IMG/VR virus record: IMGVR_UViG_3300032116_000004
Coordinates: 62,001 to 126,000 of that record
Strand: one strand, 5' to 3'
DNA length: 64,000 nt
Shown: piece after piece, positions 1 through 64,000 of the stretch
Numbering within the stretch: position 1 is the first letter of the stretch
Layout of the letters: the number at the start of each line of letters is the position of its first letter
Notes under the pieces: model-generated
Seen by the model: only the letters and a program-made list of their open reading frames with translations
What the model was told of the DNA's origin: nothing
Databases searched by the model: none
Made by a program: the position numbers and the translations under genes

Positions 1-504
1 CAGTTACAAAAACACGGCATCCGGAATTCTACCTTGATGGCCTTGATGCCAGCAGAGACGTCAGCACAGATATCTAACTCTACCAATGGTGTGGAACCTC
101 CTCGCAGTTATGTTTCCATCAAGCAGAGCAAAGATGGTGTGCTCAAACAAGTAGTGCCCGAATATCGCAAACTCAAAAATAAGTATGAACTGCTGTGGGA
201 TCAGAAAAGCCCCGAAGGCTATCTACGCATCATGGCTATCTTGCAGAAGTATATCGACCAAGGCATCTCTGTGAATACATCATACAATCCACAGCACTTT
301 GAAGATGAGAAGATCCCTATGAGTGACATGCTCAAGCACATGATCATGTTCTATAAGTATGGTGGCAAGCAGTTGTATTATTTCAACACCTATGATGGCT
401 CGGGGGAGATCGACGCAGATCGGATGAACAGACAGGAAATCCTGATCGAAGCCCCCGACACTTCGATACAAGCAGATGAAGACTGCGACAGTTGCAAAAT
501 ATAA
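1..504 (+). CDS. nrdA: Class Ia ribonucleotide reductase alpha subunit, C-terminal part (truncated by window)
   Basis: Frame open from base 1; MPAETS..SNSTNG.EP, DQGISVN, KQLYY and C-terminal CDSC; directly upstream of nrdB. Confidence 0.96.
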   Translation, partial: QLQKHGIRNSTLMALMPAETSAQISNSTNGVEPPRSYVSIKQSKDGVLKQVVPEYRKLKNKYELLWDQKSPEGYLRIMAILQKYIDQGISVNTSYNPQHFEDEKIPMSDMLKHMIMFYKYGGKQLYYFNTYDGSGEIDADRMNRQEILIEAPDTSIQADEDCDSCKI

Positions 505-516
505 AGAGAATAATAA

Positions 517-1644
517 ATGAGCGTATTGAATCTAAAAAAGAATCGTGACCACACCAAGAGCTTGGCTTTTCTTGATCCTCAAGGCGGACTAGGCATGCAA
601 AGATATGACACACTGAAGTATCGTCAGTTTGACAAACTCACCGACAAGCAGTTGGGATTTTTCTGGCGTCCAGAAGAAATAGATGTGCTACGTGACTCCA
701 AGGATTTCAAGGATCTCACACCATGGGAACAGCACATCTTTACCAGCAATCTCAAACGCCAGATATTGCTGGATTCTGTGCAAGGTCGTTCACCCAATCT
801 GGCCTTCTTGCCTTTGGTTACACTGCCTGAATTAGAAACCTGGATAGAGACCTGGGCTTTCAATGAGACCATACACAGCCGTAGTTACACACACATCATC
901 CGCAACATCTATTCCGACCCCGGCAAGATATTTGATGAGATGTTGGACATCGAAGATATCGTGACCTGCGGAACAGACTGTTCCAAATACTATGATGACC
1001 TCATACAATACTCCACTGCCTATCAACTGTTGGGAGTTGGCCGGCACACTGTCAACGGCAAGACACTGGAAATCACTGAATATGAACTGAAGAAACGACT
1101 ATGGTTGGCTGTGGCCTCGGTCAATGTGTTGGAAGGCATAAGATTTTATGTTTCGTTCGCTTGCTCGTGGGCATTTGCTGAGTTGAAAAAGATGGAAGGC
1201 AATGCCAAGATCATCAAACTGATCGCACGTGATGAAAACGTCCATCTAGGATTCACACAGACTCTGCTTAAACTGTTGCCACAAGACGATCCAGATTACG
1301 TGAAAATCAAACAAGAAACACAGGCCGACATGATCACCATGTATGAGTCAGCTGTAGAACAAGAAGAACGGTGGGCTGAGTATCTTTTCCGTGACGGAAG
1401 CATGATCGGTCTCAACAAACAGTTGTTGTGCGATTACGTAGAGTGGATCGCCCACAAGCGCATGACAGCCATTGGTTTGCCCAATCGCTATCGCGGCGGA
1501 TCCAACCCTTTGCCATGGACGGCCAAATGGATCGCAGGTGCTGAAGTGCAGGTAGCACCTCAAGAAACTGAGATCACTTCCTATGTGATCGGCGGCACCA
1601 AACAGGATGTCACAGATGCTACTTTTTCTGGTATGAGTCTATGA
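517..1644 (+). CDS. nrdB: Ribonucleotide reductase beta subunit
   Basis: FFWRPEE, ETIHSRSY, LEGIRFYVSF, RDENVH, APQETEITSY motifs. Confidence 0.97.
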   Translation: MSVLNLKKNRDHTKSLAFLDPQGGLGMQRYDTLKYRQFDKLTDKQLGFFWRPEEIDVLRDSKDFKDLTPWEQHIFTSNLKRQILLDSVQGRSPNLAFLPLVTLPELETWIETWAFNETIHSRSYTHIIRNIYSDPGKIFDEMLDIEDIVTCGTDCSKYYDDLIQYSTAYQLLGVGRHTVNGKTLEITEYELKKRLWLAVASVNVLEGIRFYVSFACSWAFAELKKMEGNAKIIKLIARDENVHLGFTQTLLKLLPQDDPDYVKIKQETQADMITMYESAVEQEERWAEYLFRDGSMIGLNKQLLCDYVEWIAHKRMTAIGLPNRYRGGSNPLPWTAKWIAGAEVQVAPQETEITSYVIGGTKQDVTDATFSGMSL

Positions 1645-1910
1645 TGTTGACTGTGTATTCAAAAACCGTTTGCCCGTTTTGTGTCAATGCTAAAAATTAC
1701 TTGAAAAGCAAAGACATACCCTTCGAAGAAATCAACATCGAAAAGGATGAGCAAGCACGCCAGTTCATCCAGGAAAAAGGTCATCGCACGGTGCCGCAGA
1801 TCTATTTTGAAGGCAAATTATTTGTGGAAGGTGGGTTCCAAGGTTTAAGTAAGTTGACGCGAACGGACATCCGCGAGCGCATGAATCTTACAGACCTAGG
1901 AACCATATGA
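1641..1910 (+). CDS. Glutaredoxin
   Basis: CPFC active site, TVPQI, GG motif; follows nrdB. Confidence 0.93.
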   Translation: MMLTVYSKTVCPFCVNAKNYLKSKDIPFEEINIEKDEQARQFIQEKGHRTVPQIYFEGKLFVEGGFQGLSKLTRTDIRERMNLTDLGTI

Positions 1911-2212
1911 ACGTATTCCAAAGAAGCCAAATATACACTCTAAAATTAATCAGCGGTGAAGAAATCACCGCCAAAGTCGTAGAAATCTGCGGCGATGTGA
2001 TAGAAGTTACCCAACCCATCAGCATGGTCCTGGGCCCACAAGGGCTTCAGATGATGCCCAGTTTGTTTTCAGCAAATCAGGACAAAACTGTGCATATAAA
2101 TACTGCTACGATAGTGATGCAGGCAGAAACACGCGAAGACGTCAAGTCCAAATACATTGAGGCTACCACAGGAATCGCCACTCCGCCTGCTAAACAAATC
2201 ATAACAGGATAA
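1907..2212 (+). CDS. Conserved phage protein, possible Sm-like fold
   Basis: TLKLISGEEI start typical of small T4-like phage Sm-like proteins; overlaps the upstream stop. Confidence 0.55.
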   Translation: MNVFQRSQIYTLKLISGEEITAKVVEICGDVIEVTQPISMVLGPQGLQMMPSLFSANQDKTVHINTATIVMQAETREDVKSKYIEATTGIATPPAKQIITG

Positions 2213-2216
2213 CATC

Positions 2217-2507
2217 ATGCCACCATCAGTAAGAATCGGAGACCCAAACATAGCCGGGGGTCTCGCAGTATTCCCCGGCGCTCTCAGCGTGCTGATCAAC
2301 GGTCGTCCGGCCTGCACCACAGGCACTTTAGTCACACCTCATCCTTGTTGCGGTGCACCTGGTTGCGAGATTCATTGCGCCGCTTTGACCACACTGGGCA
2401 GTCTTTCTGTGCTGGCCGAAGGCAAACCCATTGTTTATGTTGGGTCACCTGACACCTGTTTTCATCCTCGGGCATTTGGAAGTCTCGATGTTATAGTAGG
2501 AATCTAA
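2217..2507 (+). CDS. PAAR-repeat spike tip protein (gp5.4-like)
   Basis: RIGD, SVLINGRPA, SVLAEGKPI, GS.DV repeats with Cys/His zinc ligands. Confidence 0.88.
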   Translation: MPPSVRIGDPNIAGGLAVFPGALSVLINGRPACTTGTLVTPHPCCGAPGCEIHCAALTTLGSLSVLAEGKPIVYVGSPDTCFHPRAFGSLDVIVGI

Positions 2508-4712
2508 ATGGCCTGCGCAGGCGCACTCACCTCGATCATAATGACTGCGGTTGGCGCATTTATCGCCAACGGAGGCCTCGCAGAAGTGTTTGGTGGAGCA
2601 CCTGTGGCCGGCGCAGCCGGTAGTGCGGCCGAAGGTTTAGTCACTGTGTATACTCCATCGGGTGAAATCTTTTCCATGAGCACTGCTGAAGCAGTGGCGT
2701 CGGGCATCATTGAAAATACTGCGAGCCAATCGTGGTTCAGCGGTCTCGGAGGTCTGGGAGACACTCTCAATTCCATGACCAACAGTTTTTTAGAATTCAC
2801 TGCGCCCATGAGAGAAGCCTGGAGCAATCTAGCCACCGCCCCGGCCGCAGCCGGCAAACAAGTATTCAATTCAGTTTCTGGAACCTGGGGACCAAAAACA
2901 GCACAATTTTTGTCATCGGTCACAGAAGGGGTGTTCAAGACCGCTATCCAAGAAAGTATCACTTGGGCTAGCCAAACTCTTGGGGGCACTGGTACATTGG
3001 TCGCAGGGGCGTTGGTTGGCGATCCCAAGATCCTAGGTCAGGCTTTCAATGCTGCCAATTCTTTCGCGCAGACAGCCAATGGCTTTATCAACGCAGCCGA
3101 GTCGGCCGGAACCTATCTCAACAAAACCTTCACCAACATGGAAAATACCATCACTGCCGGCGTGGATGGAGTCAGCAAATGGTTTGAAGGTCTGGGCGAT
3201 GACATCAGCAAACTAGGCAACACCGTGGACTGGGCCAAACTTGATTTCCTTGGCTATCCAGGACAACTGATCGCCAACCTTGAAAACAGTGGAACACTGG
3301 GCCCATTCTATGACAAACTGGGCAACATCCAGGTAGATCCCCGCACCGCACAGCAGTTGGGAGTGAACATAACCAATGCTTTATTGGGCCGTGAAGAATT
3401 GCGTCTCAAGGATCTCGGCATTGATCTCAATCAGATAGCGCGACAAGGTGCAAATCTGCCCGCCGGCATACAAAAAGAAATATACACAGAACTGACCAAA
3501 CTCACGCCCACTGAAGTCACACAGGTCAAAGGCATATTGAACAACACACAGGTCGCTGTGCAGAAAGGTCAAGACCTACTTGATCCACAAAAACTTTTTG
3601 CCTCCAGCTCCAGCACACTGACCACGCCTATCCGTGTGGGGTCTGTTGGCTTCCGTGGTATCTATGAAGCAAGTGGCAGCATCAATCCTGAACTCAATGA
3701 CTTAGGAGAAAATCTCAAAGGTATCATACCCGATGACCTGGCAGTGGCCAATTCCGCATTGGGCCGCAGTTTCCTACAGGTCAAGGGTATTTCAAATACC
3801 AGCAGTGATTCATTGGCCGCAAGTGTCCTGGAATTGGAAAACCTCAGAGATTTGCCTTTGATAGCCGGTCAGGAAGAATATGTGACCCAACCGGTGATTG
3901 ACTATTGGAAAAATTACTATGGCGAAGATTTTGGCATACAGTTGACCACTGGCAACAATGGGTCATATGTAGTTTCAGACATCGTGGGATTTGCCGCAGG
4001 TTATAATTCAGGACAGCCTCTCCAGGACAATGGCCCGCTGTTGACCAGCCTCAACGCCAATGGTGCCTTTGCGGAATTCACACAAAGCCAGGGCATCTAC
4101 GAAACCATCCAGCAATTCTGTCTAGGCACATTTGGTCCAACTGCCAACCCCACACCAGTGGATCCGCCCAATGATGATTACCAGATAGAGATCCCTGTGG
4201 GATGGGCAGCCGCGGGCATTTATTATGGCGCTACAGGCAATATTGCCTTTCAAGATGCATGGCTAAATGGAATCATTCCTTATACCGCTGTGGCGTCAAC
4301 AGACATCTACGAAAACTATCCAGATGCGCAAACAGTAAACGCCAACGAAACAATCTGGCAAGAGCAGTATGGCAGAGAATATCTCAACAGACAACGTGCA
4401 GATCTCATCGTCACAGATATCAGAGCGTCTGACACAACTGCCATCAATTTTGGACAGTCCTTGCCTCAATTTGGTAGAAACACTGAATTCGGCGGACCGG
4501 CCATGTGGTTAGAGCGTGTGGCCAATGCCAACAGCCTAGGAGGGCAGGCCTTGATCGCTGCCATGCGCGAGGGTCGCAATCAAGCTAGATTGGATGATGC
4601 AGGCATCAAGACGGACACAGCACTGGCCACAGAACAACCGCAGTTCCCAGGAACGCTGGCGCCGAACACTTTGACCAAAGAAGAAGCCGACGCCCTGGTG
4701 ATTCGTTCCTAG
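2508..4712 (+). CDS. Large hypothetical protein, likely virion/baseplate associated
   Basis: 734 aa, Gly/Ala/Thr/Asn-rich, immediately after PAAR. Confidence 0.5.
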   Translation: MACAGALTSIIMTAVGAFIANGGLAEVFGGAPVAGAAGSAAEGLVTVYTPSGEIFSMSTAEAVASGIIENTASQSWFSGLGGLGDTLNSMTNSFLEFTAPMREAWSNLATAPAAAGKQVFNSVSGTWGPKTAQFLSSVTEGVFKTAIQESITWASQTLGGTGTLVAGALVGDPKILGQAFNAANSFAQTANGFINAAESAGTYLNKTFTNMENTITAGVDGVSKWFEGLGDDISKLGNTVDWAKLDFLGYPGQLIANLENSGTLGPFYDKLGNIQVDPRTAQQLGVNITNALLGREELRLKDLGIDLNQIARQGANLPAGIQKEIYTELTKLTPTEVTQVKGILNNTQVAVQKGQDLLDPQKLFASSSSTLTTPIRVGSVGFRGIYEASGSINPELNDLGENLKGIIPDDLAVANSALGRSFLQVKGISNTSSDSLAASVLELENLRDLPLIAGQEEYVTQPVIDYWKNYYGEDFGIQLTTGNNGSYVVSDIVGFAAGYNSGQPLQDNGPLLTSLNANGAFAEFTQSQGIYETIQQFCLGTFGPTANPTPVDPPNDDYQIEIPVGWAAAGIYYGATGNIAFQDAWLNGIIPYTAVASTDIYENYPDAQTVNANETIWQEQYGREYLNRQRADLIVTDIRASDTTAINFGQSLPQFGRNTEFGGPAMWLERVANANSLGGQALIAAMREGRNQARLDDAGIKTDTALATEQPQFPGTLAPNTLTKEEADALVIRS

Positions 4713-4731
4713 GTCAGTGGGCACTAACCTA
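4710..4731. promoter_or_regulatory. 22-bp palindromic operator-like element, copy 1
   Basis: TAGGTCAGTGGGCACTAACCTA. Confidence 0.75.
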
Positions 4732-4733
4732 CG

Positions 4734-4761
4734 AAAACCCTACAAACAGTAGGGTTTTTTT
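4734..4761 (+). terminator. Intrinsic terminator
   Basis: AAAACCCTAC-loop-GTAGGGTTTT plus T run. Confidence 0.75.
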
Positions 4762-4765
4762 GTGG

Positions 4766-4794
4766 TTGACCAAAAATCGCCATTTTGCTATAAT
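4766..4794 (+). promoter_or_regulatory. sigma70-type early promoter
   Basis: TTGACC-17-TATAAT with extended TG. Confidence 0.85.
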
Positions 4795-4826
4795 ATGAGT
4801 TATAGTAAACAACTTGGAGCCACAGT

Positions 4827-5000
4827 ATGTCTAAGAAACACTTTGAACTACTCGCCAAATACATCGATTCTATCATGGATCCGCATTGCCGTTTGCAAGC
4901 GGCTATCGCGGTGGCATCTGCTTGTAAAGAAGCCAATCGCAGATTTGACTCGGATCGATTCTTTGCCGCTTGCAACATCGGCGCCGCCGAGGTCAAATAA
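4827..5000 (+). CDS. Small early protein (57 aa, MSKKHFELLAKY...)
   Basis: GGAG RBS after the promoter; read manually, not in the ORF track. Confidence 0.7.
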   Translation: MSKKHFELLAKYIDSIMDPHCRLQAAIAVASACKEANRRFDSDRFFAACNIGAAEVK

Positions 5001-5001
5001 C

Positions 5002-5202
5002 ATGGCCTATCACGTTTTCCGACACAACCAGGACTATGGTCCACGATCGGGGCTGGAAGGTCCGTTCCACTATCCCAATGGCCGGGTGCTGTATTATGAT
5101 CCCAAGGCCGGTGAATACTGGGATCCACGCACAGATTTTTATGTGCCAAGAGATGAAGTCGCTGAATTACAGCAAAGCATTTTTGATCAGGTGGCGGCAT
5201 GA
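5002..5202 (+). CDS. Conserved small phage protein
   Basis: GLEGPF..NGRVLYYDPKAGEYWDP motif; ATG right after the upstream stop. Confidence 0.75.
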   Translation: MAYHVFRHNQDYGPRSGLEGPFHYPNGRVLYYDPKAGEYWDPRTDFYVPRDEVAELQQSIFDQVAA

Positions 5203-5375
5203 CACAACGAGATGTCACCTTATCGATCACGTTCACACTGGATGACATCGAGGTGCTCCAGCGCATCTGGAATCGGTATGGTTATGTCATGGACGAGACC
5301 GGCATCATCTCTCACATATTAAACGAATATGAAATGAAGACTGCTGACAGTCTAAATACAAAGGTAAAGGCATGA
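5199..5375 (+). CDS. Small hypothetical protein (58 aa)
   Basis: ATGA overlaps at both ends; read manually. Confidence 0.55.
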   Translation: MTQRDVTLSITFTLDDIEVLQRIWNRYGYVMDETGIISHILNEYEMKTADSLNTKVKA

Positions 5376-6754
5376 CACAGGCACGCGATTGGCACAATGA
5401 TGAATTCAATGGATTAAAAGTGGCGGCAGATTGGATACAAGATCTCGAAGGCTCAGACTCTAGGCTACACAAAGAAGCAGTGATCGAAAAGGCTCTGGTA
5501 GCGGCTCGATTAGGGTCGGCAGGGGCGCAGTGTTTTTTATACAACTGCTACCTGACCTACAATCCTTATTTCGTCTATGGTGTGAAGAAGGTTCCAGAAA
5601 CCCAAGGACTCACAGGAAAAGACAATCCCTGGACTGAGTTCTGGGCTCTCACAGAAGGCCTCCGAACCCGTAGCATCACTGGCAACAAGGCACGTGATAG
5701 GATCGACGAACTGGCCGGTCGTTTTGACTCAGACGAGTGGAACGGCCTGGCCCGTCGTGTGCTGATCAAAGATCTCCGCTGTGGTATTTCAGAAAAGACC
5801 TTAAACAAAGTGCTGGGTAACTCGGAATGGAAGATACCGGTGTTCACTTGCCAACTGGCGCAAGACTCGGGCGATCATCCGGCCAAGATGAAAGGTCGAA
5901 AACGTATCGAATGTAAACTGGATGGTGTGCGTGTGCTGGCAGTGGTCAGCGGTAGCACAGTGAACCTCTACAGCCGCAACGGCAAACCCTTTGACAACTT
6001 TCCGCAGATCGCTGAAGCCATAGAAGATTGCAGGGCTGTGTTCCGTCACGGACTGAACTCAGGTGGTAGATTTGTGTTGGATGGTGAGATCGTGGGAGAG
6101 TCATTCCAGAAACTCATGCGTCAAGCACATCGTAAAAGCGATGCCCAAACTGATGGCATGGTTTATCATATCTTTGATATCATTCCTCTGGAAGATTTTG
6201 AGCGTGGGTTCTGGAACGCACAACAGCACAAGAGACTGGACATACTTAACCGGGCAATGGAACCGCTACAAGAGCAGACCGATTGCCTCCGTATCATGCC
6301 CGGACTGGAAGTGGATCTCGACACCGGAGAAGGTCATGACATCATGGATCGATTCGCCCAAGATGCTGTCACGGCCGGCTATGAAGGTATCATGATCAAG
6401 TCGGTGGATGCGCCCTATGAGTGCAAGCGAACGTCTTTTTGGATGAAGTGGAAACCCACCATAACAGTGGATTTGGAAATCGTGGGTTTCGAACAAGGAA
6501 CTGGTCGCAACGAAAAGCGATTGGGTGCTATAATTTGTGAAGGAGATGACAATGGCAGAAATATTCGTGTTAATGTTGGCAGTGGTTTGTCTGATAGCGA
6601 TAGGGATGACTTCTGGACCGCTCGCGATGACCTACTTGGTCGATTGGTTGAAATCCAAGCGGACGCAGTCACACAAAACCAAGACGGATCATACTCACTG
6701 AGATTTCCACGATTCGTGAGATTCCGTGGGTTTGAACCTGGAGAAAAAATTTGA
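5372..6754 (+). CDS. lig: ATP-dependent DNA ligase
   Basis: KLDGVR adenylation motif, LDGEI, EGIMIK, WMKWK, VGSG, SLRFPRF. Confidence 0.95.
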   Translation: MTQARDWHNDEFNGLKVAADWIQDLEGSDSRLHKEAVIEKALVAARLGSAGAQCFLYNCYLTYNPYFVYGVKKVPETQGLTGKDNPWTEFWALTEGLRTRSITGNKARDRIDELAGRFDSDEWNGLARRVLIKDLRCGISEKTLNKVLGNSEWKIPVFTCQLAQDSGDHPAKMKGRKRIECKLDGVRVLAVVSGSTVNLYSRNGKPFDNFPQIAEAIEDCRAVFRHGLNSGGRFVLDGEIVGESFQKLMRQAHRKSDAQTDGMVYHIFDIIPLEDFERGFWNAQQHKRLDILNRAMEPLQEQTDCLRIMPGLEVDLDTGEGHDIMDRFAQDAVTAGYEGIMIKSVDAPYECKRTSFWMKWKPTITVDLEIVGFEQGTGRNEKRLGAIICEGDDNGRNIRVNVGSGLSDSDRDDFWTARDDLLGRLVEIQADAVTQNQDGSYSLRFPRFVRFRGFEPGEKI

Positions 6755-6882
6755 ATCTGATGATTTGGTTCGCAGTGGTCATATTATCAATGGAGTCATT
6801 GATATCTGGCAACGGTGCGGCATTGGTGGCCGGTTTGACACTGGCTGTAATTGGTATTGTCGTGGAGGCAAGACGAGCATGA
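6751..6882 (+). CDS. Small membrane protein
   Basis: Hydrophobic 43-aa ORF coupled to the ligase stop; read manually. Confidence 0.4.
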   Translation: MNLMIWFAVVILSMESLISGNGAALVAGLTLAVIGIVVEARRA

Positions 6883-6954
6883 GACATATTCCCCGTTCTG
6901 AGTGGTGGGCTTACATCAAATGGCGCATCCGTAAAATGTTTGCCCGACAGAGAT

Positions 6955-7104
6955 ATGAAGTTTAGGATCTATTGGCGCATACTGAGCCCGTGGTTATTGA
7001 TTCCAGCGGCCTTGGTGGCCGTTCCCGTTATTGTAGCCTGGATGTGGATACGTCATCCCCGTCAGTGCTTTGAGGCATGGCGTAACGGCAAAGGAATCTA
7101 TTGA
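6955..7104 (+). CDS. Small membrane protein
   Basis: MKFRIYWRILSPWLLIPAALV..., 49 aa; read manually. Confidence 0.45.
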   Translation: MKFRIYWRILSPWLLIPAALVAVPVIVAWMWIRHPRQCFEAWRNGKGIY

Positions 7105-7391
7105 TGATAGAACTCGATATACGGCTTCGCAATCCATGGCCGCCAAGGCCTTTCCGCAATATTGCCTGTTGGTCTTGGCAGATGTTCCGCAATAAAACCT
7201 TTGAATTGCAGTTCAGCCACTATGCATTTAATTGGCTAGAAGCCAAACTAGATCTCAACTGGCGACAGACTGATCATGCAGGTCCGTGGCTCATGATCAA
7301 TGTTTTTGGGTGGACCATGGATGTCAGGATCTATGATCGTCGTCATTGGGATGATGTTACCAACACCTGGAGAGATGATGCAACCCTGTAA
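7104..7391 (+). CDS. Hypothetical phage protein
   Basis: Trp-rich ORF in a tightly packed operon. Confidence 0.65.
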   Translation: MIELDIRLRNPWPPRPFRNIACWSWQMFRNKTFELQFSHYAFNWLEAKLDLNWRQTDHAGPWLMINVFGWTMDVRIYDRRHWDDVTNTWRDDATL

Positions 7392-7665
7392 AACTGACTA
7401 TTATACCTGTTCGTGCCATTCGGCCGAGCACACTTTGAGATTTGACTATGACCCTGATGATGGTGAACTCTACACCACGGTGTATCTGCTTGCATACAGA
7501 CCCTGGTATCAGCGTGTGTGGTTGGCTGTGAAATATGTGTTTGGACGCAATCGCCGCTATGGTGACTTTGACTGTTTCACTTTGGATCCTCGAGATCGCG
7601 ATCGTTTCGTGAACATGGCAGTGACGTTCCAACGATTCCATGATCGCAACAGCACAGCGGTGTGA
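7375..7665 (+). CDS. Hypothetical phage protein
   Basis: CSCHSAEH motif, GGAG RBS. Confidence 0.65.
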   Translation: MMQPCKTDYYTCSCHSAEHTLRFDYDPDDGELYTTVYLLAYRPWYQRVWLAVKYVFGRNRRYGDFDCFTLDPRDRDRFVNMAVTFQRFHDRNSTAV

Positions 7666-7880
7666 TGCGAGAAGTTTGGCTAGATGACGGCGGTATAGGA
7701 TACGAGCAGGCTGGACAGCGTTTTGAATCAGCGCATCGCTGGGCCAAAAAAAATTGTGTCAGTTATCAAAAACATGAGGTAGTAGACGTGACGGATGTGT
7801 CTCATACCCATGATTTGATCGCTCGGTATTTGTTCCGTGACGAACGGGATGTAATTATGTTTGAATTGAAATGGTCCTGA
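7662..7880 (+). CDS. Small protein of the F-x-L-x-W C-terminal family
   Basis: Ends FRDERDVIMFELKWS. Confidence 0.65.
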   Translation: MMREVWLDDGGIGYEQAGQRFESAHRWAKKNCVSYQKHEVVDVTDVSHTHDLIARYLFRDERDVIMFELKWS

Positions 7881-8380
7881 TGAAAGCATTGGAAGATCCC
7901 GATCTCTCTGCTGAACAAAAGCAGTTACTTAATGAAATACAAGGCATCCGCTATGTTGTGATCAACAAACAACATGGCGGTTTTGGTCTCAGTCCAGACG
8001 CTATCAAACGCTATTTAGAAATCAAGGGCATAGAATACTACGTCGAGGAAAATGATCGATTTGGTGGACTCGTAGGACCCAAACACTGGTTGGTGCCCAA
8101 ACAACAGCAACTACAAGAACCTGATGCTGAAACTTGGCATTCGATGACCATGGCCCAAAGACAACAGCATAATCAACTCTATGATCAACAGGTATTTTCT
8201 GATCGTGACGTAGATAGAGATGACCCTGTGCTGGTGCAAGTGGTGCAGGAAATGGGCGCTGATGCCGGTGGCAGATTTGCGGCATTAAAGGTAGTTGAGA
8301 TCCCCGCCGATGTAGAATGGCAAATAGAAGAATACGACGGTCTGGAGTGGGTGGCCGAAAAGCATAGAACTTGGGATTGA
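7871..8380 (+). CDS. Conserved phage protein
   Basis: VVINKQHGGFGLS and RDDPVLVQVV..LKVVEIP..EYDGLEW motifs. Confidence 0.75.
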   Translation: MVLMKALEDPDLSAEQKQLLNEIQGIRYVVINKQHGGFGLSPDAIKRYLEIKGIEYYVEENDRFGGLVGPKHWLVPKQQQLQEPDAETWHSMTMAQRQQHNQLYDQQVFSDRDVDRDDPVLVQVVQEMGADAGGRFAALKVVEIPADVEWQIEEYDGLEWVAEKHRTWD

Positions 8381-8399
8381 ATTGTGCTATAATAATATC

Positions 8400-8669
8400 A
8401 TGGAACCAGGACTACATCGAATCTACGTCAGCGTCACCACACAAGAGCAATGGTATTCGATCATGCGAGAGTGCCGAGATTGGTTTGGAAAAAACTGGCG
8501 CACACAACCTCGAGTAAAGAGAAAACTCACGGAAAACTCTCGCTACGGGAAAAATCGTCCTGGAGTATCCGTATGGTTTGAAGTGCCTGATCTGCGTTTT
8601 GCTACCTGGATCTCGGTCAAAATGAGTCTACAAGTGGCTGGGGAGGACAAGCATAAAGCCGGTAAATAG
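8400..8669 (+). CDS. Hypothetical protein (possibly leaderless)
   Basis: ATG begins 7 nt after the TGcTATAAT hexamer (8388-8393). Confidence 0.65.
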   Translation: MEPGLHRIYVSVTTQEQWYSIMRECRDWFGKNWRTQPRVKRKLTENSRYGKNRPGVSVWFEVPDLRFATWISVKMSLQVAGEDKHKAGK

Positions 8670-8673
8670 TTCT

Positions 8674-10233
8674 ATGTTTCTCACATACTTGATGCTGGCT
8701 GTGGCGCTGTGCCTCAGCGCCATCGCCGCATTCTATTCGATCATAGGTCTCACTGCCATATTTGCCGCGGCTGTGATTCCTGTGGCCGTCATGGGAACCA
8801 TATTGGAGATAGCCAAACTAACGGTCACTGTATGGTTGCATGAATACTGGCATCGTTGTAAACGAGCCATGAAAATATACTTGGTGCCTGCGGTGGGTAT
8901 GCTGATGTTGATCACTTCCATGGGCATCTTTGGCTTCCTGTCAAAGGCCCATCTAGATCAAGCAGTTCCCACTGGGGATGTGGCCGCACAAGTGGCCTTG
9001 CTAGACGAAAAGATAAAGACACAGCGAGACAACATCGAAGCCGCCCGACGTGCCCTGGCCCAGATGGATGCGGCTGTGGACCAAACACTCAGCAGATCAT
9101 CTGACGAGAAGGGTGCTGACAAAGCCGCGGCACTGCGCCGTGCTCAGGCCCGTGAGCGTGGCAACCTGCAAGGAGACATCTCTCGCGCACAGACCGAGAT
9201 AGCAAAATTAAACGAACAACGGGCACCCATAGCCGCAAATCTACGCAAAGTAGAAGCCGAGGTAGGTCCAATCAAATACATAGCGGCCTTGATCTATGGA
9301 GACAATCCTGATGCCAACTTACTGGAAAAGGCCGTGCGTTGGGTGATCATAATACTTGTGGTAGTGTTTGATCCCTTGGCCATATTCATGTTGTTGGCCG
9401 CCACTGAGAGTTACAAGTGGGAAAAATACGGTGCTCGAGATGATCCCGATGAACCAGAAAATCCGCCACCTGACAGCCCAGTGATGGATCGCATAAACGA
9501 ATGGCGCGACAAAATAAAAAAATGGAGGCAACCCAATGGTACCAATGCTGATGATGGCCAACCTATTGCCCAGGATCTGGCTAGACAACCTGACAGAGAT
9601 GATGCTGATGTTCAACCCACCGCTCCGATGGTGGCTATCCCACCTACGCAATGGGGCGGGCAAGATCTAACAAAACAAATCGTTGAAAATAATCGGCCCG
9701 GTGAACCTGTTTATGTCGACATGCCGGACATTGTCACTGTGCGTCCGGATGTGCAGTATGTAGGTGATGCCGATGAAGAAGAAACTCCTGAAGAAAAAGA
9801 TCCTGTAAAAAGGGCCAAGCGCCAATGGAAAGCGGACAATCCTGATGACACTTTACACAGACACGAAAAATTGTTGGCACAGGGCAAGATAGAACGACTA
9901 CCATGGGAACAGAGTCTACAACTGCAGGCAGATGATCAAGAACAATATGCCAATGTTGATTTTGGAACACGATTCCCTACAACTCCCGGTCGTGGGGATG
10001 CGTTTATCCGTGTAGATTTCCTGCCAACTAAACTGTTCAAATGGAATGGTGCGAAATGGATTGAAGTGGACAAAGAAATCACTGATTCATTCACCTACAA
10101 TGATGAGTATATCGAATATCTAATCGCCAAGATCGGTTCTGGTGAGTATGATGCTGATCTGCTCAACGAAAACGAAAGACAACAAATAGAAGCTAGGCTA
10201 CGAGATGATCCCAAATTCAACGGTCCAGCATGA
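8674..10233 (+). CDS. Membrane protein with coiled-coil and C-terminal soluble domain
   Basis: Three N-terminal TM helices, long coiled coil, further TM helix; TAAATA at 8663-8668. Confidence 0.75.
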   Translation: MFLTYLMLAVALCLSAIAAFYSIIGLTAIFAAAVIPVAVMGTILEIAKLTVTVWLHEYWHRCKRAMKIYLVPAVGMLMLITSMGIFGFLSKAHLDQAVPTGDVAAQVALLDEKIKTQRDNIEAARRALAQMDAAVDQTLSRSSDEKGADKAAALRRAQARERGNLQGDISRAQTEIAKLNEQRAPIAANLRKVEAEVGPIKYIAALIYGDNPDANLLEKAVRWVIIILVVVFDPLAIFMLLAATESYKWEKYGARDDPDEPENPPPDSPVMDRINEWRDKIKKWRQPNGTNADDGQPIAQDLARQPDRDDADVQPTAPMVAIPPTQWGGQDLTKQIVENNRPGEPVYVDMPDIVTVRPDVQYVGDADEEETPEEKDPVKRAKRQWKADNPDDTLHRHEKLLAQGKIERLPWEQSLQLQADDQEQYANVDFGTRFPTTPGRGDAFIRVDFLPTKLFKWNGAKWIEVDKEITDSFTYNDEYIEYLIAKIGSGEYDADLLNENERQQIEARLRDDPKFNGPA

Positions 10234-11429
10234 AAGAAGATACTTCATACGAACTTTGCAGTTTCTGCAACAAACACAAAGACGATGTTAAAAAACTCAT
10301 AGTGGCCAATGATGTGGCCATCTGCAACGATTGCGTGGATCTTTGCCAAAAACTCTTGCAAGAGGATCCGGTAACGAGAGAACACAATCACACAGACATT
10401 GATCCTCAAGAACTCAAACGTTATCTAGATCAGTATGTGATAGGGCAGGACCGTGCCAAGGTTGTCTTGGCAGTGGCCATCGCCAATCATTACAAACGCA
10501 TACAGAATCGCGATCCTGAAATAGAACTAGACAAGGCCAATATCCTGATGCTGGGCCCCACAGGATCGGGCAAGACCCTGCTGGCTCGCACCGTGGCACG
10601 TTATCTCGACGTGCCTTTTGCCATCGCAGATGCCACTAGCATAACCGAAGCCGGATATGTGGGCGATGATGTAGAAAGTCTCATACAGCGATTGCTCACT
10701 GCCGCTGGTGGCGATGTGGAAAAATGTCGTCGTGGTATAATATTTGTTGATGAAATTGACAAGATCGCTCGAAAAAGCGAATCAACATCTATCACCAGAG
10801 ATGTGAGTGGTGAAGGTGTGCAACAGGCCCTGTTGAAGCTGGTAGAAGGCACAGTATGCCGAGTTCCGGCTGGTGGCGGCCGCAAACACCCTGGTGGCGA
10901 AATGATCGAAATAGACACTGCCAATATACTGTTCATTGCCGGCGGCGCATTCGTGGGCCTAGACCAGATAGTGAAGAAACGACTGTTCGGGTCCTCCATG
11001 GGATTCAATGCTGAAGTCAAAGTATCAGGTGACGTGGATCTACAAAAGACCATGCCCGATGATCTGGTAAAATTTGGTCTGATACCTGAATTCGTCGGCC
11101 GTTTCCCTAGTTGGGTCAGCCTAGATGAACTGACCACGGATGATCTGGTGCATGTGCTCACAGATACCAAGAATTCATTGATACGTCAATATCAACACCT
11201 GTTTGCTTCAGACAGCATAGATCTTGATTTCGAGAACGAGGCCTTGACCACCATAGCACAGCGTTCTGCAGATTTCGGTACTGGTGCCCGCGCCTTGCAC
11301 AGCGAACTTGAGCGTGTGTTGATGCCACACATGTTCGCTATCAAACGCTATCGTGATCGGGGGATAAACCGCGTAGTTATTAACCGAGAGCAAATAAATA
11401 ACCCACAACCCGTTTACAAGGAGGAATAG
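10230..11429 (+). CDS. clpX: ClpX ATP-dependent protease ATPase subunit
   Basis: C4 zinc finger (CSFC..CNDC), GPTGSGKT, AGYVG, DEIDK, RDVSGEGVQQALLK, RKH, MGF loop, GAR. Confidence 0.97.
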   Translation: MKEDTSYELCSFCNKHKDDVKKLIVANDVAICNDCVDLCQKLLQEDPVTREHNHTDIDPQELKRYLDQYVIGQDRAKVVLAVAIANHYKRIQNRDPEIELDKANILMLGPTGSGKTLLARTVARYLDVPFAIADATSITEAGYVGDDVESLIQRLLTAAGGDVEKCRRGIIFVDEIDKIARKSESTSITRDVSGEGVQQALLKLVEGTVCRVPAGGGRKHPGGEMIEIDTANILFIAGGAFVGLDQIVKKRLFGSSMGFNAEVKVSGDVDLQKTMPDDLVKFGLIPEFVGRFPSWVSLDELTTDDLVHVLTDTKNSLIRQYQHLFASDSIDLDFENEALTTIAQRSADFGTGARALHSELERVLMPHMFAIKRYRDRGINRVVINREQINNPQPVYKEE

Positions 11430-11430
11430 T

Positions 11431-11643
11431 TTGGGTAAAACAGTGATCGTTCCGGATGGCAATGTAGAAAAGGCCCTGCGCCGATTCAAAAAAAAGATAC
11501 AGAATTCAGGTCTGTTGTTCGAACTCAAAGAACGTGAGACCTATGTCAAACCCACTACCCGCCGTAAACTCAAAGCCTCTGCCGCTAAAAAACGTTGGCA
11601 AAAATATCTACGTAGCCAGCAACTGCCTCCCAAAAAGTTCTAA
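11431..11643 (+). CDS. rpsU: Ribosomal protein bS21
   Basis: EKALRRFKKK..ELKERETYVKPTTRRK..AAKKR. Confidence 0.92.
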   Translation: MGKTVIVPDGNVEKALRRFKKKIQNSGLLFELKERETYVKPTTRRKLKASAAKKRWQKYLRSQQLPPKKF

Positions 11644-11894
11644 TGTATATCCGGTTCCGGTTGCCACAACACGGCGACTATCACCGCACCCTGGAATTCA
11701 TCAAACAGCAGGTGCAAAGTTGGGCTGAACAATATGGTGTGAGATACACGCAAAAAACCATAAAATACGAACATCGTGTGGCTTTTGATCACGACGAAAC
11801 CTATACCATGTGGGCCATGACATGGAACCCACCAGAACAGTTCCGGCGCTGGTTGGAATATGAATTGGTTAATGTGGCCGGCGAGCGATATTGA
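11643..11894 (+). CDS. Hypothetical protein
   Basis: Coupled to the rpsU stop. Confidence 0.6.
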   Translation: MYIRFRLPQHGDYHRTLEFIKQQVQSWAEQYGVRYTQKTIKYEHRVAFDHDETYTMWAMTWNPPEQFRRWLEYELVNVAGERY

Positions 11895-11921
11895 CAACTC
11901 TCAAAAAATCCTGTATAAATA
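11891..11921 (+). promoter_or_regulatory. Composite promoter for hsp20 (sigma70-like plus T4 late-type TATAAATA)
   Basis: TTGACA-17-TATAAA; TATAAATA at 11914-11921. Confidence 0.7.
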
Positions 11922-11925
11922 TATT

Positions 11926-11988
11926 TGTAGGTGCCGATGGTCGGGCCTACATAGTCAACTTGCTTAAAAAAGGAGAATGTTATGACTA
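11926..11988 (+). ncRNA. ROSE-like RNA thermometer in the hsp20 5' UTR
   Basis: Hairpin TGTAGG..CCTACA, then TAGTCA/TGACTA stem enclosing CTTGCTT opposite the AAGGAG SD and covering the start codon. Confidence 0.7.
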
Positions 11989-12419
11989 AAATCACATCTT
12001 TTGATCTCACCCCCTTCTATCGTAATACCATTGGCGTCGACCGCTTGTTCGACCGTATCATGGATCAGTTTGACCATGCCGCGCAAAGCCAGAACTACCC
12101 GCCTTACAACATCCTGAAAACAGGAGAAGACACCTATGAAATCCAGGTGGCAGTGGCTGGGTTTGCCGAAGGTGAAGTGAATGTAGATTTCCATGAAGGA
12201 CAGTTGGTGATCACCGGTGAAAAGAACACCGATGACTCAGAATTGAACTATCTACATCGCGGTATCTCGGCTCGCAAGTTCCTGCGCACATTCCAACTGG
12301 CTGATTATGTAGAGGTTCGCGATGCTGTGATGAAAGACGGCATCTTGAACGTGCATCTACAGCGCATCGTGCCCGAAGAAATGAAGCCAAAGCGTATTGC
12401 AATCTCATACGCAAAATAA
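11982..12419 (+). CDS. ibpA: Small heat shock protein Hsp20 (IbpA-like)
   Basis: IGVDRLF, NYPPYNI, AVAGF, YLHRGIS.RKF.R.F.LA, PEEMKPKRIAI. Confidence 0.95.
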   Translation: MTKITSFDLTPFYRNTIGVDRLFDRIMDQFDHAAQSQNYPPYNILKTGEDTYEIQVAVAGFAEGEVNVDFHEGQLVITGEKNTDDSELNYLHRGISARKFLRTFQLADYVEVRDAVMKDGILNVHLQRIVPEEMKPKRIAISYAK

Positions 12420-12478
12420 TATAATAGCGTAAATACAGTGGAGGGCACCCGCCCTCTACTGAGGACAAAGGGAACGAC

Positions 12479-12799
12479 ATGTCAGAAACTGCTACACAAC
12501 CCAAAACTAAAACAACCGTCAGGCCCAGAGAGGTGCTCAAAGAACCTCCCATGTTCAAAGTTATCTACATCAATGACAATAAAACTGCCATGGAATTCGT
12601 GATTGAAAGCCTGGTAGAACATTTTGATTACAGCCCCTCAACAGCAGAAAAAATCACTTTCGACATCCATGAAGCAGGATCTGCAGTGGTGGCCGTGTTG
12701 CCCTATGAGATAGCCGAACAAAAAGGCATCGAAGTCACTGTGATGGCACGTGGTGCCGGGTATCCTTTACAGGTCAAACTAGAGCCAGATTCGGCCTAG
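12479..12799 (+). CDS. clpS: ClpS N-degron adaptor
   Basis: PPMFKVIYINDNKT.MEFV, IH..GSAVV, EIAEQK, YPLQVKLE. Confidence 0.92.
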   Translation: MSETATQPKTKTTVRPREVLKEPPMFKVIYINDNKTAMEFVIESLVEHFDYSPSTAEKITFDIHEAGSAVVAVLPYEIAEQKGIEVTVMARGAGYPLQVKLEPDSA

Positions 12800-13587
12800 A
12801 GACTTATTTCAATCCTACGAGGGTAATACACAGGCTTGCACCAAGGTGTGTTGCCTCTTCCTCTACAGTTGTTGACATATCTGATGCCTTGTATGGTGGT
12901 ATCAACATCGCCGTGGTAGTGTCCAAAACACCAAGTAGAGATCTTGCTCTCGGTGTCCTCGCCCAATACCTGCGTCATATAACTGTTGCCTGAACAGTTG
13001 ATCCTATAGCTGTCGGCTATCTCGATGTCATGATGTATGAGATCCAAACGCGGTGGAGTATGGGTGATCAACACTATTTTTTTCACGTCTTGATGCGTCT
13101 GCAATCTACGCACTGATCTGGCCAGATAAGCGAAATCCTGCATGCTCATGGATTCTATGGCATCCGAAACTGTCCTATCAACTTGGTATCTGTCTTGGAA
13201 CCACAACCGCGTCTGATCATAGTCCACTCCAGGTTCAAAATCGAAACTCCACCAACCATTGGTACCCAGGAATGCTACACCATCAACGATGACTACATTG
13301 TCTTGGAGATAGGTAACATTGGGTATGTCGCTTATTTCTTCCACTAGACTGCGATAACTGTCCCCAAGATCGTTCAAGGTCCATCGATGCTCGTCGTTGC
13401 CATCTATGAACATCACTGCACGATATCGTTGGCTGAGTTTTTCCAAAGCATCTTTGACCAAGGCACGGTCTCGAGACACATCTCCGGCCACCACACAAAG
13501 AGTAGCAGTGGCCTGTCCTTCCCAATCAAATGGTTGATCCCAAGTTTCCACATGGAGGTCTGAAATTAAATCAAATGCTATTGGCAT
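12796..13587 (-). CDS. Calcineurin-like metallophosphoesterase
   Basis: SDLH, AGD, GNDEH, THT, FGHYH, NCRG. Confidence 0.88.
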   Translation of the reverse strand: MPIAFDLISDLHVETWDQPFDWEGQATATLCVVAGDVSRDRALVKDALEKLSQRYRAVMFIDGNDEHRWTLNDLGDSYRSLVEEISDIPNVTYLQDNVVIVDGVAFLGTNGWWSFDFEPGVDYDQTRLWFQDRYQVDRTVSDAIESMSMQDFAYLARSVRRLQTHQDVKKIVLITHTPPRLDLIHHDIEIADSYRINCSGNSYMTQVLGEDTESKISTWCFGHYHGDVDTTIQGIRYVNNCRGRGNTPWCKPVYYPRRIEISL

Positions 13588-13611
13588 GATACATATTTAA
13601 AAGGATTTTTT

Positions 13612-13986
13612 ATGCACATAATATTTGGCAAAGAAACAGCAGAGGGGTTGAAGGACAAATACACGGTGTTGGAACTGGATCAGATACAGATACAATCCAA
13701 TGGTCCGATTTTGGACAGTTTCTGTGTGTTGGACACTGATGCAGTGAGATTGGAAGAAATAGGTACCATGCCTAATATCATCAATCTCCATGCCAAACTC
13801 ATGGAAAACTATCGCAAGCGGAATTGGGGTTTCTGCGAACAGGCCATAGAACACCTACACGGACGCTGGGGCGGCACGCTGAACAGCTTCTATGATGAAA
13901 TTTCTCAGAGAATCGCTAAGTATAAACACAAGGACCCAGGTCCGGATTGGAACGGCGTATATGAAAAATTTAGTAGCGACCGTTAG
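13612..13986 (+). CDS. Hypothetical protein resembling the C-terminal helical domain of class III adenylate cyclases
   Basis: LELDQI..Y...W..C..AI..L.G...FY...RI...PDWNGV pattern; no catalytic domain. Confidence 0.5.
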   Translation: MHIIFGKETAEGLKDKYTVLELDQIQIQSNGPILDSFCVLDTDAVRLEEIGTMPNIINLHAKLMENYRKRNWGFCEQAIEHLHGRWGGTLNSFYDEISQRIAKYKHKDPGPDWNGVYEKFSSDR

Positions 13987-14353
13987 TGTCGCTTTTTTAC
14001 TGTCGGCTTGTGCTTTATTCCCTAGTTATTTTGACTATAATGAGCAAGCCCGTTTGGTAGACATCATCGAACTGACCAAGACAGATGCAGTATGTGCCAC
14101 TGAAGAAATCAGAACAGTGAGCAGAGATATACGCCACAAAGTAGATTGGCTGACCACATACAGTGCCAGCTTGCCTGACAATTCCAAGATACAAGAGATG
14201 AATCGTAATCTCAGTGAAATAGTGGGAGATTTTGATCAACGCTATCGTGGAGACCGACCACCTAGTAAATTTTTCTGTAGTGCCAAAATTAAAAACATAA
14301 ACGAAGCCGCTCGCAAGATGTTGTCAGTGAGTGGAAGGAGACCTCGAGCATGA
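13961..14353 (+). CDS. Lipoprotein
   Basis: Signal peptide with LSAC lipobox. Confidence 0.7.
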   Translation: MKNLVATVSVAFLLSACALFPSYFDYNEQARLVDIIELTKTDAVCATEEIRTVSRDIRHKVDWLTTYSASLPDNSKIQEMNRNLSEIVGDFDQRYRGDRPPSKFFCSAKIKNINEAARKMLSVSGRRPRA

Positions 14354-14592
14354 ACATTCAACAAGTGGTAGAAAATTTCTGCAGACAAAACAATGCCTTG
14401 GGATATCGAGTGCAAAAAGCCTTGGAATATCGTGATGCATTGTCGCGAGGTGATGTCAACTCAGCAGAATTCCAGGAACTCATGGAAGATCTGCAACGCC
14501 TTGACAACATCCAACTGTCAGCAGATGAACTGGATCAACAGATACTGTTCAACGACTGCATCAATCTGCTAAAAAATATACCAATCTCTTAG
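14350..14592 (+). CDS. Hypothetical protein
   Basis: Coupled ORF. Confidence 0.6.
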   Translation: MNIQQVVENFCRQNNALGYRVQKALEYRDALSRGDVNSAEFQELMEDLQRLDNIQLSADELDQQILFNDCINLLKNIPIS

Positions 14593-14667
14593 TAACAAAT
14601 AAAACTACCGCTTATTTTTTGTCTTGGCTCCGTTAAATATTATGTCGCCTAAGGAGCTAGACAAAAG

Positions 14668-15285
14668 ATGTTTTATAACTATAAAAAACTCTGGGCGGGC
14701 GTAGTTTTATCACTATCTATGACCGCAGTAGTTGCACAGACCGATCCAATCATCACAGATTCCACCAGCAGGTCTACGTCGACTACCAATTCCAGTTCTA
14801 CAACCACTATCAAAAGTCCGCCACCAACGGCAGTGGCACCCGCTGTGACCACCATCAACAATGATGTGTGTGCCGTGGCCGCGTCAGGTGCTGTGCAGAC
14901 TCAGATCCTGGGTATCTCCATGGGGGGAACCATGCGTGACATGAACTGCGAACGCATCAAACTGTCAAAGAATTTATATGACATGGGCATGAAGGTCGCC
15001 GCAGTGGCCACGCTGTGTCAAGATGAACGTATATTTACTGCCATGATGGCCGCTGGCACACCCTGCCCAGTAGAAGGTAAAATTGGCGCCGATGCTCGTG
15101 CTGAGTGGGAACGTAGAGGTGTGCTAGATTCTACCAAGAAAGAAAACGTGGGGCATTATGCTACCAAGCCGCCCGTGATTGACTTGAGCAAGCCCGCAGA
15201 AAAATCTCCACGCCGAGACGATTTTGCCTGTAAAGATTACGCCGGTAACGACCCTACAATCAAAGAAAGAATGGGTTGCAAATAA
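14668..15285 (+). CDS. Exported Cys-containing conserved phage protein
   Basis: Signal peptide; SPPPTAVAP, SGAVQTQILG, NCERIKL, AGTPCP; AGGAG RBS; TAAATA upstream. Confidence 0.75.
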   Translation: MFYNYKKLWAGVVLSLSMTAVVAQTDPIITDSTSRSTSTTNSSSTTTIKSPPPTAVAPAVTTINNDVCAVAASGAVQTQILGISMGGTMRDMNCERIKLSKNLYDMGMKVAAVATLCQDERIFTAMMAAGTPCPVEGKIGADARAEWERRGVLDSTKKENVGHYATKPPVIDLSKPAEKSPRRDDFACKDYAGNDPTIKERMGCK

Positions 15286-16827
15286 ATGAACATCTGGTTG
15301 CGGTTCTGGATCTTCTGGTCAGTGGCCACGTTTGCGCTATGGTTGCACCAGCCGGCACGGGCACAAACAGCTACATCTAATCTGATCAATCCTGCGGGCA
15401 CAGCCTGGGGTATACCTAGTGCCCAGGTCCTGAACACAGCAGGTATCACTGCTGTGGAAGGTGGTGGTGTGTATGTGCCAGGCAGTCCTTACTACAACAG
15501 TGACACCAACACCATTAGATTCAGTTATATCATGGGCACAGTGGCACAGAGCATTGCCATCAACTCGGCTTTGGCCGGCACCGGCATCAAATGGGTGGGC
15601 TATGACTATTCTTGGGAGATACAAAATTCTCCGGGACAGTATGGAGGGACTCTGTTCAGCACTATCTCGCTAAATGGCAACAATGGTAAGGCCTTGGAAT
15701 CATATACTTACAACTATCCGCAAGGTATCACACCAGCATCCTCATGGTTGCTGGATTCAGGACGCAAATTGTTTTCTCAGAGCGGCGGCTATACTACCGG
15801 ACAGGTAACCAGTCTCGACGTTACCTGGACTGGCAAGGACAGTCTTTTCTGGATGGGTCTTTATGGTCCGCGTGTGCGCAACACTGATGTGAGACTGTTG
15901 TATGATGCGGACCAGTGTGCGATCAATCCCATCAGTGATCCCACTTGCCCTGGCTACCAGACTGCGATGTGTAGCGCCAATCCTCTTTTCAGTGCTTCTT
16001 GTCCGGGATATGCCCAGGCATTTCTCACACAACAATGTAGCATCTCTGCCTTGTATGATCCTTCATGTCCGGGCTATCAACAGGCCTATTTTACGCAACA
16101 ATGCACGGCCAATCCCTTGTATGATCGTTCCTGTCCTGGTTACAACACAGCCTACGTCACGCAACAAAACACACAGGCCGCATCAACGACCACGACAACC
16201 ACATCTACGACCACCAGCTCGGTATCATTGACTGGAACTGTATCTACCACAGAACCTACCTTGACCATAGCCACTGACGGCTCGGTATCTACCGGCGTGG
16301 CAGTTGTACCTGACAGCCAAGTCAACACTGTGGTTACCAAGAAAGTTGAAACCACTGCCAGCCCTACTGGCACATTGAGCATACAGATCCAGACCAAACC
16401 CTCTGCCGAGTCAGAACAGCAGAAAAAAGGTCGAGAAGCCACTGCGGCCGAGCGTGAACTCGCACTGAAAGAAGAAAAGAAACGCGAAGAAGAATCTAGC
16501 GACCGACGCAAACAATTGGCCGAACGCCAGCGTCGTGCTGCCATGGAAAATGCTGTGGCACGTGGTCGCGAAGCCATACGTGAAGCCGATTCGGCCAAGA
16601 CCTTGGATGAGCAGATGGCCAATCAATCTTATGTAGTGGCCACCATGAGTTTTGTGCCGGGCTTTGAAGCCTATGGTCAGGCTCGCCTACCAGATGCACA
16701 ATTTTACGCACCTAGAGAAATCTATCGTGGACAACAGAACGTGGATAACCGCAGATTGTTGCAGGGACTCACTGGTGCTTCGGACCGACGCCATGCAGAC
16801 ATGGTCGACAGACAGTATGCGAGATGA
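15286..16827 (+). CDS. Exported protein with Cys-rich tandem repeats and Thr/Ser linker
   Basis: Signal peptide; four C-x9-CPGY units; poly-Thr; charged coiled coil. Confidence 0.75.
   Translation: MNIWLRFWIFWSVATFALWLHQPARAQTATSNLINPAGTAWGIPSAQVLNTAGITAVEGGGVYVPGSPYYNSDTNTIRFSYIMGTVAQSIAINSALAGTGIKWVGYDYSWEIQNSPGQYGGTLFSTISLNGNNGKALESYTYNYPQGITPASSWLLDSGRKLFSQSGGYTTGQVTSLDVTWTGKDSLFWMGLYGPRVRNTDVRLLYDADQCAINPISDPTCPGYQTAMCSANPLFSASCPGYAQAFLTQQCSISALYDPSCPGYQQAYFTQQCTANPLYDRSCPGYNTAYVTQQNTQAASTTTTTTSTTTSSVSLTGTVSTTEPTLTIATDGSVSTGVAVVPDSQVNTVVTKKVETTASPTGTLSIQIQTKPSAESEQQKKGREATAAERELALKEEKKREEESSDRRKQLAERQRRAAMENAVARGREAIREADSAKTLDEQMANQSYVVATMSFVPGFEAYGQARLPDAQFYAPREIYRGQQNVDNRRLLQGLTGASDRRHADMVDRQYAR
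15910..16155 (+). repeat. Intragenic Cys-rich repeat (four units, e.g. CSANPLFSASCPGY)
   Basis: Visible in translation. Confidence 0.85.
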
Positions 16828-17267
16828 TCATGGAGATACCCAAAGATTTATCCGGTGGCCTGAATGCCTTGAAACAGGCCAAGAAACTGGGAGATGACAC
16901 CAGTAAATTTGTTGGCGAAATACAAGGCGACATGGAGAAAACTGTTCAGAATGAACAGAAAAAGCGAGTCCAGGAACGGCGCCAACAAGAACAACTCTTG
17001 ATCAATGCAGAACTCACAGCCATACGTAAATTTGAAGAAGAACTACAACGAGAAGAGTTAGTAAAAAAATTAAAAACAGATTTGACTGCGAAGCATGGCA
17101 AGGATGCTTGGAATCAAGTGCAGAAGATCAAGACGGAGATACAGACGCAGAATGCACAAGACATGAAGTTTATTGACAGAGATCGCCATCGGGTGCAGGA
17201 TCTGTTCTGGTACTGCGTGGGCGTGGCTGCTTTGCTCACATATTTTTTCAAACTATATAAGGTATGA
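16824..17267 (+). CDS. Coiled-coil protein with C-terminal TM anchor
   Basis: Charged helix plus hydrophobic tail. Confidence 0.65.
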   Translation: MIMEIPKDLSGGLNALKQAKKLGDDTSKFVGEIQGDMEKTVQNEQKKRVQERRQQEQLLINAELTAIRKFEEELQREELVKKLKTDLTAKHGKDAWNQVQKIKTEIQTQNAQDMKFIDRDRHRVQDLFWYCVGVAALLTYFFKLYKV

Positions 17268-17447
17268 TCGTGGCCAAATTATTTGCCGTGGTAGCAGTGC
17301 TAGTGGGTTTGTTGGGCATCTGGTTGGAGCATCAGAGCATAGCAATAAAACAAGGCACGATACAGAATAGATCTCAATGAACAGAGGTCTGATCAAGTCG
17401 CTAAAAAATTACAACGCCAACGAGGCGTGCAATAAAAGGAGAAGGAA

Positions 17448-17927
17448 ATGGGAGAAGAAATCAAAGACGTAAACAAAAAGATCGATGACATGGATGCGGC
17501 GGTGAAAAAATACGCCAGCAAAGACACAGTGATCTCCATTGGAGGTTATGAGTTTACGCCAGCTAAACTCATGGTGGCTGCCACCATAGTATCGTCTGTG
17601 TTGGGCGGATTGTATGGAGCTTTTGAAGTATACAAAGACTACCAGAGCATGAAGAAAAAGATCGCTGAGTATGTCACGCCAGATCTAACAGAAATTTACA
17701 AGAAACTGGAACTGGTGCAACAGAGTTCAGAAAAAGGCACACAGTATACGCAAGACATCAAGAACGATCTCAAGCAAGATATCCGCAGGCTAGAAAATGT
17801 GGTAGAACAAGTAGAGCGCAGTAGCAAACAAAGCCAGCGCGAAACTGAAAAAGATGTGCGCGAACTGCGACGAGAAGTAGACGACAAGATCAAAAAAGCC
17901 CTAGATAATCCCTTGGCAGGCAAATAA
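17448..17927 (+). CDS. Membrane-anchored coiled-coil protein
   Basis: One TM helix then coiled coil; AGGAG RBS. Confidence 0.7.
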   Translation: MGEEIKDVNKKIDDMDAAVKKYASKDTVISIGGYEFTPAKLMVAATIVSSVLGGLYGAFEVYKDYQSMKKKIAEYVTPDLTEIYKKLELVQQSSEKGTQYTQDIKNDLKQDIRRLENVVEQVERSSKQSQRETEKDVRELRREVDDKIKKALDNPLAGK

Positions 17928-17934
17928 GCGCTCG

Positions 17935-17955
17935 ACCCGCTTCGGCGGGTTTTTT
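17935..17955 (+). terminator. Intrinsic terminator
   Basis: ACCCGC-TTCG-GCGGGT plus T run. Confidence 0.9.
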
Positions 17956-17989
17956 GTTAAATACAGCAAACAATAAACTAGGAGCTCGA

Positions 17990-18259
17990 ATGAACGATCG
18001 TAAACTGTTCAAATGGTTGGCCTTGCTGATTTTCATGCCCTTGATGCTGGCCATATTTGGCGGTGATAGATTCCGCTATCCCTGCCAAGATCCTGCCAAC
18101 TGGGACAAAGACATGTGTAAGTTACCCGCTTGTGATGTCACAAGGACCTGCCCAGATCACATATTCAAAGGTGGCCGCGATCCACGTCTAGGCCCGCCCA
18201 GTGCTGGAACTACGACTGCATCGGCACCCCAAACAACTCTAGGAGCGAATTGCAAATGA
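17990..18259 (+). CDS. Small membrane-anchored Cys-rich protein
   Basis: FRYPCQDP.NW...CK...C...TCP; TAAATA at 17958-17963. Confidence 0.7.
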   Translation: MNDRKLFKWLALLIFMPLMLAIFGGDRFRYPCQDPANWDKDMCKLPACDVTRTCPDHIFKGGRDPRLGPPSAGTTTASAPQTTLGANCK

Positions 18260-18792
18260 TTTTTAAATTTTTCAAAGAAAAAGATCAAGAAGATCCATTT
18301 ATCTACACCGAAGATCAGCTCATGGCCCGCCTGCGTTTTTTCATAGGTGTTTGCTTGGCGCTGACACTGACAGGCATAGTGTTTGTGGTGCTGTATTCAA
18401 TCATATTCGTCACCCAGCCACTCAACGCTATGAGCCCCATAGATCAGAAGTTTTTTGAACTGATCATACCCATTGCTACGTTCCTTACCGGTACGCTGTC
18501 GGGCATCATGTTGGCCGGCAAAGACGATAAAGAAGCCAAGATGAAAGCCCTGGAAGCGGCCACGAGATCTACTCCTGTGAGTGGTAATCCCAGCAACAGC
18601 GGCACCAGTGGCATGGGAGGCCTGAGTGCATCTGCCAGTTTTGGCGGAGCATCAATGAGTTTTAACAAGCCCATGGGCGGATTCGGCGCACCCGGTGCCG
18701 CACCTACAGCACCCAGTTTTGGAGCACCTGCACCATTTGTAGCATCCTCGGGCAAGATGGGACCAGCACAGGATCCACACCCTGAGATCTGA
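18256..18792 (+). CDS. Two-TM membrane protein with low-complexity tail
   Basis: Two hydrophobic helices, Gly/Pro/Ala tail. Confidence 0.7.
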   Translation: MIFKFFKEKDQEDPFIYTEDQLMARLRFFIGVCLALTLTGIVFVVLYSIIFVTQPLNAMSPIDQKFFELIIPIATFLTGTLSGIMLAGKDDKEAKMKALEAATRSTPVSGNPSNSGTSGMGGLSASASFGGASMSFNKPMGGFGAPGAAPTAPSFGAPAPFVASSGKMGPAQDPHPEI

Positions 18793-18822
18793 TGAGCTGG
18801 TTCAAACACAGCCCTCACAGAT

Positions 18823-19143
18823 ATGAAAAAAATCATCGCCCTCATCCTCGCCATCCTACCGATCTCAGCGATGGCGAGCGAGTGGACCGAGCGGGACAAA
18901 CCAGTGACCTGCGGCCCATTCCGGGAGATAGTGGAAACTTTGATGAAAGACAAGTATCGAGAGTTTCCACTGTGGATCGGAAAAAGTAGTCAAGACACCA
19001 GCCAATTCAGTCTTTTTCTCAATGAAACCACCGGAGCCTGGACTCTGGTGCAGTATGGTCGCGTCACCGGTTGTATCTTGGGCGTGGGTGAATCCTCTGA
19101 CATCGTAAATGGGAATTTTCTTCCAAAATCTCAGCGATTTTGA
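18823..19143 (+). CDS. Exported hypothetical protein
   Basis: Signal peptide; KPVTC..TGAWTLV..CILG.G. Confidence 0.7.
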   Translation: MKKIIALILAILPISAMASEWTERDKPVTCGPFREIVETLMKDKYREFPLWIGKSSQDTSQFSLFLNETTGAWTLVQYGRVTGCILGVGESSDIVNGNFLPKSQRF

Positions 19144-19319
19144 TTCTGAAGAAACTTTTTTTGACAACCACCAAAAAATACCATAAAATAAACCTTGTAT
19201 GAGACAAATTCAGGGCCGGTTGGTTAAATATAGCCCATTTTGTAATATACGCCGATATCTGTGGTAATATTGGATTTACATATTACTACGGTTCGAAACC
19301 TGTAAACAAGGAGGAAGTT

Positions 19320-19925
19320 ATGACAGAGACAACATCAAAGTCAAGAACGCACCAAGTTGACATGGCCAAACTTTTTGTAAGTCTGCCCCGTGTGATCGGC
19401 CTAATGATCGTAGCATCGATCTTGATCACAGTCACCAATTTGCGTCTGGATGCTCTTGCATCTGACAACGAAGCGGCCTCATGGCGCCAAGGCTTCGTGT
19501 CCACAGCGGATCGCTCCAAGCAACTAGAATGCTTGGCCCGCAATATCTATTGGGAAGCCGCCTCTGAGCCTTTTGAAGGCAAAGTGGGTGTGGCCCAAGT
19601 CACTATCAATCGCGTAGAAGACGGTCGTTTTGGCAAGGACGTCTGTGGAGTGGTTTATCAAAAGAACGTGGTATACGAAAAGGTCGTATGCCAATTCTCT
19701 TGGTACTGTGAACCACATCACAAGGTCCGACCCATACACCCTGCACTATGGGATGAGAGCATGGAAGTGGCCAAGAAGGTCCTATTAGAGGGATTCCGAC
19801 TGCCCAGCCTCAAGGAGGCCCTGTATTTCCATGCTGACTATGTAAATCCGGGTTGGCCCAACATGCAATACGTGGGCAAGTTTGGAGCACACAGATTCTA
19901 CAAGAAGAAGGAGAAGGGCGCATGA
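19320..19925 (+). CDS. SleB/Hydrolase_2 family cell wall hydrolase
   Basis: CLARNIYWEA..E...GK..VAQVT.NRV, CQFSWYC, YFHADYV.P.W, H.FY. Confidence 0.92.
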   Translation: MTETTSKSRTHQVDMAKLFVSLPRVIGLMIVASILITVTNLRLDALASDNEAASWRQGFVSTADRSKQLECLARNIYWEAASEPFEGKVGVAQVTINRVEDGRFGKDVCGVVYQKNVVYEKVVCQFSWYCEPHHKVRPIHPALWDESMEVAKKVLLEGFRLPSLKEALYFHADYVNPGWPNMQYVGKFGAHRFYKKKEKGA

Positions 19926-20245
19926 GCAAGTTTTTCCAATTCATAGGAAATGTCCGAGCAGGATTCAGCCAATATCTCGCCAATCAGTTACACACGGTCT
20001 CAGCCGAAACACTGGGATGGCTGGCAGTGATCCTGATCCACTCGGCCACCATACCCACATTGCTGGCCATACTCACGGGACTCAGTGATCGCACTCCTTC
20101 TGTAGACGTGGTGCTGTTTATGTGGGCTGGTCTGGTGCTGTTGTTTGGACGAGCAGTGGTGCTCAAGGATACGTTAAACATTGTCACAATTGGTGCCGGA
20201 TTCATCATCCAGGCTGTGATCATGGCGCTGATATTGTTCAAGTGA
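19922..20245 (+). CDS. Three-TM membrane protein
   Basis: Hydrophobic; coupled to the hydrolase. Confidence 0.65.
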   Translation: MSKFFQFIGNVRAGFSQYLANQLHTVSAETLGWLAVILIHSATIPTLLAILTGLSDRTPSVDVVLFMWAGLVLLFGRAVVLKDTLNIVTIGAGFIIQAVIMALILFK

Positions 20246-21475
20246 CCCTTGGTTGAGTCGTAGATGTCTGACCAGGTGCAAGGTGTATTTGTTAGATCGC
20301 GGACTCTGAGGCAAGTGTTGCTTTCGCCATTGACGCACATACCACCAGTATGAAGGATCCAATTTGTTCTGGGTCCTTCCATATGCTTGCATGACGTTAT
20401 GGTAAAGTTCATCTTTTATGAATTTCAGGAAATTATCCGAAAAGAACCGTTGTTTATTTCTCTGGGCCACGGCCCAGCAATGAGCAAGTATTTCATTGAG
20501 TTGTTCGGGAGCCATTGAAGACAACCTGTCAACCTCTTTGAGTATGAGATCAAGGCGGGTGGAATGATCGGACTCATGATCGTATGACTCATCAATCCAA
20601 GGGCTAAAAGTCTCAAATCCATAGTATTTTAACACTGCCAGGGCGCCGGGTCCGGCAGCCAAGATAAATGGATGTCCGCAGGCTATGGGCCTGAGTGTTT
20701 TCTCAGTCAAGTGTATCCTTGGATCTTCAAACAGAGTTTCCAAGATCAGGCTTATACCAGTCTTGCAAAAATCTTCACTGTTATAATAGGCGCTGGCCAT
20801 GGCATCTGCTGTTGTAGGATTTGCAAAATCACATTGTCCATTGTGTTTTAGATGATCCATGACCTGTTGGCGATATTGTCTGGTACCAGTCTGATCTCTG
20901 CAATATATCAAAAATATTTTTTTGATCTTTTTTCTCTCGAGACTTTGATCATGTTGGGCAAATCTATACCAATCACGGGCAATCAACGCATGGCTCCACC
21001 AGTAAGCGCCGCAATAACGACCAGTGGATTCATATTTTTGCAGTTGAGGGGAATTGATTTCAGAATGCAATAGGATCCATTGTTTTTGCCAAGACCATAC
21101 TATGGTGTTTCTGAGATTTTGATCCTGCACAGGAAAGTTATAATCCTGTCGATTGAACTCTTCGGTTTTGTGTAACAACGGCTGTCCATCTTGATACAGT
21201 TCATAATTCAGTGGTTCTTGATCATGACAAAACAATACCGGTTGGAAATTCCTAGCCAATGAAAATCTGCTTAGTCCTATCTGATCTGGATCTAAGAAGG
21301 TTTCTCCCAGCAGATTATCTATGCCATTGGGTCCTTTTGTGTGTTCATAGTCCTTTTGGTAGTCCAAAACGTTCTTGAGATCTTTATTACCCCATTGGTA
21401 AAAATACAACAACCAGAAACGTTTTTCTGTGACCTGATGTATAAAATCGTATAAATTATGAGCAGGCACTGTCAT
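20174..21475 (-). CDS. Glycosyltransferase-like (GT-B-type C-terminal region) phage protein
   Basis: LILET..HLTEKTLRPI..GHPFI..GFETF..IDESYD. Confidence 0.55.
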   Translation of the reverse strand: MTVPAHNLYDFIHQVTEKRFWLLYFYQWGNKDLKNVLDYQKDYEHTKGPNGIDNLLGETFLDPDQIGLSRFSLARNFQPVLFCHDQEPLNYELYQDGQPLLHKTEEFNRQDYNFPVQDQNLRNTIVWSWQKQWILLHSEINSPQLQKYESTGRYCGAYWWSHALIARDWYRFAQHDQSLERKKIKKIFLIYCRDQTGTRQYRQQVMDHLKHNGQCDFANPTTADAMASAYYNSEDFCKTGISLILETLFEDPRIHLTEKTLRPIACGHPFILAAGPGALAVLKYYGFETFSPWIDESYDHESDHSTRLDLILKEVDRLSSMAPEQLNEILAHCWAVAQRNKQRFFSDNFLKFIKDELYHNVMQAYGRTQNKLDPSYWWYVRQWRKQHLPQSPRSNKYTLHLVRHLRLNQGSLEQYQRHDHSLDDESGTNCDNV

Positions 21476-21490
21476 TTAATGGAGGAAACA

Positions 21491-22735
21491 ATGAATATAG
21501 GTTTTATTGGTCTAGGAAAACTGGGTCTAGACTGTGCAGAGGTATTTGCTGAACGTTACACAGTCCGAGGGTATGATATATATCCGAGGTATAGTGATAC
21601 CGTTGAAGTTTGTGGCATTGACGAAGTGGTCAAAAAAAGCGACTGGATCTTTATCGCTGTGCCAACTCCACACGCCGAGGGCTATGATGGATCAGTGCCC
21701 AGCTCGCACATGGAGCCTCGAGACTTTGGGCATGATGCGGTGAAAGACGCTATTAGTCAGATCAATGAACATGCTGACACACCCAAGCGTGTGGTATTGA
21801 TCTCTACAGTGTTGCCGGGAACCACACGCAGACATTTTGCCAACTTGTTGGGTCCACAGCATCAGTTCCTTTATAATCCTTACCTCATAGCCATGGGCTC
21901 GGTCAAATGGGATATGGCCAATCCCGAAATGGTCATGATCGGGACAGAAACTGGTGATGCATCTGAGATGCGTGATCTAATCGATCTATATCGCCCGTTG
22001 ATGAAAAACAATCCCCGTTATGTCACAGGTACCTGGGACGAGTGCGAAGCCATCAAGATTTTCTACAACACATTCATTTCTGCCAAGGTTGGACTGGTGA
22101 ACATGATACAGGATTTTGCGCTGAAGATTGGCAACATCAATGTGGATGTTGTGACCGATGCCCTTGCCCAATCAACCATGCGTATCATGGGACCCAAATA
22201 CATGACCGCGGGCATGGGCGATGCAGGTGCTTGCCATCCTCGAGACAACATCGCCTTGCGTTGGTTGGCCGAAGAGTATGACATTGGCTATGACTTGTTT
22301 GACACCATCATGCATGCTCGAGAAATACAAGCAAAAAATCTAGCACACTTTTTAGTAGACCAAGCCAAAGAAAAGAATTTGCCTATAGTCATACATGGCA
22401 AGGCATACAAGCCTGATGTTGCCTACTGTATCGGTAGCTACTCCACGTTGATAGGATTCTATATCAAGGAGGCCGGTTATTCTGTGAAATACTTAGATCC
22501 CTTGGCAGATGACAGCGACGATGTAGTCCAATCGATCACTGGTCCTTGTGTATTGTTGCTGGCACACAATCGACAAATCACCTATGGATACACTGGTGAT
22601 GTGAGAGATGACACGTTCTATTCTCCCATAGCCTATGGTTCTGTCATTGTTGATCCTTGGCGGAAAATGCCTTCTACACCACAATATAATGTGATCCATT
22701 ATGGCAACACACGAGATGGCCGGACTGGATTATAA
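21491..22735 (+). CDS. ugd: UDP-glucose/GDP-mannose dehydrogenase family protein
   Basis: GFIGLGKLG, IAVPTP, STVLPG, NPY, KIFYN, GACHPRD, AYKP. Confidence 0.88.
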   Translation: MNIGFIGLGKLGLDCAEVFAERYTVRGYDIYPRYSDTVEVCGIDEVVKKSDWIFIAVPTPHAEGYDGSVPSSHMEPRDFGHDAVKDAISQINEHADTPKRVVLISTVLPGTTRRHFANLLGPQHQFLYNPYLIAMGSVKWDMANPEMVMIGTETGDASEMRDLIDLYRPLMKNNPRYVTGTWDECEAIKIFYNTFISAKVGLVNMIQDFALKIGNINVDVVTDALAQSTMRIMGPKYMTAGMGDAGACHPRDNIALRWLAEEYDIGYDLFDTIMHAREIQAKNLAHFLVDQAKEKNLPIVIHGKAYKPDVAYCIGSYSTLIGFYIKEAGYSVKYLDPLADDSDDVVQSITGPCVLLLAHNRQITYGYTGDVRDDTFYSPIAYGSVIVDPWRKMPSTPQYNVIHYGNTRDGRTGL

Positions 22736-23234
22736 AATTTACAGTTTGGATGTTTTTTGGGATGATGAATTCAAGCATCTAGATTACATCCAAGAGCCGT
22801 TCAACGATTCAGAAGATGTGAGACGATGGATGGCCCAAGGATATCAACCCAAAATATGTGGATCCATGGCAGACATGAAAGGACGTCAACCCAGTTGGAA
22901 TCATCTTTTCGTAGACTATTTTTCTGCCATGGGGTGGAAAGATATTGGAACATCTTACTATAGAATGACTTCCGGAACAGTGATGCCAGTGCATCAAGAT
23001 CGTTATGTAAAGTATGTAAAATTGTTTGGACTGGAAGGTCAAGAATACAACATACGCCGGGCATTGGTGATGTTGGAAGATTGGCAGTCGGGACACTATC
23101 TAGAAGTGCAGGGCGATCCTGTGGTCAAATGGCATGCAGGCACAGTGGCAGAATGGATTTATGATGTGCCGCACATGGCAGCCAACATCGGTCTTGAAGA
23201 TCGTTACACTCTACAAATAACAGGACATCTGTGA
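22716..23234 (+). CDS. Cupin/2OG-Fe(II) oxygenase-like protein
   Basis: MPVHQD (HxD) and distal H (PHMAAN), R.TLQITG. Confidence 0.7.
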   Translation: MAGLDYKIYSLDVFWDDEFKHLDYIQEPFNDSEDVRRWMAQGYQPKICGSMADMKGRQPSWNHLFVDYFSAMGWKDIGTSYYRMTSGTVMPVHQDRYVKYVKLFGLEGQEYNIRRALVMLEDWQSGHYLEVQGDPVVKWHAGTVAEWIYDVPHMAANIGLEDRYTLQITGHL

Positions 23235-24151
23235 AAATATCTAGCTACAATGAATGGGATCCTTTGCGATCCATAGTGATAGGATCTGCCAAGCATGCCA
23301 ATTGGCCTAGCCAAGATCCTGTGTTTGCCCTGGAAAGTGAAAAGACCTTGTGGAAAGAAACACCAGTTCCATCAGGTCCTGTGCCACAATGGATAGTGGA
23401 TGAAGCAGAATCTGAACTGGATGATCTCGCACACAAACTCACTGGGCTAGGTGTAGAAGTATACCGTCCACAAGAAATAGATTTTGTTGCCTTGGGAGGG
23501 ATGTATAACTATTGCCCCAGAGATAGATTATTGGTAGCCGGCGAAACCATAGTGGATCCTGCCATGATGTATCCTTGCAGAGACATGGAATTGGCGGCCT
23601 ATCATGATGTAGTTGATTCTTGTGAAAGATATCTGCACATGCCGCGCAACGAAGGCATGATATTGGACGCAGCCAATGTGTGCAGACTTGGCGATACTTG
23701 GCTATATCTAGAAAGTGCATCGGGCAATCGTAAAGCCTATGAATGGCTGTGCGAACAATTTCCACATATCACGATAGAACTTTGCAATTTTTATTCTGGC
23801 GTGCATATAGATTCTACCATAGTCCCGATCAGAGAAGGATTGGTCATTGTCAATGCCGCACGAGTCACACCAGAAAATCTGCCTAGGGCCTTGAAAGATT
23901 GGGAAGTGCTCTACGTTGACTATGTCAAAGAACAGGGATTTTATCAATACCCCTATGCTTCTAAATGGATAGCCTTAAATATGCTCGTGGTAGATCCTAA
24001 CACAGTGATCATGGACAGTGATCAACGGGTGCTACAAAGAGAGTTAGAAAAACACGGTATCACAGTGATAGGACACCGATTGAGTCACAGTCGCACCTTG
24101 GGCGGTGGTTTCCATTGCGTGACGCTGGACCTATGGAGAGAGCATGCTTGA
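23231..24151 (+). CDS. Amidinotransferase (StrB1/glycine amidinotransferase-like)
   Basis: EWDPL, CPRD, DAA, HID, GGGFHC catalytic motifs. Confidence 0.9.
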   Translation: MKISSYNEWDPLRSIVIGSAKHANWPSQDPVFALESEKTLWKETPVPSGPVPQWIVDEAESELDDLAHKLTGLGVEVYRPQEIDFVALGGMYNYCPRDRLLVAGETIVDPAMMYPCRDMELAAYHDVVDSCERYLHMPRNEGMILDAANVCRLGDTWLYLESASGNRKAYEWLCEQFPHITIELCNFYSGVHIDSTIVPIREGLVIVNAARVTPENLPRALKDWEVLYVDYVKEQGFYQYPYASKWIALNMLVVDPNTVIMDSDQRVLQRELEKHGITVIGHRLSHSRTLGGGFHCVTLDLWREHA

Positions 24152-25436
24152 CGCACAACAACTGGCACACATAGTCGAACAAGAAATACGCAACGAAGCA
24201 CGACTGCAGGTGCAACAGGCAGTGAGTCAACCCGAATGGCTCCAGGATCTCGAACAGCAGATCATTGGGTTCGTGCAGGATCGTATCACGGCTAGATTCA
24301 GCAATATCGGAACCTTGCCTGATCTCGTGACCACTGTGGAACACAAAGTAGGCGAAATGTTTGCCAGCGGATTTGTTCCTGATTTGAATTCCTATGTTGA
24401 TCAGGACAAGATCCGCCAGACAGTGGATCTAGCCGTAGAACGTTTTGTTGAAAATACCATCAACAATCTGTCTGTGGATCCGCAATGGGTTACCAAAATT
24501 GAAACGCTGATAGCACAGCGCACAGAAGATCGCCTACGCAATCTCTTGAGAGATATAGATCTAAATGCCAAGATTTCTCAGGCCATAATGGAAAACAAAG
24601 ACCAGTTGATCACTGCTATCAAGAGAGATTTCCGCACTGCGGGCATAGTTGATCAATCCGGCTCCACCCAACTCACAGTCATGGACGGAGTGGTGGTCAT
24701 CGAGCACGAAACTGTCACACACGATCTCACAGTGGAACATAACGTGAAGATCAACGGAGATGTCTTGGTCCAAGGTGACCTGGGCATACAAGGTCGCATC
24801 AACACTGACAACCAAACCTGGCAGGATCTCAGCCGCCATGTGGGCAATGTTACCTATGACCGCATCAAACAGGATTTCGCCAGCGAATTGATCGCCACAG
24901 TGATTGATTCTACCAAATCCGGCATTGAAATCGAAAACATCACAGTGGATGGGCACCCATTGGTCACGGGCAACACTCTCAGTGCCGGAGTGGTCAATAG
25001 CAATATCAAGAAACTAGGCACAGTGGAAAATCTCGAAGTATCGGGGACCACAAATCTAGCCAAGACTTTAACTGTGCAAAAAAATCGCGTTGGCGTCAAC
25101 ACACAAGAACCTGACAGCGCACTCAGCGTATGGGACGAAGAAACCAATCTCGCTCTGGGCAAATACAGCAAGAACACCAGTTTCATTGGCAGCAATCGAA
25201 AACAAAATTTGGTGATCGGTGTCAATCGCCAGAATCACATAGAAGTAGACAGTGATGGCATGGTCACTGTGCAACAACTGCGGATAGCACGTAATCGCTT
25301 GTCATGGAGCACTGAAGTGCCCGGTTACAGTGGCACCAAGGGTGACATAGTGTTTAATACCAATGCCAGTGATGGTATCTTTGCATGGGTATGTCTTGGT
25401 GCATTCCGTTGGCAAACTGTGAGGATGTCACAGTGA
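24144..25436 (+). CDS. Hypothetical, probably structural protein
   Basis: Beta-rich C-terminus (RVGVNT.EP, GTKGDIVFN..WVC) resembling fibre-associated domains. Confidence 0.55.
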   Translation: MLDAQQLAHIVEQEIRNEARLQVQQAVSQPEWLQDLEQQIIGFVQDRITARFSNIGTLPDLVTTVEHKVGEMFASGFVPDLNSYVDQDKIRQTVDLAVERFVENTINNLSVDPQWVTKIETLIAQRTEDRLRNLLRDIDLNAKISQAIMENKDQLITAIKRDFRTAGIVDQSGSTQLTVMDGVVVIEHETVTHDLTVEHNVKINGDVLVQGDLGIQGRINTDNQTWQDLSRHVGNVTYDRIKQDFASELIATVIDSTKSGIEIENITVDGHPLVTGNTLSAGVVNSNIKKLGTVENLEVSGTTNLAKTLTVQKNRVGVNTQEPDSALSVWDEETNLALGKYSKNTSFIGSNRKQNLVIGVNRQNHIEVDSDGMVTVQQLRIARNRLSWSTEVPGYSGTKGDIVFNTNASDGIFAWVCLGAFRWQTVRMSQ

Positions 25437-25981
25437 GGATAGTGTGTGTGCTGGCCGACGAGTTCTCGGCAACTCATATCGAGCCTGGGCAACTCAAAGA
25501 CATAGGGGCTCTCTGGGGATCTTGGCGCACATGGCGTGCCTGGCAGACAGACAATGTTCTGTGCCACGATTTTTCCAAGGCCGACGAATTGATAAAAAGA
25601 GCGTTCCATGCTGTGTGCAATCTCTACATACCCAACAAGAACTATGGTGCGTTGAACAGACCTTCCAAGGTAAATCTATATGATGGAGATTTTCCAGGAG
25701 AGTTCGACCACCCTGAAGAGATCGTGTCCATGCATCTCGTGGCTGACTCCGCAGATTTGGTTTTGCTTTTTGGTTACGATGTCAGCAAGATTACCGAAAC
25801 AGACAAGTTCCAAAAGCATAAGAAAACCAATTACCTTAATGCTTTTCGGGCCACCCTAAATACCTATCCTCAAACCCAATTTGTCTTGATTGATCATGCC
25901 AATGATTTGGATGCAAGCCTGACCAAAATCCCCAATCTCACTTGCGATAAATTTGAAGCCGTGTTACAATTACTTAATTGA
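25433..25981 (+). CDS. Hypothetical protein
   Basis: GTG overlapping the upstream stop; LLFGYD motif. Confidence 0.6.
   Translation: MRIVCVLADEFSATHIEPGQLKDIGALWGSWRTWRAWQTDNVLCHDFSKADELIKRAFHAVCNLYIPNKNYGALNRPSKVNLYDGDFPGEFDHPEEIVSMHLVADSADLVLLFGYDVSKITETDKFQKHKKTNYLNAFRATLNTYPQTQFVLIDHANDLDASLTKIPNLTCDKFEAVLQLLN
25942..25970 (+). promoter_or_regulatory. Possible sigma70 promoter for uvsE
   Basis: TTGCGA-17-TACAAT. Confidence 0.45.
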
Positions 25982-25999
25982 TAACTCTTCTAGGCTTTC

Positions 26000-27019
26000 A
26001 TGACTGCTCGAATTGGTTTTTGTTGTAAATGGTTAGACGATCCCAGTGAAACTGCTGGCATGAAAGTCAATGCCAAGAATCGTGAACTCAATGGGCGGAG
26101 CACTACCATGCGTTGGTTGCGTGAGCATGCAGACCAAGCAGAACAGCGCCAGTGGGACATCATGAATCACAATGCACAGGCCGCTCTCAACATGGTAGAA
26201 CGTGTGGGCAGTCTACCTCATCATCTACGCATGGTTCGACTGGGGTCTGAAATGCTACAAGGCTACACAGAACCCAACTGGATTGACTGGTGGCAACAAG
26301 CAGACATCCAACGACACCTAGAAAAGATCTTTGCTCCTGTGGGTGCCCGTGCCCGAGAGTTGGGAGTAAGACTTTCATTCCATCCTGGACAGTTCTGTGT
26401 GTTAGCATCAGAGAACGACGGCATCGTGGAACGTAGCATCCAAGAGTTTGAATATCATGCAGACATGGCCCGCTGGATGGGCTATGGCGCCACCTGGCAT
26501 GATCATGGCTTCAAGATCAATGTTCACCTGTCGGGCAAGGGTGGGCCTGAAAAATTCTTGCGTAGCCTGGGCAAACTTAGCCCCGAGGCACGCAATCTCA
26601 TAACTATCGAAAACGACGAGATATCAAATGGTTTGGACCTTACTTTGCTTGTGGCTGATAACGTGGCTCTTGTGCTGGACATTCATCACCATTGGGTCAA
26701 AACAGGAGAATACATCGATCCCCAAGATGATCGTGTTCAGCGTGTGGTTGAGTCTTGGCGTGACGTTCGCCCTGCTATGCATTACAGTGTTAGTCGCGAA
26801 GATATTCTTGTTGATCATGATCCCCGAGTTCGCCCAGATCTTGCTGGACTTCTTGCACGAGGTCATAAAAAACAGCAACTCCGCGCCCACTCGGATTTCT
26901 ATTGGAATTCGGCTGTGAACGACTGGGCCGCTGGTTTCTCCGATCAGTTTGACATCCAGTGCGAGGCCAAAGGTAAAAATCTAGCAAGAGATGGTTTCGC
27001 CAAGCACGTCACTGTGTGA
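26000..27019 (+). CDS. uvsE: UV damage endonuclease
   Basis: RIGFCC, RLSFHPGQF.VL.S, IENDE, LDIHHH, HYS, RAHSD, EAK.K. Confidence 0.93.
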   Translation: MTARIGFCCKWLDDPSETAGMKVNAKNRELNGRSTTMRWLREHADQAEQRQWDIMNHNAQAALNMVERVGSLPHHLRMVRLGSEMLQGYTEPNWIDWWQQADIQRHLEKIFAPVGARARELGVRLSFHPGQFCVLASENDGIVERSIQEFEYHADMARWMGYGATWHDHGFKINVHLSGKGGPEKFLRSLGKLSPEARNLITIENDEISNGLDLTLLVADNVALVLDIHHHWVKTGEYIDPQDDRVQRVVESWRDVRPAMHYSVSREDILVDHDPRVRPDLAGLLARGHKKQQLRAHSDFYWNSAVNDWAAGFSDQFDIQCEAKGKNLARDGFAKHVTV

Positions 27020-27785
27020 TATCCCTTTTGATGTAGAAGTTCCCTATGCCATGCGGCCGCACATGCGACCTTGGCAACCCGGTGAGTCCATACTGACCAC
27101 GGACAGGGATTTTGATCGATATCAAGACGCCAAACTCAACAACTACAATCCGGTATATGGAGATTCAGCCAGTCGTGAACTGGTTTATCAAGCCGTAGAT
27201 GCACTGAGAAAATATGATCCCACTGCACCTGTGATCCAAGGAGATGCTCCTGTGTGGCAACTAACTCGGGCACTACAGGAAGACTTTGTGATATGGGCAC
27301 CCAATCGTGCCGGCGAACTCTCTGCACAGATACTGAGTGTGTGCTTGCCATCGGGGTGGGATCCTCAAACCAAAGTCAACAAGACTTTCCTTGAAATACA
27401 TGAACCCGTGCCAGACTTTGACATAGTCAACAAGGCATCTGGACACATCGCACGTATGATCACTACCCGGGGTCCTTTCATAAGATCAGTGTGGAGTATA
27501 GCCAACCGTCCTGCGTTGAGCAGACATCCCAGTGGTGTAGAAGCATGGTCCACGGAGACAATAGATGACATGTGGTTCAGATCGGAACGCCAGACCACTA
27601 TACCCATACACAGTCAAGCCGCGCTGTTTTTGATCAGAGTCTACATGATACCACTACGGGATGTGTTCCAAGACGCAGATAAAAAACAAAGGATCATCAG
27701 CAGTGTGATGAGCATGACTGATGCTGTGATCGAATACAAAGGCCTAGGATACTTGCGGAGTTATTTCGCTAATCGGCGTGTCTAG
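26991..27785 (+). CDS. Heme-dependent oxidative N-demethylase alpha-subunit-like protein (DUF3445-type)
   Basis: QEDF, VCLPSGW, K..K.F.EIH.PVP, R..W, RSERQT, LF.IRVY. Confidence 0.72.
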   Translation: MVSPSTSLCDIPFDVEVPYAMRPHMRPWQPGESILTTDRDFDRYQDAKLNNYNPVYGDSASRELVYQAVDALRKYDPTAPVIQGDAPVWQLTRALQEDFVIWAPNRAGELSAQILSVCLPSGWDPQTKVNKTFLEIHEPVPDFDIVNKASGHIARMITTRGPFIRSVWSIANRPALSRHPSGVEAWSTETIDDMWFRSERQTTIPIHSQAALFLIRVYMIPLRDVFQDADKKQRIISSVMSMTDAVIEYKGLGYLRSYFANRRV

Positions 27786-28131
27786 TCAGGAAATTGACAC
27801 GCATCTTTCTGGGATGGAAATATTCATCGACCACGGCCTTGGCAGTTTCAATATCAAAAGTTCTGCAACTGAACACATCAAAATAGGCCGTGCCATCTAG
27901 TTCCATGAAATGGCCACAGATATTTGATGTGGTGATCAACTGCATGAGGCTGTAGCCCTGTTTGGGGTCTCCGGGCAGGAGATGTTCGATCACGGGTTCT
28001 CCGTGTGCTGTCATATCGATACGATCCACTAGATCCTTGACGAATCTATAGATGTTGTCGCGGTTGGATATAGATTCAATATCACAACCACTACAATCCA
28101 ACATCAGATGATAACCCCAGTGGGAACTCAT
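27769..28131 (-). CDS. speD: S-adenosylmethionine decarboxylase proenzyme (phage type)
   Basis: WGYHL.LDC, QLITTSNICGH self-cleavage region, DVFSC. Confidence 0.85.
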   Translation of the reverse strand: MSSHWGYHLMLDCSGCDIESISNRDNIYRFVKDLVDRIDMTAHGEPVIEHLLPGDPKQGYSLMQLITTSNICGHFMELDGTAYFDVFSCRTFDIETAKAVVDEYFHPRKMRVNFLTRHAD

Positions 28132-28361
28132 TTGGCAGCAGGTTTCTTGGCTCTCACTGCTTTGGCACGGACAGCAGGTTTCTTTTCCCCAGCAGGTTTT
28201 TTGGCAGCCGGTTTTTTCTTAGGCGCCGCAGCCTCGGAGTATTGTGTGGACATAGGTATCACACCAGGTGTGGTCTGTGGTGCTTCAACTTTGTAAGGGG
28301 CCTCTGGGCAAGGACTTACGGTGGGCTTGGAACCAAAAAACTTTTTTAAAAATGCGAGCAT
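28128..28361 (-). CDS. Small Lys/Ala/Pro-rich protein
   Basis: APYKVE plus KKPAA repeats; GGAG RBS; late motif upstream. Confidence 0.7.
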
Positions 28362-28419
28362 TGCAGTCTCCTTTGTTTTATATAGTGTATTTACACAGCA
28401 TATTATCGAAACCTAGCAT

Positions 28420-28443
28420 ATTGCACTGCAATGTAACTAAATA
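28420..28443 (+). promoter_or_regulatory. PhaR-box-like palindrome next to a late-type TAAATA upstream of aceA
   Basis: ATTGCA-C-TGCAAT at 28420-28432; TAAATA at 28438-28443. Confidence 0.55.
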
Positions 28444-28468
28444 TCCTGGCTCAACAGGAGGAAACACC

Positions 28469-29746
28469 ATGCAAGACCGTAGATGGAAGGTATACAAACT
28501 GCAACAAGAATGGACAGAAAACCCGCGCTGGACCGGAATCAAACGTGATTATTCAGCCGAGGACGTGGTGCGTTTGCAAGGTTCCAACCCCATAGAATAC
28601 AGTCTGGCACGGCGTGGCGCCGAAAAATTGTGGCGTTTGCTACATGAACAAGATTATGTCAACACCCTGGGAGCACTCACGGGCATGCAAGCCCTGCAAC
28701 AGGTCAAGGCCGGTTTGAAGGCTATATATTTGAGTGGGTGGCAAGTGGCCGCTGATGCCAACTTGGCTGGCGCCATGTATCCTGATCAGAGCCTGTATCC
28801 CGCAGACTCTGTGCCAGCAGTGGTGCGTAGGATCAACAATGCTTTTACCAGAGCAGATCAGATCGCCTGGATGGAAGACCAAGAAGATCGAGATTTTTTC
28901 GCACCCATCGTGGCTGACGCAGAGGCAGGATTTGGTGGTGTGCTCAATGCGTTCGAACTCATGAAGGCCATGATCGAAGCCGGGGCCGCAGGTGTGCATT
29001 TTGAAGATCAATTAGCGTCCGTAAAGAAATGCGGACACATGGGAGGAAAAGTCCTTGTTCCAACACGAGAAGCCATCAATAAACTTATTGCCGCTCGTCT
29101 CGCTTCTGATGTTATGGGAGTGCCTAGTCTTGTTATTGCTAGAACAGATGCCGAAGCCGGCGATCTTATCACTTCAGATATTGATCCTAACGACGTTCCT
29201 TTTCTTACTGGTGAAAGAACTGTGGAGGGTTTCTATCGGACCCGAGCAGGATTCGACCAAGCAGTCAGTAGAGCCCTGGCCTACTGTCCTTACGCAGATC
29301 TCGTATGGTGCGAAACAGGCAAACCCGACCTCGACTTCGCCAAGCGATTCGCCGAAGCCATACACCGACAGTTTCCGGGCAAGATGTTAGCCTACAACTG
29401 CTCACCATCATTCAACTGGAGGAAGAACCTAGATGCAGACACAATTGGCCGTTTCCAACGTGAACTTGGAGCAATGGGTTACCGTTTTCAATTCATCACA
29501 CTTGCTGGATTCCATGCTCTTAATCATGGCATGTTTGACCTTGCTCATGGCTATGCTAGGGACGGCATGTCTGCTTTCGTGGAGTTACAAGAGCGTGAGT
29601 TCGCGGATGCGAGCCGTGGTTTCGAAGCTGTCAAACATCAGAGAGAAGTAGGAACCAGTTACTTTGACCGCGTGACTACCACAGTGGAGGCTGATGCTTC
29701 CACCCAGGCTCTCAAAGGCTCAACAGAAGAAGAACAGTTCCACTGA
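28469..29746 (+). CDS. aceA: Isocitrate lyase
   Basis: [31 protein letters not shown] catalytic loop, [16 protein letters not shown]; AGGAGG RBS. Confidence 0.97.
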
Positions 29747-29852
29747 TGGCAAGCACTTGGTCTAGAGTATCTCGACGCAAAAAGATCAAATACGCTGTGA
29801 TCTCGGTATTATGGTGTGCAGGTCTGGCCATTGCGATATGGATCAATCTGCA

Positions 29853-30047
29853 ATGATGCGTAGCATTGAACGCATCTGGGCTCGAGCCACAGGTCATGTC
29901 ATGGGCAACACTGACGAAGACCGCCCTAGAGTGCCCATCTTGACCATGAGAGAAGCAAGGGTAGCACTCTGCCTCAAAACGTTCTGGATAGTGATCCATG
30001 TGATCACTTGCGGATTCATAATAGCAAATGTCATAAGGCACTGGTAA
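29853..30047 (+). CDS. Small membrane protein
   Basis: IWARATGH.MG..D..P motif with C-terminal TM helix. Confidence 0.6.
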   Translation: MMRSIERIWARATGHVMGNTDEDRPRVPILTMREARVALCLKTFWIVIHVITCGFIIANVIRHW

Positions 30048-30048
30048 A

Positions 30049-30678
30049 ATGTTAGAAACCATATGTGAAACATTAGTAGAGGCATACCGCCGCAACTGGA
30101 TCACCAGTCGAGACGGCAACGTCAGCATTCGGCATCATGATCGAGATCATTTCTACATCACACCATCAGGAGTGAGAAAGCAGACCCTACAACCAGACCA
30201 GTTCAAGAAGATCATGATTCTTGAAAATGGTCCAGTGTCTCTCTGGCGAGAAGATTATTACACTGACATCAGCGCCAATCTCAAACCCAGCGGCGAGATT
30301 CCTTTGCACTTTGGACTGCAACGACGCATGGGACAACATGCCTCGGAGGTGCGTGTGGTAGTTCACTTGCATCCAACATACTGTGTGGCGGCCATGCACC
30401 GTGGCATCAATTTAGGCGACATTGTTGCGGACTTTCCAGAACTCAGTAGATATACCAAGGTAGCACCCAATGTGGGAGATGTGCCGCCTATAAGCCAAGA
30501 ACTGGCAGATCGTTGCCACGAAAATTTACAATTAGATCAACAAGGCAACATCGCCTTTGACATCGTGGGCATCCGTGGACATGGTGTGGTTGCTATCGAT
30601 ACCTCACCGTGGCGTGCGTTTGAACACATAGAACGGCTGGAACATATCTGCAAGATAGTGTTGGCCTCGGGAGCGTGA
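30049..30678 (+). CDS. Class II aldolase/adducin family protein
   Basis: DGNVS.R, ITPSG, PSGE..LH, HLHP, GHG. Confidence 0.88.
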   Translation: MLETICETLVEAYRRNWITSRDGNVSIRHHDRDHFYITPSGVRKQTLQPDQFKKIMILENGPVSLWREDYYTDISANLKPSGEIPLHFGLQRRMGQHASEVRVVVHLHPTYCVAAMHRGINLGDIVADFPELSRYTKVAPNVGDVPPISQELADRCHENLQLDQQGNIAFDIVGIRGHGVVAIDTSPWRAFEHIERLEHICKIVLASGA

Positions 30679-31289
30679 TGCAGTTCGTCAGCGATCGCGA
30701 CGTGTATGACTCATGCCCACCACAGTGGTTGTGGGTCTATGACAAACTCATAGTGGCACGAAGACAGGGCATCGCCGCTGGACCGGCTGGTATTCCCGTA
30801 CCATGGTCCGGAGAATATGTGATAAGACCTATCACCAACATCCGCATGATGAGTCGAGGTGCGCAGATCGTGTGGATGGAAAAAGGTGACAGTGACACAG
30901 TGCCCGATGGATTTTTCTGGACCCAGGTGCTCGAAGGTCCGCATGTGTCAGTGGACTACCATTGGGGCCAACAGCATCTCACGGTGCAAGGTTTCAGAGA
31001 TGATCCTCGGAGATTGGATCGTTTTTCACGGTGGTGTCGAACGGATTTAGATCGGCCTTTTCCTGGGATGTTGCACGATCTCAAGTATTATCAGGAATGG
31101 ATCAACGTAGAATACATCGGCGATACAGTGATCGAAGTGCATCTACGATACAATGATGATTTCGCCAATCATGATAGTGATGAGATCTGGCCTGTATGGC
31201 CCGAATCCAGCCAACAACAGCCTCCCGGTACACAGTGGTATCACAGCCCTGCTGGTAGTAGATTGGGCTTCTGGATCAAGGATAAGTAA
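30675..31289 (+). CDS. Conserved phage protein, possible ATP-grasp-like fold
   Basis: YVIRPI.N..M, H.SVDY, INVE.I...IEVHLR. Confidence 0.55.
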   Translation: MMQFVSDRDVYDSCPPQWLWVYDKLIVARRQGIAAGPAGIPVPWSGEYVIRPITNIRMMSRGAQIVWMEKGDSDTVPDGFFWTQVLEGPHVSVDYHWGQQHLTVQGFRDDPRRLDRFSRWCRTDLDRPFPGMLHDLKYYQEWINVEYIGDTVIEVHLRYNDDFANHDSDEIWPVWPESSQQQPPGTQWYHSPAGSRLGFWIKDK

Positions 31290-31293
31290 TTTG

Positions 31294-32004
31294 ATGCTCC
31301 TATTCATATACATCCTGGTGATGACACACATCACCATAGCTTGTGTCACACTTTACTTGCATCGTAGCCAGGCACATAGAGGTGTGACATTTGATCCACG
31401 TGTGGCACATTTCATGAGATTTTGGCTGTGGCTCACCACAGGCATGGTCACCAAACAGTGGGTGGCCACACACAGAAAACATCACAGATTCACTGACGCG
31501 GAAGGTGATCCGCACAGTCCGCAAAATGAAGGAATTTGGCAGATTTTATTAGGCGGTGCTTTTTACTATGCCTGGGCCGCAAAAGACAAAGCCATGGTCA
31601 ACCAGTATGGTGTGGGCACGCCCGATGACTGGGTAGAGCGTCACATCTATGCACCATTCAACTGGTTGGGGGTGACCTTGATGTTCTTTATCAACTGCAT
31701 GATTTGGGGCTGGGACTGGGGTTGGTTGCCTTGGCTATGGCAGATGATTTGGATCCCACTGTGGGCAGCCGGCGTCATAAACGGCCTGGGACACTGGTGG
31801 GGTTATAGGAACACTCAAACCAAAGACTATTCCACTAATATTGTGCCCTGGGCATTCTTCATCGGTGGTGAAGAACTACACAACAATCATCATGCTGATC
31901 CAGCTTCGCCTAAACTCAGCCAAAAACCCTGGGAATGGGATCTAGGATGGACTTATATCAAAGGGCTAGAACGATTTGGTTTGGCCTACAACATCAAGTC
32001 TTAG
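31294..32004 (+). CDS. Membrane fatty acid (acyl-CoA delta-9-type) desaturase
   Basis: His boxes HRSQAH, HRKHH, HNNHH; DPHSP. Confidence 0.92.
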   Translation: MLLFIYILVMTHITIACVTLYLHRSQAHRGVTFDPRVAHFMRFWLWLTTGMVTKQWVATHRKHHRFTDAEGDPHSPQNEGIWQILLGGAFYYAWAAKDKAMVNQYGVGTPDDWVERHIYAPFNWLGVTLMFFINCMIWGWDWGWLPWLWQMIWIPLWAAGVINGLGHWWGYRNTQTKDYSTNIVPWAFFIGGEELHNNHHADPASPKLSQKPWEWDLGWTYIKGLERFGLAYNIKS

Positions 32005-32374
32005 AAAACTTCATATTGATCGTGCCACCGGATTCAAATCCGTTCCAAGGCACCACAGTGGCTCCACCGTTTTGGGTCTGTGAGAATCCTGTGCCATTGA
32101 CATCGGCATCCAAGCGGATGGTCTGATCCGTGGGTGCCATCCAGCCACGGTCCATGTATACTCCGGCCATGGGACCATAGGCCACTGAACCTTGCATATA
32201 CCACTGTTCCGGAACTGTCCAAAAACGCAAGGCGTTGGTATTGTTTGGATCAGATGTGGTCCAGGACCATGACTGACCAGGTGCGATAGTAGTTAAATCA
32301 CCCACTGTGTTGTGGTTAACGGTTAGGTTATATTGGGTGTTGTTGACGATGTTGAGTGTAGCAGTCCAAGCCAT
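31994..32374 (-). CDS. Hypothetical beta-rich protein
   Basis: GGAGG RBS; Thr/Asn/Trp-rich. Confidence 0.6.
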   Translation of the reverse strand: MAWTATLNIVNNTQYNLTVNHNTVGDLTTIAPGQSWSWTTSDPNNTNALRFWTVPEQWYMQGSVAYGPMAGVYMDRGWMAPTDQTIRLDADVNGTGFSQTQNGGATVVPWNGFESGGTINMKFSKT

Positions 32375-32429
32375 GCAGTCCTCCATTTTGATAAAATTAC
32401 TTAGCCAAAACACTATTATCTGGGTAGAT

Positions 32430-32465
32430 TAATTATTGTGCAGTGCAATAATTATCATATATAAT
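32430..32465 (+). promoter_or_regulatory. Phasin promoter with PhaR-box-like TGCAGTGCA over the -35
   Basis: TAATTATTG-TGCAGTG-CAATAATTA inverted repeat; TATAAT at 32460-32465. Confidence 0.6.
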
Positions 32466-32473
32466 AGTTCAAA

Positions 32474-32541
32474 GGAGATGCCGCATGGGGCGGGTCTCTA
32501 GCAGTAAACTCGCTTAACTCAAGGAGAAACACTATGTTTAC
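32474..32541 (+). ncRNA. ROSE-like RNA thermometer in the phasin 5' UTR
   Basis: GGAGAT..GTCTCT hairpin, then GTAAAC/GTTTAC stem enclosing CTCGCTT opposite AAGGAG. Confidence 0.6.
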
Positions 32542-32809
32542 ATTAGACGCGACCATCGATGCAGTCCAGACCGGCAAGAAGCAATTTGTCAAGACTTTCG
32601 TAACTGACGAAAAGATTGCCACAGCATTGAATGAGTTCATTGACAACCAATCCGAATATACCAAAAAAGCCGCCAAGGCCACTTTGGATGCTGGCACCAC
32701 GGTTGTGCAAGAAACCATCAAGCATGCCCAGGAAGCCGCTAAATTTGACTATGTCAAATTCGGTGAGGGTATCATGAAAGCCTACACATCCCAGACCAAA
32801 ACCAAGTAA
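32534..32809 (+). CDS. Phasin-like (PHA granule-associated) protein
   Basis: Amphipathic Ala/Lys/Thr-rich helix (IDAVQTGKKQFVKTFV..LNEFID.Q.EYTK); family assignment from memory. Confidence 0.55.
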   Translation: MFTLDATIDAVQTGKKQFVKTFVTDEKIATALNEFIDNQSEYTKKAAKATLDAGTTVVQETIKHAQEAAKFDYVKFGEGIMKAYTSQTKTK

Positions 32810-32837
32810 TTTGGTAAAAAAACGGTTAACCGGTCAC

Positions 32838-32886
32838 TAGACCAAAAATCCTACTTGTGTAATAATACACACATAGTAGGATTTTT
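32838..32886 (+). promoter_or_regulatory. Promoter embedded in a long inverted repeat (may also terminate phasin mRNA)
   Basis: AAAAATCCTACT/AGTAGGATTTTT arms with inner TGTGT/ACACA; TAGACC-17-AATAAT. Confidence 0.5.
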
Positions 32887-32911
32887 TATGACCAATCTTT
32901 AAGGAGTTCGC

Positions 32912-33037
32912 ATGAAGCACTTGGTTTTTGCAGTATTGGTGGCCAGCCTTTTGGTTGGTTGTGGCACGATCGGTGGCGCGGTTTCCGGCGCCGGCCAAGA
33001 TCTTTCCAAAGCCGGAGAATGGATCAAAAACAAATGA
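32912..33037 (+). CDS. Entericidin EcnA/B-like lipoprotein
   Basis: LVGC lipobox, T.GG..SG.GQD...AG; AAGGAG RBS; not in the ORF track. Confidence 0.75.
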   Translation: MKHLVFAVLVASLLVGCGTIGGAVSGAGQDLSKAGEWIKNK

Positions 33038-33714
33038 ACAAGTCAATCCTAGCCATGGCCTTGATCGCCGCCCTGGGTCTTTCGGCCTGTAGTTCTACCA
33101 AGACCACAGACGTAGGTCCCAATCGCACAGTGAACCCAGGCCCACAACAGGCTATCTCTGAGCAACGTGCCGCATCGGACTTCAAACGTGAAGGTGTCAA
33201 AGTCATCTATTCACTGTTGGGTGACCTGGATGCTGTAGAAGCCACTGGCTATGCTCCAGTTCAAGGCAACTCGGAACGTGCAGTGCAATCGGCCACCGAA
33301 GCGGCCTATGTGCTGGCCAAAGATCGCATGAGTTCGTTCTTGCATCCTGAGACCATCAATTCCAAAAGGTTCCTGGACACAGTGACCAAGAATTTAGAAA
33401 AGGCTCGCGACAACAAGACCAACAAGTTCGCCACAAACAAGAATCAGGATTTCGCTTTTGAAACATCTGATGAAGAAGCCGCTCGATCTGGCGAGATCAA
33501 TCGCGAAGAGAACACAGCCGTGCGCAACGATGCTGTGAACATCCAGAGCAATCTACGCAAAACAGTATCTATCCAGCGTTCAGGTATCTTGGGCGGTGTG
33601 GTATTCAAAGAAGGCCGCATCATCAATGATGGTCGCAACGTGCAGGTAACAGTGCGTTGGGATAGGAAAGACAACAGCCAGCGCCGGATCATACTCAATG
33701 AAATGATGCGATAA
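33034..33714 (+). CDS. Lipoprotein (LPP20-like)
   Basis: LSAC lipobox; EATGYA..A...A...AK pattern. Confidence 0.65.
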   Translation: MNKSILAMALIAALGLSACSSTKTTDVGPNRTVNPGPQQAISEQRAASDFKREGVKVIYSLLGDLDAVEATGYAPVQGNSERAVQSATEAAYVLAKDRMSSFLHPETINSKRFLDTVTKNLEKARDNKTNKFATNKNQDFAFETSDEEAARSGEINREENTAVRNDAVNIQSNLRKTVSIQRSGILGGVVFKEGRIINDGRNVQVTVRWDRKDNSQRRIILNEMMR

Positions 33715-34814
33715 TGCGTATTGTCGCTCTAGCACTGGCCACTACCTTGTTGGTCAGTGCGCCAGTGGTGGCACAGAGTGCCCCTGATTCGCTGAAGCCC
33801 AATCCTGTCAGCATCATCATACAGGTGGTTCCTTGGTTGCTCAAAGATGGCCATCCACATTACTTCGTGACCGCACGAGGGCATGGGCGCACCACAGAAG
33901 AAGCCCGCATACAGGCCCTGAGAGCCGCGGTGGATCAAGCAGTGGGGTCGGTCATAGCATCCGAACGCGAAGTGCAAGATCGAACACTGACAAGATCTGA
34001 AGTGGTAGCCCATGCGGCCGGTTTCGTGGACAGTTATGAAGTCAAAAGCGTAGAGCAACAAAACGGTCTAGTGGTCATGACCGTGGATGTGTGGGTGCGC
34101 CGCAGCCGATTGGCTGATCGTTTGTTGGGCGAACATCGAAAACCCGGACACATAGACAACGATCGTTTGACTGCCCAGGCCCAAACTCTAGATCACAGCC
34201 GCAAAAATGGCGATGCTCTGTTGCGCCAGGTCTTGGTGGATTTTCCGCACCGGGCCTATGACATAGAAAAACTGCCATCCAGGGTGTATTACAGTGACGA
34301 TCGCCAGAAGAAACTGGAGTTGAATTTCGTGGTGCGCTGGCGCCCCACCTATGTGCAAAGCCTCAACGAAGCACTGGGCCAGGTGAGCCAAAACGCCAAT
34401 GCCGGAGACTGCCTGGGCAGATATCGCCGTGATTGCCAATATCAAGGCTACGTCACTATCAAGGCCCGACCGGGCACACATGGATGGAGCCGGACCGCGG
34501 CTTTTGATGATTCCATAACGCTGGCCTTGGTGCGCCAACACTTGATACACAGCAGACCCGCGGTGTTGTTTACTTTTTGGGACCAAAATCGCAACATGAT
34601 CTGGCGTGGATGCCATCGTTATTCGGATCTGGACAATCAGCAAGCGGGCATGCTGAACAATGAACGCTTGGCGCAACCCACGGATCAAGGGGTGCAGATC
34701 AATACCTATATTGGATGGGCGGGCCGAGCAGGATTTAACCTTGACAGCGCCAACCCACCCGCTTTAGATCGCTACGAAATCGCAGTGGTGCGCGGAGATC
34801 AGTGCCCTAATTAA
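33714..34814 (+). CDS. Exported protein with LPP20/FlgT-N-like domain
   Basis: Signal peptide; G.G.T.EEA...ALR.AV.QAVG. Confidence 0.6.
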   Translation: MRIVALALATTLLVSAPVVAQSAPDSLKPNPVSIIIQVVPWLLKDGHPHYFVTARGHGRTTEEARIQALRAAVDQAVGSVIASEREVQDRTLTRSEVVAHAAGFVDSYEVKSVEQQNGLVVMTVDVWVRRSRLADRLLGEHRKPGHIDNDRLTAQAQTLDHSRKNGDALLRQVLVDFPHRAYDIEKLPSRVYYSDDRQKKLELNFVVRWRPTYVQSLNEALGQVSQNANAGDCLGRYRRDCQYQGYVTIKARPGTHGWSRTAAFDDSITLALVRQHLIHSRPAVLFTFWDQNRNMIWRGCHRYSDLDNQQAGMLNNERLAQPTDQGVQINTYIGWAGRAGFNLDSANPPALDRYEIAVVRGDQCPN

Positions 34815-34905
34815 ACTAGCCTATTTTGGATTTGCTCATAAGTAGTATGCAATCCAAAAAAATTTGTTATAATATGCGTATATAACGAATTCACTACTCA
34901 AAAAT

Positions 34906-35487
34906 ATGTCGACCATGATCCAAGACAAAGACGATGTTGCATACTCGCCAGGTGACGATCTCAAAAAAAGTGGCATCTACACTTTTATGGGTGAAGTAGA
35001 CGCTGAGTCCATGTTGCCCATCATTGAGTGGATCTTGCATGAAAACTACATAGTCAAGAAAAAGAAAAAAGAACTCATACTGATGATCTGCAGTCGTGGC
35101 GGAGACATGGAAGAGGCCTTTGCGCTGATCGATGTCATGAACAGCAGTTCGATCCCCATCAAAACCGTGGGCCTGGGTCAGATAGCCAGTTGTGGTCTGT
35201 TGATATTCCTGGCAGGCACCAAAACTCGCAGAGTGCTCACGCCCAACACTTCCATACTCAGCCACCAGTATTCATGGGGCAGTGATGGCAAGCATCACGA
35301 ACTGTTTGCTATAACCAAGGAATTTGGATTGGCCCAACAACGGATGATCGATCACTACAGTGCTACCACTGGGCTGGATGAAGATACCATCAAAACCAAA
35401 TTGTTGCCTGCCAATGATGTTTGGCTCAGCGCCGAGGAAGCACTGGCACTGGGCATCTGTGATCACATAGCCAACGTCAGCCGTTAG
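34906..35487 (+). CDS. Divergent ClpP-family (S14) protease
   Basis: ICSRGG, GQIASCG (Ser), ILSHQ (His), DVWLSAEEA (Asp). Confidence 0.88.
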   Translation: MSTMIQDKDDVAYSPGDDLKKSGIYTFMGEVDAESMLPIIEWILHENYIVKKKKKELILMICSRGGDMEEAFALIDVMNSSSIPIKTVGLGQIASCGLLIFLAGTKTRRVLTPNTSILSHQYSWGSDGKHHELFAITKEFGLAQQRMIDHYSATTGLDEDTIKTKLLPANDVWLSAEEALALGICDHIANVSR

Positions 35488-37040
35488 AAGTTCTTGCGGC
35501 GTTTTCTTCCTAGACCTCGTTCATCACCCACTGCCACTGTGTCTGACGCTTTGATGTCGGATCTTGGCGCTTGATAATCGGCGATGTCCTGATCGCTACC
35601 GGGTTCAGTGCCGCCTGATGTGTCTGCGTTGGCCACGGCCTTGGGTTCTTTGTTGATGTTGAACACCAACTTGCCACCCGAACTTGAAGTAGAACTGTAA
35701 CTCTTCTCTGCTTCTATGGTCACTTGTGTGAACAATTTGCTGGGCCACACAGTGCGGAAACCCTTGATGATGATGTCCGTGCCTTTCTTGGCAGCTTCAG
35801 TATACATCTGCACAAAGGCCGAATTGTTGAGGATGTCTGCGGCCGCGTCAGAGAAATTGGTTCTTGTGTTGATCTCGTTGCAGACTTTGTATGCCAGGCT
35901 GGCCACCATGTGCTCCAAAGGAACCACCTTGCTGGCATCTTTGACGGTTCTGTCATTGTAGATCTGGCGTAGATTGTCAGTCAATCCTTGGACCTTGCGG
36001 ATGTCCACAGACTGGGTCAAAGGCGTGAGCGTGGGTATGATGGCACCGGCTTCGGCTTCGTCGATGATACCCAACTGTGTGGCCAGTTCAATGGGTCCGC
36101 TCCAGTGATTGCCTTGTTCTATGGTTTCCAAGATATCTATCACTGATTGATATTGATCCACTATGTCTCCAAGGCCTGCATCGCGCAGTTCTCGGGCAGA
36201 CTTCAACAAGTTGATCACTGATGCCATGGCGCCTTTGGCGCCTTTGGAACTGAGTTTGATCTGCTTGCCATTGGGAGCGATCAACAGACTGTCAAACAGG
36301 CCACCACTCACGCCTTCGTTGAACGATACCACGCAATCAGAATAATTTCCACCCAAGAACACTTCGGCGGCTTTGCCAGCGTTGCCTGTGATGGGTTTGC
36401 CCTGGATCAAGGCCACGGGCTGTAGCATCTCGCAGAAGTAGTCCCGGAATCCGTTGAAATCAATGCCTTCGCCGGGCACGATGATGGGAAAGTCTGTGGC
36501 TTGGTAGAATATGCGAGTGGCTTGACCAATGGGGCTGTCTTCTCCGAACTTGGCCATGATCTGTTGATAGATAGATTCTGGTGTTTGGCTCCGGAATTCC
36601 GTGAGCACTTGGCTGGGCTTGTAACCCACAGTTTCTTTTTCGCCACGTGCTGTCTTGTAGGTAAACTCTCCAGGTATGTCTGCGGTCTGGAAAAATGTGT
36701 TCTTGGTCCGTATTGGGTTGATCTCTTTGGCAAATTTTACCAGGTATCTGCGGCCCACTGCTGTATCAAAAGTGGCCAAGCCAAATGCTTTGGTGCCGGC
36801 TGTGGGGCGATTTATGGGCTCTACACCGGGTTTTAGTTTGGCCTTGAGTTTGTCAAAAACCTGCATCATTTCTTCAGAACTGTCATAGGCACCAGATTCG
36901 GGATAGAATTGCAGGCCCTGGAACACTATGAGATCGTCTTGCTCTTTGCTCCCGGTGCGCACGAATTCCTCACCGGGATTCCTGGCGCTGAGTCCACGTG
37001 ATTCTTCTAGGTTTTCTATGATATCGATTAGGTTTCTCAT
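35484..37040 (-). CDS. Hypothetical, probably virion (internal head) protein
   Basis: MRNLIDIIENLEES leader typical of T4-type processed head proteins; TAAGTA upstream. Confidence 0.55.
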   Translation of the reverse strand: MRNLIDIIENLEESRGLSARNPGEEFVRTGSKEQDDLIVFQGLQFYPESGAYDSSEEMMQVFDKLKAKLKPGVEPINRPTAGTKAFGLATFDTAVGRRYLVKFAKEINPIRTKNTFFQTADIPGEFTYKTARGEKETVGYKPSQVLTEFRSQTPESIYQQIMAKFGEDSPIGQATRIFYQATDFPIIVPGEGIDFNGFRDYFCEMLQPVALIQGKPITGNAGKAAEVFLGGNYSDCVVSFNEGVSGGLFDSLLIAPNGKQIKLSSKGAKGAMASVINLLKSARELRDAGLGDIVDQYQSVIDILETIEQGNHWSGPIELATQLGIIDEAEAGAIIPTLTPLTQSVDIRKVQGLTDNLRQIYNDRTVKDASKVVPLEHMVASLAYKVCNEINTRTNFSDAAADILNNSAFVQMYTEAAKKGTDIIIKGFRTVWPSKLFTQVTIEAEKSYSSTSSSGGKLVFNINKEPKAVANADTSGGTEPGSDQDIADYQAPRSDIKASDTVAVGDERGLGRKRRKNF

Positions 37041-37070
37041 TGCAGATATTTTCAGTGTATGCTATACTTA
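37040..37070. promoter_or_regulatory. Overlapping divergent promoters
   Basis: Plus strand TTGCAG-17-TATACT (clpP); minus strand TAAGTA at 37065-37070. Confidence 0.5.
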
Positions 37071-37102
37071 TCTAGGATACTTACTTACAACAAGGAGAAA
37101 CA

Positions 37103-37693
37103 ATGCCCAATCTAGTGCCTATCGTGCTGGAACAGACTAGCCGTGGAGAACGCAGTTATGACATCTACAGCCGCCTGCTGAGAGATCGCATCATCATGCT
37201 GGATACAGACGTAAACTCACATTCAGCCAGCCTCATAGTGGCGCAGATGCTGTTCCTAGAAGCGGAAAATCCTGACAGAGACATCTTGTTCTATATCAAC
37301 TCACCAGGCGGGTCAATCACAGCGGGCATGAGCATCTATGATACCATGCAGTTCATCAAGTGTGATGTTTCTACCATAGTGTGTGGATTGGCCGCGTCGA
37401 TGGGCTCCATGCTGGCCTGCGCCGGCACTGCTGGCAAGCGGTTCATCCTGCCACACAGCCAGCACATGATCCATCAACCTCTGGGTGGAGCTGAAGGACA
37501 GGTCACTGAAGTGGAGATCCGTTACAAAGAACTCATGCGCTGGAAGAAGACCTTGACTGAACTCTATGTCCAGCACACCGGCAAAGACTATGCGACTCTG
37601 GAGAAAGATATGGATCGAGACAACTGGATGACAGCACAACAGGCCGTGGAGTATGGCCTAGCTGATCGCATCATCACCCAACGAGATGTCTAA
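37103..37693 (+). CDS. clpP: ClpP protease proteolytic subunit
   Basis: [46 protein letters not shown]. Confidence 0.97.
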
Positions 37694-39008
37694 TCAAAGA
37701 ATATTCTGCAACAGCCCGTGGTATGAATTACATATCTACTGGGACGGCGCTTTGGCGTTTTGCTGTCATGCCACTCCCAATGTTCCCTATGATACATCGC
37801 TGAAACAGCGATACAACATCAGGAACATGTCCATAAAGGAGTGGTATGATTCTGTGCCCATGCGTGAAGCTAGATTACAAGTGCTAGGGGATCAGCAATG
37901 GAATCATTGTGCTAGATGCTGGCACGAAGAACAGGTCAGTGACACCAGTCGTCGGCATCGTAGCAATCAGAAATCAGTGATATTCACCAAGCAGAATTTT
38001 GCAGAAAGTTACCAGCAAAGTCCTGGGTTCGAAAAATTTGAACACAGTCGATCCAACGCAGGTGCATATGATGGCATGCCAATCGATCTGCACATTGATC
38101 TTGGCAACTACTGCAATCTCGCCTGCAAGATGTGTAACCCGTCAGCATCCAGCCGCATCGCCAGCCAACATCGTCAATGGAACATGATCAGTGCTGTATC
38201 ACAGGATTGGACCGCTGATCCAGAAGTATGGAATAGATTCCGCGAGGAGTTAGTATCAATATCCAAACTCAAGAACATACATTTCATGGGCGGGGAGACC
38301 ATAATACAACCTCGGTTCCATGATCTAGTGGATTTCCTGATCGATCATGGTCGCACAGATGTGTGCATGAGTTTCGTGACCAATGGCACTTCCTTTGACA
38401 AAAAGATCATCGAAAAACTCAAACGGTTCCCCAGGGTGGGTCTTGAGATCAGCATAGAAACTCTGGACACGCTCAATGAATACACTCGCCAGGGCACAGA
38501 TAATAGCATGGTGCTGGCCAACATCGAGAATTACATCAATGAGTGCAATGGCACCACGATCACAGTGACCTTGAGACCAGCACCGGGATTGCTGACAGTG
38601 CGCAGTTATTGGCAAGTCATTGAGTTGGCTTTGCAAAAGGGGTTGTTGATCAAAAGCAATCTCTGCACAGATCCAGATTTCCTTGATATCACTGTGGTAC
38701 CCAAAAACATAAGAGATCAGTATCGACTGCCATATCTTGATTTGTTGACAAGATATGCACTGGATGAAGCCGATGTGTGGTCTGACTATAACGAAAGTGA
38801 CCCCAACAACTTCCGCAGGGTGGCCAAAAATCAGATATTACAAATACTGCGGATATTGGATCTACCAGAACCTGATGATCGAGATCGTCGTTGGTCAGCA
38901 TTGGTACAGCATCTCGATCGCTGGGATCGTGTGTTTGGATTTGACGCTCGTGTGTTGTATCCAGAATTTGCCCACATACTTGACAAGCATGGCTACCTAC
39001 AGAACTAA
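37686..39008 (+). CDS. Radical SAM protein with N-terminal SPASM/Twitch-like Cys cluster
   Basis: [14 protein letters not shown]; N-terminal C..PW...CC...CxxC. Confidence 0.88.
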
Positions 39009-39456
39009 GATCGATATCGAAATCGATTCTGTGTGGCATGAGGAACTGCCTGAGATAATCGTGAAGATAGGCCCAGAATGGCGCTGGGCCGGCCCTCTCG
39101 AAAAAGCCACCCATTTTTCCCATACATGGGAATCCGGCAAAGGTGATGCCAAAGTTTCAGTTGAATTGCTCAACAAACAAGATTCAGACACAGTGGGGAA
39201 CAAAGACAAAGCCGTGGTAATAAAGGGTGTGAGATTAAACGATATCAGCACTGACAAATTACTATGGCAAGGACGTTATCGTCCTCGATACCCAGAACCC
39301 TGGGCCACTGAACAACGGAAGTCTGGACAGGATCTACCAGAATATCTATCTGCTCACACTTACCTGGGATGGAATGGAATCTGGACACTGGATTTCGACA
39401 TCCCAGTGTTTACTTGGATACACCGGATCGAGGATCTGGGTTGGATCTACGATTAG
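38989..39456 (+). CDS. Hypothetical protein
   Basis: Ends YLGWNG.W.L.F..PVFTWIH. Confidence 0.65.
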   Translation: MATYRTKIDIEIDSVWHEELPEIIVKIGPEWRWAGPLEKATHFSHTWESGKGDAKVSVELLNKQDSDTVGNKDKAVVIKGVRLNDISTDKLLWQGRYRPRYPEPWATEQRKSGQDLPEYLSAHTYLGWNGIWTLDFDIPVFTWIHRIEDLGWIYD

Positions 39457-39527
39457 TTAGGTTTGCGACTGGGATAGTTCAATTGTTCCCACTCTTCGTC
39501 GGTGTAAGGCCACCAATTTAACAGCAT
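39453..39527 (-). CDS. Putative 24-aa micro-protein MLLNWWPYTDEEWEQLNYPSRKPN
   Basis: Overlaps the stop of the upstream small ORF; GGAG upstream; read manually. Confidence 0.4.
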   Translation of the reverse strand: MLLNWWPYTDEEWEQLNYPSRKPN

Positions 39528-39652
39528 TGGCTTTTTTCTCCCATTATACGCTGAGCCGTTTTGTAATTTCCTTGTCGGGCGTGGAAGCTGGCCGCTCTGG
39601 CCCGTGCTATGGATTCAAAAAAACAATATACAGAATTCCAAAAATTTTTCAT
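39518..39652 (-). CDS. 44-aa small protein MKNFWNSVYCFFESIARARAAS...
   Basis: AAGGAA RBS; TATAAATA at 39683-39690 on the minus strand. Confidence 0.6.
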   Translation of the reverse strand: MKNFWNSVYCFFESIARARAASFHARQGNYKTAQRIMGEKSQCC

Positions 39653-39730
39653 CTTTATTTCCTTTCTCATGGTTTCTACTGATATTTATATGTTGCACTA
39701 CCACAAAATGTTAAAATATTATGACAACCA

Positions 39731-39795
39731 AGGTTAGTGCGCACTAACCCAGTGTTTTTGCCCAGGTTGACCAGAAATCGCCATTTTGCTATAAT
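39731..39795 (+). promoter_or_regulatory. Palindrome plus early promoter cassette, copy 2
   Basis: Perfect GGTTAGTGCGCACTAACC (39732-39749); TTGACC-17-TATAAT. Confidence 0.88.
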
Positions 39796-39824
39796 TTGGG
39801 TATAGTGATACACAAGGAGCAACA

Positions 39825-40199
39825 ATGAGCGACTTTAAATCTTGGGAAGAAATGTCAGATCTAGAACGTGCATCATGCACTTTCTGGGACATGTATAAAG
39901 ACGCCTACGGTGTGCGCCCACGTGGCATCGACACCAGCGGCTGGACCTTGGCGGATTTCGACCGCGAGTTTGCATCCCTAGGTCAGGTCATCGAAGCCGA
40001 AGAAGCCCAACGCCGCGAAAGCGAAGCCGAGGCCACGGCCCGGGTGGAGAAAGCCATTGACACCCTGATGCGTTCAGGTGCCCGGGATCGTGCGACAGCG
40101 ATACGTTGGTTGCATGAATCACACGATACCCAGGGAGACGATGAGTATCTCTGTTTCCAACTGGGCCTGCCTTACGGTTATTTCCGTAAGGCGGCTTGA
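39825..40199 (+). CDS. Conserved early phage protein
   Basis: WDMYKDAYGVRPRG; GARDRATAIRW; GLPYGYF. Confidence 0.8.
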   Translation: MSDFKSWEEMSDLERASCTFWDMYKDAYGVRPRGIDTSGWTLADFDREFASLGQVIEAEEAQRRESEAEATARVEKAIDTLMRSGARDRATAIRWLHESHDTQGDDEYLCFQLGLPYGYFRKAA

Positions 40200-40310
40200 T
40201 GTTTGAGGCCGTGATAGGCAGGTGCCTGCCTTGGGGAGCCTTGATACCCCAGAACCCGAAGCAGTCTATTTTTGCTGATTATAGACTATAAAGAAAAATC
40301 AGCACTTATT
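40200..40310 (+). ncRNA. Candidate structured RNA (two hairpins plus H-type pseudoknot)
   Basis: AGGCAGG/CCTGCCT; TGGGG/CCCCA; AGTCTAT/ATAGACT crossing TGCTGATT/AATCAGCA. Confidence 0.5.
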
Positions 40311-40329
40311 ATATCACAAGGAGATACAC

Positions 40330-40605
40330 ATGCCCACAATCAGCGAAGTCAATCACGAAATCATGCACGGCGATTTCACCAATGATCAACTCAATGCCAT
40401 CGCCCTGGCCATCAAGTATCGCCGGCGCCAGATTGGACAAGAAGTAAAAGTCACCATCCGTGTGGGCACTCCGGTGAAGTTCTATCATCCCAAACTGGGC
40501 CAGGACATCTTTGGCACCGTGGACCGTGTGAAGCAGAAATTTATCCTGGTGCAGACACTGGGTGGTCGCTACAATGTTCCGGCCAACCTTTTGGAACGAG
40601 TATGA
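40330..40605 (+). CDS. Small early protein, SH3-like C-terminus
   Basis: AAGGAG RBS; G..VKF...GTV..VK.K...V......V...LL. Confidence 0.7.
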   Translation: MPTISEVNHEIMHGDFTNDQLNAIALAIKYRRRQIGQEVKVTIRVGTPVKFYHPKLGQDIFGTVDRVKQKFILVQTLGGRYNVPANLLERV

Positions 40606-41057
40606 AACAGCAGATCCGATACGATCATACCTTTGAGTTTGACCTCACGGGCCGGGTGCAGTTTGGTGATCTGCCCATAGATACCGTGCATGACTTGTTC
40701 CAGGATGGTCGTGTGGCCAGCAAGTTCCTGGAGAACATCTTGCCAGTATGGTTCGAAGATCTAGAATACGTGGATCAAGACGGCTATGATCATGTGCAGA
40801 CATCCACTGGTCGCAGGCTGGACCTCAAAGGCTTCACCCGCGGTGGTGCCAGTTATGCTCCCAGCAACATGCTGGGTGCCGGGCGCAAGATCGATAGAGA
40901 GAAATTGCATGAGCATGCTCTCACCATCGACTACATACTGAGTGATATCACAGAATTCCCCCGGGTGCGCATCGTGTTCAAACGTGGAACCGAATTGGTA
41001 GAAAACTATCCTGCGGGCAAGATACCCACACAAGAACGAGAACGACTGTTTGGATAA
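40602..41057 (+). CDS. Putative PD-(D/E)xK type II restriction endonuclease (PvuII-like)
   Basis: DLFQD..., GYD-x10-DLK, C-terminal KIP; directly upstream of an MTase. Confidence 0.5.
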   Translation: MKQQIRYDHTFEFDLTGRVQFGDLPIDTVHDLFQDGRVASKFLENILPVWFEDLEYVDQDGYDHVQTSTGRRLDLKGFTRGGASYAPSNMLGAGRKIDREKLHEHALTIDYILSDITEFPRVRIVFKRGTELVENYPAGKIPTQERERLFG

Positions 41058-41844
41058 AAATAACATCATATTGCAGGACTGCGTTACAGGCATGCAGGCC
41101 TTGCCCGAAGCCAGTGTCGATATCTGCGTGACTTCTCCGCCCTACAACCTGGGCATTGGTTACAGCACCTATCGCGACGACCGGCCACGGCAGGACTATC
41201 TCCGATGGCTGGGGTCGGTGTTCGGCGAGATCAAAAGAGTGCTGACCGATGACGGACACTTCTGGCTCAACGTAGGTTACAGCAATCAAGATCCCTGGGT
41301 GGCACAAGACGTGGCGCAGGTGGCTCGTGATCATTTCGTGCTCCAGAATTCCGTGATGTGGGTCAAATCGATCTATGTCAACGGAAAGACATCGGGACAC
41401 TTCAAACCAGTGAACTCCGAACGTTACATCGCTCCCACATGGGAGCATGTGTTCCATTTCACCAAGGCAGGTCGGAGCCCATTGGACAAACTCACCATTG
41501 GTGTGCCCTACGAATACTATGCGGAGAATCTACGCAATCCCAAGACTGCCGGAACCAAACCCAATCTACGCTGTCGTGGCAACACCTGGTTCATACCCTA
41601 TGAGACCATCAGCAACCGGGCCAAGCATCGAGGCGATCATCCGGCCACTTTTCCTGTGGCCTTGGCCGAAAATTGCATCCGTGTGTCAGGCATCACATCA
41701 GGCACTGTGCTGGACCCATTCATGGGATCAGGCACTACTGCCATCGCGGCCCATCGCTGTGGTCTGTCATGGATGGGCTTTGAAATTGATGCAAACTACA
41801 GGGACTTTGCCCTGGATCGCATAGCCGCAGAAACCGCTGGTTGA
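41050..41844 (+). CDS. Beta-class DNA methyltransferase (N4-C/N6-A)
   Basis: TSPPY, HPATFP, VLDPFMGSGTT. Confidence 0.93.
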   Translation: MDKNNIILQDCVTGMQALPEASVDICVTSPPYNLGIGYSTYRDDRPRQDYLRWLGSVFGEIKRVLTDDGHFWLNVGYSNQDPWVAQDVAQVARDHFVLQNSVMWVKSIYVNGKTSGHFKPVNSERYIAPTWEHVFHFTKAGRSPLDKLTIGVPYEYYAENLRNPKTAGTKPNLRCRGNTWFIPYETISNRAKHRGDHPATFPVALAENCIRVSGITSGTVLDPFMGSGTTAIAAHRCGLSWMGFEIDANYRDFALDRIAAETAG

Positions 41845-41870
41845 CCAGAAATAGTGATTTCGGTTATAAT
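41841..41870 (+). promoter_or_regulatory. Early promoter (no palindrome)
   Basis: TTGACC-18-TATAAT. Confidence 0.75.
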
Positions 41871-41876
41871 ATGGGT

Positions 41877-42107
41877 ATGCTAAGAAATGACCGAATCACC
41901 TGGGGCCTCAAATGGGCCGGAACTATCGTAACCCTGGCTGGAGCACTCTGCACCAGCCTCCGCATTGATCCTTTGAACGTATATCTGCTGAATCTAGGCA
42001 GTTTGGTTTTTGTGCTATGGGCCGTGCGTATCCGCGACCGTGCCATGATCACTGTGAACGTGGGCTTATTGTCCATATACCTTGTAGGGTTATTTTTCAC
42101 TAGGTAA
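41877..42107 (+). CDS. Three-TM small membrane protein (possibly leaderless)
   Basis: Hydrophobic; ATG begins 7 nt after the -10 hexamer. Confidence 0.7.
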   Translation: MLRNDRITWGLKWAGTIVTLAGALCTSLRIDPLNVYLLNLGSLVFVLWAVRIRDRAMITVNVGLLSIYLVGLFFTR

Positions 42108-42156
42108 GTGCGCACTAACCTAGCGGTTGACCAAAAAAGCCATTTTCGGTTATAAT
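42100..42156 (+). promoter_or_regulatory. Palindrome plus early promoter cassette, copy 3
   Basis: CTAGGTAAGTGCGCACTAACCTAG; TTGACC-18-TATAAT. Confidence 0.88.
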
Positions 42157-42185
42157 ATAGGTATAGTAAACATCAAGGAGCAGAT

Positions 42186-42464
42186 ATGTCATATTACATC
42201 ATAGTCAAAGCCACAGGACTCATCGTTTCGGATGGCCCAAATCGCACTCGTGCCTATCGCACTCAAGGTGCCGCCAAGGCCACCATCACTAGATTGGTCA
42301 AGAAAGCCGGTTGGAAGGGCAACGAGTTTGAAATCACTCACACCCGCGATTACCAACCACGCATGGTCACTCGTCGGAATTTGATGTCAGGCCAGGAGTT
42401 CCAAGAAGATGTGAACACTCCTTACTTCTGCTCGCCTGCATCCGAATCCTACTGGAGCATGTGA
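42186..42464 (+). CDS. Conserved early phage protein
   Basis: NLMSG.EF.E..NTP..CSP.SE.YWSM motif. Confidence 0.8.
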   Translation: MSYYIIVKATGLIVSDGPNRTRAYRTQGAAKATITRLVKKAGWKGNEFEITHTRDYQPRMVTRRNLMSGQEFQEDVNTPYFCSPASESYWSM

Positions 42465-42862
42465 TCGTGGCGCTGAAGATCATGCGCGAAGTCACTGAAT
42501 GGAAGGGCGTGGAATATCGCCTGCCCAACCATGTGTATCTCATGGATGGCGACAAGGTCTATGCCTACTCCAAATGGGGTCAAAGCGAGCCCCAATACAT
42601 GAAGACCTTTCTCCGCATGGATCGCAGGGGCAGAAAGTTTGAAGAAGTCAAAAAGAACACCTGGAAGTTCGATCTATCAATACAGACCGAAGCCCCTGCC
42701 AAAGAGCCAGAACCTCAAGGTGAGATCTGGACTGTGCAAGGGAGCAAAGGCAACCAATATTTTGTCAATCTTTCGGCCGGACACTGGTCATGCACCTGTC
42801 CCGGATTTGGATTCCGACGCCATTGTCGGCATGTGGACGAACTGCAAACTGCCCAAAAATAA
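42461..42862 (+). CDS. SWIM zinc-finger protein
   Basis: VQGSKG..Y.V, CTCPGF.FRRHCRH. Confidence 0.82.
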   Translation: MIVALKIMREVTEWKGVEYRLPNHVYLMDGDKVYAYSKWGQSEPQYMKTFLRMDRRGRKFEEVKKNTWKFDLSIQTEAPAKEPEPQGEIWTVQGSKGNQYFVNLSAGHWSCTCPGFGFRRHCRHVDELQTAQK

Positions 42863-42883
42863 ACCGCCTCAAGGGCGGTTTAT
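42859..42883. terminator. Hairpin between convergent genes (bidirectional terminator)
   Basis: ATAAACCGCC/GGCGGTTTAT. Confidence 0.7.
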
Positions 42884-42909
42884 CCTTTCGAAAACCCGGT
42901 GAGCCTGGA

Positions 42910-43068
42910 TTACTTCTTGGCTTCTTTCTTTTCGTCTTTCTTGTCCTTCTTTTCTTCTTTCTTCACTTCGGCTTTTTTTGGCTCTTCTTTCTTAGCAGGA
43001 GCGGGTGTCTGGGCGACGGCCACACCAGCGGCAAAAAGACCAGCGATAAGAGTTGCGATTGCTTTCAT
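42910..43068 (-). CDS. Small exported Lys/Glu-rich protein (acid-shock/Asr-like composition)
   Basis: Signal peptide, KKEE repeats, GGAGG RBS. Confidence 0.7.
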   Translation of the reverse strand: MKAIATLIAGLFAAGVAVAQTPAPAKKEEPKKAEVKKEEKKDKKDEKKEAKK

Positions 43069-43260
43069 GATTCCTCCAATTGGATAAAAGCGGTGTGAGC
43101 AAGACCATCCTGCCCACAATGCTATATATCACGTTTCAATGATACAAGATGGGTAAACTCACAGCAGTAATTCTACCAAAATCGTAGATCTTACTGCCGA
43201 CATAGTGTATTATTATAACACGCTGTAAAACACAGCGACTTACTATAGAAAGGTAATACT

Positions 43261-43530
43261 GTGAAATTTATCAATCCCGAAACCAAGACGTTCCGTGTGC
43301 TCAAAGCACTGCAAAATGGTCAACCCGTGACCGAATCCAAGGCCAAGAAAATGGGCATCGGCAATCTCAACGCCGAAATCCATCGCATCCGCCAGCATGG
43401 ATTCGCTGTCTACACCAACCGTCGCACCGCAGGTAATGGTGTGAACGTGACTGAGTATGTGTTGGGCAAACCAAGCCGTAACATGGTTGCTTTGGCATAC
43501 AAAGCACAGGCCATGGGTATCACGGTCTAA
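43261..43530 (+). CDS. Winged helix-turn-helix DNA-binding protein
   Basis: VL.ALQ.G..VT....GI.N..AEI.RIR..G..VY pattern. Confidence 0.7.
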   Translation: MKFINPETKTFRVLKALQNGQPVTESKAKKMGIGNLNAEIHRIRQHGFAVYTNRRTAGNGVNVTEYVLGKPSRNMVALAYKAQAMGITV

Positions 43531-43571
43531 TCAAAGGTTCGCTGGCCAACCCAAATTGGTCACCCTTGTCC

Positions 43572-43601
43572 AAAAGGCTACCACGGTAGCCTTTTTTTTT
43601 T
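43572..43601 (+). terminator. Intrinsic terminator
   Basis: AAAAGGCTACC/GGTAGCCTTTT plus T run. Confidence 0.88.
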
Positions 43602-43603
43602 GA

Positions 43604-43632
43604 TTGACCGGTAATTTCTTTTTTGCTATAAT
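43604..43632 (+). promoter_or_regulatory. Early promoter
   Basis: TTGACC-17-TATAAT. Confidence 0.75.
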
Positions 43633-43637
43633 TAGAT

Positions 43638-44102
43638 ATGCTAAAAAAACTCATGCAACGATTAGGACGACATCGGGTGATCATGGATCGCCAGGACGAC
43701 GAACCTTATCTGGAAAGATATTATCTATTCCTCAAGGATCGCCAACGGTTTCCGTTCAATGTGTTCTTGCACCGATTCCTCAAGGGTGATCCCCACGATG
43801 TGCATGATCATCCCTGGCCCTATGCCACTCTGATATTGAAAGGCGGATACTATGAATGGGTTCCACAGTTTGATAGCCAAGGGCGCAAATCCAGTGAGAT
43901 TCGTCACTGGCGTGGCCCCGGACATTTCCGCATCTGTGGTGCTGGCAGTTACCATCGCATTGAACTCAAACCGGGTGTGACTGCCTGGACCTTGTTCATG
44001 CCCGGACCACATCGACGCGAATGGGGATTTTTGTTTAACAACAAGTGGATCCCCCACAACGAATATTTCCAACTGAGACGTTTGCTAAACAACAAGGAGT
44101 AA
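43638..44102 (+). CDS. Cupin-like conserved phage protein
   Basis: YLERYYL, HDHPW, GGYYE, HRIEL, WGF. Confidence 0.75.
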   Translation: MLKKLMQRLGRHRVIMDRQDDEPYLERYYLFLKDRQRFPFNVFLHRFLKGDPHDVHDHPWPYATLILKGGYYEWVPQFDSQGRKSSEIRHWRGPGHFRICGAGSYHRIELKPGVTAWTLFMPGPHRREWGFLFNNKWIPHNEYFQLRRLLNNKE

Positions 44103-44106
44103 GGCC

Positions 44107-44640
44107 ATGCCCAACTGGTGTTCCAACACTTTGACCCTGTCGCACGAAGATCCTGCACAAATACGTCGCGCGGCCGATGCGTTCCAACGCGGAGAACTCC
44201 TACAAGAATTGGTGCCCAATCCCAGCAGTGAATGGAACTATGAATGGTCATGCGAACATTGGGGAACCAAATGGGACGTGGGCGGCAAAGATTATGGTGA
44301 ACCTGACATCTCTGATGATGGTCGAAGCATGACCGTGAACTTTGATTCGGCTTGGGCACCGCCCACAGCGGCCTATGATGTCATGCTCGATCAAGGATTT
44401 GATGTGGAAGCCATGTATTATGAGCCTGGTTGTGCGTTCGCAGGGATCTACTCTGGCGGTTCAGACGACAACTACGATCTCACAGACATGGACAGCAAGG
44501 CCGCCAAAGAAGCCTTGCCCCCGGATCTAGACGATTGGTTCGCCATCTCAGAAACCATGGCCGAATACGAAGACGAAGAGCCCTTGACAGAATGGTATAT
44601 ACAAGGTGCCAAAGACAAAGGACTGATCAAAGATGAGTGA
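44107..44640 (+). CDS. YubB/ferredoxin-like domain phage protein
   Basis: MPNWCSN, WGTKW, FDSAWAPP, YYEPG. Confidence 0.8.
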   Translation: MPNWCSNTLTLSHEDPAQIRRAADAFQRGELLQELVPNPSSEWNYEWSCEHWGTKWDVGGKDYGEPDISDDGRSMTVNFDSAWAPPTAAYDVMLDQGFDVEAMYYEPGCAFAGIYSGGSDDNYDLTDMDSKAAKEALPPDLDDWFAISETMAEYEDEEPLTEWYIQGAKDKGLIKDE

Positions 44641-45001
44641 TTTTATTGTAGGTGGTATCCTGGGCATGCTCCTGGGCATATGGCTGTTCTATCTTGTGAT
44701 GAAAATGGCCGTGCATATCACTGTGGCCCGAGCCAGCAAAGAATTACAGGACCTAGAGAAGGCCATAGAGCAATATCACGAAGAAGACATGATACCGTGC
44801 CGTGTGGAGTCGCATCAAGGCATGTTTTTCGTGTATAATGATCAAACCAATGAATTTATGGCACAAGGCAATACCTTGACCGAACTGAGAGAGCGCATCA
44901 AAGCCCGCTGGTCCAACATACGTGTGAGCGTGGTGGCCGGTGACGAAGCAGTTCTCCAACAACTGAAAGAGCAATTAAATGAAAGTAGCAGTAGCCAGTG
45001 A
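44633..45001 (+). CDS. Membrane-anchored hypothetical protein
   Basis: N-terminal TM helix; FMAQG motif. Confidence 0.65.
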   Translation: MSDFIVGGILGMLLGIWLFYLVMKMAVHITVARASKELQDLEKAIEQYHEEDMIPCRVESHQGMFFVYNDQTNEFMAQGNTLTELRERIKARWSNIRVSVVAGDEAVLQQLKEQLNESSSSQ

Positions 45002-45860
45002 TGTGCATCTGGAATTTGGAGATTGTGATATCCCCAACACAGAGTCAGCCGATGTGCTGATCCTATCGGGCGATATCTGTGTAGCCCGCGACATCGGTCG
45101 CCCGGATACCACCAATTTCATGGAAGGTGCTCGTAGCCAACGCATACGAGATTTCTTCCAGCGTGTAAGCGAGGCATTCCCTCATGTGATTTTTGTCATG
45201 GGCAATCATGAACACTATCACGGAGACTTTGCAAAGAGTTACAGCATCCTGAAAAACATGTTGGCCGACACCCATCTCCACAATGTTTACCTTTTGGAAA
45301 AAGCGTGCCGGGATATAGATGGTTGGACATTCATCGGTGGCACCTTGTGGACAGACTTTAACGGAGCCGATCTTCAGACCATGCAACATGCGTCATGGGG
45401 CATGAACGATTATCACGGAATCCGCAATTCTAATTCTGGGCATGCTTCGGGCATCTGGAAACTGATCCCCGAGCATACCTTGCGAGACCATTATGCCATG
45501 CGAGATTACATCCGGGTGGTGCTGGACAACCGCAGAGATCAAGGTCTGCGCGATCGCCGGGTGGTAGTGGTTGGACATCATGCGCCCAGCCGTTCCTCAA
45601 CACACCCACGCTATCGACATGACATCCTGATGAATGGTTGCTACTCCACACCCATGGACGAGTTCATCCTAACACACCCGGAGATCGTGTTATGGACACA
45701 TGGTCACACTCACGAAGATTTTGATTACATGATCGGATCAACCCGTGTGGTATGCAACCCACGCGGCTACATTGGACACGAAGAAAGGGCCGACCGATGG
45801 CAGGCAAAATACATAGATTTGGACAGTATGTCCGCTACAGCGGAGTCAGTGTCATTGTAG
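44979..45860 (+). CDS. Calcineurin-like metallophosphoesterase
   Basis: SDVHLE, GD, GNHE, HHAPS, HGHTH, NPRGY. Confidence 0.9.
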   Translation: MKVAVASDVHLEFGDCDIPNTESADVLILSGDICVARDIGRPDTTNFMEGARSQRIRDFFQRVSEAFPHVIFVMGNHEHYHGDFAKSYSILKNMLADTHLHNVYLLEKACRDIDGWTFIGGTLWTDFNGADLQTMQHASWGMNDYHGIRNSNSGHASGIWKLIPEHTLRDHYAMRDYIRVVLDNRRDQGLRDRRVVVVGHHAPSRSSTHPRYRHDILMNGCYSTPMDEFILTHPEIVLWTHGHTHEDFDYMIGSTRVVCNPRGYIGHEERADRWQAKYIDLDSMSATAESVSL

Positions 45861-46000
45861 CACTAAATCCACTGTGGTGGAAGGTGTTACCCTGGGCCAG
45901 GAATGAAACGGTAGCAGAATGGGGAGCCGCAGAACACACCTACGCCTGCGGCTTCCTTGGTGTTACTATTCGGGTTTGGATCGACTCGGGAGATTGGTAA
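45797..46000 (+). CDS. Small hypothetical protein
   Basis: YSG....LNP..W..WIDSGDW. Confidence 0.5.
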   Translation: MAGKIHRFGQYVRYSGVSVIVALNPLWWKVLPWARNETVAEWGAAEHTYACGFLGVTIRVWIDSGDW

Positions 46001-46070
46001 TGGCCACAGAGATCACAGTGGCAAAGAAAAATATTTTAGACTATTTGATTTTAATTGGATATACTGAGAG

Positions 46071-46099
46071 TTGACAATAATAAATATCTTTGCTATACT
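46071..46099 (+). promoter_or_regulatory. sigma70 promoter of the AT-rich gene
   Basis: TTGACA-17-TATACT with TG extension. Confidence 0.8.
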
Positions 46100-46105
46100 A
46101 ATGGC

Positions 46106-46185
46106 ATAGTATTAAAAATCAGTTTGATACTATTATTTTATTACATCTGAAGATGTAATCTAGCTAGGTCTGAAGATTTAGTTAG
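46106..46185 (+). ncRNA. Triple-hairpin 5' leader
   Basis: Three consecutive stems; two share TC-TGAA-GA; G-U pairs present. Confidence 0.5.
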
Positions 46186-46211
46186 TGATACAAGCATTCT
46201 ACAAAGGAGAA

Positions 46212-47225
46212 ATGATGCTTACTAAAACTACCCCACAATCGTGGCATGCCCACACACCTATCCCGCAAACTCGCATAGTTGATCCTATCGAACTCGACGA
46301 TGAACTGAAATCATTGCCGCTGTTTGGTGCACCTCCGAGAGGAGTTATGGCCGGTTACGAACGAGTATCAGTTAATGCTCCAATGGCAATAGCTCAGCGA
46401 CCTTTTCATCCAAAAAATGTTCGCAAAAACATTATAAAAACTAAAGGCCAGATTGATTGGAATTTGTTTGGTGTAGCTACTGCTGTTCGAAACAAAAAAA
46501 CAGGCGAAACATGCATTATCAACGGGCAACATCGTATTAGTCTTATTAAGACTTTGGATCCCAGCATTAAAGATGTTCCAGCACACATCATCGAAGAAGA
46601 TGACGAAGTTTATGTAGCCAAATTATTTGGTTATATGAACGGTGGAGCCAGTGATGCGGTTACTCGTGAAGAAAGACTTTGGGCAGATATTGTTGCTCAA
46701 GACCCACAGGCCTTGAATATTGAGCGTATATTAGTTAAATGTGGTCTTGGATGCGGAATTGTAAATGAGCTCGACTCCAAAGGAAATAGAAATATACAAG
46801 TCAATGTCGCAGGATTTGAAAAATGTATTGCTATAGGAGAGGACGAAACAATCAGAGCACTTGCTTTGATACGCAAAGCCTACCCACAGGAGAAAAAAAA
46901 TATTGATCAACAACTTCTGGGATTGACTACGTTTCTTGGTATTAGAGAATACGACAAGATCATGGACCCAACAACTAAACTAAGTCAAAGATTTGATGAG
47001 TGGTTTATCAACGTAGTTCCTCAAAGTTTATCTTTTGACAAAGGTTTAAAGTTTTTTGCCAACAGAAATTGGGCACCAAGTTGGGAAGATGCGATAGCAT
47101 ACGGTATTGCTAAAAAGTTTAGATTTTGGTTAGGAGTTCGTGGATTCCCTCAAATCGGAATGACTACGTTAAACGATCTTAAACGCCGTCATAGCAAGAA
47201 ATTTGAAGACGAGGATGAAGAATAA
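46212..47225 (+). CDS. ParB/Srx-like (DGQHR-type) domain protein
   Basis: QRP...., IINGQHR, VPAHI, A.LF..MN; AT-rich codon usage. Confidence 0.7.
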   Translation: MMLTKTTPQSWHAHTPIPQTRIVDPIELDDELKSLPLFGAPPRGVMAGYERVSVNAPMAIAQRPFHPKNVRKNIIKTKGQIDWNLFGVATAVRNKKTGETCIINGQHRISLIKTLDPSIKDVPAHIIEEDDEVYVAKLFGYMNGGASDAVTREERLWADIVAQDPQALNIERILVKCGLGCGIVNELDSKGNRNIQVNVAGFEKCIAIGEDETIRALALIRKAYPQEKKNIDQQLLGLTTFLGIREYDKIMDPTTKLSQRFDEWFINVVPQSLSFDKGLKFFANRNWAPSWEDAIAYGIAKKFRFWLGVRGFPQIGMTTLNDLKRRHSKKFEDEDEE

Positions 47226-47409
47226 TACCAACGATCCATGTTGGAAAAGCCCGGGTCACGAAATGCGTGCCTGGGCCGAAGAATGGGAAAAAGAGATAGG
47301 TAATCAAGGTCACGGCCTTGGGGATTTATCTCAACCTTGTCAGGCAAAACCAGGAGAAATTTGTCCAGCCTGCGACAAAGAATGGCAATGGCCGCAACAA
47401 TTACCTTGA
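47215..47409 (+). CDS. Small hypothetical protein
   Basis: GAGG RBS; CPAC. Confidence 0.4.
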   Translation: MKNNTNDPCWKSPGHEMRAWAEEWEKEIGNQGHGLGDLSQPCQAKPGEICPACDKEWQWPQQLP

Positions 47410-47585
47410 CAAGAAAACAGTTAGAACGTATAATAACACACATGGCTCTTGATGATGGCATTGAGAGTGTGACTATTTTTGAAACTAACACATCCGGCAT
47501 TGGTGCTAGCCATCATGCCTTGTTTAATAAAAGTCAGATCGAACGCAGTTTCGAAGATGATATAACAGACGTGGAGGTGTGGTAA
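47388..47585 (+). CDS. Small hypothetical protein
   Basis: TSGIG, DITDVEVW. Confidence 0.6.
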   Translation: MAATITLTRKQLERIITHMALDDGIESVTIFETNTSGIGASHHALFNKSQIERSFEDDITDVEVW

Positions 47586-47785
47586 TGCACGAAAGATTTA
47601 AGCAACTTAGTTTGATGGCAGGCGGCAGCCATTATCCTAGTATCAACCCAGATCTACAGCAACGATTTGGCGAGTTGATCGTGCAGGAGTGCATTGAGCA
47701 ACTGCTAGAGTGGAAGAACGAACCTTTTCCATTTGATGAGAAAACCGCTGTGTGGATTTTAAAAGAACATTTTGGAGTCAAATGA
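47585..47785 (+). CDS. Small phage protein, F.ELI..EC...KEHFGV family
   Basis: Paralog of the next gene. Confidence 0.7.
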   Translation: MHERFKQLSLMAGGSHYPSINPDLQQRFGELIVQECIEQLLEWKNEPFPFDEKTAVWILKEHFGVK

Positions 47786-47994
47786 ACCAACGGATTAGAG
47801 AACTTGCTGAACAGGCCAATCTGACTATCGCGACCAGTCCACTGTGGGAACACAAAGTTCAAGAATTCGCCCAGTTGATTGTTAAAGAGTGTGCTGAGAT
47901 TGCCGATGTAGAACGACCTAGTTCGCTTGGATGTGGATATATCACCAAGACCAAAGGCATGTTGATCAAAGAACATTTTGGAGTCAAAGAATGA
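47782..47994 (+). CDS. Small phage protein, MN.RIRELAEQA...KEHFGV family
   Basis: Paralog of the previous gene. Confidence 0.7.
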   Translation: MNQRIRELAEQANLTIATSPLWEHKVQEFAQLIVKECAEIADVERPSSLGCGYITKTKGMLIKEHFGVKE

Positions 47995-48716
47995 AAGTTT
48001 ACATTTCTAACTATCGCCATCACTGGTATAGTCCTTACAAGATCCTAGAATATACATTTTTCTGGACTGACTGGAGCCGTTGTGGTCGCTGGAATCTCAC
48101 GCAAACTCTTGAAGACGAAAAGAGAGAAAAGAGCCAGTGGGTGGACCATCCTGAGTGGGTGGACCGCTGGGCGGATAGGATCGAACCCATGAGCCGCGCC
48201 ATCCAGTGGGTGTTGGACAAGATCCATCCGCCCGTGAACTATGTCAAGATCGATCACTGGGATACCTGGTCCATGGATTCCACCCTGGCCCAGATCGTGT
48301 TGCCCATGTTGCGACAACTGCAAGACACCAAGCATGGTGCTCCGTTTGTGGATGATGCAGACGTGCCTGAGCATCTGCGTAGCACTGCCGCTCCGCCCCG
48401 AGAAAACGAGTATGACACTGATGCCAATCACTTCCTGCGTTGGGACTGGGCTATTGGTGAAATGATCTATGCATTTGAAATGAAGAACAAAGATGATTGG
48501 GCCTCAGAGTTTCATTCAGGCGAGATTGATATGCTGTGGGTGCCAGTGGACAAAGATGGCAACGAAGTCGCCAAAGGCGAACACAAATATATGGAGATGC
48601 GCCGTGGTCCCAAGGACACACATGAAATCGACATGGACGGCATGAAGGCTGTGCAGGATCGCATCTCCAACGGATTCCGATTGTTTGGCAAATACTATGA
48701 GGCACTATGGGACTGA
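47991..48716 (+). CDS. Conserved phage protein
   Basis: DTWSMD.TLA.I..PML.QL...KHGAP, GFRLFGKYY..LWD. Confidence 0.8.
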   Translation: MKVYISNYRHHWYSPYKILEYTFFWTDWSRCGRWNLTQTLEDEKREKSQWVDHPEWVDRWADRIEPMSRAIQWVLDKIHPPVNYVKIDHWDTWSMDSTLAQIVLPMLRQLQDTKHGAPFVDDADVPEHLRSTAAPPRENEYDTDANHFLRWDWAIGEMIYAFEMKNKDDWASEFHSGEIDMLWVPVDKDGNEVAKGEHKYMEMRRGPKDTHEIDMDGMKAVQDRISNGFRLFGKYYEALWD

Positions 48717-49420
48717 CCGCAAACGCACCCCGCACCATCCATGAATTGCTGTCAGAATGGGTGGATGATGTGCGAGATAAAAAACCCGTGCAAGAACTGG
48801 CCTTTGCCGATGATCCCATCGCTCTAAGCTGGGCCAGTTATCATGTATGGCAGAAATTTCCTACCAGACGCTGGGTCAATCTCAACGAAGTGGATGCCCA
48901 TCAACATGATCGTGAGATAGCGGCAGTGACTCGCAGATACTATAGAGATCGCTTTACCATGCAGGTGCTTAGAGGCAAACCATTGACAGCGTTCCAGACC
49001 GTGCTGTATGGCATCGTGTCGGGCGAACAGTCTATCATGTCAGACCAGATGGGTGCGCTGATGAAGATTCCATATTTTTACATAGAGGATGTGGCGCTGG
49101 ACGCCATGGTAACCCAGACCCAAAGCGTTGATCTCCCGGGTGGTTATGCAGTGACCGCCCACGAACAGACTATCACGCCTCTGACCTATGTGTTCGCCAG
49201 TCGCAAGAACCAGGAAAGCCATCAATGGTGGTGGACTGATCCCGAAGGTCATGCAGTGCAGTGGTCCGTGAACACTGCAAATCCCTTGGCCAGCGTGGTG
49301 CGCAGTCTCTATGAGCGAGGTCAGCCCGTCGGTGTGCGAGCGTCTTGGCATCCCACTCGCCATCGCGGCACCCGGCAGAGCACAGTGTATTTCAGGATCA
49401 GCAACGTGGAGTTGATATGA
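48707..49420 (+). CDS. Hypothetical protein
   Basis: Coupled ORF, 237 aa. Confidence 0.7.
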   Translation: MGLTANAPRTIHELLSEWVDDVRDKKPVQELAFADDPIALSWASYHVWQKFPTRRWVNLNEVDAHQHDREIAAVTRRYYRDRFTMQVLRGKPLTAFQTVLYGIVSGEQSIMSDQMGALMKIPYFYIEDVALDAMVTQTQSVDLPGGYAVTAHEQTITPLTYVFASRKNQESHQWWWTDPEGHAVQWSVNTANPLASVVRSLYERGQPVGVRASWHPTRHRGTRQSTVYFRISNVELI

Positions 49421-49656
49421 GTTTGAAACATGCCGTGGATGAACTCACACTGGCACTGCATGGTAGAACAGCCCGGCAGACTCTGACACGAGATACATAC
49501 CAACAATGGGACAGAGGATTCATCTTCGATGCCATGCGCGATCAGCGATATGGCCAGGCGTTCTGCAACGAGTTTGGAATCACGGACAATTTCTTGTATT
49601 ATGAACGAGACATACAACGTGCCCGAGAGCGCATACACCGGCACTATCTGCTGTGA
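49417..49656 (+). CDS. Hypothetical protein
   Basis: RYGQAFCNEF motif. Confidence 0.65.
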   Translation: MSLKHAVDELTLALHGRTARQTLTRDTYQQWDRGFIFDAMRDQRYGQAFCNEFGITDNFLYYERDIQRARERIHRHYLL

Positions 49657-49853
49657 AATATCAAGTGAGATTCCGGCAACAACAGCAGAACTGTTGTCCA
49701 CCTAAAAAATATTGGTTGGTAAGGACCGAAGTCGTAGAAGCAGATTCTCCTGAGCAGGCCCAACAACAGGTTGAACATGCATGGAGATACAACCATGCCA
49801 TAGAAATCAAGACAGTAGAGGAAATCAATGACAAGCAACACAAAGGAATCTAA
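49653..49853 (+). CDS. Hypothetical protein
   Basis: VEADSPEQA motif. Confidence 0.5.
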   Translation: MKYQVRFRQQQQNCCPPKKYWLVRTEVVEADSPEQAQQQVEHAWRYNHAIEIKTVEEINDKQHKGI

Positions 49854-50315
49854 GTGAAACTGTATTTCGCCTATGGTGCCAATCTCAGCCACGAAAGCAT
49901 GGCCCATCGCTGTCCTCGTGCCCGCCCATTCCAATCATTCTATCTGCGTGGTTGGCAACTGGATTTTGCCACGCATGCCACAATACGACCCAACCCAGGA
50001 CGATCGGTGCCCGGTGCGCTGTGGCGCATCACTGACGACTGCGAAGCCAGTTTGGATGCCTTTGAAGGTTACCCTCTCTATTATTCCAAAAGGATCCTGG
50101 CGCAGGACGGCTACGAATTCATGGTCTATATCATGAACCGACCCCAATATGGATCAACCTATTGGAGTTATGTAGACCTCATAGCCCAAGGCTATCAGGA
50201 TTGGAATCTGGATACCGAGCCACTTTGGCAACAGGTTGACCAGATATTGCTTCCTGCGTATAATGAAAAAGAACAGTGGACGAAGTCACCAGACAAAGAT
50301 TCCGTGCCGTTTTAG
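49854..50315 (+). CDS. Gamma-glutamylcyclotransferase (AIG2-like)
   Basis: YFAYGANL, M..RCP, LDAFEGYP..Y. Confidence 0.85.
   Translation: MKLYFAYGANLSHESMAHRCPRARPFQSFYLRGWQLDFATHATIRPNPGRSVPGALWRITDDCEASLDAFEGYPLYYSKRILAQDGYEFMVYIMNRPQYGSTYWSYVDLIAQGYQDWNLDTEPLWQQVDQILLPAYNEKEQWTKSPDKDSVPF
50236..50264 (+). promoter_or_regulatory. Internal early promoter
   Basis: TTGACC-17-TATAAT. Confidence 0.6.
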
Positions 50316-50542
50316 CGGCCAATGGTTACCAAGTGCGCGACGGGGACAGTTTCCGCCATGCCACCGAAGTGATCAAACCATTTGGTGCCATAGACGACAT
50401 CATACGATGGTGCAAGTCCGAATGCCGCGAAGATTGGCGTTGGCAGATGGTGGATATGAGTTCTGATCATCGTCCGGGTAGATATATTTTTTACTTTGAC
50501 AGCGATCAGGATTATTTTGCTTTTACTTTGAAATGGAGTTGA
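50276..50542 (+). CDS. Small protein of the F-x-L-x-W C-terminal family
   Basis: WC......W, FYFDSDQDYFAFTLKWS. Confidence 0.7.
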   Translation: MDEVTRQRFRAVLAANGYQVRDGDSFRHATEVIKPFGAIDDIIRWCKSECREDWRWQMVDMSSDHRPGRYIFYFDSDQDYFAFTLKWS

Positions 50543-50544
50543 CT

Positions 50545-50799
50545 ATGAACATACGAGGTTTTTTACGTTGGCAGTTTGAAGGCACACTGAGCAGTCCCAG
50601 TTTTTATGGCTTTGCGTTGACCATCCTGGCTTTGGTTGCACTAGCGGCCGGATGCCCCAAACCCTGGCCCATGATCATGACGATCCTAGGTGGTGCTATC
50701 GTGGTCATTGACGCGGCCCGTGCTTGGTTTCGTTTCAGTTACACTCTATACGATCTAGAGCAGAAACAGATCGAGCGCGAATTGAAAGGTCGACAATAA
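50545..50799 (+). CDS. Two-TM membrane protein
   Basis: Hydrophobic. Confidence 0.6.
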   Translation: MNIRGFLRWQFEGTLSSPSFYGFALTILALVALAAGCPKPWPMIMTILGGAIVVIDAARAWFRFSYTLYDLEQKQIERELKGRQ

Positions 50800-50951
50800 T
50801 GAAAATCCTTGCTATCTTGATCGCTGGCTTGTCTGGCGCCATGTTTGCCCTGACCTGGAACACCCCAGCGGCCGTGGCCTGGGCCATAGCCTTCTGTGGA
50901 TGGGTGCCACACTGTTTCAGTTCCGAGGAGAGCATCAATGGCAACTCGTAA
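50799..50951 (+). CDS. Small membrane protein
   Basis: Hydrophobic, coupled. Confidence 0.5.
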   Translation: MKILAILIAGLSGAMFALTWNTPAAVAWAIAFCGWVPHCFSSEESINGNS

Positions 50952-51960
50952 ACAGAAACAAGATTTGATCAATACTTTGAAATTCACCCCTCGCACCTAT
51001 CGTGTGGAGTTGGGTGCCTATGGCGGTGAAGTGTATGCTGGTCGCGTTGATCGCAAAATCTACCAATACTTCCAGAGCCGCAATATTGATTTAGACGAAT
51101 TCGCATCTGACTGGGACAACGAACTAGAAGTGCCCGATGAAATGCAACCTTTTCCTCCTGGATCGCCCTACGAATGCGATGGCTTAGTGCATGCATCAGG
51201 CGCAACCATGGACGATACCAACTATATCACTGTGTATGACGAAAACGGTGAAGAAGTTTGGCGACACAGCCTAGATCTCAATGCCCTGGACGATTCTGAG
51301 ATTCCAGTCAATGAGTGGGAATCATTTACCATGGACGATCTCAAAAACGGTGAAGTGGCCTACTGGGGAGCACAGGGTGAAAAGGGTCTGTTGTTCGGTG
51401 GCGAATTTGAAATCAAGGAACCGTTTGATCCCAAGAAACTCATGTTGAATTTCTCCAATGCTGATGGATGGTATATCTGCAACGGAGTTGACTACGACGG
51501 TGAGTCCATCGACAACAACGATCTCAGCACCACAGGCAAGTGGGGCGAGAACAAATGGATCTTTGGTGGAGACGAAGAAGCCTATGATCCCTCTGATGCT
51601 GTTCCAGAAGGCGAAGAAAACGGTGGTGCGGGTTGGCCAGCCAGTTACTACCCCGATGATGATGAAAAGATTTCTTTCAAGTTTAAAAAACACAAACCGG
51701 TGCATCAAGGCTGGTATGAATGCAACTGGGGCTATGGTAACACCTTTGGCAAACTGTATTGGAACGGCACGGCATTTGTAGATTTTGAATACAACAAAGA
51801 GCAATCCATCGATCAGGATGGTGTGGTTTCATGGACAGGATTGAACTGGGACACGTCTGACTGGAACAACTGTCCACAATCAGATGAGCCAGACGAACCA
51901 TGGGATCCGGCCTTTGAAACTGGCCAAACAGTGGCATCCAAAAAATCCTGGCCTTTTTAA
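50938..51960 (+). CDS. Acidic hypothetical protein
   Basis: GGAG RBS; YGGE, EKG..F, PFDPKKL. Confidence 0.75.
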   Translation: MATRKQKQDLINTLKFTPRTYRVELGAYGGEVYAGRVDRKIYQYFQSRNIDLDEFASDWDNELEVPDEMQPFPPGSPYECDGLVHASGATMDDTNYITVYDENGEEVWRHSLDLNALDDSEIPVNEWESFTMDDLKNGEVAYWGAQGEKGLLFGGEFEIKEPFDPKKLMLNFSNADGWYICNGVDYDGESIDNNDLSTTGKWGENKWIFGGDEEAYDPSDAVPEGEENGGAGWPASYYPDDDEKISFKFKKHKPVHQGWYECNWGYGNTFGKLYWNGTAFVDFEYNKEQSIDQDGVVSWTGLNWDTSDWNNCPQSDEPDEPWDPAFETGQTVASKKSWPF

Positions 51961-51981
51961 ACTTCAATTTAATTTCTCATC

Positions 51982-53121
51982 ATGACATCATATTTTAAAA
52001 CTGCAACCAAAGGCACCAATCCATTTGCACCTCCTCCCAAAGACATCCAGACACCTTTGGTATCTACGGGCAATATCTACGAACCTCTGGTACAACGTGC
52101 CATGGGCATCGCCAACGAAGATGTAATTGAAAAAGCCATTGAATCGCTGAAGGCTAGACTTGGTGGTCAGCGATACAAACAGGAACACTTCGGTCGCCTA
52201 GAACTGATTGATCCAAATCTGATTGACATCAACATTGATATCCAACGTCTGCTGGAAAAAGCGCACATCGGTGGCAACATCATTGAACTGTTTGATCCCA
52301 GGATCATGCAACCTTTGAACGTGATCTACATCAAGGCCACTGGTCGCTACAGTGCCTGGGAGGGCCAACAGAGTGGAACAGCCTTTGCACTGATGTTTTA
52401 CTTTGGATTGATCGATCCAGACACACTGATTCAGTGCAAGGTTGTGGATGATGATCTTGAGGTTCCAGGATCCACACTTCGAGGTGAAGCAGTGGGCAAC
52501 TATGGTTTCCGTTGCATCAACTACAAAGGTCGCAAAGAGCCCGATCTGTTCTATATTTTCCGTAGCATGGTCAATGGTGTCAGATTGTATGACAGTGAAC
52601 TTACTGAAGACCTGCAGGCCAATGAGATACAGAACATGCTACAATCGCACAACATGTTTGCCGCTCCCGGAGTAGAAGCACAAGGTCAACGAGCCAAACC
52701 CGGTATGGTAACCCATGTCAGTAGCATGCTCAAGCTGGCCGGACATGGCACTGAACCTGACCACTTTGAAGTGACCAAGGGTGATCTTGACTGGGTGCTC
52801 AAGTGGCATGATCAGTTCTATGCCAGCGAAAAAGGTGTAGATGGCGGCTATCTCATCACGTTTGGTAGATTCGCTGTGCTGTGTCGCAACCAAGGCATAG
52901 AAATCACTCGCGAGCATGAACTAGAATTCTACAAGCACATGAAACGCTATGGGTCGCCTAAAGCGTTCCATCAAGACTGCTGGCAACGCTACAAAAAATG
53001 GGCCGGATCGGGATGGAAGGATGCCTGTCTGTTGCCCATCTGGATCAAAGACTACATGAAAAAAGGAGGCACACTGCCTCTGCCCACAGTGCCAAACTAT
53101 GACGAATACAAGTCTCTCTGA
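51982..53121 (+). CDS. Divergent ParB/Srx-like domain protein
   Basis: IDIQR.L...HI...I...FDP..., WEGQQ in place of DGQH. Confidence 0.55.
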   Translation: MTSYFKTATKGTNPFAPPPKDIQTPLVSTGNIYEPLVQRAMGIANEDVIEKAIESLKARLGGQRYKQEHFGRLELIDPNLIDINIDIQRLLEKAHIGGNIIELFDPRIMQPLNVIYIKATGRYSAWEGQQSGTAFALMFYFGLIDPDTLIQCKVVDDDLEVPGSTLRGEAVGNYGFRCINYKGRKEPDLFYIFRSMVNGVRLYDSELTEDLQANEIQNMLQSHNMFAAPGVEAQGQRAKPGMVTHVSSMLKLAGHGTEPDHFEVTKGDLDWVLKWHDQFYASEKGVDGGYLITFGRFAVLCRNQGIEITREHELEFYKHMKRYGSPKAFHQDCWQRYKKWAGSGWKDACLLPIWIKDYMKKGGTLPLPTVPNYDEYKSL

Positions 53122-53467
53122 CGCACATAATTTTTACCTTTGGCGCCATCGTTATGTGGACGATGATACCGAAGCAGTGATCACACGCACCTGTTTTGGT
53201 ATCACTGGCAATCTCGATTCCAGGCAAAATGGCTATGAAGGTCATGTGGGACACGCAGTGCGCTGGGCGGCCACTTGGTCTGGGCCCGAACGCCCTATCC
53301 GAGAACTGGAACATCGTCTCAAGGCAGCCTTCCGTGATTATCTCGTCAGCGGACACAATGACTATGTATATGAGTGGGTGGACGAAACCATACCATTCGA
53401 AACCATCCGCAACTGGGTGGAGTGGGAAGTAGAAAACACATTTTCTGATATCCGCCGTGACACATAG
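53099..53467 (+). CDS. GIY-YIG/T5orf172-like small protein
   Basis: FYLW...FGIT....R...Y...ELE..LK...EW. Confidence 0.5.
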   Translation: MTNTSLSDAHNFYLWRHRYVDDDTEAVITRTCFGITGNLDSRQNGYEGHVGHAVRWAATWSGPERPIRELEHRLKAAFRDYLVSGHNDYVYEWVDETIPFETIRNWVEWEVENTFSDIRRDT

Positions 53468-54182
53468 CATCTACCAGCAGGACTGTGTAGTGGGCATGCA
53501 GGAACACGTGGCCGATGGCACAGTAGATCTCATATTCACTGATCCGCCCTATGGCATAGCCGGTGATCAACTAGACACGCACTACAATCGAGACGACAGC
53601 AAGGTCATCGCCGGTTATGTGGATGTGCCCAGAGATCAATATGCCCAATGGTGTCATGCCTGGATCCAGGAATGTGAGCGAGTGTTGCGGCCCGGTGGAT
53701 CCTTGTATATCGTGTCTGGCTATTCAAATCTACATCATATTCTCAACGCCTTGCACTACACACAACTCGAAGAAATCAATCATATCATCGCCCAATACAC
53801 CTTTGGAGTATACACCAAAAAGAAATGGGTCTCGAGCCATTACCATGTGCTGTTCTGGTCCAAGCGAGAACGAGGCCAACAGAAGAGGATCTTCAACACA
53901 CATTGTCGTTTTGCTGATACCACAGAATCATACAACGACCGACTCAGTGTGCAGACCTTGCCTAGAGAATACAAGACGGGCGAGATCCGCAACAACAATC
54001 AGTTGGCCGAATCGTTCATTGAAAAGTTCATCGATTACAGTTCCAATCTAGGAGACTTGGTGCTGGATCCCTTTGGAGGATCGTTCTCCACGGGCCGTGC
54101 CGCTCTCCGGTTGGGACGTAGATTCGTTGGATTCGAACTCAACCCACACGCATACCAACATTTTGGGCAGACCCTAGGTTAG
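53457..54182 (+). CDS. Beta-class DNA adenine methyltransferase
   Basis: TDPPY, VLDPFGGSFST, GFELN. Confidence 0.9.
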   Translation: MTHSIYQQDCVVGMQEHVADGTVDLIFTDPPYGIAGDQLDTHYNRDDSKVIAGYVDVPRDQYAQWCHAWIQECERVLRPGGSLYIVSGYSNLHHILNALHYTQLEEINHIIAQYTFGVYTKKKWVSSHYHVLFWSKRERGQQKRIFNTHCRFADTTESYNDRLSVQTLPREYKTGEIRNNNQLAESFIEKFIDYSSNLGDLVLDPFGGSFSTGRAALRLGRRFVGFELNPHAYQHFGQTLG

Positions 54183-54229
54183 TGCCCACTGACCCCGCGG
54201 TTGACCAGAAATAGCCATTTTGCTATAAT
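54175..54229 (+). promoter_or_regulatory. Palindrome plus early promoter cassette, copy 4
   Basis: TAGGTTAGTGCCCACTGACC (reverse complement of copy 1); TTGACC-17-TATAAT. Confidence 0.85.
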
Positions 54230-54255
54230 TAGGACATACTTTAAAAAGGAGCCCT

Positions 54256-54522
54256 ATGAAACTGGACCCATGGACGCAGTTCAATCTCAGCAGAGAAGAT
54301 CAACAGTTCTTCACAGCATTCGCCAGCCCCACCACAGAATCCAGCCTAGTCAAAGATGTGCCCATTGGCGCCCTGGAACAGGTGCGCCCTATCCTGGCCC
54401 GCATCCGAGCCCTCAGCGGACGCAAGACCTACATCATGTTCCGTGGGCGCAAAAATCGATACCACGGGCAAAGCACCACTTGGAAACAAGATGCCAACCG
54501 TTTTGCGGTGTATTTTAGGTAA
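54256..54522 (+). CDS. Early hypothetical protein
   Basis: AAGGAG RBS. Confidence 0.7.
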   Translation: MKLDPWTQFNLSREDQQFFTAFASPTTESSLVKDVPIGALEQVRPILARIRALSGRKTYIMFRGRKNRYHGQSTTWKQDANRFAVYFR

Positions 54523-54582
54523 GTGGGCACTAACCTACGGGTTTTTGCCCAGGTTGACCGAAATTTACCATTTTGCTATAAT
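54516..54582 (+). promoter_or_regulatory. Palindrome plus early promoter cassette, copy 5
   Basis: TAGGTAAGTGGGCACTAACCTA; TTGACC-17-TATAAT. Confidence 0.88.
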
Positions 54583-54614
54583 ATAGGTATAGTAAATGAT
54601 AAGGAGTTAGCCCT

Positions 54615-54914
54615 ATGTTAAAAAGAACACTGAAATTCACCAATGCCGCGGACATCGATGACATCATCCGTGCATACGATTTCAAACCCATGGCAGGTCG
54701 TGAAGACTGCTATGTGGAAGGCAAGGTCATCACCAAAGGTTACAATCCTGAAATGGGTTATTCATGTTTCTGCATCAAAGCCACCCGTGACGTGTTCGGT
54801 GGTGAAGACCAGCCCGAAGGAACCCGAGGTAGCCGAGTAGGCAAACTGGTCTACGTGCCTTTTGAAGTTGATTTCCTCGAGCACGATGCTCGTATCATGA
54901 ACCTTTCCAAGTAA
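54615..54914 (+). CDS. Early hypothetical protein
   Basis: IRAYDFKP...DCYVEG. Confidence 0.75.
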   Translation: MLKRTLKFTNAADIDDIIRAYDFKPMAGREDCYVEGKVITKGYNPEMGYSCFCIKATRDVFGGEDQPEGTRGSRVGKLVYVPFEVDFLEHDARIMNLSK

Positions 54915-54924
54915 GGAGCCCAAA

Positions 54925-55266
54925 ATGGAATACACTCAAGATCAAGTGAACGCAATCGTGGCCGAAGCCAAAAGCGAAGCATTCAAGGCCGCAGACAATT
55001 TTTTCCAGACTCGTTTGGGCGGCCGAGACCAGATGGCCTGTGGTTTTGCCTGGGTTGACATCTTTGGTATCAAAGGTAATACCCGATTGGGTCGCATGCT
55101 CAAGACAGCAGGTCTGCGCAAGAGTTACTCAGGCGGTCTGCAGATCTGGAACCCAGCCAATTATGGTTGCCAGAACGTTGACACTCTTGAAGCCGGTGCC
55201 GAAGCGGCCGCCAAGATTTTTGAGAAGTATGGTTTCCGTGCCTATGCTGGTAGCCGCTTAGACTAA
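54925..55266 (+). CDS. Conserved early phage protein
   Basis: CGFAWV, Q....EAGA.A.A..F..YG..A...SRLD. Confidence 0.8.
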   Translation: MEYTQDQVNAIVAEAKSEAFKAADNFFQTRLGGRDQMACGFAWVDIFGIKGNTRLGRMLKTAGLRKSYSGGLQIWNPANYGCQNVDTLEAGAEAAAKIFEKYGFRAYAGSRLD

Positions 55267-55275
55267 GGAGACAGC

Positions 55276-55467
55276 ATGAAATTTGAAGACATCAAAGCCG
55301 AAATCTCCCGTAGCGACATCGTGGTGTTGAAACAAAGATACGAACTGTATCGTGATCTCAAAAGCATGGGAGTGGTTGACATCATGGTGCGAGATTTGCT
55401 AGAATTAGAACTTGCTCGCCGGGGTGTGTTTGAAGACCTTGGCCCTTATCGAACCATCAATAGTTAA
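55276..55467 (+). CDS. Hypothetical protein
   Basis: AAGGAG RBS. Confidence 0.65.
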   Translation: MKFEDIKAEISRSDIVVLKQRYELYRDLKSMGVVDIMVRDLLELELARRGVFEDLGPYRTINS

Positions 55468-55476
55468 GGAGACAAT

Positions 55477-55944
55477 GTGAACTGTTCACCTACACTGACC
55501 GCAGAAGAATTCAAAGTGTTGCACAACAGCCTCTGTGCTTTGAGCACTATCGACCATCCTCGAGTGTCTGAATTAGTCGAACGCATCCGCGAGGTAGCCC
55601 TCAAAGGTGCCTACGAGCAAGATTCGGCGGCATTCGACCGCAAATGGAAACAATATGATCATTGGCGTGGGCACTACGGGCTGACCAGCACCTGGAGCAT
55701 CTACGAAGTGGACAACATGACCCTATGCCATCCCTACAAGGACGCAGAGTATGTGGTCTATGATCAGCACTGGGGCGACGGTGGTGAAGTGGTTCGCAAG
55801 ATCGAAGGCCGAGATTGGAATGCCTTGTATCGCGCCGCTGACTCTGCCATACAAGCCTCGGGCGATGGCCATCATTGCTTCATCGAATCATTTGAGCCCA
55901 TCGCTGATAAACCCGGGCATCTGCGGTTGAGCACCGGCAGTTGA
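55477..55944 (+). CDS. Hypothetical protein
   Basis: W..LY.AAD..I..SGD.HH.FIE.F motif. Confidence 0.75.
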   Translation: MNCSPTLTAEEFKVLHNSLCALSTIDHPRVSELVERIREVALKGAYEQDSAAFDRKWKQYDHWRGHYGLTSTWSIYEVDNMTLCHPYKDAEYVVYDQHWGDGGEVVRKIEGRDWNALYRAADSAIQASGDGHHCFIESFEPIADKPGHLRLSTGS

Positions 55945-55945
55945 T

Positions 55946-56284
55946 ATGAGCAAGACCGTGGCGCTGATGTGGGATTGTCTGGGCTTGGAGGCCGCTGTGA
56001 ATGTCACTGACATCAATCAGCAAAGAATGTGGGCCGCACTAAAAGGGCAGGATCTGACCAAAGTGCGAACCGAGCCCAACCTCATGCACTGGCGTTTACG
56101 AGCCCAGGCCAACACGCAAAGGCACTACGAGATCTATCTCTTGGAAATAGAGGATGACATCACTGTGGAAGATATCACTCAGGCATTCGAAGATGCTCCA
56201 CAACAGATGGCCGATACTGTGCGGAGGATTGGTCATAAATTTTATTCAGATCGAGCGAGAGAGGATACAATAAAGATTAGGTAA
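55946..56284 (+). CDS. Hypothetical protein
   Basis: WDCLGLE, LRAQANTQRHYEIY. Confidence 0.75.
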   Translation: MSKTVALMWDCLGLEAAVNVTDINQQRMWAALKGQDLTKVRTEPNLMHWRLRAQANTQRHYEIYLLEIEDDITVEDITQAFEDAPQQMADTVRRIGHKFYSDRAREDTIKIR

Positions 56285-56293
56285 GGAGAAGAT

Positions 56294-56491
56294 ATGCAAG
56301 TGAAACAAGGAAGTCTGTGGAGCAGTAGCGACGGCAAAGAATTCGTGGTGCTCCATGTGGTAGATGTAGATGGACACACCTGGGTGCATTATCGTGACCA
56401 GGAGTGCCCTGAATGTCATGAACATTCATGTTATATAGAAAGTTTCTTAGAACGTTTCACACCAATAATCAATGACCGGAGGACGAGATAA
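56294..56491 (+). CDS. Hypothetical protein
   Basis: WVHY, SCYIESF..RF. Confidence 0.7.
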   Translation: MQVKQGSLWSSSDGKEFVVLHVVDVDGHTWVHYRDQECPECHEHSCYIESFLERFTPIINDRRTR

Positions 56492-56901
56492 TGGGTCTAG
56501 ACATGTATGCTTACGCGGCCGCCCGCGCTGGACAACAAAAAGAATTCTGGGACACGGCTGAGTTGGCCCAAGGTAGCAACGAATATGAGAGCAAGACCGT
56601 GGCCCGACCCAGAGAGATCGCCTACTGGCGCAAGCATCCCAACCTACACGGCTGGTTTCGGGCCGAATGGGAAAGCCTGGGCAACGAAGGTTCGTTCAAT
56701 GGTGATGAACTGGAGATCACCTGGGACATGCTGGAACGCCTGGAATACGATGTGCGGAATGGCGAACTGCCCCAGACACAAGGTTTCTTCTTCGGCAACA
56801 ACTCCGATGCTGACTACTACAACGATGACTTAGAGTTTATCAAAAACGCCCGTGCGGAATTGTTCATGGGTCTCAAAGTATTCTACAATTCATCATGGTA
56901 A
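56491..56901 (+). CDS. Conserved phage protein
   Basis: MGLDMY, YWRKHPNLHGW, LP.TQGFFFG, YNSSW. Confidence 0.82.
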   Translation: MGLDMYAYAAARAGQQKEFWDTAELAQGSNEYESKTVARPREIAYWRKHPNLHGWFRAEWESLGNEGSFNGDELEITWDMLERLEYDVRNGELPQTQGFFFGNNSDADYYNDDLEFIKNARAELFMGLKVFYNSSW

Positions 56902-57116
56902 AAGAAACCGATTTCAGACTTTGGTTGCGCCACATGTGGTTGGCCAATTGCGAAGAGCATGATGCTTATGGTGAACCACCTTATTCCATGACGGAATACT
57001 GGCGCCAGTATCGATGGTTCTTGCGCACTCAGTATCGCCGACACAAGAATCGCCCGCAGTATATTTCTCCAGAAATCCGGAGCATCATGCGCCCACCGCA
57101 GGACGCAGGGTGCTAG
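56895..57116 (+). CDS. Hypothetical protein
   Basis: Coupled ORF. Confidence 0.6.
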   Translation: MVKETDFRLWLRHMWLANCEEHDAYGEPPYSMTEYWRQYRWFLRTQYRRHKNRPQYISPEIRSIMRPPQDAGC

Positions 57117-57118
57117 AA

Positions 57119-57186
57119 CTAGGTAAGTGCGCACTAACATAGCGATTTTAGGGTGGTTGACCAGAAATGGCATTTTCGGTTATAAT
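57119..57186 (+). promoter_or_regulatory. Palindrome plus early promoter cassette, copy 6
   Basis: CTAGGTAAGTGCGCACTAACATAG; TTGACC-18-TATAAT. Confidence 0.88.
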
Positions 57187-57215
57187 ATAGGTATAGTAAA
57201 TGATTGGAGCCACTT

Positions 57216-57926
57216 ATGTATAGAACTTATTTCCGCCCAATGACAGCCCGTAGCCGCAAACCTCGCCAACAGCCCGCTGATGCAGTGGTATCAGCTGAAA
57301 CAGTATGGGGTGCCGCGGCTCATGCGGACAGGGTCAACGGTGGTGAGTATCGCAAGGAGCCCGAATATCGTGTGCGCGAAGATGGCACCATCACTGACGA
57401 AGTGGTGCGCCAGCCCAACAAGGTCCACATGTGGGCGGCCATCCGCGACAACTCCCTGATCACTGACGCAGATCGTGATACCGGTCGTGCCGCTTTGGAT
57501 TATGTCCGCAAGAATCTGATTATCAAAGGTCTCAAAGGATCTATGTCAGATTTCGATCGTTCTTTGACCTCAGTGGTTGACATCACTGAATTCCAGACCG
57601 GTGCAGATCGCTATGAAATCGCTCTTGTGACCAGCCAGATCCGTGCATTCCGTGAAGGCACACGCATCGAAGCCGTGATGGACGATGTGAACCGGGCTCC
57701 GTTGGCTGACGTGGGTGCCAAGGTATCGGGACATGCCCGAGTGATCCGCGTGGTCTACAGCACCAATTACAATGTCTACTTCGTCACTGCCAAGACTGAT
57801 ACCAATCACATGGTGTTCTTCAGTTACAGAGAGCGCCTGGCAGTGGACAGTGAGATCGATTTCCGTGGCACCGTGAAAGCACACAGACCGGATGCCACCC
57901 AACTCAATCGTGTGCGTTTGGCATAA
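57216..57926 (+). CDS. Early protein with C-terminal OB-fold-like domain
   Basis: GTVKAH...TQLNRV C-terminus. Confidence 0.7.
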   Translation: MYRTYFRPMTARSRKPRQQPADAVVSAETVWGAAAHADRVNGGEYRKEPEYRVREDGTITDEVVRQPNKVHMWAAIRDNSLITDADRDTGRAALDYVRKNLIIKGLKGSMSDFDRSLTSVVDITEFQTGADRYEIALVTSQIRAFREGTRIEAVMDDVNRAPLADVGAKVSGHARVIRVVYSTNYNVYFVTAKTDTNHMVFFSYRERLAVDSEIDFRGTVKAHRPDATQLNRVRLA

Positions 57927-57935
57927 GGAGACCGT

Positions 57936-58061
57936 ATGCAATTCTTGATAGGTATCGTGGTAGGCATCGTGATCGCCACTGCTGGTTTCAGCGGTGTGGC
58001 TCGCATGCTGGACCGTGGAGTAGAAGCAGTGAAAACCCAAACCGAGGAACTTACCAAATGA
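57936..58061 (+). CDS. Small membrane protein
   Basis: AAGGAG RBS; MQFLIGIVVGIVIATAGFSG; read manually. Confidence 0.65.
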   Translation: MQFLIGIVVGIVIATAGFSGVARMLDRGVEAVKTQTEELTK

Positions 58062-58396
58062 GTCTTGACCCTTTGACTGACGCCAACTTTGATCTAGAAC
58101 AACAGATCCTGCGATGCTGGAACATCGTGGATGACATCAGAGAGATCGTGGAAGATCTCCAAAGCGGACACATGGACCAGGCCGAAATGGTAGAGGCACT
58201 GACAGCCTACCGACAGGTCTATGCCAACCGTTTTGAGCGCACCTTCCGCACCTATGAAACCGTGTGTCGTGGCCTGCATGGGCTCAGGGCACAGGTCCGA
58301 GACTTTGAACTTGCCCAAACTGCTGGCCCAAAATCCGGCAAAATGGGCAAATCAAAGAAGCAGAAACCGGTTGACACAAAATCGGAATCTTGCTAA
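58058..58396 (+). CDS. Hypothetical protein
   Basis: FDLEQQIL.CWNIVDD. Confidence 0.7.
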   Translation: MSLDPLTDANFDLEQQILRCWNIVDDIREIVEDLQSGHMDQAEMVEALTAYRQVYANRFERTFRTYETVCRGLHGLRAQVRDFELAQTAGPKSGKMGKSKKQKPVDTKSESC

Positions 58397-58399
58397 AAT
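58371..58399 (+). promoter_or_regulatory. Early promoter
   Basis: TTGACA-17-TAAAAT with TG extension. Confidence 0.7.
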
Positions 58400-58475
58400 A
58401 TGGGTATGCTAAGAAATTGGCATATCAAGTTTAATTTAAATTCAACTTTAGGCAACTTAGAAAGGCAATTTTATT

Positions 58476-58811
58476 ATGGCAACTGAAAAACTCTTTACTG
58501 TAGCAGGCACAGCAACAAACCCAGATGGCACAACCAAGGCTCGTTTCGCCAACGACATGGTAGCCCGCGTCAAGATCTTGACCAAGGCCAAGTGCTCCAA
58601 CATCAACCTCGTGGAACTTCCACGTGCCATGACCAAACTCGAGGCATTGCAGTATCTGCAAGAGCAAGGTCAGACTGGTGATGCTGGCTATGCAGTAGCC
58701 AACAAGTTGGCTGAGAAGACCAAGATCGCCAAGCGTGGCGAGATCAAGGTCGCGGCCAAGCCCAAGGCTGTGAAAGCCAAGCAGACCACTGCTGTGGCCG
58801 ACGAAGCCTAA
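58476..58811 (+). CDS. Basic conserved phage protein
   Basis: FTVAG, K.RFAND..R.K.L, L.ELP..MTK. Confidence 0.75.
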   Translation: MATEKLFTVAGTATNPDGTTKARFANDMVARVKILTKAKCSNINLVELPRAMTKLEALQYLQEQGQTGDAGYAVANKLAEKTKIAKRGEIKVAAKPKAVKAKQTTAVADEA

Positions 58812-58829
58812 TCGCTGTCAGCGATCTAC

Positions 58830-58859
58830 AAAAGCGGCTCCAGCAGGGCCGCTTTTTTT
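58830..58859 (+). terminator. Intrinsic terminator
   Basis: AAAAGCGGC..GCCGCTTTTTTT. Confidence 0.85.
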
Positions 58860-58890
58860 ATGACTTCAAAAAGGATTAAATAACTACACC

Positions 58891-59160
58891 ATGGATCGTC
58901 AAGAAGATCTGGCATTTGAAATACTCAACGAAGAAGCCGTAAGAGAGTTGGTGGTAAACCTCTGTTGGGTCCTTACCGAACATGGCATAACCGAGATCCA
59001 CGTGGGTGGGCTCATGCGGTTGGTAGGAATAGATTGCGAAACTGCCTCCGACTACGATGGTGATGTAATGGTCATCACGGACATACAACAAAAAATAAAA
59101 GAAGAAGGCGAAACCAGCGAGTTGATTGAAACACGCCCAGCCGACAGCACTTTACACTGA
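58891..59160 (+). CDS. Hypothetical protein
   Basis: TAAATA at 58877-58882; HVGGLMRLVG. Confidence 0.7.
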   Translation: MDRQEDLAFEILNEEAVRELVVNLCWVLTEHGITEIHVGGLMRLVGIDCETASDYDGDVMVITDIQQKIKEEGETSELIETRPADSTLH

Positions 59161-59384
59161 TGAACGAACCACTTTATATCGTGATCTTCCGTGGATCCGA
59201 TGCCCAGAAGCACCTCTTGTCTTGGGCAAAACAACACGGATTGGATCAACGTCATGTTGACAAAAACCGATTGAATCTCTATAATCAAAACATGCTTGAT
59301 AAATTCCGTATGACCTGGACCCAGACCTGGAGTGCCGTGACCATATGGGATTGCTGGAACAAGCGCCACCTAGAGGTCCGCTGA
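59160..59384 (+). CDS. Hypothetical protein
   Basis: Coupled ORF. Confidence 0.65.
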   Translation: MNEPLYIVIFRGSDAQKHLLSWAKQHGLDQRHVDKNRLNLYNQNMLDKFRMTWTQTWSAVTIWDCWNKRHLEVR

Positions 59385-59666
59385 TTGCAACGATTCCGAG
59401 AATTCTGGAGTGCCAGTTTGCACTCAGACCCCCGTGCTTTTGCCTTAGAGATAACCAGTTTCGTGTTCACCGTGATAGCCAGCGTTTGGTTGGCTGTTTC
59501 GGCAGTGGCACCTAACATGGCCTTGATTTATCCAATCTTTTTTATTGGTAGCGCCGCTGGCTGTTGGGGCTACTACCGGCGCCAGTTGATCTGGCCCATG
59601 TTGCTCACGGCTTACTTCATGATCATCAATGTGTATGGTTTTGGTGTGGCTGTGCTCTGGTGGTGA
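59385..59666 (+). CDS. Three-TM small membrane protein
   Basis: Hydrophobic; YP.F..GS. Confidence 0.65.
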   Translation: MQRFREFWSASLHSDPRAFALEITSFVFTVIASVWLAVSAVAPNMALIYPIFFIGSAAGCWGYYRRQLIWPMLLTAYFMIINVYGFGVAVLWW

Positions 59667-59676
59667 TAAAAACCAC

Positions 59677-59705
59677 TTGACAACCCTGCAACATTCATAC
59701 ATAAT
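59677..59705 (+). promoter_or_regulatory. sigma70-type promoter
   Basis: TTGACA-17-CATAAT. Confidence 0.6.
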
Positions 59706-59725
59706 ATCGCAAGCAAGGAGTTGAA

Positions 59726-59896
59726 ATGGACAACGCACAATTTACCGAACAGATCAAGATATTGCTGGACGAATATCGGTCACTCAGTAGATCACTGGCC
59801 ACGGCCCAAGACCCCGATGCAGTCAAGCAACAGATGCACGACAACGTGCGCAGGCAGAATGCCTTGCGCCAACAAGCAAAAACACAAGGAGAATAG
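59726..59896 (+). CDS. Small helical protein (56 aa)
   Basis: AAGGAG RBS; read manually. Confidence 0.55.
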   Translation: MDNAQFTEQIKILLDEYRSLSRSLATAQDPDAVKQQMHDNVRRQNALRQQAKTQGE

Positions 59897-59897
59897 T

Positions 59898-60086
59898 ATG
59901 AGCAATCACGACGCAATCAAAACCGCTTTTGAAACCTACATCGCCGAGAACGACAAGTTCGCAGGCAAAGGTGTCAAAGCCGCCGCGGCCCGGGCCCGCA
60001 AAGCCCTGCAAGAAATGTCAAAGGCCATCAAGGAACGCCGCAAAGAAATCACGGCTGAAAAAGAGGCCATGGCAGCTACCAAATAA
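59898..60086 (+). CDS. Histone H1-like (Hc1-type) small basic protein
   Basis: KF..KGVKAAAARARKALQE..K..KERRKEI. Confidence 0.75.
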   Translation: MSNHDAIKTAFETYIAENDKFAGKGVKAAAARARKALQEMSKAIKERRKEITAEKEAMAATK

Positions 60087-60097
60087 GGAGCATCACT

Positions 60098-60766
60098 ATG
60101 TCTACATTATCAGCCGCACAGAGTCTCAACACCGCAGTGGCCGGAGTCTTGGGTCGCATGGCCGGGGGAGTGTTTGCTACCTTGGTATTCGCAGCCTTGG
60201 TTGCTGGCATGGGCCTGGTTCCTGTGCTGTTCTCAGGTATCCTAGGCTACGTGATCATATTCGCACCTTTGCTGATGAGTTTATTTCTCATGTGGAAAGG
60301 TGACAGTCTCACTGAGCAAGGTATCAAACTGTGGTTCTTTGCCTTCGCGGCAGCCATGGGTCTGAGCCTCAGCCTGTTGTTCGCTGTGTATACCACCGGA
60401 TCCATAGTGCAGGCCTTGGTTGGCACCACTGTGAGTTTCACTGCGTTAGCGGGTTGGGGATATTTCACCAAACGAGACATCTCGGGTTGGGGTCCGTTCC
60501 TGTTCGCAGGTGTGATCGGTTTGATCATCGCCAGCGTGATCGGTATGTTCGTGGCATCCACTGCCCTGCAGATGACCATAAATGTATTGACCATCCTGAT
60601 ATTCCTGGGACTCACTGCCTATGACATGAATCGCATCCGTGACATGTTCTGGTCGGCCAGTGAGCAGGAAATAGGTCGCATGCAATGGTTTGGTGCATTG
60701 AGCCTATATATCAACTTCATCAACATCTTCGTGAGCCTGTTGCAACTGTTTGGTAATCGAGAATAG
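60098..60766 (+). CDS. Bax inhibitor-1/YccA family membrane protein
   Basis: About 7 TM helices; GY.TKRD.S..G, F.GLTAYD, ALSLYI.FINIF..LL. Confidence 0.9.
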   Translation: MSTLSAAQSLNTAVAGVLGRMAGGVFATLVFAALVAGMGLVPVLFSGILGYVIIFAPLLMSLFLMWKGDSLTEQGIKLWFFAFAAAMGLSLSLLFAVYTTGSIVQALVGTTVSFTALAGWGYFTKRDISGWGPFLFAGVIGLIIASVIGMFVASTALQMTINVLTILIFLGLTAYDMNRIRDMFWSASEQEIGRMQWFGALSLYINFINIFVSLLQLFGNRE

Positions 60767-60768
60767 CC

Positions 60769-60975
60769 ATGATTTTTCTCACTCCCGAAGAGTGGAAATC
60801 ACTCCGAGATAAAATGATCAAAGCCGCACCCAAGACCCTGCTGGTCTTGGCTGTGCTGGTCATTGGTTATTGGGCAGGATGGTATATGAAGGGCAGTGAC
60901 ATCGCTTTGGATTGCAAGTATGCCAATTCATTTAGAGTGGAAACCAGCGCCTTTACCTGCACCAGGAAAATATGA
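60769..60975 (+). CDS. Small membrane-anchored protein
   Basis: One TM helix plus two Cys. Confidence 0.55.
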   Translation: MIFLTPEEWKSLRDKMIKAAPKTLLVLAVLVIGYWAGWYMKGSDIALDCKYANSFRVETSAFTCTRKI

Positions 60976-61154
60976 CGCAGACAACTTGGTCTGCTGAAGT
61001 GGTAGAAGATCCTGACACCGGAGAACTGATGCTGGACCTTGGTCTGGCGCTGTGCGACCAATTGGGTTGGCAGCCAGGTGATGAGGTGGAATGGGTCGAC
61101 AACAAGGACGGAACATGGACTATACAAAAGAAGACACCTTCTCAATCGATCTAG
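60972..61154 (+). CDS. AbrB/MazE-like small protein
   Basis: ED..TGEL.L......LGW..GD...W. Confidence 0.6.
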   Translation: MTQTTWSAEVVEDPDTGELMLDLGLALCDQLGWQPGDEVEWVDNKDGTWTIQKKTPSQSI

Positions 61155-61552
61155 GCAATATTTCTTGCGACACCTCTATGAGTTCCACTGGTATTGCGTG
61201 GGATCCTCATTACGGCGCCATACCTTCCATCACAGTTTCACCCAACACGTGGTCCACAACGTCTGCGGGACAGTGGACCCTGGACGAGTCCAGGTTGGTA
61301 GCACCCAACTCAGCCAAGATACAACTCACAGGCGAAAACGCTGACATAGAGATCAACGGACGCAGTGTCATGCAGATCTTAGACGGCATCGAAAGTCGCC
61401 TGGGCCTGCTACATGCCCGTGAAGATCTAGAAAACGAGTGGTCGGAACTCCGGGTCCTGGGCGATCGCTATCGCGACATGGTGCGCAACATAGAAGAAAA
61501 ATCAAAGATGTGGGACACACTGAAAAAGATGCCACCACCTGAAATCAAATGA
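61115..61552 (+). CDS. Hypothetical protein
   Basis: ADIEING.S, LE.EW.EL..LG..Y. Confidence 0.7.
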   Translation: MDYTKEDTFSIDLGNISCDTSMSSTGIAWDPHYGAIPSITVSPNTWSTTSAGQWTLDESRLVAPNSAKIQLTGENADIEINGRSVMQILDGIESRLGLLHAREDLENEWSELRVLGDRYRDMVRNIEEKSKMWDTLKKMPPPEIK

Positions 61553-62316
61553 CACCAAAACAACGTATCAACTACATTACAAAGTGGATTAAAAGTTATG
61601 CCACCAGACACAAAATCAATACCTTGGTGGTGGGTGTATCGGGCGGCATAGATTCGGCCGTGGTATCCACGCTGTGTGCTCGTGCAGGACTGTATGTCAT
61701 TGCTGTGAGCATGCCCATCCGGCAAAGCGAACACACACATGATCTCAGCATGCGGCATGGACAGTGGCTGAAAGACACGTTTGAACTGGTGGATCACTTT
61801 GTTATCGATCTCACATCCGCCTTTGAACAATTTGAACATGCTACCCGTGTGTTCAGCGATGAACTGGCCTATGCCAACAGTCGTGCTAGATTACGCATGA
61901 TGACCTTGTATCAATTAGCGCAAGCCAACTCCGGCATCGTTGTGGGCACAGGCAACAAGGTTGAAGACTTTGGAGTGGGGTTCTTTACCAAGTATGGCGA
62001 CGGTGGTGTGGATATCAGTCCCATTGGAGACTGCATGAAAACTGAAGTGTGGGCCATGGGTCGTGAACTGGGCGTGTTGCAAGATATCATTGATGCCGCT
62101 CCCACTGATGGTTTATGGGCAGATGGTCGCACTGACGAACAACAGTTAGGCATGACCTACGCCGACCTTGAAGTGGCCATGCGCATGGACCAGGGCGAAA
62201 TACAGTGCGATAACAAAGAGCTCAAGAAAAATCTAAAACGATATCGAGAGATCCGTGCTCGCAATCTACACAAGATGCAGGCTATTCCGGTGTGTAAATT
62301 CAAAGATCAAGAATGA
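61549..62316 (+). CDS. nadE: NH3-dependent NAD+ synthetase
   Basis: GVSGGIDSA, N.RARLRM, GTGN..E, FFTKYGDG, PTDGLW, TDE. Confidence 0.93.
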   Translation: MTPKQRINYITKWIKSYATRHKINTLVVGVSGGIDSAVVSTLCARAGLYVIAVSMPIRQSEHTHDLSMRHGQWLKDTFELVDHFVIDLTSAFEQFEHATRVFSDELAYANSRARLRMMTLYQLAQANSGIVVGTGNKVEDFGVGFFTKYGDGGVDISPIGDCMKTEVWAMGRELGVLQDIIDAAPTDGLWADGRTDEQQLGMTYADLEVAMRMDQGEIQCDNKELKKNLKRYREIRARNLHKMQAIPVCKFKDQE

Positions 62317-63719
62317 CGCCTTGGCAGGAATTTTATCTAAGCATAAAAGATTCATCATGGCCGGACTGCGACCATGAACAAGATTTTTTATCTCTACCAC
62401 AGTGGATACAGGATGAGTGTCAACAAGTTCATGGTTATGTGATAGGTAGTTACAGAAATCAGCCTCGATATCAACACAAAACATTTCCCATAAAAACTGC
62501 CACAGCTTGTCAACTCAAATGGAACTGGAGCACAGTTTATCTTACGACAGAAAATACTGCCAGTTGTCATCGCACCAATCATCACAAGTTTGATATCGAT
62601 GTATTTGATTTTCACAACACTCCTAGCAAGTTGGACGATAGATCTCGCATGCTCCAGGGATTTTGGCCCGAAAAAGGTTGTGGTTATTGTCGAGATATAG
62701 AAACGGCCGGAGGACAAAGTGACAGGATAACCAATCTTGATATGCCTGGAATGTTTGCTCCGCCAGAACTGGATGATGATCTTGTTGCTATCCAAGTCAC
62801 TCCTCGTATATTAGAAGTTTACTTTGACAATGTCTGTAATTTGAAATGTGTGTATTGCGGTCCGCATTTCAGCAGTTTATGGGATGCTGAAAACAAAAAA
62901 CATGGTAAGTTTGAAAAAAATGGTTTGATCATCTCGAATACATTTAAGAAAAGTCCTGATATCGCAAAAAATAAAACCAAGATGTTTGAGTGGATATCGC
63001 AACACGGACATAGCCTTACCAACTTTAATTTCCTTGGCGGCGAGCCTTTGTTCCAAAAAGATCTCGATGATTGTCTGGATTTTTTTGATCACAACCCAAT
63101 GCCGGAACTAGAGTTCCAGATTTTTACCAATCTCAATGCTACTCCGGCTCGAGTGTCTGCGGTGGTAAGCAAAATTAAAAATCTCATTGACAAACAACAT
63201 CTCAAAACTTTTGTGGTAACTGCCAGTCTCGATTGCTGGGGACCTGAACAAGAATATGCACGTTTTCCTCTCAAACTAGACATTTGGGAAAAAAATTTCC
63301 GATACCTGCTTGATCAATCTTGGATTAGATTAATAGTAGGTAGCACACTGACTCCTCTCACTATCAAGACTCTGCCTGATCTTATTGAGCGCATCAATCA
63401 ATGGAGAAAGATACGCCATGTATCTCATTACATGAACAGTGCAGAATCACCGTTGCACATGCATGTTGATATTTTAGGCGATGTTTTCGTGGATGATTTT
63501 AATAGAGCTATCCAGATCATGCCCGAGAATGATGCGGAGCAGATCAATATCAAAAAATATCTGCAAGGCATTGCTCAAGAAAGCGCCAGCAAAGGATTTG
63601 ACACAGAGGAAATCATAAAGCTCCGAGAATTTTTAACCGAACTCGATCGGCGTAGAGCAACCAATTGGCAACGAGTTTTTCCTTGGTTAGAGCCTATTTT
63701 TCAGCAGGTTGACCAATAA
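62313..63719 (+). CDS. Radical SAM protein with N-terminal Cys cluster
   Basis: CNLKCVYC, GGEP; N-terminal CQLKW..SCH..C.YC. Confidence 0.88.
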   Translation: MTPWQEFYLSIKDSSWPDCDHEQDFLSLPQWIQDECQQVHGYVIGSYRNQPRYQHKTFPIKTATACQLKWNWSTVYLTTENTASCHRTNHHKFDIDVFDFHNTPSKLDDRSRMLQGFWPEKGCGYCRDIETAGGQSDRITNLDMPGMFAPPELDDDLVAIQVTPRILEVYFDNVCNLKCVYCGPHFSSLWDAENKKHGKFEKNGLIISNTFKKSPDIAKNKTKMFEWISQHGHSLTNFNFLGGEPLFQKDLDDCLDFFDHNPMPELEFQIFTNLNATPARVSAVVSKIKNLIDKQHLKTFVVTASLDCWGPEQEYARFPLKLDIWEKNFRYLLDQSWIRLIVGSTLTPLTIKTLPDLIERINQWRKIRHVSHYMNSAESPLHMHVDILGDVFVDDFNRAIQIMPENDAEQINIKKYLQGIAQESASKGFDTEEIIKLREFLTELDRRRATNWQRVFPWLEPIFQQVDQ

Positions 63720-63737
63720 TCCAAAAGGTATTATAAT
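63709..63737 (+). promoter_or_regulatory. Early promoter
   Basis: TTGACC-17-TATAAT. Confidence 0.7.
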
Positions 63738-63766
63738 AATACAATGATAACATTTTGGAGTCATCA

Positions 63767-64000
63767 ATGACCATGCACTTGGAAGGCCCTTGGTTGACCA
63801 CCACTGGCAAAGTAAAAAGCAAACGCCGCCGGTGGGCATCTGCTGATGCGGCCCGCCGAGCCCGTGATCTCAAAGCCGAGTGGGAGCAACGACAACTGGA
63901 ATGGGCCAAACTGGCTCCTAATTTTTCCGGTAAAAAAGTTTCTGTGACTGTGAGCAAAAAATTTCCATCCTACGGTCCGCCACCCGGACGCGAGACTCCT
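63767..64000 (+). CDS. Hypothetical phage protein, truncated by window
   Basis: GGAG RBS; MTMHLEGPWLTTTGK... Confidence 0.65.
   Translation, partial: MTMHLEGPWLTTTGKVKSKRRRWASADAARRARDLKAEWEQRQLEWAKLAPNFSGKKVSVTVSKKFPSYGPPPGRETP

What the first reader, a model, noticed from the sequence alone, without database searches (positions are those of the whole stretch)
4710..57186. A 22-bp palindrome helically phased upstream of six early promoters
Seen: six copies of a palindrome (consensus TAGGTTAGTGC|GCACTAACCTA) at 4710, 39731, 42100, 54175, 54516 and 57119. Each lies upstream of a near-identical GGTTGACC-N-CATTTT-N-TATAAT promoter, five of them followed by a TATAGT-containing tail. The distance from palindrome centre to the first T of the -35 is 15.5, 15.5, 26.5, 26.5, 27.5 and 45.5 bp. 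That places the centres at about -51, -62 and -81 from the expected TSS, stepping by roughly whole helical turns and never overlapping the -35. Known: activators that contact RNA polymerase (CRP/FNR class I sites near -61.5 and -82.5) show this face-of-helix spacing. Inference: a dimeric activator, either host-derived or carried in the virion, defines an immediate-early regulon. Five related promoters (41841, 43604, 50236, 58371, 63709) lack the box and may form a second tier.
Basis: partly seen in the sequence, partly recalled or inferred. Interest (0 to 1): 0.82.

Follow-up and report, generated by a model that had tools for sequence, protein, structure and literature searches.

The report
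Phased palindromic operator upstream of phage promoters
An uncultured 316-kb freshwater phage and its relatives carry a conserved 16-22 bp palindrome at whole-helical-turn distances upstream of some strong host-type promoters, which looks like the docking site of an unidentified dimeric regulator that touches RNA polymerase.

Summary
Six copies of GTWAGTG-NN-CACTWAC lie 15.5, 15.5, 26.5, 26.5, 27.5 and 45.5 bp upstream of the -35 of six near-identical sigma-70-type promoters; shuffles expect none. The window is bases 62,001-126,000 of a 315,778-bp IMG/VR jumbo-phage contig with no close cultured relative.

Relatives carry the same box before the same promoter. Across 136 unique box-promoter pairs, spacing peaks at 15.5-16.5, 25.5-26.5, about 33-36, 45.5-46.5 and 57.5 bp, with a best period of 10.1-10.25 bp. 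Orthologous junctions switch between these classes.

The box is not an RNA hairpin or a terminator. Its arms are conserved without covariation, predicted hairpins are weak, and in many relatives it lies after a canonical terminator, in untranscribed spacer. The best reading is an operator for a dimeric protein acting on RNA polymerase from one face of the helix.

The activator reading is unproven. Boxed promoters are near-consensus and closer to consensus than unboxed ones, so phi29-p4-like restraint is at least as likely as activation. No binding protein was identified, and the conserved wHTH does not clearly track the box. Boxes are gained and lost at orthologous promoters within shuffled promoter-gene cassettes that resemble T4 PeSLs.

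The parts
4710..4731 (.). Box 1 (TAGGTCAGTGGGCACTAACCTA). Its first TAG is the stop codon of the 734-aa ORF 2508-4712. The centre is 45.5 bp from the -35.
4734..4761 (+). Canonical intrinsic terminator (AAAACCCTAC-AAACA-GTAGGGTTTTTTT) lying between box 1 and its promoter.
   Evidence: -14.3 kcal/mol, z -4.1
4766..4794 (+). Promoter 1 (TTGACC-17-TATAAT). It drives the 57-aa ORF 4827-5000, small ORFs and the DNA ligase 5372-6754.
39730..39751 (.). Box 2 (AAGGTTAGTGCGCACTAACCCA), 26.5 bp from the -35.
39767..39795 (+). Promoter 2, driving ORF 39825-40199.
42101..42122 (.). Box 3 (TAGGTAAGTGCGCACTAACCTA), 15.5 bp from the -35. The TAA stop of the leaderless ORF 41877-42107 lies inside it.
42127..42156 (+). 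Promoter 3 (18-bp spacer), driving ORF 42186-42464.
54175..54196 (.). Box 4 (TAGGTTAGTGCCCACTGACCCC; degenerate outer positions), 15.5 bp from the -35. The stop codon of the DNA methylase 53457-54182 lies inside it.
54201..54229 (+). Promoter 4, driving ORF 54256-54522. It has no TATAGT tail.
54516..54537 (.). Box 5 (TAGGTAAGTGGGCACTAACCTA), 27.5 bp from the -35. The stop of ORF 54256-54522 lies inside it.
54554..54582 (+). Promoter 5, driving ORF 54615-54914.
57120..57141 (.). Box 6 (TAGGTAAGTGCGCACTAACATA), 26.5 bp from the -35.
57157..57186 (+). Promoter 6 (18-bp spacer), driving ORF 57216-57926.
41841..41870 (+). Box-less family promoter. An ATG lies 6 nt after the -10, giving a leaderless 76-aa membrane ORF (41877-42107).
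43604..43632 (+). Box-less family promoter directly after a strong terminator. The leaderless ORF 43638-44102 is also leaderless in 13 relatives.
58371..58399 (+). Box-less family promoter with a 76-nt leader before ORF 58476-58811.
43261..43530 (+). Winged-helix protein (Pfam HTH_39). It is the only recognisable DNA-binding protein found in the early region and is a weak candidate for the box-binding factor.

Best explanation
The box (core GTWAGTG-NN-CACTWAC, 22 bp with its flanks) is a DNA operator for a two-fold symmetric, dimeric sequence-specific protein. The protein is probably phage-encoded and has not been identified. It sits in the short spacer between the end of one transcription unit and the next standardised sigma-70-type promoter, always clear of the -35. 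Its centre lies on one face of the helix, at about -50.5, -61.5, -70, -81 and -92.5. From there the bound dimer most likely touches the host polymerase, either the alpha C-terminal domain (class-I-like geometry) or, in the closest class, sigma region 4. In this way it sets the output of a small, evolutionarily labile subset of promoters: six in this genome and one to a few in relatives. Shown here: the site, its sequence conservation without covariation, its DNA-level location, its tie to the promoter and its phasing. Inferred: protein binding, polymerase contact and the direction of the effect. Because the boxed promoters are already near-consensus, I judge restraint or timed shut-off by over-stabilising polymerase (as phi29 p4 does at A2c) slightly more likely than activation, at roughly 55:45.
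For: The chance expectation is zero, and all six copies precede family promoters. The same box precedes the same promoter in dozens of diverged IMG/VR relatives. Positions 7 and 10, which were not part of the search pattern, are conserved: G in 37 of 46 and C in 43 of 46. The variable arm positions 3 and 14 are complementary in 24 of 46 pairs against 24.6 expected, and G7-to-A changes leave C10 unchanged in 7 of 9 cases, with only one compensated (A-T). This means half-sites degenerate independently, as expected for a protein site and not for a stem. A complete scan unbiased for gaps of 5-35 bp gave spacings of 15.5-17.5 (27 pairs), 23.5-28.5 (47), 33.5-36.5 (6) and 45.5 (1), with none at 18.5-22.5 or 29.5-32.5; the best period was 10.1 bp with R 0.86. 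In the wider set of 136 pairs, R was 0.70 at 10.25 bp. Linker sequences diverge while their lengths are kept. Orthologous junctions switch class: the methylase stop-to-box junction is 15.5 in the window and 26.5 in L278/L282 through an 11-bp insert; the MSKKHFELL gene is 45.5 in the window and 15.5-16.5 in relatives; the junction after the 734-aa gene is 45.5/46.5 versus 25.5/26.5. At least 20 relatives have the order terminator, then box, then promoter, with the box 5-6 nt after the stem, so it lies outside both transcripts. RNA folds of the boxes are weak (-2.6 to -10.5 kcal/mol, z +0.6 to -2.7) compared with true terminators (-13.5 to -14.3, z about -4). Boxed promoters are closer to consensus than unboxed ones. 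Stabilising contacts that repress strong promoters and activate weak ones have precedent (PMC11806353 and its references 77 and 84 on p4 at A2c).
Against: No binding protein was found. Pfam and PHROGs scans of about 75 window ORFs gave only one wHTH, and it also occurs where canonical boxes are absent. The most consistently boxed gene encodes a 57-aa protein that models as a plain three-helix bundle with no significant structural match. The instances are related by descent and by cassette duplication, so the periodicity statistics overstate independence, and my clustering attempt could not separate them. The third spacing class is broad (32.5-36.5), and about 8 pairs sit off phase at 18.5-20.5. 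The 30-bp step equals the natural size of a terminator module, and the 11-bp step is a T-tract module, so modular assembly could imitate phasing. No transcript or binding data exist.
Confidence: 0.55

Rival explanations
1. The box is the site of a dimeric activator, host-encoded or delivered in the virion, that recruits polymerase in class I fashion and defines an immediate-early regulon.
For: The commonest position is -61.5, with others at about -70, -81 and -92.5, which is the classical class I ladder (established knowledge of CRP). A T-tract lies between the box and the -35 in the 26.5 class, where the alpha C-terminal domain would dock. The box never overlaps the core promoter.
Against: The core promoters are near-consensus and better than the unboxed ones, so they should not need recruitment. 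The second largest class, at -50.5, and the absence of any site at -41.5 do not fit CRP/FNR rules. There is no sign of a host regulon, since the perfect 18-mer is essentially absent from 185,579 species genomes. No CRP/FNR-like gene was seen in the window.
Confidence: 0.3
2. The box is mainly an evolutionary passenger. On this view it is part of a PeSL-like portable terminator-operator-promoter cassette, often carrying a leaderless GIY-YIG nuclease gene, that spreads and recombines between promoters. Its spacing classes would then reflect cassette architecture rather than selection on helical phase, and it might be the nuclease's own operator or target.
For: Gene order around these promoters is heavily shuffled between relatives. 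For four of the six window boxes, a relative has box, promoter and GIY-YIG-like ORF followed by the ortholog of the window's boxed gene (L011 for 39825; L159/L366/L319 for 42186; L107 for 54256; L322 for 5003). About 19 of 81 boxed promoters drive such ORFs. Tandem boxes with duplicated linkers occur (L072). PeSLs are described as composite terminator/promoter motifs that mediate shuffling (PMC4122927).
Against: In a protein-selected sample, only 17 of 59 GIY-YIG-like genes have the box. The window has six boxes and no such gene. Arm sequence is conserved over deep divergence, with about 32% protein identity in the neighbouring gene, and linker length is kept while sequence drifts, which argues for function beyond hitch-hiking. 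The GIY-YIG assignment is itself below Pfam thresholds.
Confidence: 0.15
3. The palindrome acts as an RNA or DNA hairpin, serving as a weak intrinsic terminator, a 3' stabiliser or a processing site of the upstream transcript.
For: It overlaps or abuts the upstream stop codon in the window. In the 26.5 class a T-run follows 5-6 nt later, and a simple scan flags 39732 and 54523 as terminator-like.
Against: There is no covariation and mismatches are uncompensated. Folding energies are weak and inconsistent. The T-run is offset or absent. Canonical terminators co-occur with the box on either side of it, and the box often lies after the terminator.
Confidence: 0.05

Closest known systems
Class I sites of CRP/FNR-family regulators
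   Same: A roughly 22-bp two-fold symmetric site. The TTAGT-N4-ACTAA core has the 5-4-5 geometry of FNR-type boxes (from memory). Centres lie on one helical face at about -61.5, -71, -81 and -92.5, with room for the alpha C-terminal domain between site and -35.
   Different: The half-site sequence is different. A large class sits at -50.5 and none at -41.5. The core promoters are consensus-strength. No CRP/FNR-family protein was found, and no host regulon was detected.
Phage phi29 protein p4 at promoters A3 and A2c
   Same: A phage regulator bound to an inverted repeat upstream of the -35 that contacts the polymerase alpha subunit. It activates a weak promoter and represses a strong one by blocking escape (references in PMC11806353). 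This fits a phased upstream site at strong promoters.
   Different: p4 acts at two or three promoters in a 19-kb genome, with A-tract sites and protein p6. Here a 16-bp core is spread over several cassette promoters of a 316-kb genome, and the protein is unknown.
PeSLs (promoter-early stem-loops) of T4-like phages
   Same: Short composite motifs between genes that join a terminator stem-loop to a near-consensus sigma-70 early promoter, lie in plastic regions and mark gene shuffling (PMC4122927, PMC2839356). This clade has the same terminator-promoter cassettes and the same shuffling.
   Different: The box is an extra, sequence-conserved, non-covarying palindrome that is separate from the terminator stem-loop and phased to the promoter. 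No such operator is described for PeSLs.
P2 Ogr / P4 Delta sites and Mu Mor/C sites at phage promoters
   Same: Dyad-symmetric sites centred near -55 or -43 through which small phage proteins act via polymerase subunits (from memory).
   Different: Those promoters lack a good -35 and depend fully on the activator, with a single fixed position. Here the promoters are consensus and there are several phased positions.
KorB operators (OB) of IncP plasmids
   Same: A palindromic operator (TTTAGCSGCTAAA) repeated about a dozen times, lying just upstream of the -35 or further away, and setting a global regulon of a mobile element (from memory).
   Different: KorB acts at any distance as a sliding clamp, so it needs no helical phasing. 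No ParB-family gene was seen in the scanned ORFs.

Membership tests
CRP/FNR class I/II activator site | Palindromic site with conserved 5-bp arms at a fixed separation | tested here: inconclusive
   The arms GTWAGTG/CACTWAC are conserved around a variable centre. The geometry resembles FNR 5-4-5, but the sequence matches no known box and no paper holds the motif.
CRP/FNR class I/II activator site | Centres at -41.5 (class II) or at -61.5, -71.5, -82.5 and -92.5 (class I) | tested here: inconclusive
   -61.5 is commonest, and about -70, -81 and -92.5 are present. However, 32 of 136 pairs are at -50.5/-51.5 and none at -41.5. Transcription start sites are inferred, not mapped.
CRP/FNR class I/II activator site | Target promoters have weak core elements and depend on the activator | tested here: not met
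   Boxed promoters score 5.94 of 6 at the -35 and 5.78 of 6 at the -10, better than unboxed ones.
CRP/FNR class I/II activator site | A cognate CRP/FNR-family protein is present | tested here: inconclusive
   None was found among about 75 window ORFs. The other 252 kb of the genome and the host were not available.
PeSL composite terminator-promoter cassette | A stem-loop terminator directly joined to a near-consensus early promoter between genes | tested here: met
   Terminator stems abut the -35, or the box, in the window (4734-4761; 43572-43595) and in many relatives.
PeSL composite terminator-promoter cassette | The repeated palindrome is itself the stem-loop (structure conserved, sequence free) | tested here: not met
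   The box sequence is conserved, without covariation and with weak folds. It co-occurs with separate terminators.
PeSL composite terminator-promoter cassette | Association with insertions, deletions and gene shuffling between relatives | tested here: met
   Orthologous genes sit behind different cassettes and in different orders, and GIY-YIG-like ORFs are present or absent between the box and the gene.
Intrinsic (rho-independent) terminator | A G+C-rich stem immediately followed by a U-run | tested here: not met
   The box stem has 3-4 G-C pairs and often an internal mismatch. The T-run is absent (15.5 class) or 5-6 nt away (26.5 class).
Protein operator (generic dimeric DNA-binding site) | A demonstrated protein-DNA complex | not testable with these tools
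   This needs EMSA, footprinting or DAP-seq. Only sequence signatures support it.

The most novel reading that the evidence does not exclude
The box is a portable operator. It would be a 16-bp module that moves with, or is captured by, standardised promoter cassettes (often those of leaderless GIY-YIG nuclease genes). This would let one unidentified phage regulator be wired to, or unwired from, individual early genes within short evolutionary times, with helical phase as the only constraint kept. That would make this clade of uncultured jumbo phages a natural example of plug-and-play cis-regulatory rewiring, with a new regulator family still to be found.
Probability: 0.25. Interest if true: 0.7.

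Novelty: new variant of a known kind. Interest (0 to 1): 0.55.

Why it matters
Transcription control in uncultured jumbo phages is almost unknown. This is a cleanly defined cis element with a testable geometry: a 10-bp ladder at consensus promoters. It is conserved across a large freshwater phage clade, yet gained and lost at orthologous promoters. It provides a direct handle for fishing out a new phage regulator by DNA pull-down. It also offers a natural series of spacing variants for asking how an upstream-bound factor affects already-strong promoters, whether by activation or by blocking escape. Finally, it extends the PeSL idea, in which mobile promoter cassettes also carry an operator. 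For genome annotation it marks transcription-unit boundaries in these phages.

Tried and rejected
1. GenBank phages: there is no near match, and protein hits reach only 27-42% identity to Pelagibacter phage Mosig, SCTP-2, XacN1 and others. No annotated reference is therefore available.

2. Host regulon: the perfect 18-mer in 185,579 species genomes gave two contigs, one of them a mis-binned phage fragment.

3. Literature: a search for the motif found nothing relevant. The recalled Xanthomonadales LexA-box similarity could not be documented and was dropped.

4. Repeat arrays in other viral contigs: arrays of GTTAGTGAGCACTAAC-like repeats lie beside a terminase operon, a G-rich tract and a DnaA-box-like sequence (L021 and others). 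They share no proteins with the window and were probably pulled in by my own pattern, so I do not treat them as related.

5. wHTH as the factor: it is conserved in 50 loci but shows no clean co-occurrence with boxes, has no solved relative, and the protein atlas only confirms the HTH_39 family.

6. The 57-aa protein encoded by the most consistently boxed gene, tested as a possible autoregulator: the AlphaFold model is confident (pLDDT 88.6) and shows a three-helix bundle, but Foldseek found nothing below E = 1.

7. GIY-YIG protein as the binder or target: only 29% of such genes are boxed in a protein-selected sample.

8. RNA evidence: no RNA run holds this phage. Metatranscriptome contigs of relatives laid on 52500-58499 were sparse, could be DNA, and gave no transcript ends.

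9. Clustering instances into independent lineages failed, because single linkage merged nearly all of them.


Full report
**What is in the sequence.** A search for the 22-bp consensus with up to three mismatches finds five copies, against none in 100 shuffles. The sixth copy, at 54175, has a good 16-bp core but degenerate outer positions. All six lie on the + strand side of a near-identical promoter, GGTTGACC-N16-18-TATAAT. Five of the six promoters carry the TATAGT tail. In four cases the stop codon of the upstream ORF lies inside the box, because the box contains TAG and TAA. At 4710 a canonical terminator lies between the box and the promoter.

**Where the window comes from.** The window is bases 62,001-126,000 of IMG/VR contig 3300032116_000004, which is 315,778 bp long. 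Near-identical contigs and many DNA runs come from lake and other freshwater samples. It has no close relative among GenBank phages. Its proteins reach only 27-42% identity to jumbo phages such as SCTP-2, XacN1 and RsoM2USA, and to Pelagibacter phage Mosig. The window encodes ribonucleotide reductase, DNA ligase, a ClpX-like ATPase, UvdE, a radical-SAM protein, two DNA methylases, NAD synthase, a Bax1-I homologue and many small ORFans, almost all on the + strand.

**Relatives.** Pattern scans of IMG/VR show that both the promoter type and the box are properties of a large clade of uncultured phages, many on contigs of 300-357 kb. This gave 92 unique pairs, 81 of them with a proper -10. In the window's own contig only the six known copies match, so the strict boxes cluster in one 53-kb segment. 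A looser seventh copy lies near contig position 234.6 kb (L135). Related genomes carry one to three strict copies.

**Spacing.** The 81 pairs fall at 15.5-17.5 (27 pairs), 23.5-28.5 (47 pairs, of which 28 are at 26.5), 33.5-36.5 (6) and 45.5 (1). None falls at 18.5-22.5 or 29.5-32.5, although the scan accepted any gap. The best-fitting period is 10.1 bp with R = 0.86. A looser set of 136 unique pairs adds small groups at 45.5-46.5 and 57.5-58.5, and about eight off-phase cases; there R is 0.70 at 10.25 bp. With the -35 T taken as -35, the centres are at -50.5/-51.5, -60.5/-61.5, about -70, -80.5/-81.5 and -92.5.

**Limits of the spacing statistics.** The instances are not independent, and I could not separate lineages by clustering. 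Two other observations speak for constraint. First, linker sequences within a class differ greatly while their length stays within 1 bp. Second, orthologous junctions switch between classes. The methylase stop-to-box junction is 15.5 in the window and 26.5 in L278/L282, through an 11-bp insert. The MSKKHFELL gene is 45.5 in the window and 15.5-16.5 in relatives. The junction after the 734-aa gene is 45.5/46.5 or 25.5/26.5. A caveat remains: the 11-bp step is a T-tract module and the 30-bp step is a terminator, so modular construction could produce part of this ladder.

**DNA site or hairpin.** Positions 7 and 10, which my search patterns left free, are G in 37 of 46 and C in 43 of 46 instances. 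The variable arm positions 3 and 14 are complementary in 24 of 46 pairs, against 24.6 expected if they were independent. G7-to-A changes leave C10 unchanged in 7 of 9 cases, with only one compensated. As RNA, the window's boxes fold at -2.6 to -10.5 kcal/mol, with z scores of +0.6 to -2.7. Two true terminators in the window give -13.5 and -14.3 kcal/mol, with z about -4. Canonical terminators occur on either side of the box. At least 20 relatives have the order terminator, then box, then promoter, with the box starting 5-6 nt after the stem. In that position the box lies after the end of the upstream transcript and before the start of the next. The element therefore acts as double-stranded DNA, and its symmetry with independently degenerating half-sites is what a dimeric protein site looks like.

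**Direction of the effect.** Boxed promoters are not weak. They match the -35 at 5.94 of 6 and the -10 at 5.78 of 6, better than unboxed family promoters at 5.65 and 5.55, and about half have the TGn extension. That is not the profile of activator-dependent promoters. A factor bound on one face upstream, never overlapping the core promoter, is the geometry of a polymerase contact. Such contacts are known to activate weak promoters and to repress strong ones by hindering escape. This is described for phi29 p4 at A2c and, more generally, in a recent survey of E. coli transcription factors (PMC11806353). I therefore lean slightly towards restraint or timed shut-off, but activation is not excluded, and nothing here measures expression.

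**Who binds.** This remains unknown. The perfect 18-mer is practically absent from 185,579 bacterial species genomes, so a host regulon has no support. One of the two hits, L245, is a phage fragment of this clade binned into a bacterial MAG. Among about 75 window ORFs, only one recognisable DNA-binding protein appeared: the HTH_39 winged helix at 43261. It is conserved at 56-99% identity in 50 loci. It also occurs in loci with 7-13 promoters and no box, and in a 353-kb contig without a strict box-promoter pair. The gene most consistently preceded by a box encodes a 57-aa protein and is boxed in 10 of 14 variants. It models confidently as a three-helix bundle without any significant structural match.

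**Evolution.** Box presence differs between orthologous promoters of relatives, and gene order around the cassettes is heavily shuffled. For four of the six window boxes, a relative has box, promoter and a leaderless GIY-YIG-like ORF, followed by the ortholog of the window's boxed gene. About a quarter of boxed promoters drive such ORFs. In a sample chosen by the protein itself, however, only 17 of 59 are boxed, and the GIY-YIG assignment is below Pfam thresholds. This resembles the PeSL cassettes of T4-like phages (PMC4122927), with an operator added. I regard cassette mobility as the way the box spreads, not as a replacement for its function.

**Verdict.** The activator interpretation is only partly supported. 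The element is a new variant of a known kind: a phased upstream operator within mobile promoter cassettes. It belongs to an unstudied phage clade, and the regulator is still to be found.

Noticed in passing
window 41841-42107, 43604-44102; relatives L273, L277, L289, L290, L293, L294 and others: These look like leaderless genes. At the promoters 41841 and 43604 the ATG lies 5-6 nt after the -10 (ATGCTAAGAAA..., ATGCTAAAAAA...). The 154-aa ORF 43638-44102 keeps this arrangement in 13 relatives. GIY-YIG-like ORFs in relatives are leaderless in the same way.
   Followed up: partly
window 41050-41844 and 53457-54182: Two N6/N4 DNA methylase genes (Pfam N6_N4_Mtase) lie just upstream of boxes. The stop codon of the second is inside box 4, and orthologs in L278/L282 keep the methylase-box junction.
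   Followed up: partly
window, all family promoters (e.g. 42151-42185): There is a standardised expression cassette: TATAAT, 5-6 nt, then (T/C)ATAGTAA, an A-rich stretch, AAGGAGC and an ATG, giving a leader of about 22 nt. The TATAGT at about -1 to +5 is itself -10-like, as at sigma-dependent pause sites.
   Followed up: no
window 39625-39714 (- strand): A small conserved minus-strand ORF (39670 down to 39518) starts near box 2. A promoter-like TTAACA-18-TATAAA on the minus strand has its -35 also 26.5 bp from the box centre, so the box would lie symmetrically between divergent promoters. In L249 and L316 the ORF start abuts the box, so this may be specific to the window.
   Followed up: partly
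L021:6380-6560; also L012, L018, L020, L022, L024, L031, L109, L113: Unrelated viral contigs carry arrays of 4-6 GTTAGTGAGCACTAAC-like palindromes. They lie next to a G-rich tract (GGGCCCCCCACCCCCC) and a DnaA-box-like TGTGGATAA, beside a terminase large-subunit operon, which may be a cos/pac or origin region. They share no proteins with the window.
   Followed up: partly
L201, L209, L217, L262, L264, L274, L276, L346, L383-L448: In relatives without the box, other palindromes recur upstream of the same promoter type, for example GTAATACT-NN-AGTATTAC, AGTAGTAC-N5-GTACTACT and GTTGTA-N4-TACAAC. They may be terminators or alternative operators.
   Followed up: no
L245 (DITO01000251.1, Erysipelotrichaceae MAG UBA6182): This 4.6-kb contig of a bacterial MAG carries the box, promoter and tail of this phage clade. 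It is probably a mis-binned phage fragment.
   Followed up: partly
window 58371-58811: The promoter 58371 shares 18 nt after its -10 with the promoter 41841. Here that stretch opens a 26-codon leaderless upstream ORF (58406-58486) that overlaps the start of ORF 58476-58811. That ORF encodes a protein conserved in the clade with a lysine-rich tail, and in relatives it always has a leader of 60-80 nt.
   Followed up: partly
window 42910-43068 (- strand): A 52-aa minus-strand ORF has a signal-peptide-like start and a Lys/Glu-rich tail. It is one of very few minus-strand genes and lies just upstream of the wHTH gene, which has no family promoter.
   Followed up: no
window 21458-22735, 26000-27019, 37686-39008, 49854-50315, 60098-60766, 61549-62316: Several auxiliary genes are present: UDP-glucose dehydrogenase, UvdE UV endonuclease, a radical SAM/SPASM protein, a GGACT cyclotransferase, a Bax1-I family membrane protein and NAD synthase.
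   Followed up: no

What the first reader, a model, noticed from the sequence alone, without database searches (positions are those of the whole stretch)
10230..37693. Near-complete phage-encoded Clp proteostasis kit: ClpX, ClpS, Hsp20 and two different ClpPs
Seen: clpX with zinc-binding domain and MGF docking loop, clpS, hsp20, a canonical clpP (37103) and a divergent clpP with an intact Ser-His-Asp triad but no canonical N-terminal strand (34906). A YccA/BI-1 homolog lies at 60098. Known: ClpS works with ClpA, which is absent here; paired ClpPs can form hetero-tetradecamers; YccA modulates FtsH. The substrate pocket here reads NDNKT rather than the usual NDDYT. Inference: the phage retargets proteolysis, for example at host defence or regulatory proteins, using an altered-specificity N-degron adaptor.
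Basis: partly seen in the sequence, partly recalled or inferred. Interest (0 to 1): 0.65.

Follow-up and report, generated by a model that had tools for sequence, protein, structure and literature searches.

The report
Jumbo phage's own Clp protease system
A 316-kb freshwater jumbo phage carries intact genes for a full ATP-dependent Clp protease system (ClpX, ClpA, ClpS, a standard ClpP and a phage-specific second ClpP), which is real and conserved but of a kind already described in other jumbo phages.

Summary
The window encodes intact ClpX (10230-11429), an IbpA-like Hsp20 (11982-12419), ClpS (12479-12799), a divergent ClpP (34906-35487) and a canonical ClpP (37103-37693). The MGF loop, the NDNKT motif and the intact Ser-His-Asp triad are as described.

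The claim that ClpA is absent is true only of the window. The same 315,778-bp virus record has a DnaJ, peptide deformylase, ClpA (760 aa) operon about 24 kb past the window's end. All five near-complete relatives I searched also have ClpA. A model places ClpS on the ClpA N-domain (score 0.87, best control 0.01).

The divergent ClpP is unlikely to be the capsid protease, because a T4-type S77 prohead protease sits next to the gp23-type capsid gene. It is a widespread phage lineage with a conserved triad. It has lost the docking tyrosine, other pocket residues and the Arg next to the catalytic Asp. This suggests a non-docking partner subunit, as in ClpP1P2 systems, but that is not shown.

The core N-degron contacts of ClpS are intact. 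The D36N change is conserved across the clade but lies at the edge of the pocket, so altered specificity is only weakly supported.

Agrobacterium phage Atu_ph07 (2018) and Sinorhizobium phage Phosso already show the same kit, so this is a new member of a known kind.

The parts
10230..11429 (+). clpX (399 aa). It has an N-terminal C4 zinc-binding domain, Walker A/B motifs, a GYVG pore loop, an RKH loop and an MGF loop for docking on ClpP.
   Evidence: NF003745 541.8 bits (cut-off 359), PF06689 50.7 bits, PF07724 107.5 bits. Translation. Full-length alignment to a solved ClpX, with MGF under IGF. Found upstream of clpS in 78 of 80 related viral loci.
11431..11643 (+). Ribosomal protein bS21 gene (70 aa), directly after clpX. 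It is part of the conserved block but not a Clp component.
   Evidence: PF01165 63.2 bits. Present after clpX in 69 of 80 related loci.
11982..12419 (+). hsp20, a small heat-shock protein of the IbpA/IbpB type (145 aa).
   Evidence: PF00011 65.5 bits. NF008013 IbpA 132.6 bits, below its cut-off of 212. Conserved just upstream of clpS in all 80 related loci. Contigs without differences cover 11935/11946-12429 in two freshwater metatranscriptome runs and parts of the gene in a third.
12479..12799 (+). clpS (106 aa), the N-degron adaptor for ClpA. The core pocket residues and the ClpA-contact residues are kept. The clade-specific changes are Y30, N34 and T60 (E. coli L32, D36, M62).
   Evidence: PF02617 82 bits. 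Alignment to E. coli and A. tumefaciens ClpS structures. Conservation over 60 unique clade sequences. Predicted complex with ClpA residues 1-150 scores 0.87, best control 0.01.
34906..35487 (+). Divergent clpP, called ClpP' here (193 aa). It has the ClpP fold with the handle helix and an invariant triad S95/H120/D171. The N-terminus is variable and non-canonical. The docking tyrosine, other pocket residues and the Arg next to the catalytic Asp are replaced.
   Evidence: PF00574 98.9 bits, below every NCBIfam ClpP cut-off (best 86.6 against 228). Clade conservation. AlphaFold2 model with pLDDT 81; the 50 listed top Foldseek hits are all true ClpPs, TM about 0.85. 34 related viral loci and 6,214 metagenomic proteins at E <= 1e-10, the 120 listed at 69-99% identity.
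37103..37693 (+). Canonical clpP (196 aa). It starts at the position of the mature E. coli N-terminus. The triad is S99/H124/D173, and the docking tyrosine Y64 and the Arg-Asp pair are present.
   Evidence: PF00574 266.9 bits, NF001368 307.4 bits (cut-off 249). 257 bits to E. coli ClpP structures over the full length. Lies within 4 kb downstream of ClpP' in 25 of 34 related loci, and directly adjacent in L017 and L029.
60098..60766 (+). Membrane protein of the Bax inhibitor-1/YccA family (222 aa). It is peripheral, and any link to the Clp genes is unproven.
   Evidence: PF01027 153.3 bits. YccA equivalog NF007765 scores only 42.1 bits against a cut-off of 353.

Best explanation
The window is part of an uncultivated freshwater jumbo phage of about 316 kb with a T4-type head. 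The phage encodes its own two-unfoldase Clp protease system.

Proposed mechanism:
- ClpX hexamers (MGF loops) and ClpA hexamers (IGF loops) dock on rings of the canonical phage ClpP and feed unfolded proteins into it.
- ClpS binds the ClpA N-domain and hands over proteins with N-degron-type N-termini.
- The second peptidase, ClpP', is catalytically competent but has lost the features needed to dock an unfoldase. It most likely works as a partner ring or partner subunit of a canonical ClpP, phage or host, as ClpP1 does in ClpP1P2 systems.
- The system sits in conserved blocks with translation and folding genes: bS21 and Hsp20 beside clpX and clpS, and DnaJ and peptide deformylase beside clpA. 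Its most likely job is therefore phage-controlled protein quality control and turnover in the infected cell. That would cover clearing misfolded or aggregated protein and recycling host protein during a very large protein-synthesis programme. Targeted removal of particular host proteins is possible but has no evidence.

Shown: gene identities, the motifs, conservation, synteny, and the presence of ClpA and of a separate capsid protease.
Inferred: who binds whom beyond the ClpS-ClpA model, the hetero-oligomer, and the physiological role.
For: - Family assignments and motifs.
- ClpA: a full-length match to TIGR02639 (801.7 bits) and to E. coli ClpA structures (589 bits, residues 11-725). It has no ClpB middle domain, and IGF sits where E. 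coli has IGL. It is present at 65-82% identity in 5 of 5 near-complete relatives.
- ClpS: the ClpA-contact residues E77, E80 and K82 are invariant in 60 unique sequences. The predicted ClpA(1-150)-ClpS complex scores 0.87 with a best control of 0.01. That mark was reached by 51 of 78 solved complexes and 2 of 108 mismatched pairs. The runs agree in at least 73% of contacts and the partner's pLDDT is at least 83. The interface uses ClpS residues 72-84.
- Synteny: clpX-hsp20-clpS is found in 78 of 80 related viral loci, and ClpP' with canonical ClpP in 25 of 34.
- ClpP': the triad is invariant in 26 unique sequences. E. coli Y62, F82, L114 and L189 are replaced by M, S/A, T and S/A. The Arg before the catalytic Asp is replaced by N/H/Q/S. 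PMC6889138 calls this tyrosine highly conserved in all ClpP sequences, and shows that pocket composition controls one-sided ATPase docking in ClpP1P2. The modelled fold is that of a full ClpP.
- A separate S77 prohead protease lies next to gp23.
- The DnaJ, deformylase, ClpA order is shared with phage Phosso.
- hsp20, and part of clpS, occur as identical contigs in freshwater RNA libraries. The neighbouring clpX and bS21 do not, although a DNA run covers the whole stretch.
Against: - There is no biochemical evidence for any complex.
- The ClpS-ClpA pass may reflect memory of solved E. coli complexes, and it does not tell the phage ClpA from a host ClpA.
- ClpP' and the canonical ClpP can be separated. 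Two of five near-complete relatives lack ClpP'. The complete genomes of phages BUCT-ZZ01 and RsoM2USA have ClpP' as their only ClpP-family gene. A fixed phage ClpP/ClpP' hetero-tetradecamer therefore cannot be the general rule.
- ClpA and ClpS score below NCBIfam's equivalog cut-offs.
- RNA-library contigs cannot prove transcription.
- The physiological role is inferred from gene neighbours only.
Confidence: 0.65

Rival explanations
1. The phage proteins work mainly by plugging into host machines rather than with each other. Phage ClpS would redirect host ClpAP, phage ClpX and ClpA would use host ClpP, and ClpP' would co-assemble with host ClpP. The aim would be to retarget degradation at host defence or regulatory proteins.
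For: - Iyer et al. propose that phages encoding only ClpS bring targets to the host ClpAP (PMC7824862).
- ClpP' occurs without any phage canonical ClpP in BUCT-ZZ01 and RsoM2USA, so there it must act alone or with host subunits.
- The ClpS pocket rim differs from E. coli in a clade-conserved way: N34 in 56 of 60 sequences, T60 in 59 of 60, Y30 in 60 of 60.
- The canonical ClpP, and the docking loops of ClpX and ClpA, are close enough to bacterial ones for cross-docking to be plausible.
Against: - This clade carries every component itself. ClpA and canonical ClpP are each found in 5 of 5 near-complete relatives.
- The core N-degron contact residues are unchanged (PMC8346999).
- No L/F-transferase gene that would create new degrons was found.
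- No target is identifiable from the sequence.
Confidence: 0.25
2. The divergent ClpP is a virion maturation protease (prohead protease) of the ClpP-like type, unrelated to the ATP-dependent system.
For: The best PHROG for it is phrog_94, 'head maturation protease' (82 bits). NCBIfam Clp_rel_HeadMat gives 56.4 bits. Several weaker phage hits are annotated as head maturation proteases.
Against: - The same PHROG scores the canonical ClpP much higher (182.6 bits), so the label is not specific.
- The HeadMat score is below its cut-off of 120 and below the scores to true ClpP models (86.6 bits).
- The genome has a T4-type S77 prohead protease (95.5 bits) directly upstream of the gp23 capsid gene (332 bits), at the far end of the genome.
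- ClpP' lies among metabolic and unknown genes here, and among non-structural genes in Phosso, BUCT-ZZ01 and RsoM2USA.
- It has no scaffold or capsid fusion, and its model matches full ClpP including the handle helix.
- It is linked to the canonical clpP in 25 of 34 loci.
Confidence: 0.05
3. ClpP' is a stand-alone peptidase that works without any unfoldase and without a canonical ClpP, for example as a homo-oligomer that degrades short peptides.
For: The triad is invariant. ClpP' is the only ClpP-family gene in two complete phage genomes. The docking pocket is degraded, so it does not look built for an ATPase.
Against: - It has lost the Arg next to the catalytic Asp. From my own knowledge, not checked in a paper, this Arg couples ring stacking to activity in studied ClpPs, which argues against an active homo-tetradecamer.
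- It is tightly linked to the canonical clpP in this clade.
- The hosts of the two phages that have ClpP' as their only ClpP gene have ClpPs of their own that could serve as partners (general knowledge, not tested here).
Confidence: 0.15

Closest known systems
Clp gene set of Agrobacterium phage Atu_ph07 and Sinorhizobium phage Phosso (jumbo phages)
   Same: [quoted passage not shown] Phosso has ClpX (50.5% identity), ClpA (40.6%), ClpS (34%), canonical ClpP (58%) and a ClpP' homologue (50%), with the same DnaJ, deformylase, ClpA order.
   Different: - This phage is smaller (316 kb against 469-490 kb), comes from fresh water and is uncultivated.
- The AAA_2 scan found only ClpX and ClpA, so no ClpB was seen.
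- Its genes are grouped in tighter blocks: clpX-bS21-hsp20-clpS, and clpP' close to clpP. In Phosso these genes are scattered.
- Protein identities are only 34-58%, so this is a distant relative and not the same lineage.
Bacterial two-paralogue ClpP1P2 proteases (Mycobacterium, Streptomyces, Listeria, Chlamydia, Leptospira, cyanobacteria)
   Same: There are two ClpP paralogues, one with a normal docking surface and one without. [quoted passage not shown] Here the canonical ClpP keeps the pocket tyrosine and ClpP' has lost it. The two genes are linked.
   Different: Co-assembly has not been shown. ClpP' is only about 25% identical to any solved ClpP and forms its own phage lineage. It also lacks the Arg beside the catalytic Asp and has a conserved Lys-rich stretch (residues 51-55). 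The pair is not obligate: some relatives have only one of the two genes.
E. coli ClpAPS N-degron pathway
   Same: ClpS has the conserved pocket residues (E. coli N34, D35, T38, M40, H66) and the ClpA-contact residues (E79, E82, K84). ClpA has an N-domain, two AAA+ modules and a ClpP-docking loop. The modelled ClpS-ClpA N-domain interface falls in the expected region.
   Different: E. coli D36, M62 and L32 are N, T and Y in nearly all clade members. No L/F-transferase gene (PF03588) is present in the phage. ClpS and ClpA are in different operons about 76 kb apart.
PA5oct-like Pseudomonas jumbo phages and Rak2/G17-like phages
   Same: They encode ClpA, ClpS and/or ClpP. ClpA is reported as conserved in most Rak2-like phages (PMC6102473).
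   Different: Identities are lower: ClpS 36%, ClpA 36-39%, ClpP 46%. These phages did not appear among the 30 listed ClpX or ClpP' hits, though further records were not listed.

Membership tests
ClpX | Scores above the curated equivalog cut-off over the full length | tested here: met
   NF003745 541.8 bits (cut-off 359) and TIGR00382 522.7 bits (cut-off 370.75), covering residues 6-393.
ClpX | N-terminal C4 zinc-binding domain, Walker A/B, GYVG pore-1 loop, RKH loop, and an IGF-type loop for ClpP docking | tested here: met
   PF06689 50.7 bits. All motifs can be read in the translation. MGF aligns under the IGF of a solved ClpX.
ClpP (canonical, 37103-37693) | Ser-His-Asp triad, N-terminal axial-loop motif, docking-pocket tyrosine, and a family score above the cut-off | tested here: met
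   S99/H124/D173, an N-terminus reading [14 protein letters not shown], and Y64. NF001368 307.4 bits against 249. TIGR00493 287.5 bits is slightly below its cut-off of 308.6.
ClpP (divergent ClpP', 34906-35487) | ClpP fold and catalytic triad | tested here: met
   PF00574 98.9 bits (cut-off 20.2). S95/H120/D171 are invariant in 26 unique clade sequences. The model has pLDDT 81, and the 50 listed top Foldseek hits are all true ClpPs at TM about 0.85.
ClpP (divergent ClpP', 34906-35487) | Conserved docking-pocket tyrosine and hydrophobic pocket, canonical N-terminal loop, Arg beside the catalytic Asp, and NCBIfam ClpP cut-offs | tested here: not met
   E. coli Y62 is M, F82 is S/A, L114 is T, L189 is S/A, and the Arg is N/H/Q/S. 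Residues 1-18 are variable and lack the motif. The best NCBIfam ClpP score is 86.6 bits against a cut-off of 228. It is therefore a ClpP-superfamily peptidase but not an orthodox ClpP.
ClpP1P2-type hetero-oligomeric peptidase | Two paralogues that co-assemble into one tetradecamer, with the ATPase docking on one face only | not testable with these tools
   Only indirect evidence is available: gene linkage in 25 of 34 loci and unequal docking surfaces. Against an obligate pairing, each gene occurs alone in some genomes. My one complex-prediction job went to ClpS-ClpA.
ClpS | ClpS domain with the N-degron contact residues (E. coli N34, D35, T38, M40, H66) | tested here: met
   PF02617 82 bits (cut-off 23). 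N32, D33, T36 and H64 are invariant and M38 is found in 48 of 60 clade sequences. The residue list comes from PMC8346999. NCBIfam equivalog cut-offs are not reached (70.2 bits against 149).
ClpS | Acidic residue at E. coli D36 flanking the pocket | tested here: not met
   Asn in the window and in 56 of 60 clade sequences. The role of D36 in the pocket's negative potential is described in bioRxiv 10.1101/2025.05.22.655665.
ClpS | Binds the N-domain of ClpA | tested here: inconclusive
   Contact residues E77, E80 and K82 are invariant. The predicted complex scores 0.87 with a best control of 0.01. The mark was reached by 51 of 78 solved complexes and 2 of 108 mismatches. Contact agreement is at least 73% and the partner's pLDDT at least 83. 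The pass may come from memory of solved complexes. This is a model, not a measurement.
ClpA | Clp_N domain, two AAA+ modules, no ClpB middle domain, and a ClpP-docking loop | tested here: met
   PF02861, PF00004, PF17871, PF07724 and PF10431 all match. TIGR02639 scores 801.7 bits over positions 3-726 of 734, below its cut-off of 993. ClpB models match only in two separate pieces. IGF lies under the E. coli IGL loop.
Hsp20 / IbpA | Alpha-crystallin domain | tested here: met
   PF00011 65.5 bits (cut-off 20.8). The IbpA equivalog scores 132.6 bits against 212, so it is IbpA-like and not an equivalog.
ClpP-like prohead (capsid maturation) protease | Lies in the head module and is the phage's capsid protease | tested here: not met
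   A separate S77 protease is at G000:C1:312548-312967, next to gp23 at 314401-315369. ClpP' lies more than 210 kb away among non-structural genes. Clp_rel_HeadMat scores 56.4 bits against a cut-off of 120.
YccA (FtsH modulator) | Scores as a YccA equivalog | tested here: not met
   NF007765 42.1 bits against a cut-off of 353. Only Bax1-I family membership is shown (PF01027, 153 bits).

The most novel reading that the evidence does not exclude
ClpP' would be a phage-evolved 'partner' peptidase found across unrelated large phages: this freshwater clade, Atu_ph07/Phosso-like phages, a T4-like cyanophage and a Ralstonia jumbo phage. It would co-assemble with whatever canonical ClpP is present, host or phage. 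Having lost the docking pocket and the Arg sensor, it would turn the symmetric protease into a one-faced machine with new cleavage or gating properties. That would be a viral way to re-programme the host's central protease. The clade-specific ClpS pocket rim (D36N, M62T, L32Y) would widen or shift the set of N-termini delivered.
Probability: 0.3. Interest if true: 0.6.

Novelty: new member of a known kind. Interest (0 to 1): 0.35.

Why it matters
The result shows that a large, abundant group of freshwater jumbo phages keeps a self-sufficient ATP-dependent protease system. I found hundreds of viral contigs, and the ClpP' search returned 6,214 metagenomic relatives at E <= 1e-10. The system is grouped with translation and folding genes. 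This fits the view that big phages bring their own proteostasis machinery.

The idea itself is already published for Atu_ph07 and reviewed for jumbo phages, so this window adds breadth rather than a new principle.

Two features do not appear in the papers I read and could be tested. The first is the ClpP' lineage: an intact triad, no docking tyrosine, and no Arg beside the catalytic Asp. The second is the clade-wide ClpS pocket-rim signature.

Tried and rejected
- Nucleotide search against known phages found no match, so the clade is known only from metagenomes.
- I looked for genes that would complete an N-degron pathway or a chaperone set in the genome. There is no L/F-transferase (PF03588), no Hsp70 and no Cpn60. 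DnaJ and peptide deformylase were found.
- The two weaker AAA_2 hits elsewhere in the genome are clamp-loader-like and MoxR-like ATPases, not Clp, Lon or FtsH. I did not scan for the Lon or FtsH protease domains.
- I tested whether the genes flanking ClpP' could be partners:
  - The 366-aa and 251-aa upstream ORFs and the 518-aa ORF on the opposite strand have no Pfam or PHROG family.
  - The 518-aa ORF is virus-only, with weak hints of a PD-(D/E)XK nuclease fold.
  - The ClpP' neighbours in cyanophage BUCT-ZZ01 are unrelated to them.
  - I therefore dropped the idea of a conserved partner gene.
- The promoter and terminator scan of 9900-13700 found no more sites than shuffled sequence.
- The window has no tRNA and no Rfam family.
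- Five fragments with ClpP' but no nearby canonical ClpP are only 11-30% complete, so they say nothing about absence.
- I did not use the exhaustive protein-representative search, because family scans and the word search left nothing open.

Full report
**What the window is.** The window is bases 62001-126000 of a single 315,778-bp IMG/VR virus record (linear, CheckV completeness 91%). Genes are closely packed, mostly on the + strand, and many have no known family. The genome has a T4-type major capsid gene (PF07068, 332 bits) and, just upstream, a T4-type S77 prohead protease (PF03420, 95.5 bits). Near-identical DNA is held by lake-water and freshwater metagenome runs from many studies. Megablast finds no known phage. 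Protein searches point to distant kinship with Agrobacterium phage Atu_ph07 and Sinorhizobium phage Phosso.

**Checking the observation.**
- ClpX (10230-11429) passes the NCBIfam equivalog cut-off (541.8 bits against 359). It has the C4 zinc finger, Walker motifs, GYVG, RKH and an MGF loop. The MGF loop aligns under the IGF loop of a solved ClpX.
- Hsp20 (11982-12419) is IbpA-like.
- ClpS (12479-12799) scores 82 bits on PF02617 and reads NDNKT where E. coli has NDDYT.
- The canonical ClpP (37103-37693) aligns over its full length with E. coli ClpP, starting at the mature N-terminus.
- The divergent ClpP (34906-35487), called ClpP' here, passes Pfam's ClpP model and has Ser95, His120 and Asp171. 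It lacks the canonical N-terminal motif.
- The gene at 60098 is a Bax1-I family protein, but it falls far below the YccA equivalog cut-off.

**The main correction: ClpA is present.** A scan of the whole record with the AAA_2 family found a second strong hit outside the window. It is a 760-aa ORF at G000:C1:150413-152695. It contains Clp_N, two AAA+ modules and the D2-small domain. It matches the ClpA model end to end (801.7 bits), while ClpB models match only in two separate pieces. It aligns with E. coli ClpA over residues 11-725, with IGF where E. coli has its IGL docking loop.

Directly upstream lie a DnaJ (J domain plus C-terminal domain) and a peptide deformylase. Phage Phosso has the same order. 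ClpA is present at 65-82% identity in all five near-complete relatives I searched (316-353 kb, two with terminal repeats).

The ClpS residues that contact the ClpA N-domain in E. coli (E79, E82, K84) are invariant in 60 unique clade sequences. A predicted complex of ClpA residues 1-150 with ClpS scored 0.87, against a best control of 0.01. That mark was reached by 51 of 78 solved complexes and 2 of 108 mismatched pairs. The runs agree in at least 73% of contacts and the partner's pLDDT is at least 83. The interface uses ClpS residues 72-84. Like complexes have been solved, so this shows likeness and does not prove binding. Either way, ClpS needs no exotic partner.

**Conservation and linkage.** ClpS relatives occur in at least 574 viral stretches. 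In the 80 best, hsp20 sits just upstream in all, clpX upstream in 78, and bS21 directly after clpX in 69. ClpP' relatives were found in 34 viral loci. The word search returned 6,214 metagenomic proteins at E <= 1e-10, the 120 listed being 69-99% identical, some on contigs of 310-340 kb. A canonical clpP lies within 4 kb downstream of clpP' in 25 of the 34 loci, and directly adjacent in two.

The linkage is not absolute. Two of five near-complete relatives have only the canonical ClpP. The complete genomes of Synechococcus phage BUCT-ZZ01 and Ralstonia phage RsoM2USA have a ClpP' homologue (50% and 33% identity) as their only ClpP-family gene. Phosso has both.

**What ClpP' is.** In 26 unique clade sequences the triad and long stretches around it are invariant, so the protein is under selection as an enzyme. 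An AlphaFold2 model (pLDDT 81) matches true ClpPs at TM about 0.85, including the long handle helix. All 50 listed top hits are ClpPs.

Three things set it apart:
- Its first 18 or so residues are variable and lack the axial-loop motif.
- The docking-pocket residues are replaced. E. coli Y62, F82, L114 and L189 become M, S/A, T and S/A. Y62 is the tyrosine that PMC6889138 describes as conserved in all ClpP sequences.
- The Arg just before the catalytic Asp is N/H/Q/S.

In M. smegmatis ClpP1P2, the composition of the ClpP1 pocket is one of the features that restrict ATPase docking to the ClpP2 ring (PMC6889138). By analogy, ClpP' looks like a subunit that does not dock an unfoldase and depends on a canonical partner. 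This is an inference from sequence. I could not model or measure the pair.

**Is ClpP' the capsid protease?** This is unlikely, for four reasons.
- The genome has its own S77 protease next to the capsid gene, more than 210 kb away.
- ClpP' sits among metabolic and unknown genes here, and among non-structural genes in three isolated phages.
- It scores higher to true ClpP models than to the ClpP-related head-maturation model, which it fails (56.4 bits against a cut-off of 120).
- The PHROG label 'head maturation protease' fits the canonical ClpP even better, so the label is uninformative.

**The ClpS pocket.** PMC8346999 lists the residues that hold the substrate's amino group and backbone: E. 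coli N34, D35, T38, M40 and H66. All are present, and they are invariant or nearly so in the clade.

The differences are at E. coli D36 (Asn in 56 of 60), M62 (Thr in 59 of 60), L32 (Tyr in 60 of 60) and Y37 (variable; Lys here, Gln in most). D36 is one of two acidic residues flanking the pocket that are proposed to repel acidic residues at substrate positions 2-5 (bioRxiv 10.1101/2025.05.22.655665). A conserved D36N could therefore relax that bias. The changes are real and clade-wide, but they are at the rim. They do not show a new class of degron. The phage has no L/F-transferase gene.

**Expression hints.** In three freshwater metatranscriptome runs, contigs with no differences cover hsp20. 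Two of them cover it almost exactly (11935/11946-12429). One run also covers part of clpS (12437-12644). No identical contig covers clpX or bS21, whereas a DNA run covers the whole stretch evenly. This fits strong hsp20 expression, but contigs in RNA libraries cannot prove transcription.

**Most likely mechanism.**
- ClpX and ClpA-ClpS dock through their MGF and IGF loops on the canonical phage ClpP.
- ClpP' joins a canonical ClpP, phage or host, as a second non-docking catalytic partner.
- The system works together with Hsp20 and DnaJ, and next to bS21 and peptide deformylase, as phage-controlled protein quality control and turnover during infection.
- Targeted destruction of host proteins is possible but has no support in the sequence.

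**Comparison with what is known.** The Atu_ph07 paper (2018) already lists seven Clp-family genes in one phage, including ClpX, ClpA, ClpB, ClpP, ClpS and a 'Clp protease-like protein', and discusses the same ideas (PMC6102473). A 2021 survey of jumbo phages notes phage ClpP, ClpS, ClpA and ClpX (PMC7824862). Phosso has homologues of all five proteins studied here. So this is a new member of a known kind, from a large uncultivated freshwater clade.

Three details are not in the papers I read:
- the ClpP' lineage and its lost docking and sensor residues;
- the ClpS rim signature;
- the tight clpX-bS21-hsp20-clpS block.

**Limits.** There is no biochemistry, no host and no ClpP'-ClpP model. The survey covered only five near-complete relatives. 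Lon and FtsH protease domains were not searched. The exhaustive protein search was not used.

Noticed in passing
window 11431-11643 (+): A 70-aa ribosomal protein bS21 gene (PF01165, 63 bits) lies directly after clpX. It is kept in that position in 69 of 80 related viral loci.
   Followed up: partly
G000:C1:149205-150450 (outside the window; L124:1495-2740): A DnaJ gene (J domain plus C-terminal domain, 264 aa) and a peptide deformylase gene (172 aa) lie immediately upstream of clpA and overlap slightly. Sinorhizobium phage Phosso has the same order.
   Followed up: partly
window 28268-32004 (+): There is a run of metabolic genes unusual for a phage: isocitrate lyase (PF00463, 360 bits), a class II aldolase (PF00596) and a fatty acid desaturase (PF00487).
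   Followed up: no
window 37686-39008 (+): A radical SAM/SPASM-domain protein (440 aa) starts inside the last codons of the canonical clpP. It is found after clpP in many related loci.
   Followed up: no
window 35484-37040 (-): A 518-aa ORF on the opposite strand lies between the two clpP genes and is conserved in about 20 of 34 related loci. It is virus-only with no family, and has weak structural hints of a PD-(D/E)XK nuclease core.
   Followed up: partly
window 517-1644, 5372-6754, 21458-22735, 26000-27785 (+): Other auxiliary genes in the window: ribonucleotide reductase small subunit, ATP-dependent DNA ligase, UDP-glucose/GDP-mannose dehydrogenase, UV endonuclease UvdE, and a haem-dependent oxidative N-demethylase-like protein.
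   Followed up: no
window 12796-13587 (-): A metallophosphoesterase (phrog_1649, 110 bits) lies convergent with clpS and is conserved there in 72 of 80 related loci.
   Followed up: no
window 12441-12456: A 16-base G+C-rich inverted repeat lies between hsp20 and clpS. The RNA-library contigs covering hsp20 stop just before it, at 12429, and the clpS contig in run X18 starts just before it, at 12437.
   Followed up: no
window 10230-12799 (sequencing runs): Besides lake and freshwater metagenomes, nine runs labelled 'fungus metagenome', each filed under its own study code, hold this stretch: eight at 0.99 of the sampled words and one at 0.66. The label may hide a freshwater origin, which I did not resolve.
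   Followed up: no

What the first reader, a model, noticed from the sequence alone, without database searches (positions are those of the whole stretch)
11926..32541. The same ROSE-like RNA thermometer, with covariation, precedes both hsp20 and the phasin
Seen: both leaders have an upstream hairpin with a bulged G in the context T-G-CCG..CGG-G (hsp20 TGTAGGT-G-CCGA/TCGG-GCCTACA; phasin GGAGAT-G-CCGC/GCGG-GTCTCT). Both then have a second stem holding CT(T/C)GCTT opposite AAGGAG, closed by different but complementary arms (TAGTCA/TGACTA versus GTAAAC/GTTTAC) that cover part of the AUG. Known: U(U/C)GCU paired to the SD is the ROSE signature of ibpA-type leaders. Inference: the phasin is co-regulated with Hsp20 at the translational level, by heat or by IbpA-type autorepression, linking the storage-granule and proteostasis modules. 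I am not aware of such an element described on a phage phasin.
Basis: partly seen in the sequence, partly recalled or inferred. Interest (0 to 1): 0.72.

Follow-up and report, generated by a model that had tools for sequence, protein, structure and literature searches.

The report
Phage ROSE-type leaders on two genes
A 316-kb freshwater jumbo phage carries the same short, two-hairpin "ROSE-like" RNA leader (a known bacterial heat-sensing translation switch) in front of its small heat-shock gene and in front of an abundant, unnamed 91-residue protein, and this pairing is conserved with compensatory base changes across dozens of related phages.

Summary
They are the two best hits of any Rfam family in the window, both to ROSE_3, but both score below its threshold (24.7 and 26.9 bits; cut-off 43). 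A covariance model built from relatives finds two strong copies in the 316-kb genome: before hsp20 and before the 91-aa gene. The 15 large relatives scanned have the same two, except two incomplete records with one; two relatives have a third copy before groES. Hairpin I is 95-99% paired, with compensatory changes at 6 of 8 pairs in each gene family. The CU(U/C)GCUU:AAGGAG helix is nearly invariant. The lower arm over AUG and codons 2-3 is supported only in part. Metatranscriptome contigs place the 91-aa mRNA from the base of hairpin I (32473) to an intrinsic terminator (about 32888). The best reading is a phage lineage of short ROSE-type translational thermosensors, perhaps with IbpA-type feedback, since the phage Hsp20 keeps the equivalents of Y34, R93 and R97. 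The "phasin" label is weak: the window protein has no HMM hit, and a profile comparison gives 45% probability. The "storage-granule" link is unsupported. Temperature response is inferred, not shown.

The parts
11891..11919 (+). hsp20 promoter: TTGACA (11891-96), 17-nt spacer, TATAAA (11914-19). The expected start, about 11925-27, lies at the base of hairpin I.
   Evidence: Direct reading. TTGACA-17-TATAAA is conserved in relatives. The consensus scanner misses it because the second hexamer ends in A. It is sigma-70-like, not a sigma-32 type promoter.
11926..11951 (+). hsp20 leader hairpin I: a 7-bp stem, a bulged G (11933), CCGA/UCGG and a UGG loop.
   Evidence: MFE fold. ROSE_3 alignment. 95% of cells paired, with 6 of 8 pairs compensatory in 46 distinct hsp20 leaders. 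dG reaches 0 near 90 C.
11952..11988 (+). hsp20 leader hairpin II: lower arm UAGUCA (11952-57) pairs with UGACUA (11983-88, covering UG of the AUG and codon 2). Anti-SD CUUGCUU (11959-65) pairs with SD AAGGAG (11970-75), with G11962 bulged or in a G.G mismatch.
   Evidence: Anti-SD helix 98.9% paired. RNAalifold predicts it. The lower arm is 71% paired, with compensatory cases L114 and L110. dG reaches 0 near 50 C.
11982..12419 (+). hsp20 gene: an IbpA-like small heat-shock protein of 145 aa.
   Evidence: Pfam HSP20 5e-18 and phrog_432 1.8e-39. 42% identical to E. coli IbpA. It keeps the equivalents of Y34, R93 and R97.
32436..32465 (+). Promoter region of the 91-aa gene: imperfect palindrome TTGTGCAGTGCAA (32436-48) at the -35 position, and -10 TATAAT (32460-65).
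   Evidence: Direct reading. Relatives have TGTTGCAnTGCAACA upstream of TAYAAT. RNA contigs start at 32473, 8 nt after the -10 box.
32474..32499 (+). 91-aa gene leader hairpin I: a 6-bp stem, a bulged G (32480), CCGC/GCGG and an AUGGG loop.
   Evidence: MFE fold. ROSE_3 alignment. 99% of cells paired, with 6 of 8 pairs compensatory in 61 distinct leaders. dG reaches 0 near 90 C.
32504..32541 (+). 91-aa gene leader hairpin II: lower arm GUAAA(C) (32504-09) pairs with (G)UUUAC (32536-41, covering G of the AUG and codons 2-3). Anti-SD CUCGCUU (32509-15) pairs with SD AAGGAG (32521-26), with G32512 bulged.
   Evidence: Anti-SD helix 93.9% paired, with U.G and C:G alternating at the U(U/C)GCU position. 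The lower arm is 80% paired, with compensatory case L073. dG reaches 0 near 45 C.
32534..32809 (+).
   Evidence: 892 homologues, all unnamed. 364 cluster representatives. AlphaFold2 gives three helices, pLDDT 82. Fold searches were uninformative. The link to phasins is weak.
32847..32889 (+). Intrinsic terminator of the 91-aa transcript: AAUCCUACU...AGUAGGAUU followed by a U run.
   Evidence: Direct reading. The longest metatranscriptome contig ends at 32888 and there is no coverage beyond it.

Best explanation
Both leaders are copies of a phage lineage of the short, two-hairpin ROSE-type 5'-UTR element. This is the type described for Pseudomonas ibpA and modelled in Rfam as ROSE_3.

Anatomy. 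Transcription starts at the base of hairpin I. Hairpin I is a stable, G+C-rich stem with a conserved bulged G above a C(C/U)G:CGG top. It probably acts as a folding scaffold or a 5'-end stabiliser. Hairpin II is weak. In it, the anti-Shine-Dalgarno sequence CU(U/C)GCUU pairs with AAGGAG around an unpaired G (or a G.G mismatch). In this phage the hairpin is lengthened by a lower arm that pairs with the start codon and codons 2-3.

Proposed mechanism. At low temperature hairpin II hides the ribosome-binding site. Warming melts it and allows translation to start. The same switch sits on hsp20, on the 91-aa gene and, in some relatives, on groES. These genes therefore form one small post-transcriptional stress regulon of the phage, and the 91-aa protein is most likely a proteostasis-related factor.

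What is shown: the anatomy, its conservation and covariation, its restriction to these genes, and the transcript ends. What is inferred by analogy with tested ROSE elements: that temperature is the signal, and the direction of the response.
For: Rfam. Both leaders align full-length (positions 1-69 of 69) to ROSE_3, including the bulged-G hairpin I and ACUyGCU...AGGAG. They are the top two hits of any family in the window. 17 of 20 relatives' leaders hit ROSE_3 and no other family, and one reaches the gathering score (43.4 bits).

Covariance model R1. It gives two strong hits in the 316-kb genome (71.7 and 71.4 bits). It hits 77 of 80 loci of the 91-aa gene and 63 of 80 hsp20 loci, always abutting the ATG.

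Covariation. On plain MAFFT, 88.8% of cells pair, against 39-68% when partners are slid. On model-fitted alignments, hairpin I is 99% and 95% paired, with 6 of 8 pairs changed on both sides in each gene family. RNAalifold independently returns hairpin I and the SD pairing.

Regulon. Across the 15 large relatives (223-364 kb), every strong hit inspected or mapped precedes hsp20, the 91-aa gene or groES. 13 relatives have both hsp20 and the 91-aa gene; two incomplete records have one. Two relatives have a third copy before groES, whose product matches Cpn10 at 1.9e-32. Within one genome the three hairpin I stems differ while keeping the same core.

Energetics. dG reaches 0 near 90 C for hairpin I and at 45-50 C for hairpin II. 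This matches the stable-I, labile-II behaviour measured for Pseudomonas ibpA (PMC3669281).

Transcripts. Freshwater metatranscriptome contigs cover only 32473-32888. The same runs also hold hsp20.

Context. hsp20 lies between clpX-like and clpS-like genes.
Against: No experiment shows a temperature response.

The window's two copies score well below the ROSE_3 gathering threshold (24.7 and 26.9 against 43 bits).

The anti-SD helix is almost invariant, so it is supported by conservation rather than by covariation.

Nearest-neighbour folding does not put the inner helix in the MFE at 37 C. It predicts only moderate SD occlusion: the two leaders rank 4th and 7th of 21 GGAG-led genes in the window.

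The upper G-C clamp that was important in Pseudomonas is replaced here by U:A pairs.

The lower arm is absent or imperfect in 20-30% of relatives.

The host and its temperature range are unknown. A predicted melting point of 45-50 C is high for lake water.
Confidence: 0.62

Rival explanations
1. Protein-mediated feedback is the main control. The phage IbpA-like Hsp20 binds these leaders and represses translation of its own mRNA, of the 91-aa mRNA and, where present, of groES. When aggregating proteins titrate Hsp20 during infection, repression is lifted. On this reading the element senses aggregation load rather than temperature. This could also act together with thermosensing.
For: E. coli IbpA represses its own and ibpB translation through the ROSE-containing 5' UTR. 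That repression needs Y34, R93, R97 and K98 (PMC10474464). In the alignment with E. coli IbpA, the phage Hsp20s keep Y34, keep R93 in 16 of 17 sequences and keep R97 in 17 of 17. The shared leader on two or three genes fits a single trans-acting repressor. The promoters are not of the heat-shock type.
Against: The K98 equivalent is not basic in the window protein (it is T) and varies among relatives. The paper notes that R93 is also common in alpha- and gamma-proteobacterial IbpAs in general, so its presence may simply be inherited. No binding data exist. Complex prediction was not attempted for the RNA.
Confidence: 0.3
2. The leader is a constitutive expression element. Hairpin I protects the 5' end from decay, and hairpin II only sets a fixed, moderate translation rate. 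There is no sensing of temperature or of Hsp20.
For: A stem-loop at the 5' end is known to stabilise mRNAs, and this role was proposed for hairpin I of Pseudomonas ibpA (PMC3669281). The 91-aa mRNA is abundant enough to assemble from several metatranscriptomes. Predicted SD occlusion is only moderate.
Against: This reading does not explain why the element is restricted to chaperone genes plus one other gene in 16 genomes. It does not explain the strict conservation of CU(U/C)GCUU with an unpaired G opposite the SD, which is the tested thermosensing feature of ROSE elements. It does not explain the family-specific lower arm over the AUG.
Confidence: 0.1
3. The resemblance is chance, or a recent duplication with no selected structure.
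For: Both scores are below the Rfam threshold. The two 5' lower arms differ by only one base, which would fit a duplication.
Against: The hairpin I stems of the two leaders differ in the same genome, and they vary by compensatory changes across about 100 distinct leaders while staying 95-99% paired. There are two strong hits in 316 kb, both abutting start codons.
Confidence: 0.02

Closest known systems
Short two-hairpin ROSE-like RNA thermometer of Pseudomonas ibpA (Rfam ROSE_3, RF02523; Krajewski et al. 2013, PMC3669281)
   Same: A 5' UTR of about 56-60 nt that starts at hairpin I. A G+C-rich hairpin I with the same core (GAUGCCG...CGGGUC, bulged G). A 3'-proximal hairpin in which U(U/C)GCU faces the SD with an unpaired G. 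It sits upstream of an ibpA-type sHsp gene that begins AUGACU. Hairpin I is stable and hairpin II labile.
   Different: The window copies score 25-27 bits against a cut-off of 43. The top of hairpin II is UU:AA instead of a G-C clamped UGA:UCA. A lower arm pairs with the AUG and codons 2-3, whereas the AUG is unpaired in Pseudomonas. The promoter is sigma-70-like, not sigma-32. It is encoded by a virus and also placed on a non-sHsp gene and on groES.
Classical ROSE elements of alpha-proteobacteria and E. coli ibpA (Rfam ROSE, RF00435)
   Same: UUGCU opposite the SD, an unpaired G or G.G pair, and a start codon drawn into the thermosensing hairpin. The nearest cellular Hsp20 homologues found (45-51% identity, Rhizobiales) carry this element above threshold.
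   Different: Classical ROSE elements have three to four hairpins and about 94 model positions. The hsp20 leader scores 13.1 bits (cut-off 45) and the 91-aa leader gave no RF00435 match at E<=10. My phage model scores only 15-19 bits on the bacterial ROSE elements.
IbpA self-repression through the ibpA/ibpB 5' UTRs (Miwa/Cheng/Taguchi; PMC10474464, PMC10410725)
   Same: One sHsp could control several mRNAs that share a ROSE-type leader. The phage Hsp20 keeps the Y34, R93 and R97 equivalents.
   Different: The K98 equivalent is not conserved. RNA binding by the phage protein is untested. The second target is not an sHsp paralogue.
ROSE-like thermometers on non-chaperone genes (for example, upstream of ABC transporter genes; PMC11342760)
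   Same: A precedent for ROSE-type leaders on genes other than sHsp genes.
   Different: Those are bacterial chromosomal genes. Here the target is a virus-only 91-aa helical protein of unknown function. The paper's text does not mention phages.

Membership tests
ROSE-like RNA thermometer, short two-hairpin type (Rfam ROSE_3, RF02523) | Score at or above the curated gathering threshold (43 bits) | tested here: not met
   The window leaders score 24.7 and 26.9 bits, full-length 1-69. Among 20 relatives, 17 hit at 25-43.4 bits and one (the L120 hsp20 leader) reaches 43.4.
ROSE-like RNA thermometer, short two-hairpin type (Rfam ROSE_3, RF02523) | U(U/C)GCU motif paired imperfectly with the SD in the 3'-proximal hairpin | tested here: met
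   CUUGCUU and CUCGCUU face AAGGAG in both leaders. The helix is 94-99% paired across 107 distinct leaders, with U.G and C:G alternating at the U/C position. RNAalifold predicts the pairing.
ROSE-like RNA thermometer, short two-hairpin type (Rfam ROSE_3, RF02523) | An unpaired G (or G.G pair) opposite the SD | tested here: met
   The G of CUYGCUU cannot be paired in either register. The column is conserved in all 63 aligned hsp20 leaders and in most leaders of the 91-aa gene; a few of the latter (for example L059, L077, L083) lack the motif.
ROSE-like RNA thermometer, short two-hairpin type (Rfam ROSE_3, RF02523) | A stable G+C-rich hairpin I at the 5' end with conserved pairs | tested here: met
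   95-99% paired, with 6 of 8 pairs showing changes on both sides. dG reaches 0 near 90 C. RNA contigs begin 1 nt before it.
ROSE-like RNA thermometer, short two-hairpin type (Rfam ROSE_3, RF02523) | G-C pairs flanking the SD/anti-SD core on both sides (PMC3669281) | tested here: not met
   The lower C:G pair is present. The upper side is U:A, U:A and then the loop.
ROSE-like RNA thermometer, short two-hairpin type (Rfam ROSE_3, RF02523) | Temperature-dependent melting of hairpin II and temperature-dependent translation | not testable with these tools
   Only nearest-neighbour estimates are available (dG reaches 0 at 45-50 C).
Classical ROSE (Rfam RF00435) | Three to four hairpins and a score of at least 45 bits | tested here: not met
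   There are two hairpins. The hsp20 leader scores 13.1 bits. The 91-aa leader gave no RF00435 match at E<=10.
Hsp20/IbpA small heat-shock protein (PF00011) | Alpha-crystallin domain above the Pfam cut-off | tested here: met
   65.5 bits against a cut-off of 20.8. 42% identity to E. coli IbpA.
IbpA-type self-repressing sHsp (PMC10474464) | Y34, R93 and R97 equivalents | tested here: met
   The alignment with E. coli IbpA shows Y conserved, R93 in 16 of 17 sequences and R97 in 17 of 17.
IbpA-type self-repressing sHsp (PMC10474464) | Basic residue at the K98 equivalent; binding to its own 5' UTR | tested here: not met
   The K98 equivalent is T in the window protein and varies among relatives. 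RNA binding cannot be tested here.
Phasin (Pfam Phasin_2 PF09361; NCBIfam TIGR01841) | Match to a phasin profile above the cut-off | tested here: not met
   The window protein has no hit at E<=10. 4 of 65 distant relatives hit Phasin_2 (best E 1.2e-4), and 1 of 65 each hit TIGR01841 and phaP_Bmeg.
Phasin (Pfam Phasin_2 PF09361; NCBIfam TIGR01841) | Remote homology by profile-profile comparison | tested here: inconclusive
   hhalign of the family profile against 13 rhizobial Phasin_2 domains gives probability 45% and P 2.2e-4 over 44 columns, covering the C-terminal half of the domain.
Phasin (Pfam Phasin_2 PF09361; NCBIfam TIGR01841) | Association with PHA granules or PHA synthesis genes | not tested
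   The neighbours examined are a fatty-acid desaturase and a class II aldolase. The genome was not scanned for PHA synthase.

The most novel reading that the evidence does not exclude
These jumbo phages run their own post-transcriptional stress regulon. A phage IbpA-like Hsp20 binds the ROSE-type leaders of its own mRNA, of the 91-aa mRNA and of groES, and it may also bind host ibpA or rpoH leaders. Translation of the set would then track the aggregation load, or the temperature, of the infected cell. The 91-aa helical protein would be a new, virus-specific partner in this system, for example a phasin-like coat for aggregates or inclusions.
Probability: 0.18. Interest if true: 0.8.

Novelty: new variant of a known kind. 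Interest (0 to 1): 0.6.

Why it matters
ROSE elements are the best-understood bacterial RNA thermometers. Four full-text searches of the held library found no description of one encoded by a phage. Here the element is conserved across a large clade of about 300-360-kb freshwater phages and marks a small set of genes: hsp20, sometimes groES, and an unnamed 91-aa protein with hundreds of virus-only homologues that is visibly transcribed in lakes. This gives a concrete, testable handle on the function of that protein family, pointing to stress or proteostasis. It also bears on how large phages time chaperone production, and on whether temperature or aggregation load modulates infection in natural waters. 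The many natural sequence variants of a minimal ROSE hairpin could serve for structure-function work.

Tried and rejected
- A near-identity search of GenBank phages with 22 kb of the window found nothing.
- The own-genome scan with Rfam ROSE_3 through the genome search did not list the two leaders. Its first look gave only weak hits elsewhere, best 17.8 bits at G000:C1:18049-18105. I relied instead on cmscan of the window and on my own model.
- MFE folding of single sequences does not show the inner anti-SD helix at 37 C. SD accessibility compared with 21 other GGAG-led genes was unremarkable.
- Fold searches with the AlphaFold2 model of the 91-aa protein, against AFDB clusters and the PDB, gave no significant match. 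A PDB profile search hit only designed helical bundles.
- Complex prediction of an Hsp20 dimer with the 91-aa protein returned 'no answer'. It counts neither for nor against binding.
- A weak third hit of the model at 46814-46912 (17 bits) has no start codon in register and was dismissed. The hit before a thioredoxin-peroxidase-like ORF at G000:C1:215288-215353 (16 bits) lacks the anti-SD motif.
- I considered reading CTTGCTTAA as a T4-type MotA box of a middle promoter. I rejected this because a -10 box would fall inside the SD-AUG region, and because RNA contigs include hairpin I from 32473.
- I considered hairpin I as a terminator of the upstream gene. I rejected this because no U run follows it.
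- The genome-contig scan used a single peptide pattern, so the list of cellular relatives is biased. No close donor was found (at most 51% identity), so the host remains unknown.

Full report
WHAT THE WINDOW IS. The window is bases 62001-126000 of a 315,778-bp virus record, about 91% complete. DNA and RNA runs that hold it come mostly from freshwater and lake metagenomes. It has no near relative among GenBank phages.

THE OBSERVATION. Reading the sequence confirms every element described.
- Hairpin I: UGUAGGU-G-CCGA...UCGG-GCCUACA (11926-11951) and GGAGAU-G-CCGC...GCGG-GUCUCU (32474-32499), each with a bulged G.
- Second stem: CUUGCUU or CUCGCUU facing AAGGAG around an unpaired G.
- Closing arms: UAGUCA with UGACUA, and GUAAAC with GUUUAC. 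These reach into the start codon and codons 2-3.

The downstream genes are an IbpA-like Hsp20 (Pfam 5e-18, phrog_432) and a 91-aa ORF.

One nuance. The two 5' arms differ by a single base (AGUCAAC and AGUAAAC) and use different registers on the two coding sequences. The 'different but complementary arms' are therefore less independent than they look.

IS IT ROSE? No Rfam family reaches its gathering score in the window. With permissive thresholds, both leaders align end to end (model positions 1-69 of 69) to ROSE_3, at 24.7 and 26.9 bits against a cut-off of 43.

In a permissive scan of all 64 kb against all 4227 families, these two sites are the two best hits of any family.

Of 20 related leaders, 17 hit ROSE_3 and nothing else. 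One (L120) reaches 43.4 bits. ROSE_3 corresponds to the short two-hairpin thermometers of Pseudomonas ibpA, which were shown experimentally to have a stable hairpin I and a heat-labile hairpin II carrying U(U/C)GCU opposite the SD (PMC3669281).

COMPARATIVE EVIDENCE. I fetched 80 viral loci for each gene and printed their upstream regions. Almost all show the same architecture.

A plain MAFFT alignment of 98 distinct leaders (A1), scored with a hand-written structure, gives:
- 88.8% of cells paired, against 39-68% when partners are slid by 1-3 columns;
- 169 cells with changes on both sides, against 70 in shuffles.

A covariance model built from this alignment (R1) finds 77 of 80 loci of the 91-aa gene and 63 of 80 hsp20 loci. 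The match always ends 12 nt into the ORF, and there are no other matches in about 570 kb.

On the model-fitted alignments:
- Hairpin I is 99% and 95% paired, with 6 of 8 pairs changed on both sides in each gene family.
- The anti-SD helix is 94% and 99% paired but nearly invariant. The one frequent change is U.G to C:G at the U(U/C)GCU position.
- RNAalifold independently returns hairpin I and the SD pairing. For the hsp20 set it chooses the classical ROSE register with a G.G mismatch.

The lower arm is less secure. It is 80% and 71% paired with few compensations. Still, 54-56% of leaders have at least 6 contiguous pairs with their own coding start, against 5% when the arms are swapped between the two gene families. 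There are clean compensatory cases:
- L114: UGGUCA with UGACCA, against the usual UAGUCA with UGACUA.
- L110: UGUCAU with AUGACA.
- L073: GUAU with AUAC, accompanying a Phe-to-Tyr codon change.

A REGULON, NOT A DUPLICATE. In the phage's own genome, R1 gives two strong hits (71.7 and 71.4 bits). The next best scores 17 bits and has no start codon in register.

I scanned 15 large relatives of 223-364 kb, most of them 92-100% complete. In 13 of them the strong hits precede hsp20 and the 91-aa gene; two incomplete records show only one of the two. Two relatives carry a third copy (48.2 and 47.1 bits) in front of a 95-aa ORF that is GroES (Cpn10, 1.9e-32).

Within one genome the hairpin I stems of the copies differ while the N-G-C(C/U)G...CGG-G core is kept. 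The copies therefore evolve separately under the same structural constraint.

hsp20 lies between ClpX-like and ClpS-like genes. The element thus marks chaperone genes plus the 91-aa gene.

TRANSCRIPTS.
- The hsp20 promoter reads TTGACA-17-TATAAA. This places the start at 11925-27, the base of hairpin I.
- For the 91-aa gene, the -10 TATAAT lies at 32460-65.
- Contigs from four freshwater metatranscriptomes cover only 32473-32840, 32480-32888, 32481-32824 and 32510-32824. Nothing lies on either flank.
- The longest contig ends in the U run of a hairpin terminator at 32847-32889.
- The mRNA is therefore monocistronic, about 415 nt long, and begins with hairpin I.
- The same runs also hold hsp20 sequence.
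- Contigs carry no strand or true end information, so this is supportive rather than proof.

ENERGETICS. Nearest-neighbour estimates give dG = 0 near 90 C for both hairpins I and at 45-50 C for both hairpins II. The full proposed folds lie 2-3 kcal/mol above the MFE. Predicted SD occlusion is above the median of 21 GGAG-led genes in the window but not extreme. This is compatible with a labile sensor hairpin, whose non-canonical pairs these models do not capture. It is not evidence in itself.

RELATION TO CELLULAR ELEMENTS. The nearest cellular Hsp20s recovered are 45-51% identical and mostly from Rhizobiales, though the scan was biased by a single peptide pattern. They carry classical ROSE (RF00435) above threshold. 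R1 scores only 15-19 bits on them. Two alpha-proteobacterial leaders (Hyphococcus and Marinicaulis) have the very same CUCGCUU-loop-AAGGAG hairpin. The host is unknown.

THE IbpA-FEEDBACK ALTERNATIVE. E. coli IbpA represses its own mRNA and that of ibpB by binding the 5' UTR. This needs Y34, R93 (irreplaceable), R97 and K98 (PMC10474464). Aligned with E. coli IbpA taken from NC_000913.3, the phage Hsp20s keep Y34, R93 (16 of 17) and R97 (17 of 17), but not K98. Feedback by the phage Hsp20 on all leaders of the regulon is therefore plausible and may coexist with thermosensing. It is untested.

THE 'PHASIN'.
- The 91-aa protein has 892 homologues, all unnamed, and 364 cluster representatives. 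The nearest clusters in the protein atlas are 100% viral.
- AlphaFold2 gives three helices at pLDDT 82. Fold searches are uninformative.
- The window protein hits no Pfam, PHROG or NCBIfam model.
- Among 65 distant relatives, 4 touch Phasin_2 (best E 1.2e-4), and one each touches TIGR01841 and phaP_Bmeg.
- hhalign of the family profile against 13 rhizobial Phasin_2 domains gives 45% probability over 44 columns.

'Phasin-like' is a lead, not a finding. Nothing examined nearby is a storage-granule gene. Complex prediction with Hsp20 gave no answer.

VERDICT. The RNA interpretation is right in kind: this is a divergent, phage-borne lineage of the short ROSE-type element, present on hsp20, on the 91-aa gene and sometimes on groES. 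Temperature control is the most likely mechanism by analogy (confidence about 0.6), and Hsp20 feedback is a serious companion hypothesis. The phasin and storage-granule part is not supported. Four full-text searches of the held library found no prior description of a phage-encoded ROSE element.

Noticed in passing
window 10230-11429 (+) and 12479-12799 (+): hsp20 is flanked by a ClpX-like AAA+ unfoldase (zf-C4_ClpX plus AAA_2) and a ClpS-like adaptor. Together they form a phage-encoded proteostasis cluster. ClpS starts 60 nt after the hsp20 stop with no clear terminator between them, so the two may be co-transcribed.
   Followed up: partly
window 30049-30678 (+) and 31153-32004 (+): A class II aldolase and a fatty-acid desaturase lie just upstream of the 91-aa gene. 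A desaturase is itself a typical temperature-adaptation gene, but it has no ROSE-like leader.
   Followed up: no
window 32436-32448 and 28422-28434: The palindrome TTGTGCAGTGCAA sits at the -35 position of the 91-aa gene promoter. Relatives have TGTTGCAnTGCAACA at the same place. A perfect ATTGCACTGCAAT occurs at about 28422, followed by CTAAATA and an SD plus ATG. This may be a phage-specific promoter or operator class.
   Followed up: partly
L178 1501-1851 and L198 (relatives G005, G012): A third ROSE-type leader (48.2 and 47.1 bits) precedes a groES gene (Cpn10, 1.9e-32) in two related phages of about 342-345 kb. The window's own genome has no Cpn10 match.
   Followed up: yes
L147-L162 (distant hsp20 loci): A distant group of phage hsp20 genes has a different leader: the hairpin AGGUCGCUUUAGGAGGGCCU, then ACUGUCUAACAAGGAGG. 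This may be a CUGUCU anti-SD variant. The model R1 does not detect it.
   Followed up: no
L266, L273 (Hyphococcus aureus, Marinicaulis MAG), about 40 nt upstream of hsp20: These bacterial sHsp leaders have exactly CUCGCUU-GAACC-AAGGAG, the same hairpin II core as the phage 91-aa leader. They score below the Rfam thresholds.
   Followed up: partly
L179 1501-1799 (relative G002): A weak model hit (18.9 bits) precedes an RNA polymerase omega/Rpb6-like ORF (PF01192, 4e-12). The hit is probably chance, but a phage-encoded omega-like protein is notable.
   Followed up: no
window 32500-32619 (metatranscriptome records 3 and 6): A second variant, 90-95% identical, of the 91-aa transcript from a related phage is present in the same RNA runs. 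Its own hairpin I 3' strand reads GGTGGGTCTCTG. Related phages are therefore co-expressed in the same lakes.
   Followed up: no
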